Shown here one piece after another: positions 1-35,747 of a DNA stretch of 35,747 nt. The notes beneath the pieces are model-generated. The model did no database searches, was not told the DNA's origin, and saw only the letters and a program-made list of their open reading frames with translations. The translations under genes were made by a program, and so were the position numbers. Source of the stretch: Pseudovirgaria hyperparasitica (taxonomy: Eukaryota); NCBI GenBank assembly GCA_010093815.1, contig ML996598.1. One strand, given 5' to 3'. Position 1 is the stretch's first letter. Each line of letters begins with the position of its first letter.

Positions 1-553
1 GAATTAACGACTTACCTTAAGAGTAAGGTGGATATACTAGAGAAGAAAATTCAGAATAAGAGAACTAAATATAAGCTTAGTTAATATAGCGGTTACATAA
101 CCCGCGGAGCTATCTCTAAGGTAGTAGCTATAAAGTAAGGGATAAGCGCGTGTATAAATAAAAGTGAACTAGAGCTTAAGTTTACTAATATAAAGACTAT
201 TAATAACGTTATATAGATTTAATTAGATGCGCGTATAAATATAACGCTTATAGAATTACGGATTTATATATAGCTAAGTACTTTAGGGCGAAGCATAAAA
301 AGAAGAAGGATATTATTAGGGCTAATACTAGGATAGACTTAACTAGAATACTATAGTCTAGTACGGTCCGTGATAGGTAGACCTAGGGTAAGCTAGCTAG
401 AATAAGCGAGACTACTATATAAGTAGGCCGTATATACTTAATTCCTACTCTTTAGGAATTAACCTCGTTAAGAGAGTAGACTACCCTTTTAAATATATTC
501 CCGAATCCTCCTATGACCTGTTAGACTACTATCCTACGTCTACAATCCTTATA
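1..553 (+). mobile_element. 3' end of a second copy of Ty3/Gypsy element A (3' region, PPT, 3' LTR); the rest is off-window
   Basis: 53-553 is the reverse complement of 4560-5060, differing almost only by transitions. A purine tract AAAAAGAAGAAGGA (297-310) precedes the LTR. Confidence 0.93.
314..553 (+). repeat. 240-bp LTR of family A
   Basis: Matches 4560-4799 and 12188-12427 in reverse complement. Termini TATTAGGG...CCTTATA are RIPed TG...CA. Confidence 0.93.
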
Positions 554-1276
554 GTAATACTATATATACTACTATCGGTACCTAGAAAGCTATAAGACTA
601 ATCTATAAACTCTAAAGATAGTAACTTTAAAAGCCTTAGAAGTACCTTAGATATAGAGGATATAGATCTCGATTATAAAGAGTAATAGAATAATAAAAAG
701 GGTGCTAGGGGTAGTAAGAGTAGCGCGCGTGTTTAGCTAAGGTAATATAATACTAATATAAGATAGGTTCTACCTATAGTATATTAGTATATACCTAATT
801 CTACTAGCTATATAACTATAGCGTATATATTTAATTAAGATATTAATACACCGGTATAAGCCGGCGTCTATCTATTTTATATTAGTATACGCCCGGTTCT
901 ACTAGCTATATTATTACTATGATTATATTTATATAAGATCTATACTAATAATCGAATATTAACTTATATACTTTACTTCCTCTATACTTTATAAAATTAT
1001 ATTATAATTAGTAAACGCGGTAACTTAACCTCTACCGCCTAAATATAGTTTTTAACTCTTATTACTACTAACTCTATCTTATTATCTATAACCTAAGTTA
1101 TATATAGGAATATATAAGTATAGCGAGAGTCACGACCGTTCTAGCTTAACTACTAGCTATAGAATAGCTAACTATAATATATATATATGACGTATAGAGG
1201 CCTTAAGTATTAGCGCCTTTCTACCGTATATCTAGTACCTCTAAGGCCTATACTAACTACCTAAAATAAGTTATAG

Positions 1277-4084
1277 TATATATAGAGATACTATTATTAA
1301 GATAGCACGCGGAAAAGTATTATAAGAGCTTAAAAATAGTAGTATAGATACTACTATACTTATTAGAATAGTTAAGGAAACCATTACTAAAGAATTTAAT
1401 TAGTATATTACGGCTATAGATAGTAAGTTAGTACTAATAGTTACGGCTATAGATATAACGGAGGCTAAACTAGATATAGATATACTAGCTATAGATATAT
1501 AGTTATAGTTACTATTAGAATATAAAGAGAAAGAGAATATAGAAGATACTAAAATGGAAGACGACGTAATAAGTATACTTAGATACATATATATACTTAG
1601 TACTAGATACTAATATTAGAGTAGTATTAAAGATAGATGCGGCTATAATTACTAACTTAGATAATCTCTCTATAAGTACCGTCGTGTCTAGTAAAGCTTA
1701 TATACGTGTAAATATACTAGCTATAGATATATAGTTATAGTTACCGTTAGAATATAAAGAGAAAGAGAATATAGAAGATACTAAAATAGAAGATAACGTA
1801 ATAAGTATACTTAGATATATATATATACTTAGTACTAGATACTAATATTAGAGTAGTATTAAAGATAGATACGGCTATACTTACCGACTTAGATAATCCC
1901 TCTATAAGTACCGTTATATCTAGCAAAGCTTATACACGCGTAAATATACTAGCTATAGATATATAGTTATAGTTACTATCGGAATATAAAGAGAAAGTAG
2001 TTATAGAAGATACTAAAATAGAAGATAATATAATAAGTATACTTAGATATATATATATATACTTAGTACTAGATACTAATATTAGAGTAGTATTAAAGAT
2101 AGGTATAGCTATACTTACCGACTTAGATAATCCCTCTATAAGTACTATCGTACCTAGCGAAGCTTATACACGCATAAATATACTAGCTATAGATATATAG
2201 TTATAGTTACCGTTAGAATATAAAGAGAAAGTAGTTATAGAAGATACTAAAATAGAAGATAACGTAATAAGTATACTTAGATATATATATATACTTGGTA
2301 CTAGATACTAATATTAGAGTAGTATTAAAGATAGATATAGCTATAATTACCAACTTAGATAATTATATAATAAGTACTATTATACCTAGCGAAGCTTATA
2401 TACACGTAAATATACTAGCTATAGATATATAATTATAGTCGCTATTAGAATATAAAGAGAAAGTAGTTATAGAAGATACTAAAATAGAAGATAACGTAAT
2501 AAGTATACTTAGATATATATATATACTTAGTACTAGATACTAATATTAGAGTAGTATTAAAGATAGATATAGCTATAATTACTAACTTAGATAATTATAT
2601 AACGGATACTATCGTGCCTCTAGATACTAGTAAAGCTTATCTATAGTTACTAGTAGTAAAGAGGATACTCTCGAATAATATAGTAAACCCTATAGATTCT
2701 TCTAAACGCTTAAAACTAGAATATAGTATATTACTAGATATCGACTAGTAGATACTTAAGTACTAGAATCTAATTAGGTTAATAGACGATTTATATAGTA
2801 GAAATATATTAGATATATTAGATAATATATTAGTAGATAATATTACCTTTATTATCTATTCCCTAGGTAATAAGCCTAATAAAGATAAAGTAAAACTAGA
2901 TATAGATAACGATCTTCCGGTAGATAATAACCTTAGTATAAAACTTTAGAAAGTATAAGTTATACTAAGTAGCGAGTAGAAATATATACTACTATACTAA
3001 TATATCTATAGAGTATTCGCCGTTAATAACTCCGATAAAGTAATCTAAGCTATCTCTTATTATATAGAAGAGATATAGTTACTTACTACGAGTATATTTA
3101 GACTTATACTAGATAATCTAATAAAGGACTTCGGCTATATACCTATTCTATATCTAGCCTTTAGTATAAGTAGATTATATAGACTATAGGCCGGCTAATT
3201 ACTCGCGGTAGTTACTATATTTAAGTAGTAGACGGGTCTATAGAACTACTAGATCTTAGTAGATAGCCTAGGGCTAGAGAAGACTATTATACTTATAACG
3301 TTCATCTACCTTATATTCTATTAGGACTTTCTACACGATAATATAGAACTATATCTAGAAAAGTACCTACTACTAACTTAAGACCTACGTATAGATAGAA
3401 AGTACCCGATATAATCTCTATATCCAATTAAATATCTATATAGCTAGACTAATAAATTTAGCGAGGTGCCCCGCCTCTAAGAACTATTTATACTATACTA
3501 TCTAAGGAACCTCCTAGTATTATATTAGCTATAGCGTTTTAACTAGATATACTATAATATAGATAGTATATTCGCTAATAAAATTAATAAATAGAACCTA
3601 ATAAAGATAGTAGTACGGTTAGCGTACTCGAAAACCCTTCTTAACGCCTCTAATATCTAATAACTCTCGTCTATAGATATATACTACCTGGCTAAGAGGT
3701 GCCCTAATCCCGAATAGGAATATTATAATAATATTAGTAATTCTACGAAATACGAGACCGGTAAGAAGTATATTACTAAGGAGTAGTCGATTCGCGTTAA
3801 TAAGACCGCTACTATTAAATTTCTATTATAATACGCGAAGAATAATATAGTCTATACTACCGTCTAAAGTATAGAGACCTAATATATTATAAACTTTACT
3901 AGACGCGTGGTTCTAAAAGAGAAGAAGGCGAAAAAATTTAGCGCTAATATTATTTAAATCTATAATATAGTATTTATCGGTATATTTATAGTAGACAAGT
4001 TCTATACCTTAAAAAAACCTATAATAAAATAGTATAGGTATACGCGACTCAATCCCTTTATATTTAGTATATAGATTAGTATAA
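1277..4084 (+). pseudogene. SNF2-family (SF2) ATPase/helicase pseudogene, 5' part (repetitive N-terminus, motifs I-III); start uncertain
   Basis: One frame carries motif I ATC TTA GTA GAT AGC CTA GGG CTA GAG AAG ACT (3253-3285, de-RIP ILADSPGL[E/G]KT), motif II GTA GAC AAG TTC TAT (3991-4005, de-RIP VDEFH) and the start of motif III (4078-4084). Putative intron 2955-3011. Stops are TAA/TAG, as expected from RIP. Confidence 0.8.
1481..2640 (+). repeat. Five tandem 232-234 bp units, each a 180-nt exon (60-aa acidic repeat) plus a 52-54 nt intron
   Basis: Units start at 1481, 1713, 1945, 2179 and 2411. Putative introns GTATAC...TACTAAT...GAGTAG lie at 1573-1624, 1805-1856, 2037-2090, 2271-2322 and 2503-2554. 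Confidence 0.88.
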
Positions 4085-4559
4085 TATAATAAACCTTCCT
4101 TAATAAGAGTATGGCTTATCCCTAAAGTAGTCCGTTCTATAGAGTGTTCTAGCTTTTCTAAAGGTAAAGGTACTTAGAAGGCTCCGAGAGGTATAAGTAG
4201 GTTTATAATAAGTATTAATAGAGTATAAATAGTAACTAGCTAGTAGGCGAGTAAAGTAGTAATTATATTAGTATAAGTTTAAATTAATTACTATAGAACT
4301 ATCTCTAGAGGTTAGGTCTAAAGGGTCTATATAGTTCTACTAAGGTCCTCTAATTAGAATACTTATTCTAAGTATTTAGTATATTACTTAGAATACTAAT
4401 ATTCTATTTCTAATTACTAGGTAGGCTACTTAGAATACCTATTCTAAGTACCTATGATTAGCTCTCCCTATAGGTATTAGTTTTAGCCTTAGATTATTAT
4501 CTAAGGTTACCTATCGTATTATAGGCACCTCTTCTATATATTATACTATTTCTTATACT

Positions 4560-4799
4560 TATAAGGATTGTAGACGTAGGATAGTAGTCTAACAGGTCAT
4601 AGGAGGATTCGGGAATATATTTAAAAGGGTAGTCTACTCTTCTAACGAGGTTGATTCCTAAAGAGTAGGAATTAAGTGTGTGCGGCCTACTTATATAGTG
4701 GTCTTGCTTATTCTAGCTAACTTACCCTAGGTCCACCTATCACGGACCGTACTAGACCATAGTATTCTAGTTAAGTCTATTCTAGTGTTAGCCCTAATA
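4560..4799 (-). repeat. 3' LTR of element A
   Basis: Direct repeat of 12188-12427. The PPT complement TCCTTCTTCTTTTT follows at about 4803-4816. Confidence 0.95.
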
Positions 4800-5060
4800 A
4801 TATCCTTCTTCTTTTTATGCTTCGCCCCGAAGTACTTAGCTATATATAAATCTATAATTCTATAAGCGTCATGTTTATACGCGCATCCAATTAAATCTAT
4901 ATAACGTTATCGATAGTCTTTGTATCGGTAAACTTAAGCTCTAGTTTACTTTTATTTATACACACGCTCATCCCTTACTTTATAGCTACTACCTTAGAGA
5001 TAGCTCCGCGGGTTATATAACCGCTATATTAACTAAGCTTATATTTAGTTCTCTTATTCT

Positions 5061-5225
5061 NNNNNNNNNNNNNNNNNNNNNNNNNNNNNNNNNNNNNNNN
5101 NNNNNNNNNNNNNNNNNNNNNNNNNNNNNNNNNNNNNNNNNNNNNNNNNNNNNNNNNNNNNNNNNNNNNNNNNNNNNNNNNNNNNNNNNNNNNNNNNNNN
5201 NNNNNNNNNNNNNNNNNNNNNNNNN
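5061..5225. other. Assembly gap (N run) within element A
   Basis: Run of N characters. Confidence 1.
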
Positions 5226-6448
5226 ATACCGGCTAAAAAATCCACTTATTATAGTAGTATAAAGGCGCGCTCTAAGTTAGAGAAGAAGGTAGCTAAGGCT
5301 ACTACTACTATTACTACTAACGTGGCCACTAGTCGCTCTAATCTAGGTAATCCTAGTACTAGTGTTACGGAAGAGGTAGCTATAAAGCCTATCTATATCT
5401 ACTCGCGCCGCCTATCTACTCTATCTCCTTTAGAGGATAAAGAAGATCTTATTATAGATAATAATCGAGAGTTCACGCCTTCGCCGCCTCGCTCTAAACG
5501 CCGTTCCTCTTTTTAGTCTAATATAGACTAACTTAGTTACTCTAGGTTCTTTTAGGACCTTAATATTTACTCTAAACCTAGCTCTAGTAATAATAAGATC
5601 TAGGTCGCCGAAGATACTAAACGTAGTCGCGGTTTACGCTATAGAAAAACGGCGAACTACGGTTTAATATACTTTAAGTATATTAAGGCTTATACTACCG
5701 GCTCTAAATATCTCTTCTACTCTAACTCTAGTATTAGCTACTATTCTACTAACCGTAACGGGCCTATACGCCTAATCTTTAAGCTCTCTACCCGCTGCCG
5801 CCGCTATACTATAACTAGTAAGACTTATCTATAGATAAGTATAATAGGCTATCTTAATCTAGTATAATCTAAAGTAGTTCACGTTAATATATTCTTAGGT
5901 TCCTATGCGTATATAAGATATATATAACGACCTTCGCATCCGCGAGACCCTTAGAGGTCCTTATAGCTATCTACCTACTATATAGAGAGAGTTTAGGGAG
6001 CGCTATAAGCTCTTTCTAGAGGTTATTAAAGTATAAGTTATAAGTATGTTAATTATTTTTAACATCTATTGATTTTTCTAGCCGCCGCGAGATCTCTAGT
6101 ACCTAGGCTACCTATTCTAGGGAGTCTATTCTAGCTATGGAGGCCGTAGAGAGGATTCGCTCTATCCCCCTCTATCTATCTCGCGCTACTAACGGATCTC
6201 GTAAGAGGTCTACTATTTCTCCCTCTAAGTCGCCTCGTAAGAGGGTATATATTCTATTCTAGATTATTCTAGACCGCGTTAGCTAACTTTAGGTCTAGTT
6301 ACTCCGCTCTAGCGCTTAGTTATCGTCTTACTAGGCTCTAACCGAGCGCGTGGTTACTCTAGAGAATAAGGTCTCTAACCTCCGTCGCTCTATTACTCGG
6401 TTAGTTCGTTCGCTACGCTCTAAGAGTAATAATAAGATAGAGAAGTAG
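5226..6448 (+). pseudogene. Antisense accessory gene of element A: basic/Ser-rich N-terminus, Cys cluster, C-terminal coiled coil; probably spliced
   Basis: The frame from ATA CCG GCT AAA AAA (de-RIP MPAKK) includes track ORF 5322-5516. De-RIP CFKC...C...C...RCRRC-x6-C at 5670-5828. Intron-like segments at about 5835-5877 and ending 6081. LTERVVTLENKVSNLRRSITRLVRSLR before the stop at 6448. Confidence 0.62.
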
Positions 6449-6841
6449 CTCTATGGCTCTGTTTACTAGGGTTTCTATATAGTATATATTGGCTCTATCT
6501 ACCTGGTTTCTATTCGTTTTAGTCCTTTTTAGACCGTTTAGATACCTATCTACTAGTTTTCTAGTAATTTAATTCTTAACTTAATAATATTATATGCATT
6601 CTTATTTATTCTATAACTATTGAATTTTAGGTTCTAATTTCCTTTAAGTTACTTAAGTATAGGTATCATATATAAATTAGTTTATCTCTCTAAATTATAT
6701 TAGAGCACCTAAACTAGTAGCCTAGTGGTTATTAGTTCGGGTACTCTAACCTTTTATATTATATATTACGAGTTCAATTCCGTAGTAGGGTACCTTTTTA
6801 GTTTCTTAGTCCTATGTTCTTCTCGTGTATAATGGTCTATA

Positions 6842-9800
6842 TTAGTCTATTCTAGACTTCTCTATATTATTCTATTATAATATATCGCGTCGCGTGCCTA
6901 TAACGGTTATTTACGTTTTCTTCGCGTTTAGTAACTATATATCGCTTAAATTATAGGGCTGCCTTATAGAGTTTTTCTAGTATGCGTTTAGAATTCGTAA
7001 TTCGATACTTCATTCTCTATGGTATCCTTCTTCTTTTTACGACGGCCCCGACGGCGCTAGGTTTACGGTAGTAACGTATTATTCTATAACCTCTATTTAT
7101 ATATAGCTATCGCGGTACTTAAGATATATACTATAGGTTCCTAGATATTCTTATCCTTAGTGTAGTTCTTCTAACGGATTCGATACTTTTAGACACCGTT
7201 CTTGTCAAGCCTATATTCGATAATATAGTCTACTTCGTATACGTCTAGTCTATCTTAGGGTATAATAGAGTATAATTACACGTTCATGCGTTTATATATG
7301 TTAGGTCGAAACCTTTTAAGTAATAAGACGTGGAATACGTTATAGACTTTTATATTATTTCCTAGGTTAAGCTCGTAGACTCTTATAGCGATACGACGTT
7401 TAATTCGGAAGGGACTAGCCATTTTATAATCGAGCTTTTTATTTACTTACGATGTTTATATATTATGGATGTTAAGGAGGATCTTGTCTCCCTCCTTGTA
7501 CGCTTAATCTTTAACTAACCTATTATAGTACTTTATATATAACTTATTCGCTTACTAGATTATTACGTAATAGTTACGTGCGGTTTTAAAGATTTTAATC
7601 GTTAGTTCCTACGCGTGGACGTTAACATCTATCGTTCGGTCGAACTAGACTATATAAGGTTTGAAACCTATCCTTAGACTATATTCTAGGTTTACCTAGA
7701 AGGGCGTAATACCTATTATACTATAACGACTATTATTATACGCGAATTCTACTATGCTTAGTAGAGAGGCCTAGTCGTCTTATTCGAAATTATAGAATGC
7801 ACGAAGGTAGGCCTTAAGCGTTTAGTTCTATCGCTCTATCTAACCATCTATTTATAGATAGAATACTATTAACATGTTTCTATTTATACCGGCTATTTTG
7901 TAGAATAACATCTAGAATTTAGACGTGAATATACTCCCTCGGTCTATAACGATCCTTTTTAGTATACTATAGACCTTAATAATCTTATTCTAGAATACTT
8001 ATACTAGTTCTTTTAATATGATTATCTTCTATATAGGGACGTACCTAGATATCTTTATAAGTCTATCTACGATAATAAGAATTAAATTATAACTTATCCT
8101 AAGCATCTTACTTAGAGGTAAGTTAACTATAAAATCTATAGTAATATCTTCCTATATAAAGAGGGGGACTAGTAGAGGCTGTAAGTTCCTATATAGCTTA
8201 TGCCTAGGTACCTTTATTCTTTAATAAATCGGATAAGTAGCTATCTATTCTTCGACGTACTTAGGTATATCTTTCTAAAAATAGTACTAACGAATTAAGC
8301 TTAGGGTATATATATACCCGAAATATCCTACTAGGTTAGCGTTATAGTATCGGCTAACTATAGTAAATCGTGCGTTACCCGTCGGTATATAGTACTTTCT
8401 ATCGTAGTAGAGTAAGCCGTCTATAAAGGTCTACTTATAGTCTATTTCGGTCTATAATAACCTATCTTACTATATTTTACATAACTTTAAAACTATCGGG
8501 TCTATCTTTTATAGATCCACGATTAACTAGGCGAGGTCTACTTAATATATACGCCGGGTACTATCGCCCTCCCTAATAGCGCCGATAAATAGCTCGCTAG
8601 GGACTTTGGTACCGTGTCTTTAGTTACCGGCTTTAGTCTTATAAATTTAATTACCGGTATCGGCGTTAGTATCTCGCTAATCGTCGGATAACTTATTATC
8701 TAACCTCGTCCTTAAGAGTTAGGCCTATAGCTACTCTAGGACCCTATAGCTACTATAATCCTAGGCGCCTTCTTTATAGTTAGGTCTTCTTAATATTCTA
8801 TTAGCTAGGTTTATACTTCTAGATCGATGGCAGATTATAAAGTAGAAATTTATAAGCTACTTAGTCTATTAAACCTATTAACGATTTAAAACCGTTATAC
8901 TTATAAACCCCTTTAAGTTATAGTAATTAGTTAGTAACTTAACGTCATGTATAGTACCTTTAAGATAATATTACTACTACTTAAACGACTCTACTATTAC
9001 TAGTAGCTCTTAGTTATAAATAGTATATCTAGTCTTGATGTTAGCTATCTTACGCGAGAAGAACGTAACTAGATACTATTAGACCTTTTTAGACTCTATT
9101 AGTCTAGGCTAGGAGAGTATACCCGAGATTGTAAATCCTAATATATTAGTTTTAACGCGAATAGATTTAGTTAGATCGAAGTATACTAGTAATAGGGCGG
9201 TTATAAATGCTTCTTTAATCTTCTCGAAGGATGTTCTTTTAACCTTAGTTAATTTAATAGATTATGATTCGATATTACGCTGTTTCTGTCCACCACGGAC
9301 CGTAATAGATAAGTCGGTAGTAGTAGTACGCGTATTAAGTAGTGCGGCTAAACGGGAGAAGTACTTAACGAATTTTCGGTAGTAATTAGCGAATCTAATA
9401 AAGACACGTATATCTCGAACCAATTTTAGTTTAGGCCAGTCTACGATAGTAGCGACTCTATCCCTTTCTATGGTTATACCTTAATTAGTAATAACGAAGC
9501 TAAGGAAGTTAATATGGTCCTGGTGGAACTTGCATTTGGATAGCTTAATATATAGCTTATGTTTTTCTAGCCTATCTAGGACTGCGTGTACGTGCTAGAT
9601 GTGTTCTTCTTTATTATTAGAGAAGATAAGAATGTTATCGAGGTATATGATGCACGTCATGTCGAGTAGGTCTACTAGCGCGTTATTAATGTACGCTTAG
9701 AAGGTTCCTAGCGCATTAGTTAGTCTAAAAGGGACTACTATGTACTCGAAGTATCTATAACGGGTCCTAAACGCCGTTTTCTACTTATCGCCCTTCTTAA

Positions 9801-10770
9801 TATATAGGCGGTAGTAGGCGTCGCGTAGATCGAGCTTAGTAAAGATCTTCGTACGCCCTAGTCTATTAATAGACTCGGAGATAAGAGGTAGTAGGTAACG
9901 ATTCTTTCGCGTGATATTATTTAGGCTATAGTAGTCGATATATAGATAGAGACTCCTATCCTTCTTCTTTATAAAGAGGATTAGAGCTTCGGCTAGGGAT
10001 ATACTAGGCCTAATCTATCCTCGCGTAAGGTTCTTTTTAATATATTCTCGGAGGACCTATAGTTCGGGTTCTAATAGAGGGTAGATAGGTCCGTGTGGGG
10101 GTTATTAACCGTTTTCGAGGTTAATAGTAAGGTTAGTAGGTTAGTATTAAGGTAATTCGGACGAGTCGATCGCTAACGCGATATGTTAGTATATTTTATA
10201 CTAATATAGTAGGTTTTCGTCCACTTTAATACTAAGCTCTCTATTTTAAGTAAGTAAGAGGACATAGATAGCGGAGATTGCCTTTTCGTAGTCCTTCTAG
10301 AATTATTCGTCATCGACTAGCTATACTAGGTTCTATTATAGTAGATATATACGCCAGCCAGCTGTTTTCTAGATAAAGTCTAGTTTCGGGTTATATTTTT
10401 CAAGCTACAGTATACCGAGAATCATATTAAAGAGACTATCTACCACGATAAAGGTTAAGTAGTAGGGTTTCCACTTCCCCCCGCTATCCTAGATACCGTA
10501 TTTAATAATATAGGTACTCTACGATTTAATGGGACTATCGATACCATAGAAGATAGTACCTATTAGTACTTAAATATCAACGTTAAGTTCTCATACTCAT
10601 TAAGTTAACATAACGTTAGTAGCTAAACCGCTATTAAGTATTACAGTCTAATATTATCCACGAGGGACCTCAATAGGTCTAGCCTATAGTTTAATATACT
10701 ATTTAGCGGATTATCCCTCTATTATAGTCGCGCCTATAAGTTATAAGGGTTTCTCGTAGACTATTAGTTT
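6842..10770 (-). pseudogene. pol: pol of element A (protease, RT, RNase H, integrase, chromodomain)
   Basis: Protease LDSG-like motif at about 10625-10645. RT YLD[N/D] at 9634-9645. RNase H TDASG-like motif near 9140. Integrase GQTER-like motif near 7835. Chromodomain YRIRWKNY...WEP at about 7135-7190. Confidence 0.92.
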
Positions 10771-12146
10771 TTTATATTCTATACTAGATAGTTAGACGCG
10801 ATATATCCTAGCTACTAGCACTTATAGTATATAACTAGTTAGTTAGTTATATTAGCACTTAGTAGCTTCCCCGAACGGTACTTAGGTACTATATAGTCTA
10901 TTCTACCATAGGTATAGTAAGTAACTTTAGGTCGTTTATATAAGTTAGTCCTTATATCTCGATATATTAATTAGTAGAGAGATCCACGATACGATCCGCG
11001 TAGTTTTGAATTTAAGGCGTGGTAGTAGCCTTATAACGTCCCGTGAGATCTATTACTAAATTAGTTTTAGTTAGACGATTTTACATTAGATTAGATCGTT
11101 AGAGATAGTCATATACTAGCGCGGCGTTAATTATTTATTATACGCTAGTATCGCTTCGCGAGATTTATAAGAGCTTAGAGGTCTATAGAGATTATCGTTA
11201 TAAGGTTAAGACGGTCCTTTATATTTAGGGCGAGGGACCGTTTAAAGTTATTATACTATTAAATTATACGATCTTCTTCGGCTTCTCTCTAGAGAGGCTA
11301 AAGGTATTTAAGGAGTTATAATGGTAACTAATTATCTCGTTATCGAGTCTCGAAGATATAGCCCTAGGCCTAGTCGCGTTATTTAGCCCTATTACTAAAA
11401 TATTAGAGGAGAAATTTAGTGAACGTGTCCTAGTTATAGGTATCCTTAGGATGTTCGATTCGGTATACTATCTAACGTTCTAAAGGCGTTAGGTTAAGGT
11501 AGTTCTAGGCGAATCTAATTTTATCGCTATCGTTCGTGAATAGATAGAAGAATCGGCTATATTAGGAAGCCTCTACGTGGAAACTCTTTCTACTTTTACT
11601 ATCGAAGTAAGGTAGTTTCTTAGATCGGGGTAATTAGGATAGTAGTAGACTAGGATAGATCGTTTTAGTTAGTATAGATCTATATAAATATAGATTAGTT
11701 ATTACTAGAACTAAAGCGTGTAATATAGCTTTAAGTCTCGTAGTACGTCCTTAAGCTTCGTCGAGTTCGCGTAGTTATTACTTAAGTTAAACCTATTATT
11801 ACCTCTCTTCGTGTAGTCTAGTATATATATTATTATAAGGTATGGTTAACGTTAGATAATTCTAATAGATTAACTCGTTAACGTTAATAAGGTCTAGCCT
11901 TATATTAAGGTTAGGTCTAGTATAGTTCGGACTAGACTAAGATAGAGTATAATAGACTCTATCCTCGTGTTCTATAATATCTTCTATAGTTATACGGAAT
12001 ATCATGCGAGTTATCGGTGTAATAGTCTATAAGGTATGGTTATCGGTAGGGGTAGTTATAGATAGACTATTCTTCTCGTTTAGGTTAGGAGAAGGTCTAC
12101 TATAAGAGGCGGTGCCACGAGTATTATAATAAGTAGATAGCGCCAT
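10764..12146 (-). pseudogene. gag: gag of element A with a C-terminal CCHC knuckle
   Basis: ATG at 12146 is in frame with TAA at 10766-10764 (461 codons). De-RIP CYKCQQPGHIASNC at about 10789-10830. Confidence 0.85.
10767..10773 (-). promoter_or_regulatory. Putative -1 ribosomal frameshift slippery site A AAA AAC
   Basis: AAAAAAC lies immediately before the gag stop, with the protease downstream. Confidence 0.7.
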
Positions 12147-12187
12147 TTCTATAAACTACCGTCGTGCTATATAAAGAGGAATTAAAA

Positions 12188-12427
12188 TATAAGGATTATA
12201 GACGTAGAATAGTAGTCTAATAGGTCATAGGAGGATTTAGGAATATATTTAAAAGGGTAGTCTACTCTTCTAACGAGGTTAATTTCTAAAGAGTAGGAAT
12301 TAAGTGTATGCGGCCTACTTATATAGTAGTCTCGCTTATTCTAGCTAACTTACCCTAGGTCCACCTATCACGGACCGTACTAGACCATAGTATTCTAGTT
12401 GAGTCTATCCTGGTGTTAGCCCTAACA
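12188..12427 (-). repeat. 5' LTR of element A
   Basis: Begins TGTTAGGG on the minus strand. Direct repeat of 4560-4799. Confidence 0.95.
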
Positions 12428-12595
12428 ATACTACTTATACTAGAGTCTATATATTCTTCTATAGCTCTAGCTAGTAATTTATTATATAATACCCCTCCTA
12501 AGGTACTTCGTTCTAAAGTACTTCCGTAGTTACTTATAAGTAGAAGGTTATTCTAATTTTCTTTAGTAAGGAGCCCTTCCTCTTTTTCTTCCGTT

Positions 12596-13280
12596 ATACC
12601 TAGAGTTATAAAATTAGTTAAGTCTTCTAAATCTAATCCGGCGAAATAGAGAGTTACTTCATCTATTTTAATTAATTATAAGGGTAACGAGATACCTTTC
12701 CCTTACTTATTCTATAAGAAATATAGTTTAACTTATAGAATGGTATTTATAAAGTCCGATAAGTGTTTAGAGTACGTTTATTAGAGTTACTTAGTAAGTA
12801 AGTATAGAATTAAGGCTTTAAGTAAATTATCTTATAAGTTCTCTTTCCTTTTATTAGGGCTAGTAAGTAATATTTCTAGATAAGAAGGTTTATTCTAAAA
12901 AGACTTATCTTAAGTTAGAGAAAGAACGTATAGCCGCTACTTAGCGAAAAGCTTAGTAGGACGCTTAGACCGCCTTTACACGTCTAGAGCGCTTAGAGAA
13001 ATAGTAGAAGCTATTAGAGCGTTGTTAAAATAATATACTTTATTAGAATCTATTAGTAATAGACCTTAAGAAGGAGAAGGAGCGACTTAAATATCAATAG
13101 AGAGTTACTATTAAGGAGGCTCTAAATCCTTCCTTAGGTTTTAATAATTCTTAGCTTAGTATAGAGAACTAGGCGAATCTAGGTTTATTTAATAGAACTT
13201 CTATAATAGTTACTAGTAGTTCGTTAAATATTCTCTAGGTTTCTAAGTATTTAATTTATATCTATAGCCCTTCCACTTAA
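12596..13280 (+). pseudogene. Antisense accessory gene of element B: Zn2Cys6-like cluster plus coiled coil; 3' end uncertain, probably overlapping the pol chromodomain
   Basis: ATA CCT AGA (de-RIP MPR) at 12596 is in frame with de-RIP PCSFCEKHGLTCRM...SDKCSECVR.G....C (12701-12806). An intron-like segment follows (about 12822-12879), then LKLEKER...ARLERLEK..KLLER. Confidence 0.68.
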
Positions 13281-16200
13281 TTAGGTATTCTAGTATTTTA
13301 TTACTAATTCTAGATTCTAGAATCCTTTTAACTTTGAATTCCTCGTCTATAGCTTTAATATTAGTTTTAATTTTTATATTACGTGGTGCTGGTTCTAGTA
13401 ATAAGATATAAAATACTAGGTGTATCCTTATATTCTAAGGTAAAGATAGTTTATAATTAACTTCTAAAATTTTTCATTTTATTCGGAAAGGTCTAATCTT
13501 TTTAAAGTCTAGTTTACTATTTAGTTATTATATCTTAATATTTTTCTATATAAGGAATACTAGGTCTCCCTCCCTTAGGGATAGTCCCTTTATTCTCTTT
13601 TAATTTATATATTTTATTATTCTTTTATTTATAAAAGAAAGTTTAGTCTATAGCTCCGAGTATAGTTTATATAGCCATTCTATCTTAATCTTTACTTTTA
13701 GTATAGACTATTCTAGTTTATAATTATAGCTAGCTATAGGGTTAAATCCGTAGTTTACATAGAATAGTAAAGTTTTAGTTATTAAGGTTATCGCGCTATT
13801 ATAGGCGAATTAAGCTAGTGGTAGTAGTTCTATCTAATTATCTTATTATTTATTAATATAGTATCGGAGGTATTATTCTAGTATTCTATTTAGAATCTCT
13901 ATTTATCTATCTATCTATAGATAGTAGACTATTAATAGTTAGTAGTTCGTTCTAAGCTATTATACTAGGCTTTTCTAAAAGTTTAATATAAAGAGCTTAT
14001 CTCTATTAGATATAATACTATTAGGTAAACTATAGTTTACTATAACTACTTATAGAAATATATAGGCTATTTCTTCTATATCTATATCCTTTTAATAGAG
14101 TATAAAGTAGGCGTACTTTATAAGTTTATTAACTACTACTAGTATAGCGTTATACTATACTTATAAAACTAGTTCTCTTAAGAGTAGTAGATCTATTATA
14201 AAGTCTATAGAGATTATTTTCTAAGTATATAATAGTAGAGAAATCGGTTAAAGTTCTCTATATAGTTTATATCTATTAGATTGGCTTTTACTATATAGAA
14301 TATAGTTCTATATAACTTCCTTAATAACTTATCTTTCCTTATAAGTTATATAGTATCTCTTAAATCTTTTATAAGTTTTTATTTCTTCTTAATATATATA
14401 TATTAGATCTTCGTGGAATTTTTTAATAAAATAGTAGGCCTTATCCCTTAGAATTATACTCCTTCCCTTAGGGTCCTTAAGTATAAATTCTTTCTATATT
14501 ACTATAATATATTATATTAGTTTAAGGTTTCCTTCTTTAGTAATTTCTAATATAGTCTATTCTATAGTAGGTTCTTTTCGCTTATATTCTACTTATTAGC
14601 TAAGGGTATTAGCTCTTCCGTTTTCGGATCCTTTATAGTATATAATTTAGATATTAAACTCTATAAGAAGCTTATACTAACCGATTTATTTCTTTCGGAG
14701 TTCCTTTATTATAGTAAAGGTAGTTAGGTTTTTATAGTTAGTATATACTTTTACTATATAGCCTAATCTATAGAGATAGCTTCTCTATTTCTTAAGATAC
14801 TTAATTATAGTATAGAGTTCTTTTTTATAGATTAGCTAATTTATTTCTAATCCTCGGAATTTTCGGGAGTAAAATACTATAGAATATCTTTTCTCTTATT
14901 TGTCTATCTAGGTTAACTACCCTCTAATAGTAAATTCTAATATATCTATCTTAACTTTATAGGGTTTTTCTATTTAATATATCTTTAATATAGGTTTAGT
15001 TATAATAGACTCTTTTAATTATTAAAATGCTTATTCTTACTTTAGTCTCTATTTAAATATTATATTTTTCTTTATAAGCTTATATAGTAGGGCCGTTTTT
15101 ATAGAATAGTTATATATAAATTTTCTATAAAAGTTTATAAATCTAGTAAATCCTTAGATTTCCTTAACTATCTTAGGTTATTTCTAGTTTTTAATAGTCT
15201 TAATCTTCTTTAGGTCTATTTGTATTTCTCTAGGTATAATTTTAAATTCTAAAAATATAACTTTCTATATATAGAAGATACTCTTCTTTAATTCTACTAG
15301 TAGATTTACTATTTATAATTTCTAAAATACCTTATATACGTGTTCTCTATACTCTAATAGGTTTCTTAAATAAATTAATATATTATCTAGGTATACTATT
15401 ATAAAGTAGTCGAGGTATTCCCTTAGTACGTCGTTAATTAGTACTTAGAATATAGCTAGTATATTAGTTAGCCTAAATAGTATTACTAGATATTTATAGT
15501 AGCCGTATTAAGTCCGAAAAGCTATTTTCTATTTATCTTCTTCTACTATATATATAAGGTTATAGACTCTTTATAAGTCTATTATAGTAAAGTACTAAGC
15601 TTCTATAAGTTAGTTCTATAATTTATTAATTTAGGGTAGAGGGTATCTATTTTTAATAGTAATATCATTTAAGTATTAATAGCCTATATAGAGTTATTCG
15701 CTTCTATCTTTCTTTAGTATAAAGAGTATTAGATATTCTATAGGTAATTTAGAGGGTCGGATATATCTCTTTACTTCTATTTTCTTAATATATTATTACG
15801 TTATCTCTAGTTATTTTTTAGTAAGTTAGTATATACTTTTAAACGTGGGTGCTATTCCTAGTTAGAATATTATTATATAATTATATAGGCCACGCTTTAG
15901 TAGTCCCGTCTTAAGTTCTTCTTTAAAGATAATATAGTATTAGTAGTATTTCTTCGGTACGAGTATATCATTTATTTTTTAAATCTATTTATCTATAGGC
16001 GTGCTTTATTATACTATATATTTCTTAGGTAAGGGTCCGCTCTTTATATTACCTTACTTATTATTAAGCTTCTAAATATAGTAGATAGACTTTCTAGTTA
16101 TTAGCGCCTTTATAGATTTATTAATCTCTACTTCTTCTTTAATAGTTTCTAAGGGTCTTAATATTTCCTAGGGTATAATTTCCTTAGTTTTCTAGTTAAT

Positions 16201-16525
16201 TATAGGGTTAACTTCTTTAAGCTATAGTATTCCTAGAGAGATTGATAGAATTCTTTAAAAAACTTCTCACACCCTAACGGACTAAACTAGTCAATTCGGG
16301 GTAAAACAGCGATTTACATATATTAAACGATAGAGCATACCGAGTACAATAACCTCCGACATACGTACGTACGTATAGCGTATAATACGCGATGATACTA
16401 ACATATAGAGATACTATATATATACGCTCGAAGACTCTTCGATAACACGAGCATAGACTATATCTAATAAACGCCGACACGCTAACCCCCTTTTATTAGT
16501 TAAGGGCTACCCTTAACTAATAATT

Positions 16526-18010
16526 ATAGCGGCCTTAGGCACCGACGTACCTCGGCTTCCACCGGGTATACCCCTAATACTAGTATAGTAGAAACGGCTA
16601 TATAGCGGTATATCCTAGGACGATTAAACCCCTGTCTAATAAACGACGAATAACTAAGGGTATATAACGCCATAGATAATAGAGACGGAGGGGACCCCGC
16701 CCGGGGAGACCCTCCTAGATAAGATTAACTACTAGGTAGTATGTATAGAGGGGGAAGTTAAGAAGGGAGAAACGGCCCTCCTTAGTATCTTCCGGAACCT
16801 CGTCCGGAATATTAGGGAGCTTACTATAGAAGTAAAATAGGCGCCGGAACTAGACCCGGAATCTAGACTAGATTACATAGAGGCTAGTCTATAGAGGATC
16901 TAGGAGGGCCTTACCTAGGGAAAACGCCCTAGCACGTGGGTATAGGTCGCCGTACCTATAAGCGGAATAGCCATGTTAGCTAAAACACCAAGGGCACCTA
17001 TAGACGGGGTATATAGTATATAAGTTACTATCTAGGATAAAGAAGTACTTATATAAGTCTAGTAAGCGTCCCTAAAGGATATTATAAATAAGATTAACGA
17101 ATAGAAAGGGATATAGTTAAATATAGTGGCCGCTAAACTTACCCTAGGAGGTATAGTACTAACTACTACTACTAACACGGCCTAGTAGACTATCTCGCGC
17201 GACCCGAACGCAATTAATAATATCTTCCCTAGCGCGTCCGTCCGCGTAACCACGTACCTAATATAGATATATACTATCTCCGTCTAAGGACACGTTATTA
17301 GAGAAGACGATATTAAGTAAATAGAGTAATCTAATAAACCGAAGTACCCCGGGATTAAGATCGCGAAGGCGTAGTAGAAGAACATCTAGGGGATTAAGAT
17401 AAAATCGAAAAAGTACTCTACTATAATAGTAGAGCTTAGGGACCCCGCTCTCGCCTATAGAATAATATAGGAGGGCTTTCTAGCCGAAGGAGAGCTACTC
17501 ACGGCGGAACTATGGGATAGAGCATAGATAATAACGTAATACTTTAACTATTAAGGATATAGGTACACTAGGTAGAGATGCTCTTAGAAGACCGCCTATA
17601 GATAGTATAAATAGGGCCATAATACTAAGGAATACCCTTATAAGACGTAGAGTAACGAGACGCGAGATAGGGATACTACTAAGTACTCTAACTACAACGG
17701 GAAACACCTATCCTAGTTGGTAACGTATACGAAACGTAAGTAGGTCGTAGAATATATTAACGCGATGAAGACAAGAGGAGCGAGGTAGATATACTAAGCT
17801 ATAAGGCCCTCACTGCCCTCGCCGCTATCTCTAACTTTACTTATAAATCCGGTAACTACCCCCTGAAGGGGAGAGGATAACGTGTAATAGCATACTATAT
17901 AGAGAAAGATAGGCCGACCCCGGGGTATACTTAAAGCCACTACCGCGCGAGGATAATCACGCCTTAGCGCCACTAATATATAGACTCGAACTTTCTCTAG
18001 CACCTAATAA
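16526..18010 (+). pseudogene. LINE ORF1 (gag-like, three zinc knuckles)
   Basis: The ATA start corresponds to ATG in the second LINE; 495-codon frame. De-RIP QCFNCQGYGH...C, C..C.QGH....C and CSNCNGKH at 17538-17730. Confidence 0.88.
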
Positions 18011-21000
18011 GGGTATAAGATACACTTATTATTATATAGGCGAACGTATAATATAAATAAGAAAACCAAGCAACGCTTCTAGAAGAGATAGGAGCTATAA
18101 TAATAGCTATCTAGGAACTATATAAACACTACTAAACTAATAAGCCAATAACATACCTAGGATACTATACTATCTACCCCACGGGCCCGGATAGAAGAGT
18201 TATATTTTATATATATAAGTCGATCCCGCTCTTAGAATGGTCTTATACCGAACGTAATAACCTCCGGATAATACTATATCTCTAGATAAGTATAGAGCCT
18301 CTCTATATCTATAACATCTATAATTAATAGTAATTGCTTACGCTAGATGATATACTCGAGGGCACCACGACGCCGGGATAATATATCCTTCTAGGCGACT
18401 TTAATCTCTACCATAGGTAGTAGAGAGGCCTAGCCATCGCGAGAGAAGAACTTAGAGTAAGGGAACTATATACACGGTACTACGACTTCCTATACCTTCT
18501 TATACCTGTAGGGTAGATTACCTAGAGGAAATATAAATAGGACGAGAACGGGTCTACGCTCAACCTTACCCTCGCCACTAAGTATATTAGCCATAGAGTA
18601 TAGTACTACCGCCCGAGCCGGATATAGACGGACTCCGACCATAAATATATAGAAACCGTAATAGACGTCTCTACTCTTAACGAATAACGTAGAAAATAGC
18701 TATAGAAGGATACTAATTAGGATAAATACCTAGAGGACCTGGAATCGGTAATTCTAGACCCCTCTATAGTCGACGTATCCAACGGCCTAGCCATAGATAA
18801 GGCCGTGTAAGTCCTCCTTTAAGTATACTAAGCTATAAGAGATAAACACGTGCTATACCGAACGTATAGACCCCTAGAAGCGAGGGGTATACCTTAAATG
18901 CGAGAGTATAGAAGAGACGCCCGTAGACTATATATATATATATACTATATCTAGACGACCGAGGCGTGGGAAGAGTAGAAGGAAGTAGTACGATATCGTG
19001 ATAGGGCTCTCCGTAATAAACGACGAAAATAATAGTATATAATTACCAATAAACACACACGGTAAGCCGTAGGGCTATAGCGTATGGTAAAGTGGGCTAA
19101 GGGTATAGACGCGCCGATACCGCCGCCACTAATGCCTCCCCTAATATACTAAGAAAGGATATACTCTATAAGCCCGGAGAAGACGGAGATCTTATATAAA
19201 GTTATGTTCCCCCTCCTAGAGCTAGTAGACCTATTAGATATTAATAATACTAAATACCTAGACATAATTAATATCCCCTAAGAGGTTACCGAGGAGGATA
19301 TACTTAATACTATTAAAGTACTCCCGAATAATAAGGTACCTAGACCGGATAGGATACCGAATAGGTACCTTAAACGCACTATACTAGCTACCCTACCGCT
19401 TATTAGTTATATATTTCAAGCATGTATTAAGAATGGATACCACCCCTAAAGCTTCTAGGCCGCCTATACTATTATACTCCCGAAACTAGGGAAGAACCCT
19501 AGCTCCCCGAAAGGATGGAGGCTAATTACCCTTCTCTTCTATCTTAGAAAGATACTAGAGACTATAATCGCGAAGAAGATAAGCGCCGTAGCATAGGAAT
19601 ATAATCTCCTTCTAGTAAACTAGAAGGCGAAGGCTAGAAGCTCCCTAATTACTACTATCTAATATATTCTCGAAGTCGTCTAGACCGTATAGAAGTAGAG
19701 ACGTATAGTAATGCTACTCTCCCTCGATATGGCCGGCGTATTCAATAAAGTAAACCATACGAGACTTATCTATAACTTACGGAAGAGGCGTATACCCGCG
19801 TGGATTACGCGGTTTATATAGTCCTTCCTTGCCGAAAGAGTTACCTAGATATATATCTCCGGATATCGAAGTAAGTATAAGAAGACGGCTTGCGGCATTC
19901 TATAAGGAAGTACTATCTCCCCGATCCTCTTCCTCTTCTTTACTATAGACCTCCTCTAGGGAATATAATATATAGAGATAGTAGGATACGTAGATGATAT
20001 ATACCTTCTAGCTATTAATAATAATACTAGCTAAATATATAGACGACTCGAATAAGACCACGGGAGATACGTCTAATAGGTAAAGCGCCATAGAGTAAAG
20101 TTCGCCCCCGAAAAGTACTAACTCATATACTTTATTAACCGCCGTAGGAAATGGGCTACTAGGGAAGGCGAGCGACGCCCTAGAATAGACGCCTTCGACA
20201 AACCGCCGACATAAAGTATATACGCACTTAGTGTCATGATCGATAATAAGCTTAAATAGAGACTATAGGTAGTATACGCCGTTTCTAGGGCCCTCTAGAT
20301 AGAAGCTGCTATATGACGGATTATAGCCTCTATATAGAGAACCGCCCGGGATAAGGCACGCCAGCTATATATATCTATAGTACGACCCGCCTTCACGTAC
20401 GGACACGAGTACTAGTATATAGCCCTTATATAGACTAGGTAAATAAAGCTTAAATCCATATAGAACCGTATACTCCGTCTTATATTAGGCGTATATAAAG
20501 CTACTAATATAGTACTACTACGACGCGAGATAGACGTTATAAGTATATATAACTTCTACTAGATATAGAGGGTAGTATACTTTACTAAATAATAAGTATA
20601 GGAACGTATAGAAAATGTAGAATATACCTTCGCCGCGCTACGCGCGCGAGTTAGTATATACTACTAAGTACTCTTATATATAGGCCGGACTCGACTATAG
20701 TATAAGTACCCGATAGAAATAGACTCGAACTAAATAGTATAAGAGATTAAGGATAACCTAGATACCCTTCTAGACTAATAGAGCCTTTAAGAGCTCGGAC
20801 GAAGTATACGGTCGTGGATCTAAGATAAGTAGAAAGAGACACTCTAGGCCTAGTAGGCCTCCTAGTAGAATAGGTACCTAGAGTAGATCTAAGGACCATA
20901 GAAGGAGCCGAGTAAATAGATATATAAAGGGCTTATAAAGGCCTAGGCATCTATACTTCTCTAAGCCCGAACGGGCGCTATAGAACTCCTATACTACCTC

Positions 21001-21297
21001 TATAAGAGAGGCGTCTCTAATATGTCTCTATAGTATAAGGCGTGCGGCCGGAGAGGTATAATACGCTACTATCTCGTAATATACCCCGATCTTTACACGT
21101 AAAGGTAGAAGCTTATCCATATAATAAGAACCTCCGATATTATACGATGGCTTAATAAGTACCCTAAGGAAGTCGCCCGGTGGATGATTATACACCTACT
21201 ACTCCTCTAATTCTAGTGGACCCGGAAATATATACTAGAAGGAACCCGGTATATATTAGAGGAAACCCGGTATATGCCGGAAGAACCCCTTAACTAA
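18007..21297 (+). pseudogene. LINE ORF2 (APE endonuclease, RT, C-terminal Cys/His; no RNase H seen)
   Basis: 1097-codon frame. AIQEP near 18106, LLGDFNL near 18388, SDH near 18634, GWRPI..L..LGK near 19513, LDMAGAFD near 19723, GIPQGS near 19894, YVDD 19987-19998. Confidence 0.93.
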
Positions 21298-24203
21298 TAA
21301 CCTCCGTACCTATACGTGCTACCTAAGGGTAAAATAACGGTAATATAGGCTATAGGCTAATAGGTGTACCCTATGGCTATATACTTAAGAAGAAATAAAG
21401 GTTTAACGAGATGTAATTATCGACATAAGGAAGTTTTCCCCTCTTAGGTTTCTTCTTATATAGTAGCTTAGACTAGAGGAGGCATAGGCCTATAGAGTAC
21501 TACTCTACCTAGTTATACAATATTATTATTATTATTATAGTATTCCTAGGATTAAGTTATATTATCCTAGCTCCGCTATATCTAGTTATAACTATTAGTA
21601 TTCTACTATTAAGACTAAATCTAGAGGTTCTATTTCTAAGTATACTATCCCGTTAGTATATTCTATATTAAGTCCTTTAAATATAGATAGTTTATATAGT
21701 TCTTCTTTACTATTATAGGGTATTTTTAGTTTATCTACTATAGTTAGAGAGATAAAATTAGACTATACTCCGCTATTAATTAGTACTTTAATAGAGTATT
21801 TTTAATAGAGCTAAATTTTAAGAGATATTTATATTTCGTCGTCTAAGCTACTAATAGATATAAGAGATTTTCTTTTTAGCTTAGCTATTTCTCTTAGGGT
21901 ATCCGGCCTTCCTAGTTCTTTTATAGCTTACTAAGTTCTTATTCCGTTTCTTATATAAGTTAGATTATAGATTAAACTTATTTCTTAATTTCGCCTAAGT
22001 CTACTTAAAGGTTATACTATATAATAGTCTTAGATATTAAATAAGTTCGGCATATAACGTCTAGGTATTAGATATATTAATTCTCTAGGTAAATCTTATT
22101 TTCTATCTATTTTAATATAAAGTAGTTTTTATTAGCTTCCTTAGTAATTATTTTATACTATTATATATCTTTATCTCTAAAGGCTTTTAGAATTACTTAA
22201 TTTTAATACTATTATAGAAACTATTTCTAGGTTCGCTTCTCGTAGAGATAGTAAAGATAGTTATTATAGATATAAGTAACCTAGGAAGTCTTACCGGATT
22301 CCTCGTGGTAGAGTAAAATAAGTTAGTTATCTTCTAATTAGATTTCTACGCTTCTCCTAGATAGGTCTCTATTATTCTTATCTATATACTTTCGATAGTA
22401 ATAGATAATATAGTAAGTAATAGGGTCTTATATTATTATTAACTTATTATATAGTTCTTCTATAGTAAGGGTTTCTTCCTTACTATCCTTCTCTATAGTA
22501 CTTTCTTTAATTATTACTTCTTTAGATACTATTTCTTTAGTTAGTTTAGGTCTTCTTATTACTTCTAAGTATTTCTATAGTTCTACTTTTTTATAAAGTA
22601 ATAGAGGTTATTTACTAGCTATTAAGACGTTTCTTTTCTTTAGATACTAATCTATACTATCTTTTTCTAACTTATATATAAAATAGAGGTTATTAGTATA
22701 ACTAGTCTATAATATAGCTATATAAGATACTTCTTCCTTTTCTATAGTAAAGTTCCCTTATCTTAGTACCGGGTCTTTAATCTAACTTTTCTTATTTTTA
22801 TTTTTCGGGTATTTGTATATATAGTATCCCTTTTTCTTATAGTAGAGATACTTACCTTCCTTCTTTAGTTACTTCTTTTCTTGATTAGATAGTTATTTTA
22901 TCTATAAGGTACTAAGTTCTATAGGTACGGGTCCGTTATAGAATCTCTTATATAAGTAGTTTAGAGCTTTATTAATATAGCTCTTTCTTATATCTCGTTT
23001 AAGTATAGATTAAAAGACCTTCTTCCCTCTTTTCTTATAGCGTCTCTTATATAGTTAGTTATTAATCTAGACTATAAGCTTAATATACTTCTAGAGGTTA
23101 GTAGAATAGTCTCTCTCTCTAGAGATTTTATTCTTAACGTCGTTATATAATCTAGTATAGAACTAGAGAATTAGGGGTTTATCGTTCTATTCTAGCTAAC
23201 TAGAGATTTATTAGAATTTAGAGGCGTAGTTAGACGCGGATTTTATCTAGACTATTTACTAGATCTATCTCTTAGCTATCTTTTATTTATCTATATCTCT
23301 AAAAGTTATCTTAATATATTCCTTGAATTCTTCGAAGTGTTTAAAGACCTTAGTAGTACTATTCTATTAATTCTATAGATTATTTTCTATAAAGTTTCTT
23401 AAGTAGAGCTTAAACCACGGAAGTATATCTCCCTTTAGTAGTCTAGCGACGAATATAACTTATTCTTCTAGGTTCTAAATTTAATAGGCCTAGAGGTATA
23501 TTCTAATCTATATTAGAAATCCTTAGAGTTCGCTTTGCTTACCTTTAAAAGATTCTAGGATTTTTCTTTTAAAGCTCTTTTTAGCTTTTCTAAGTTTAAT
23601 ATTTTCCCTTTAGAGCTTTATAACTTACTCCCCTAATTTAGTAATAAGGTATTTAACTTATTCTATAGTTAGTACTTATAGAGTAGTTCGTAAAGATAAG
23701 GATTATCTATCTTTTACTATTTTATATTTAAATAGATAGTATAAATACTTACTTTAGAGTCTAAGACAAGTAATTAAACTATAATAAACCTTCCTTAATA
23801 AGGGTATGGCTTATCCCTAAAGTAGTCCGTTCTATAGAGTATTCTAGCTTTTCTAAAGGTAAAGATACTTAGAAGACTCTAAGAGGTATAAGTAGGTTTA
23901 TAATAAGTATTAATAGAGTATAAATAGTAACTAGCTAGTAGGCGAGTAAAGTAGTAATTATATTAGTATAATAATAATATTAGTAAACTAGGTAGAGTAC
24001 CACTCTATAGGCGCATGCCTCCTCTAGTCTAAGCTACTATATAAGAAGAAACCTACGAATAGGAAAAACTCCCTTATATCCATGACTACGCTCTATCTAT
24101 CCTCTCGTTATTTATATATATATAGCCCTAGGGGCTACCTATGGGCCTATAGCCTATGTTATAATAGTTTATCCTTAGGTAGCACGTGTAGGTGCGGAGA
24201 TTA

Positions 24204-27200
24204 TTAGTTAAGGGCTACCCTTAACTAATAATCGCGGTTCTCCCGGGATTCTTCCGACGTATACCAGGGTTCTTCCGGTATATATTAGGCTTCTTCCGGT
24301 ATATATACACGGGTCTACTAGAACTAGGGGAGAGAAAGGTATATAAGCATCTATCGGGCGATATCCTTAGAGTACTTATTAAGCTATCGCGTAATGTTAG
24401 AGGTCCTCGTTATACGGACGAGGGCTTATCTTAGGGTATAGAGGCTAGAGTACGTCGCGAGGTAGTGGTATATTATACCTCTCCGGCCGTAGTCCTCGTA
24501 CTAGAGAGATATATCTAGGACGTCTCTCTAGTAGAGGTAATATAGGAGACCTATAGCGCCTATTTGGGCTTAGAGGAGTATAGATGCTTAGGCCTTCGTT
24601 AGCCCTTTATACATCTATTTACTTAGTTCCTTCTAAGGCCCTTAGATCTATTCTAGATATCTATTCTATTAGGAGGCCCACTAGGCTTTAAGTACCTCCC
24701 TCTATTTATCCTAGATCTACGACCGTATAACGCGGCTAAGCTCCTTAGGGCTCTATTAGCTCGGGATAGTATCCGGGTTATTTCGAACCTCCTACGCGGT
24801 CTAGCTCGAGTCCGCCTCTATATAGTATTTATATTATACTTAAGTTTATCCTATAGTAGGGAGGGTCTAGTAATACGCGTGGATACGTGTACGTAGTATA
24901 GCGAAGGTATATACCCTATCTTCTCCGCGTTCTTATACTTATTATTTAGTAAAGTATATAAGTCTCTATATCTAGTAGAAGTCCTATATACTTATTACGT
25001 TTATCTCGCGTTAGAGAAGCGTCGTGTTAGTAGCTTTATATACACTAGAGATAAGGCGGAGTATACGGTTTTATATAGACTTAAGCTTTACCCGCCGAGC
25101 TTATATAAGGGCCGTGTACTAGTACTCCTATCTATATATAAAGGCTAGGCGTGCTAGGGAGACGTATAGCTGTCTTGCCTTATCCCGGGCTATTCTCTAC
25201 GTAGATGCCGTAATCCGGCGTATAGCGGTTTCTATCTAGAGGGCTCTAGAGACGGCGTGTGCTACCTATGGTCCCTATTTTAGCTTATTATTAATCATGA
25301 CGCCGAGTACTCATATACTCTATACTAGTAGTTCTATAAAGGCGTCGATTTAGGGGCGACGTACCCCCTCCCTAGTAGTCTATCCTCTATAGCGGTTAAT
25401 AAAGTATATAAGCTAGTATTTTTTAGGTGTAAATTTTACTCCGTGGCGCTTTATCTACTAGATATATTTCTCGTGGTCTTATTCGAGTCGTGTATATATT
25501 CTACTAGTACTACTATCGACCGCGAGGAGGTATATATCGTCCGCGTATCTAACTACCTCTATATATTCTATTCCCTAAAGGAGGTCTACTATAAAGAAGA
25601 GGAAGAGAATCAGAGAGATGGTACTCCCTTACGGGATGCCACATACCATCTCCTTATATTCGCTTCGGTATCCGGGGATATATATTTAAGTAGTCCTTTA
25701 CGCGAGAAAGGACTATATAAATCATATAATCTACTTAGGTATTCGCCTTATCCGGAGGTTATAGATAAGTCTTATATAGTTTATCTTATTAAACGCCCCT
25801 ATTATATCTAGGGAGAGTAGCGTAACGACTCGTCCTTATTTCTATGTAGTCTAGATAACCTTAAGGATGTGTTAAATGGCCGTGATTAGGGAGCTTTCTA
25901 CCTTCGCCTTCTGGTTTACTAGGAGAAGGCCGTATACCTATACTACTATACTTATCTTCTTAGTAATCGTAGCTTCTAGTACCTTACTAAGATAGAAGAG
26001 GAGGGCGATCGGCCTCCATCCCTTCGGCGTGTTTAGGCTCTTCCCTAGTTTTAGAAGTATAACCGTGTATACGGTTCGGAAGCTCTATAGGTAGTATCCT
26101 ATACGGGCGCACGCTTAGAATATATGGCCTATAATCGGTAAGGTCGCCTATATAGTCCTCTTAAGGCATTAATTTAGAATTCTATCTAGCCCGGGCGCTT
26201 TATCGTTCGGGAGTGTCTTAATAGTACCGAGTATATTATCGTCCGTGATTTCCCTAGAGATACTTACGGCTTCCGGGTATTCCGTACCGTCGATATCTAA
26301 TAGATCTACGGGTTCTAGGAGAGGGAATATAACCTCTTATAGGATCTCTATTTTCTCGAGGCTCATGGAGTATATCTTTTTGTAATATATAAGAGGGGGT
26401 ATAAGTAGTATAGGTGTTGGGGAGGCGGTGCTTTTAGCCTATTTTACCATATACTATAGTCTAGTAGTATTACGTGTGTGTCTATCTATAACTATATACT
26501 ACTATTTACGTCGCTTATTATAGAGGACCTTATCTCGTTATCTTCTCGCCTCTCTCTATTTATCCTACGCTTTAGGTATACGGTTATAGTATACGTGTAT
26601 ATATAATCTCTAGACTTCTCGCCTATGCTCTCGTACTTAAGGTATACTTTTTAGGTCTAGGGGTCTATACATTCGGTACGGTACGTGTTTATCTCTTACT
26701 CTCTAGTACGCCTATAGGAGTATATTCACGGCCTAGTCGATGGCCGGGCCATTAGATACGTCGACTATAGACGGGTCTAGGATCGTCGATTCTAGGTCCT
26801 TTAGATACTTTTCCTAGTTAGTATCCTTCTATAGCTATCGCCCTCGTTAGTCTTAAGAGGTGGATACGTCTATTACGGTCTCTATATATTCGTGGTCGGA
26901 GTCTATCTATATAAGGCTTAGGCGGTAGTATTAAGTTCTATTATAAATATATCTAGTGGCTAGGGTGAGGTCGAGTGTAGATCCGCCCTTATCTTATTTA
27001 TGTTTTCGCTAGATAATCTATTCTACTAGTATAAGAAGGTATAGAAAGCTATGGTATTAGGTACGTAGTTCTCTAGCTCGAAGCTCTTCGCGGGTAACGG
27101 TTAGTCCACCCTACTAGCTATAATAGAGGTTAAAGTCTCCTAGGAGGATGTGTTATTCTAGCTCGGTAGTGCCCTTAAGCATGTTATCTACCTAAAGCGA

Positions 27201-27527
27201 TCGGTTCTAATTATATATATTATATATATAGAGGGGTCCGATATTCGTCTAGAGGTATAGTATTATCCGGAGGTTATCCCGTTTAGTATATAACTATAAT
27301 AAGAGTAGGATAGACTTATAGATATAGAAGAGAACTCTCCTCTCCGGTCCTAGGGGGTATATTATATAATATCCTAGGTGTGTTATTAGTTTGTTCGTCT
27401 GGTAGTGTTTATATAGCTCCTATATAGTAAGTATTATAGCTCCGGTCTCCTTAAGGAGTATCGCCTAGTTCTTATGTTTATACTATACGTTTACCTATAT
27501 AATTAGGAGTGTATCTTGGTCTCTTAT
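24204..27527 (-). pseudogene. LINE ORF2 (APE + RT)
   Basis: 1108-codon frame. LLGDFNL near 27130-27150, SDH near 26892, GWRPIALL near 26000, GYADD near 25536-25553. Confidence 0.92.
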
Positions 27528-28987
27528 TGGGTGCTAGGGAATATATAGGCCTGTATATTTATTTCTCTAAGACGCGACTATCCTCGTACGGCGGCGGCCT
27601 TAGTAATTCCTTAGGGCCGTCCTATTATTAGCTTTCTCGGGATAGTTTACTATTCCTAACCGCTTCCTCGTAAGGAGGTAGTCTATAGTAGTAGTATTAT
27701 AGTAAAGAGAGGAACGGTAGTAGGTCGTATCGTTTATAGCTACCTTACTCCCTTTATCCGGATTAAGTAGATGTATTTAGTAATCTATTTATGTTTCGCG
27801 CACGTAGCCGACTACGACGGGTACTTACCGTCGTAGTTAGAGTACTTCGCTATATCTCTATCTCTCTAGCCCTTACCTCGTATCCCGTGGGGGTACTCCT
27901 AGGTACTATATTCTTATTAATACCACCTATACCTAGTCTTTTAGGAGTACCGCTATACTATATACCTATATCCCTAATAGTTAAAGCACTATATTATCGC
28001 CTATACTCTATCCTATGGTTCCACTATAAGAAGCTCCCGTTCCGCTAGGAATCCCTCTTACGTAATTCGATACGCGAGGGCGGGGTCCTTAAGCTCTACT
28101 ATTATAGTAGAGTATGCCTTTAATCTGGTTTTAATCCCTTATATATTCTTCTACCATGCTCTTATGATCTTAATCCCTAGGTATTTTCGCTCGTTTAACT
28201 ATTCTATCCGCGTAATATCCTCTTCTCTAATAACCTATCCGCTTATAGATATAGAGTATACCTATATTAGGTATATGGCCGCCCTAATAGAGGCGCCTAG
28301 AAAGATACTACTAATCGCGTTCGGATCGCGCGAGATAGTCTACTACGCGATATTCGTTATCGTGGTAAGTACTACTCCTCCTAGTATAAGTTTAGTAGCG
28401 ATAATATTTAACTATATTCCCTTTTATTCGTTAATCTTACTTACTATATTCTTTAGGGATACTTACTAGACCTATACTAGGGTATCCTTATTCTAGATTG
28501 TGACGTATATACTATACGCCGCGTCGCCGGTCTAGGGGGCCCGTGGTATAGCCTCTGGTGTTACTACTATTTCTACCCATATACTAGGGCGCTTACCTTA
28601 AGTGAGTTCCTCCTAGATTCTATATAGGCTAGCCTCTATTCGGTTAAGCCTACCCTCCGGTCCTCCTAGTTATATCTTCTTCTCCTCCTCTGTAATTCCC
28701 TTTAGGTTCCGGATAAGGTCCTAGAATATATATAGAAGGGTCTTCTAGCCCTCTCCGGCTTCCTTCTCTATATATACTATCTAGTAGTCGATATAATCTA
28801 GGAGGGTTTCCCCTCTTAGGGTCCCCTTTATTCCGTCTATCTATAGCGGCGTGCGCCTTTAGGTATGTTCTACGTTTTAGATAGATATATAGTTACCCTT
28901 AGTAATATCGCTATATGGCCTTTTCTATCGTACTAGTGGGGGTATATCCGGTATATACCGGGGTATGTTAGTGCCTAAGGCCGCCAT
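27524..28987 (-). pseudogene. LINE ORF1 with zinc knuckles
   Basis: ATG GCG GCC at 28987; 488-codon frame. Knuckles at about 27815-27995. Confidence 0.88.
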
Positions 28988-29639
28988 ATTTATTAGTTAA
29001 GGGCTACCCTTAACTAATAAAAGGAGGTCGGCGTATCGGCGTTCTAGTAGCGTGGTCCGTGCCTCTATCTCCGTAAGGATTTTAAGAGGGTATATATATA
29101 TCTTTACACGGCGATAACGTCTTAGTTTCGACGCTACACGTACGTGCGTGTAGTAGTAGTTAGTATACTCGGTATACTCTATTAATTAAGGTGTATATCT
29201 CGCTATATTACCCCGAATGGACCAAGTTAGCCTCTTGGGGATGTAAAAGAAGTTTTATATTTTTTAGTATAGTTTAGCGCCAATTATATTAGTATAAGTT
29301 TAAATTAATTACTATAGAACTATCTCTAGAGGTTAGGTCTAAAGGGTCTATATAGTTCTACTAAGGTCCTCTAATTAGAATACTTATTCTAAGTATTTAG
29401 TACGTTACTTAGAATACTAATATTCTATTTCTAATTACTAGATAGGCTACTTAGAATACCTATTCTAAGTACCTATAATTAGCTCTCCCTATAGGTATCG
29501 GTTTCGGCCTTAGATTATTATCTAAGGTTACCTATCGTATTATAGGCACCTCTTCTATATATTATACTATTTCTTATACTACTTATACTAGAGTCTACGT
29601 ATTCTTCTATGGCTCTAGCTAGTAATTTATTATATATAA

Positions 29640-30997
29640 CGCCTCTCTTAAATAGTCCATTAGATATTCTATTAGCTATTAAAATAGATATCCTAGATTA
29701 GTTACCTAACTACGTTAACGATAATACTACTAAATTAGTATTTAAGAGTATATAGAAGAGATCTATAAGAAAGATAGTTATAACGTGGTTAAATAAACTC
29801 CTCTCTTAAATAAAAAATAAGCCGGCGAAGATAATAGCCGGTATAGTTAGTATAGTATTAGAAACCATAGATAGTAAGTATATACTATATATAGTAGCCG
29901 ATTAGTATTTACTATTTATTCTATAAAGGGGATAACTAAGTAAGTAGTTTAATAGAAAGAACTATCTATCTATAATAGTAACCCTAGTAGTAGATATTAT
30001 ATATATCGCCGCTATAGATATAGAGAAGCGGGTTATATAGTTATACGAGAATAAAGGCCAAAGACTCCTTAAATAAGCTATCGCCTAGGGTAAATTAAAT
30101 AGGCTTAGATATAACACGTACTACTATAAGGCTAGGCTAGCTACTACGTATATACTACTTATATACCTTACTAATAAAAGAATAAGTAAGGAATATATTA
30201 AAATTAGGCTTATACGTCTATTAATAGATAATAATAGTATACTAGATAGGGTAATTATTAATTCTATACGCGAATCGCTCCCCTAGCTAGATAATAGTAT
30301 ACGAAAGAATATAATCTTACTAGCTTTAAAAGGAGTCGCTTTAAAGGTAAACTAGCTCTATAAGCTTATTAATAAAAAGGTTTATAATAAAAATACTAAA
30401 TACGCGCGTCGAACGTTCGCTAACTAACTAGAGAAAATTATAATTATATCTACTATACTAGTAACCATAATATTCCTATATATAGTAAGTATTTATATTA
30501 GTACTTACTAGTAATATAATTTACTAATATATATATAGGTACTACGTTTATACATAAAATTAAAAATATTAGTATATTTACTAGCCGGCCTAAGTACGTC
30601 TAGTATAAATAAGGTATACTAAGATTTTAGATTAAATAAGTTAGATTCTCTATATATTTTACTAGCCTTAGCTTTATAAGTCTATAAGAGATAAGATCTA
30701 ATAGTTACTAGTTATATTATATTAGTAGACTAATATCTATGTAAGAAGATATGGCCGTAGATAAGTATAAGATATTATCGCTATAGATAATATTAGCCTA
30801 TAGTATATATATATACTTTAGTTTTAGACTATTTAGGGGTTAAGAGTAGACTTACTATATTAGGCTAGGTAATTAAAAGTATAAGGAAATAAGCCTTAGA
30901 CCTAGAAAAAGAAGATATATCTATAGTAGCGACGACTATACCCGATATACTAGTATTAGATATATACTTTAGTAATCCTATAGAGATATAGAAGTAA
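29640..30997 (+). pseudogene. SNF2-family pseudogene, 3' part (rest of motif III, motifs IV-VI)
   Basis: Removing element B rejoins AGT ATA ACG CCT CTC TTA AAT AGT CCA TTA GAT (de-RIP SATPL.NSPLD). Motif IV EKI.I.S at 30431. Intron GTAAGT...TACTAAT...TAG at 30485-30538. Motif V G.DL.VASYIVLVD at about 30688-30730. Motif VI Q...RCHR.GQ...V..YTLV at 30758-30823. Confidence 0.82.
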
Positions 30998-31123
30998 GTA
31001 AGGTAGTTAGTTAAGTAGCTTCTAAGAGACTAGATAGTATAGTAGTATAAATACAAACCGCTATTTACTCGTAATTATATATCTATATATATCTATATAT
31101 AAAGAGAAATAAGATATTTATTC

Positions 31124-31336
31124 TATACCGGTATATAGTAGGACATTACTATATATACCGGTATATAATAGAATATTCCAATATACGCCGGTATATTATA
31201 GAATATTTCTAGATACTTAAAATATAGTTATAATATAAAGTAGTATCGCTATTATATGCTGGTATATAGTAGAATATTACTATATATACTAGTATATAAC
31301 GGGATATTCTAATATGCGCCGGTATATAACGGGATT
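31124..31336. repeat. Two blocks of three 30-bp repeats with palindromic core TATACCGGTATA
   Basis: Cores at 31128, 31158, 31188 and 31259, 31289, 31319. Confidence 0.8.
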
Positions 31337-31358
31337 AAACATTTTCTTAATATTTAAT

Positions 31359-31530
31359 AGGATAATTCTAGAAGAACCGGGATAGCTCTAGAAGAACTAG
31401 GATAACTCTAGGAGGACTAGGATAACTTAAGAAGTACTAGAATAACTCTAGAAGGAATAGGATAACTCTAGAAGTACCGGGACCCATTTAGAATAACTTT
31501 AGAAGTACCGGAAGACCTAGAAGTACTAGG
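31359..31530. repeat. 20-bp minisatellite (consensus about GGATAACTCTAGAAGTACCG), about 8 degenerate units
   Basis: Visible 20-nt periodicity over 31359-31482, decaying afterwards. Confidence 0.85.
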
Positions 31531-31559
31531 AGCGCCGTATCTTTCCTAATGTAGCTTAC

Positions 31560-33360
31560 GACTAGTTATTTCAGAGTTTCTAAGCGCCTCTAGAAGTCTA
31601 GTAAAGTATATATAATAGATCTTACTCTAGTTTTACTACTACTAGGTAAGGTAATTTCCCTAGATTAATGTCTATACGTCTATTATAATCTTATAGAATA
31701 GATATCTAGCGTAGAGTACTAGGTTAAGAGAATTAGATTAGTACTATAGAAAGTAATTCTACTATATCTACTAGCTAACATGCTTCTACTTATATCTATA
31801 ACGGCTAAGCTAAGATCTACGCCTAGTAGTAATATTTTAGACTAGAGTCTACTTATCTTTAATAGTATAACTACTATAACTATAACTACCACGACTATAA
31901 TTACTATAATTATAACTACTATAACTACGACCACGACCTCTCTCTAGAATAGCTATAATCTACTTACGGCGGTCTATATCTTAAGGATAATAGAGATTCT
32001 AGTATATAGGGTAGTTCTAGTTCTACCCTAGCGACCTATATAGAAAGAGTAGTAGAAAGTATATTAGAAGATATATTATATAGAGGTTACTTATCTAGCG
32101 TAGAGTACTATCTATATATTAGAGTATAATATTATACTACTCTATAACTAGCTTACTCTATAGCCTAACTAGAAGGAGTCTAGTAATCTTATTATAGTTT
32201 AGTATATTCTATCTCCTTAGGTCGTGGTCGTGGTCTTTAATAATACTAATACTAAGACTAAGGGTAGGCTAGTCGCGTAGTATTTACGCGTTCATACGAA
32301 ATATCTAGATAAACGGGTTTATATAATAGAGAACCTCCTTAATACGCTATAGAATATTATTATAGAGATTATAGAATATAGCATGACATAGCCTACCCTA
32401 CTTAGTCTAGTTATTATAGATATATAGCTATATATACTTTAGATCGTTATAGTTTAGTTATAGATTACTTATAAAATAGAGAAGCTTACCCTTTATAACT
32501 AGAGTATACACGCCTTAATAGCTATTCCTTAGAAGAGTATTCTATAGTATACTATTCTTAATATTAATCTTTATAGAAATAAATAATACTAACTAGTTAT
32601 AGTATTATATACTCTATCGGAACTTCTCTATTATATAGTTCTAAATAGTAGTACTATTCCGGGTCTATTATATCTATAAGAGAAGCTAGTATAAGACTAG
32701 AGGATATTTAGATAGTACTAGAATCTATACTTTACTATTACCATAGTAAGGTATCTAAATCTCTCTATTTACTCTTATTACTAGAACCTCTTTACGCTAG
32801 AAGAGGGTATTATAGAATCTATATATTATACTTAGACGGTGGAGAATATACTAAAAGTTACTTATAATAGAGTAGATAATATAGGTATATAGGGTAGCTA
32901 GCCTATATTTATTATAGTAGATATCTATTATATAGTATAGTACTTAATCCTTTACTACTTCGCGACGCTAACGTATAGATATTTAGTATATCTAGAATTA
33001 ACGTTATAGTATCTACTAGAGGGGGTCTAAGAAAGACTTCTAATTATAATATAACTCTTAGCGTAGGGTACGAAGTATATATTACTAAGATAGTAACTCT
33101 AGCCTTATAATATACTCTATCTAAGAACGACTTTATAATATTTACTAGAGAGTATCTAAGAAAGAGTTCTAGTTATAACACGACTACTAGTAAGGGATAG
33201 GCGGTATCTATTATTAAGATAGCGATTTCTATATTATAACGATTCGACTCTCTCTACGTAAACGACTTTATAGTATCTACTATAGAGGGTCTAGAAAAGA
33301 GTCTTTCTCTATAACTAAAGGTAGCTATTATAGAGTAAGTATTAGTTCTAACTATAGTAT
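31560..33360 (-). pseudogene. Helitron Rep/Hel protein N-terminal fragment, truncated before the HUH nuclease and Pif1 helicase; may extend to about 33860
   Basis: One frame carries de-RIP C.FC.ALFW.EE (32788-32823), CCGNGKV.IP (near 32735), FR.SI.YYN, KYAQLYIYD (near 32420), NPFIQIFR (near 32300), DPRRWN.P...EIA, RDI.L, PLLFPHG.PGW (32023-32060) and LF..IVVDAW..I...RL....NQ (31627-31700). Confidence 0.85.
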
Positions 33361-34253
33361 AGAAGGAGTTCTAAACACGTTATCTAGTAGGTATTTATCT
33401 ATTATAATACTTACTAATCTATCTATAGAACTATCTATTATCTAAGACTATCGTAGATTAAATTAAATTAGCTTTTAAATAGATTAAGGTCTAGCTAGCT
33501 ATATACTAAAGAGAGTGCGCCGTAGTATATATAGAAGGCTATTAGCGTAATATAGGGTTATTTAGAGGGTATTTAGATTACTTATAATATAGTAGAATAA
33601 TAATTAGAAGGTATTATAGAGTTAGTAATAATATTAGTAGCTCTAGCTCTTAAGATATAACTATTATAGAGGACGGGGTATAAAGGGAATAATAGTTTAA
33701 TATTATGGAGAACTAGAGGGAAGGAGTTAGCGTGTATCTAGCTGTAAAGAGGCTACTTAGAAGAATATAAGTAGAAATTAGTATAGAGTATTCTAATCTA
33801 TTATAGAGCTAGCGCTACTAAGGGAGACTAGTAGGGAGGGTAATATACGTTACTACTACTATCGTATATTTTAAATCTTTAGACTCTTTTTCTTTATTTA
33901 TAGTAGTATAATAATATATTATAGAGAGAGAATAGAAGAGGGAATAGAAGAGAAAAAGATAATAATAAGAAGCCTTAGATATACTAGAAAATTAATAGTC
34001 CGCGCCGCTAAGGGCTATAGATTTTTTACCTACTACTAAACGTAATACTAGAGGCTTATAACTAGAACTCGTCTACGACGCCGCGCCTATAAGTTATAAA
34101 AAGTATATAGAATTACTTAGGGTAGCTAGGAGCACGATTTATCGGAATAGATTTTTAATTAAGGGCGTGGTTAATTTATTATAAGGGAAAAGGTAGTTTT
34201 TTAGTCGTGGTTTTAGTAAGGACGCTAGCGGGAACTTGTATCTTTTTATAAGA
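31560..34253 (-). mobile_element. 5' portion of a Helitron-like element; candidate 5' TC terminus at 34253
   Basis: Helitron protein motifs are present. The minus strand reads ...GGAA|TCTTATAAAAAGA where Copia RT homology begins, fitting the 5'-TC and A|T target rule. The boundary is inferred. Confidence 0.55.
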
Positions 34254-35474
34254 TTCCGTAGGAATTACCTAGAAACCTTTGCTTATACTATAAGACCTAT
34301 AGTAATTCGTTTATTACTACTTATAGGCGGGTTATATAATCTTAAAATATATTAATAGGACTTTAAATTAGCTTTTCCTAATGCTAGATTAAAAGAAACT
34401 ATATATATATACTAGCTAGAGAGGTTTATAGACTCTAATTACCCTAATAGAGTCTATAAATTAAATAGAGCTTTATATAGACTTAAATAATTAGCTAGAG
34501 AGTAGTAAGACCTACTTAAGAATATATTAATATCCTTAAAGTTTACTTAAATTATAGCTAAAAATATAGTCTATATTAGAGATAATCTAATTATTTTAGC
34601 CTATATAGATAATATATTAGTTTTTATACCTAATACTAAAGATATAGATAACTTCTATTTCGAGATAACTAAGTACTTTAAATTAGATATATCTAATCTA
34701 GGGTAAGCTAAATATTACCTAGGAATAGAAATAAAGAGAGATAGAACTAAAGGTTCTGTTATATTATCTTAATCTTCTTTTATTAAGAACTTATTAATTA
34801 AGTTTAATAAAGAGAATATAAAGCTATCTAAAAAACCTTTATCTCTAGGTATTAAATTAGATAAAAACCCCTTATAAGCTAAATTAAAAGATATTAGATA
34901 ATTCTAAAGGGAAATTAGTTCTCTTATCTATTTAACTAGTCTAACTAGATATAACCTAAAATACCTAGTAGGCTATCTAGCTAGATTTATATCTAATCTA
35001 AGTCTAGAATACTTTAAAGCCTTAAATAAGCTATAGTAGTATATATTATTTTCTAAGGATTTAGAAATAGAGCTCTATATTAATAGAGACTCTATTAAAG
35101 ACTCTAAATCTAATAATATAATAGCTAAAGGTTATATGGACTTAGATTAGAGGGGGGATATATCTAGAAAAAGTACTACTAGATATATATTCCTTATAGG
35201 GAATAACCCTATCTTCTAGGATTTAAAATTATAAAAAGCTATAGTACTTAGTTTCTATAAGGCTGAATATATAGCCCTTAAGGAAGTAACTAAGGAATTA
35301 TTATATATTAAGTCTCTTATTACTTAAATTCCTATATTAAATAATATAGAGATTAAGGACTTATATATAGATAATTATTTAGCTATAGAAATTATAAAGA
35401 ATCTAGCCTATTATACTAGAACTAAGTATATAGATATTTAATACTATTTTATTAGAGATAATTGTGAAAAGGGC
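34254..35474 (+). pseudogene. Ty1/Copia RT-RNase H fragment, truncated at both ends
   Basis: De-RIP YLETFA, QWDFKSAF, QPEGF, ALYGLKQSAREW, AYVDD (34599-34613), GY.DSDWGG..SRKSTTGY (near 35130) and TKHIDI.YHFIRD (near 35421). Confidence 0.93.
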
Positions 35475-35477
35475 AGG

Positions 35478-35747
35478 TATACATAGATATATAATATTCC
35501 TTATATAAGGAATATATATCTAAATAGAGTTATATAATAGGATCTAGCCGTAATAGACTATTATATAATAAACGGATCGGCGGAGTATAGCTTAAAGATA
35601 ATAAGAATATAGTATAATTCTTAAAGTAAAGACTAGATAGAGAGAGAACTAAATACATAGAGAGACCGTTCCTTATATATTCCTCCTTATACATTCTAGA
35701 TCCTTCTCTTAATTAATAATAGGAATCTTCTAGACCTCTAGACGTAC
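35478..35747. mobile_element. Probable end of another inserted element (LTR-like) truncating the Copia RNase H
   Basis: Copia homology stops after ...EKG, before the expected ADxLTK motif. The sequence is non-coding, with a 22-bp palindrome at 35494-35515. No partner repeat in the window. Confidence 0.35.

Follow-up and report, generated by a model that had tools for sequence, protein, structure and literature searches.

What kind of element lies on either side of a large nested retrotransposon in contig ML996598.1 of Pseudovirgaria hyperparasitica (assembly GCA_010093815.1)? We analysed a stretch of 35,747 nucleotides of this contig, hereafter the window. A preliminary description had assembled the two flanks into a large Helitron-derived element carrying a SNF2-family ATPase gene. 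With a probability of roughly 0.5, we read the region as a fragmentary, RIP-inactivated copy of a low-copy, unclassified repeat family. Its main content would be a dead plus-strand ORF whose motifs are best matched by the N-terminal lobe of a SNF2-type SF2 ATPase. The repeat may once have encoded a large ATPase resembling chromatin-remodelling motors.

The unit measures about 8.1 kb and consists of two arms, 554-4084 and 29640-~34250, which are split by a Ty3/Gypsy element (element B) and adjoin a 5'-truncated Copia (Table 1). The proposal that taking out element B and its inserts leaves a unit of about 8 kb proved real and precise, and the limits given for element B (4085-29634, with its TATAA TSD) were accurate within 1-5 bases. 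Its LTRs are both split and about 530 bp long each; the LTR halves are 96.9% and 97.3% identical, all 14 differences being transitions. Pfam profiles matched the minus strand of element B at 12491-16254 (RT_RNaseH_2 1.1e-15, SH3_Tf2-1 2.5e-11, RVT_1 6.7e-9, Chromo 7.4e-8) and also G1 (RVT_1 2.1e-22, RT_RNaseH_2 5.5e-13, SH3_Tf2-1 7.5e-10), which contains a run of N at 5061-5225. Both elements have the paired LTRs, 5-bp TSD, RT-RNaseH-integrase order and chromodomain of Ty3/Gypsy elements; the rve core had no Pfam match in either, SH3_Tf2-1 and Chromo being matched instead. The two LINE-like elements are 71.6% identical across 5367 columns. LINE-like element 1 also gave an Exo_endo_phos_2 match (2e-5) of 24.8 bits, under the 27.4-bit cut-off, and LINE-like element 2 is flanked by the 16-bp TSD AATTATATTAGTATAA at 23956-23971 and 29282-29297.

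Table 1. Features of the unit and of the elements nested in or next to it (positions in the window).
Feature	Position	Strand	Remarks
3' part of a second G1-family Gypsy copy, inverted relative to G1	1-553	+	internal 1-315, LTR 316-553
Left arm	554-4084	+	degenerate upstream ORF, 232-bp tandem array, N-terminal half of ATPase-like ORF
Candidate upstream ORF part (window frame +3)	705-1711	+	25 stops in 335 codons vs 41 and 45 in the other plus frames
Tandem array, 232-bp unit x4.8	1477-2602 (also placed at 1480-2595)		TRF score 1795-1858, 90-92% matches
ATPase-like ORF, N-terminal half (frame +1)	2599-4084	+	motifs I and II
Walker A/motif I, ILVDSLGLEKT	3253-3288	+	RIP-aware
Walker B/motif II, FIVDKFYTLKK	3985-4017	+	RIP-aware
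Motif III, first part (S-I-T...)	4078-4084	+	Thr codon A|CG split by element B; continues at 29640-29653 (..TPLLN)
Element B, Ty3/Gypsy LTR retrotransposon with nested inserts	4085-29634	-	TSD TATAA 4080-4084 and 29635-29639
Element B, left LTR	4085-4559 and 12431-~12484		split by G1
G1, second Ty3/Gypsy, inside left LTR of element B	4560-12425	-	TSD ATACT 4555-4559 and 12426-12430
G1 LTRs, 238 bp	4560-4797 and 12188-12425		14/14 LTR differences are transitions
LINE-like element 1, within internal region of element B	16256-21548 (ends approximate)	+	RVT_1 1.7e-16
Element B, right LTR	23780-23971 and 29282-29634		split by LINE-like element 2
LINE-like element 2, within right LTR of element B	23972-29281	-	RVT_1 8.7e-16; 16-bp TSD
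ATPase-like ORF, C-terminal half (window frame +2)	29640-30799	+	motifs IV-VI not confidently recognisable
Right arm remainder, non-coding-looking	30800-34250		minisatellites, palindromic stretch 31084-31329, low-stop minus frame 33200-34250
10/30/30/20-bp tandem arrays	31076-31474		right arm
Minisatellite	31866-31928		right arm
129-bp tandem repeat x2.3	33004-33302		right arm
5'-truncated Ty1/Copia fragment, limited to RT and RNase H	34251-35747 (to or near window end)	+	RVT_2 6.8e-25

On the left, the LTR end of a further Gypsy copy cuts the unit at 553/554. This copy matches G1 (53-553 against 5060-4560, 94.2% over 501 bp; 311-553 against 12430-12188) and shares an identical LTR end point with both G1 LTRs (three copies); its body lies left of the window, and GTAAT at 554-558 is a putative half of its TSD. 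Since an LTR end interrupts the unit there, the unit plausibly continues leftward, as had been proposed, with its left end outside the window. On the right, the RVT_2 match of the Copia fragment covers profile positions 49-236 of 244 and starts at 34251-34263. The tblastn alignments of 13 of the 14 Copia polyproteins start at the same place, and the remaining one at 34113. All 14 align solely from their residues 632-1036 onward, and the fragment is 45% identical to polyprotein P0001. Half a Copia RT does lie at the junction, and its missing 5' half is indeed absent from the window: the N-terminal 826-908 residues of the polyproteins had no match in 30800-34262, RIP-aware scoring included, and no Copia gag, protease, integrase, LTR or other part was found in the window. 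Minisatellites had also been reported, and tandem arrays occur in both arms. The 232-bp unit of the left array has a length not divisible by 3 and weakly resembles 30927-31049 (72-73%, E 4e-4 to 5e-3); 17 of 18 and 8 of 8 differences between adjacent units are transitions. No Pfam family was matched on either strand of 554-4084 or of the right arm at 30800-34250.

A RIP-like signature extends across the window, with TpA/ApT of 1.36-2.05 and (CpA+TpG)/(ApC+GpT) of 0.04-0.32 in 36 of 36 one-kb bins. The piece 554-4084 (0.06-0.15 for the second index) is among the most RIP-extreme of the window; the RIP indices per bin bear out the claim that the SNF2 gene is as RIPed as the transposons. The sequence records a series of events. 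Tandem amplification affected a 232-bp piece that lies upstream of the ATPase-like core. A Ty3/Gypsy element inserted between motif II and the end of motif III, duplicating TATAA, and later received a second Gypsy and two LINE-like inserts. Another Gypsy cut the unit at 553/554, and the right side is joined to an internally truncated Copia. The transition-only differences between repeats show that RIP followed these events and affected every part; we infer that the unit was repeated and hence a RIP target.

Copy status was assessed with contigs of sequencing runs X1 and X2, placed at ≥80% likeness; both runs come from a single sample, which may be the one that yielded the window. They support several copies of the right arm in that sample. 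Contig depth, which is not a copy number, was 230 for the exact contig and 231-774 for single contigs, and within the right arm it amounted, at the places listed, to 3964 in 11 contigs (30750), 2003 (32140) and 1510 in four contigs (32907). Paralogous contigs, 10-17% divergent, cover 31334-34183. In pieces of 164-289 bp these contigs show 20-39 differences; transitions outnumber transversions by 640 to 54 in X1 and by 668 to 59 in X2. Other copies have internal deletions or replacements (joints 31295->32421 and 33812->34096). The SNF2-like ORF and the region downstream of it may belong to one mobile element, but parts of the right arm are linked in another copy by one joint only, 31295->32421. 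Among the contig pieces listed, none lies inside the ORF half at 29640-30500. The SNF2 gene had been called multicopy: the right arm does occur in several copies that differ by transitions nearly exclusively, but for the ORF itself the indication is the summed bin depth. Because the right arm exists in several such copies, we take the unit to be a RIPed, low-copy and so far unclassified repeat.

Exact excision of element B joins 4084 to 29640 in a single plus-strand frame, via a rebuilt codon; joining the two arms, a check suggested at the outset, restored one reading frame. Over its 882 codons the joined frame is interrupted by 58 stops, vs 119 and 127 in the other plus frames, and all 58 are TAA or TAG. 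The same stop signature is found in the proven ORFs of the window (19 stops in 400 codons for Copia, 103 in 1254 for Gypsy). The antisense of the joined frame is equally open (56 stops in 881 codons). The low-stop frame at 705-1711 is probably the upstream continuation of this ORF, as deletion of 4 x 232 bp, a length of 1 mod 3, would bring frames +3 and +1 into register. The dead plus-strand ORF is no shorter than 882 codons, and its length probably exceeds 1,150.

In the RIP-aware reading, and only there, this ORF shows the N-lobe signature of motifs I, II and III in order and with family-typical spacing: the DExH-type motif II comes 244 residues downstream of motif I, and motif III follows another 30 residues on. 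A long spacing between motifs I and II occurs in the Rad5/16-like group of the Snf2 family. Like Snf2-family ATPases, the ORF has D..GLGKT, DE(S)H..K and (S)(A)TP..N in this order, and the consensus of 30 bacterial SNF2 cores carries the same three signatures (DDMGLGKT, DEAQVIKN and TGTPLEN). RIP-aware motif I is unique among ~71,000 codon positions (0.00 expected, 20 shuffles), and of 71,282 positions its region scores highest with the motif-I block of E. coli RapA. The chain D..G[LM]GKT -> DE[AGCS]H..[KR] -> [ST][GA]TP..N, made of patterns that were fixed post hoc with the ORF already known, occurs once in the window and in 0 of 3000 codon shuffles (~1.6e-4 expected). A generic chain of Walker A, DExH and SAT appears in 850 of 2000 shuffles. 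An alternative de-RIPing of the Walker A, GGPGLGKT, of AAA or kinase type, is equally possible. Scored objectively with a RIP-aware profile in the correct register, the blocks of motifs I, II and III reached 12.9, 18.3 and 0.7 half-bits, below the window's chance maxima of 24-31. Motifs IV-VI had no RIP-aware match in the ORF at ≤1 mismatch; these C-lobe motifs, including the arginine finger, are ambiguous by hand, and the profile puts their blocks at ranks 7 to 136, in a non-collinear arrangement.

Searches with the ORF were silent. No Pfam family was matched at E≤0.01 or at E≤10 (SNF2-rel_dom PF00176 and Helicase_C PF00271 included), nor any PADLOC or NCBIfam model. Phmmer found nothing in the PDB at E≤1 or E≤10, nor among 1,835,955,588 representative proteins at E≤0.001, and word-indexed searches gave 0 of 1786 and 0 of 4866 candidates scored. 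RIP-aware pairwise scoring against RapA (z 0.3-2.0) was no better than against PolB. The RIP-aware profile of the 30 bacterial SNF2 cores gave 47.4 for the ORF frame vs 37.1 ± 4.6 for shuffles (maximum 50.5), with its best alignment falling off the motifs; its power is limited, as RapA after simulated RIP scores 42-54 vs 27-38, and family members 482-909. RIP alone does not explain the silence, since the equally RIPed Gypsy element B (GC 0.23-0.26) gives Pfam matches of 1e-15 to 7e-8. Because these searches were empty although equally RIPed Gypsy and Copia genes were detected, the ORF product can at most be called a divergent SNF2-like or SF2 P-loop ATPase. Of the SNF2 gene first proposed, a coding-like plus-strand frame with RIP-aware motifs I-III stands, but profile or homology support for it was not found. 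The ORF differs from Snf2-family ATPases in lacking any match to PF00176, PF00271 or a SNF2 protein and recognisable motifs IV-VI, and the unit differs from housekeeping remodellers in being multicopy and RIPed.

Nothing within the window ties the unit to Helitrons. The preliminary description placed a Helitron N-terminal ORF on the minus strand; what is found there is a low-stop frame (33200-34250, 22 stops in 350 codons). Helitron_like_N (PF14214) was not matched in 33509-34260 (three frames, E≤10), on the plus strand of 30501-34303 or on either strand of 554-4084, and the minus strand of 29579-34260 matched no family at all at E≤0.1. Neither PIF1 (PF05970) nor Helitron_like_N was found by Pfam in six frames of both arms, two plus frames of 29640-30500 excepted. 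In six-frame RIP-aware scans, the long HUH motif had no match, the short one had 4 (4.6 expected), and the Tyr motif Y..KY..K had 1 (0.7 expected), at 22377-22400 inside element B. The Pif1 Walker A had 3 (1.6 expected), none in the arms. In a candidate HUH, RRGLLIF.YI, a check of the translation against the codon rules showed that the two histidines are missing, also when RIP is allowed for. Helitrons have 5'-TC and 3'-CTRR ends and a subterminal hairpin, and insert between A and T without TSD. The TC noted at the junction is a mere dinucleotide (34255-34256) expected by chance and has no evidential value. We consider it extremely unlikely that the unit is a large Helitron-derived element, with SNF2 either as cargo or, in a new mobile system, as the divergent SF2 ATPase partnered with a Rep-less Helitron N-terminal domain. 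The multicopy right arm, the low-stop minus frame next to the Copia junction and a Copia broken within its RT, which suits an insertion into it, would fit such an element. Yet no domain was matched, no motif exceeded chance, and the minus frame, which runs straight into the junction, shares its phase with the partner frame antisense to the Copia ORF. The likeness to Helitrons is limited to being a repeated unit adjoining a broken retrotransposon, and the ATPase motifs belong to the SF2/SNF2 type rather than to SF1 Pif1.

Other readings have to be weighed against a decayed repeat with its own ATPase. A cellular SNF2-like or P-loop ATPase gene might have been carried in a passively duplicated block (segmental or subtelomeric) and then destroyed by RIP, with no mobile element involved. 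We regard this as unlikely, even though the ~3-9 copy equivalents at 32140-33813 (taking single-copy depth as ~231) would suit it, neither arm held a transposase, integrase, RT or Rep, and no terminal repeats common to both arms were found. A conserved cellular SNF2 subfamily without a relative among 1.84 billion representatives or in the PDB would be unusual, Gypsy and Copia genes stay detectable after RIP, and the deletions and replacements in other copies are typical of decaying repeats. That the motif chain and low-stop frame arose by chance in AT-rich, RIPed, non-coding repeat DNA, and that no ATPase gene exists, seems rather unlikely to us. Every homology and profile search was blank, the motif blocks stay under chance maxima, the patterns were picked post hoc and the antisense frame is just as open. 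Against this, the specific chain never arose in shuffles, the frame is kept across an exactly excised 25.5-kb insertion, stops are depleted about two-fold over 882 codons as in proven ORFs, and motif I is the single best match of the RapA block.

DNA transposons of the AcademH/KolobokH kind, marked by a DDE transposase, a DEAD/Helicase_C helicase, TIRs and a 9-10-bp TSD, offer a further explanation, in which the ORF would be the SF2 helicase, with transposase and ends either degraded or located beyond the window. Passages in PMC10799480 and PMC10045372 describe such elements as low-copy fungal families in which DEAD/Helicase_C-type SF2 helicases stand beside mobility functions. The unit is likewise a low-copy fungal repeat, with a long ORF that has SF2-like motifs and extends upstream by several hundred codons. 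We hold this explanation to be very improbable, as DEAD, ResIII, Helicase_C and transposase Pfam matches are absent and the Walker A context D..GLGKT is SNF2-type, not the A.TGSGKT of DEAD/DExH helicases. A bolder form of the decayed-repeat reading, quite improbable on the present data, would make the unit a relic of an undescribed fungal mobile or selfish family. This family would be marked by a large and highly divergent SNF2-like ATPase, for which no relative can be detected among 1.84 billion representative proteins, and would form a counterpart of AcademH/KolobokH built on a remodeller-type motor.

If intact or full-length copies elsewhere were to pair a SNF2-like motor with mobility functions, they would represent a new class of accessory enzyme in eukaryotic transposons. 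This would bear on the frequent fusion of helicase or remodeller domains with transposon-derived domains in fungi. At present the unit adds another unclassified repeat, inactivated by RIP, to a graveyard of transposons, and its value is mainly for annotation: the exact order of nesting, the TSDs and a dead ATPase ORF missed by standard tools. It also illustrates a limit of RIP-aware motif reading, which can suggest a family that no profile confirms. RIP-degraded nested transposon mosaics are known from AT-rich regions in ascomycete genomes. The window resembles them in its nested Gypsy, LINE and Copia elements with clean TSDs, its GC of 0.23-0.42, its extreme RIP indices and its transition-only repeat divergence. 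The surroundings are no different from such mosaics; the unclassified ATPase-bearing unit alone is unusual.

The repeat unit of about 8.1 kb, made of a left arm (554-4084) and a right arm (29640 to about 34250), is best read as one piece of an unclassified repeat that is low in copy number and was inactivated by RIP, and that carries the pseudogene of a divergent ATPase, SNF2-like or of SF2 type. The preliminary description had presented it as a large Helitron-derived element carrying an SNF2-family ATPase gene; its anatomy was largely right, but its Helitron ORF was not. The entire 35.7-kb window is AT-rich (GC per kb 0.23-0.42) and its RIP indices are extreme throughout, with TpA/ApT at 1.36-2.05 and (CpA+TpG)/(ApC+GpT) at 0.04-0.32 in every 1-kb bin. 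The left arm is among the most extreme parts (0.06-0.15 for the second index), in line with the claim that the unit itself was RIPed. Only three stop-free stretches of at least 120 codons occur in the window, and one of them, a false 155-codon "ORF" at 5049-5516, is caused by a run of 165 N at 5061-5225, directly after the left LTR of the Gypsy G1. This run may be an assembly gap or a stretch withheld from the sequence.

We derived the nesting of the retrotransposons from a self-comparison of the window and from inspection of the element ends, and their classes from Pfam. Both approaches to the ends give a clean nesting, and the coordinates previously proposed for element B, the Ty3/Gypsy that splits the unit, are therefore correct to within a few bases (4084/29640). 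Pfam matched RVT_1, RT_RNaseH_2 and SH3_Tf2-1 in both G1 and B, and additionally Chromo in B. RVT_1 was found in both LINE-like elements, one of which also had a sub-threshold match to Exo_endo_phos_2. All of the 28 differences between LTRs are transitions. The minus strand of 21549-23779 is presumably the gag/protease part of B. The LINE-like copies (GC about 0.40) are far less AT-rich than the enclosing Gypsy (GC 0.23-0.26).

Retrotransposons in and beside the repeat unit
Feature	Position	Ends and remarks
Element B (Ty3/Gypsy)	4085-29634	LTR length about 530 bp; target site TATAA duplicated (4080-4084, 29635-29639)
G1, complete Gypsy splitting the left LTR of B	4560-12425	238-bp LTRs; ATACT duplication
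LINE-like element splitting the right LTR of B	23972-29281	16-bp duplication at 23956-23971 and 29282-29297
Second LINE-like copy, in the interior of B	16256-21548	71.6% alike to the copy at 23972-29281
Inverted 3' end of another copy of the G1 family	1-553	LTR end exactly at 553

Joining the arms at 4084|29640, as the target site duplication dictates, rebuilds the codon A|CG, frame +1 of the left arm passing into window frame +2. The joined ATPase-like frame (2599-4084 and 29640-30799) is interrupted by 58 stops over 882 codons, each of them TAA or TAG, against 127 and 119 in the other two + frames; one antisense frame is equally open (56 stops). The proven ORFs, with 19 stops in 400 codons (Copia) and 103 in 1254 (Gypsy), resemble the ATPase-like ORF in having a single open frame on the sense strand and a single one on the antisense strand. 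Upstream, 705-1711 is also stop-poor in frame +3 (25 stops in 335 codons), separated from the stretch at 2599-4084 by a tandem array of 4.8 copies of a 232-bp unit (1477-2602). Deletion of four such units, whose length is 1 modulo 3, would link frame +3 with frame +1. Differences between neighbouring units are almost all transitions (17 of 18 and 8 of 8), which indicates that the array is older than at least part of the RIP. The 232-bp unit is weakly similar to 30927-31049 in the right arm. No TIR or LTR-like repeat common to the two arms was found.

The evidence for an SNF2-like protein comes from a RIP-aware reading, where each codon stands for every residue it may have specified prior to C>T and G>A changes. 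Motif I (ILVDSLGLEKT) can be read as ILADSLGLGKT, which is unique in the window (0.00 expected). Motif II (VDKFY..K, readable as DESH..K) lies 244 residues further on, and (S)(A)TPLLN follows after another 30 residues, spanning the insertion site of element B. The motif patterns were set post hoc, once the ORF was known; no consensus for the motifs was obtained from PMC1616948. The three-motif chain formed by the patterns occurs once in the window and in none of 3000 codon shuffles. The motif-I block of Escherichia coli RapA had its best match, among 71,282 positions, at the motif I site of the ORF, and the consensus of 30 bacterial SNF2 cores shows the three signatures seen in the chain. A generic SF2 motif chain, on the other hand, arose by chance in 850 of 2000 shuffles, and the P-loop can alternatively be de-RIPed as GGPGLGKT.

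Against membership in the family stand the homology searches. The ORF matched no family in Pfam (even at E ≤ 10), PADLOC or NCBIfam, and gave no match in the PDB, in two word-indexed protein searches, or with phmmer run exhaustively against 1.84 billion representatives. Its RIP-aware alignment with RapA was at noise level, and the RapA blocks II, III, V and VI matched best elsewhere in the window. When the 30 bacterial cores were turned into a RIP-aware profile, its best score in the ORF frame was 47.4 versus 37.1 ± 4.6 in shuffles, though off the motifs; with the motif blocks set in the correct register, their scores were 12.9, 18.3 and 0.7 half-bits, below the chance maxima of 24-31. No motifs IV-VI were evident in the ORF by RIP-aware motif, manual or profile-block inspection. 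In control runs, a family member scored 482-909 after simulated RIP, and the distant RapA just 42-54 (versus 27-38), so the profile test leaves room for a remote SNF2 protein. A canonical one should have shown up, since Gypsy B, RIPed as much as the ORF, keeps Pfam E-values down to 1e-15. The "SNF2 gene (+)" of the preliminary description thus stands as a coding-like frame with RIP-aware motifs I-III, but one that no profile or homology match assigns to the family. It is likely a genuine dead P-loop ATPase gene; SNF2-like is our best guess of its identity, and falls short of established membership.

A Helitron origin of the unit found no support. Pfam matched no family in the scanned frames of both strands of both arms (all but two + frames of 29640-30500), and RIP-aware matches to HUH, paired tyrosines, Rep motif 1 and the Pif1 P-loop were few, at or below chance, and none was plausibly placed. 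The proposed "Helitron N-terminal ORF (-)" comes down to a minus-strand frame with few stops at 33200-34250, which runs into the Copia junction and shares its phase with the antisense partner frame of the Copia ORF. In the portions available to us of the literature on fungal Helitrons and transposable elements, including PMC10799480, we found no description of a Helitron carrying SNF2, and the accessible part of the literature gave no report of a Starship with an SNF2 cargo gene. The nearest described concept to an ATPase-bearing unit, in the same literature, is that of AcademH/KolobokH, helicase-bearing DNA transposons of fungi.

The repetition of the unit was assessed with contigs of two sequencing runs (X1 and X2) of one sample, possibly the window's own source, aligned to 27000-35747 with a likeness of at least 80%, a range covering the right arm. 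Word shares of this arm were 0.59 and 0.58 in the two runs. The right arm is multicopy, in agreement with the preliminary reading of the unit as repeated, and its contigs differ mostly by transitions: over the whole stretch there were 640 transitions versus 54 transversions in X1 and 668 versus 59 in X2. Among the places listed, depth reached 3964 in 11 contigs (30750), 2003 (32140) and 1510 in four contigs (32907), compared with 230 for an exact 165-bp contig and 231-774 at one-contig places; contig depth is not copy number, and stretches with no listed contig piece are uninformative. Between 31334 and 34183 the arm is covered by pieces that differ at 20-39 positions per 164-289 bp. In one contig form 31295 is followed directly by 32421, and a second form lacks 33672-33761 and 33813-34095, showing that further, rearranged copies exist. 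For the ORF itself, the multicopy basis is bin depths of 2548-6022, none of the pieces listed lying within 29640-30500. Leftwards, the unit plausibly continues, in keeping with the preliminary description, and is interrupted at 553/554 by the Gypsy LTR end.

Two local features of the right arm may be mentioned. Position 30750 is T in the window and C in all 11 X1 contigs covering it; in X2, five contigs with 2832 of the 3068 depth have C. Either the T is an assembly error or the window's own contig was filtered out. The stretch 31084-31329 is palindromic and built of 30-bp repeats (over 212 bp, 31121-31329 matches its reverse complement at about 70%), and reads or contigs are seemingly cut at 31071-31112.

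The Copia abutting the right arm matches RVT_2 (E=6.8e-25, profile positions 49-236 of 244). Each of 14 Copia polyproteins from the protein collection gave a single tblastn match, starting at 34251-34263 in 13 cases and at 34113 in one; we rejected the latter extension, since its upstream part aligns weakly and with gaps. Gag-protease-integrase parts had no tblastn match anywhere in the window. With RIP-aware log-odds, a model validated by scoring the window Copia against a Copia from a plant (388 half-bits, z=83), all 18 comparisons of N-terminal parts (three references in six frames) with 30800-34262 fell within the shuffle range. The Copia is therefore an internal fragment, and the absence of its 5' half from the window, noted earlier, is borne out. 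The "TC" once remarked upon at the junction is a plain dinucleotide (34255-34256) of no evidential weight, and none of the loose ends or joints listed for X1 and X2 contigs lies at the junction. Summed contig depth peaks by a wide margin in the last of the bins compared, 35468-35747 (431,667 in X1), indicating that a very high-copy repeat starts near the right end of the window, past the Copia RNase H region.
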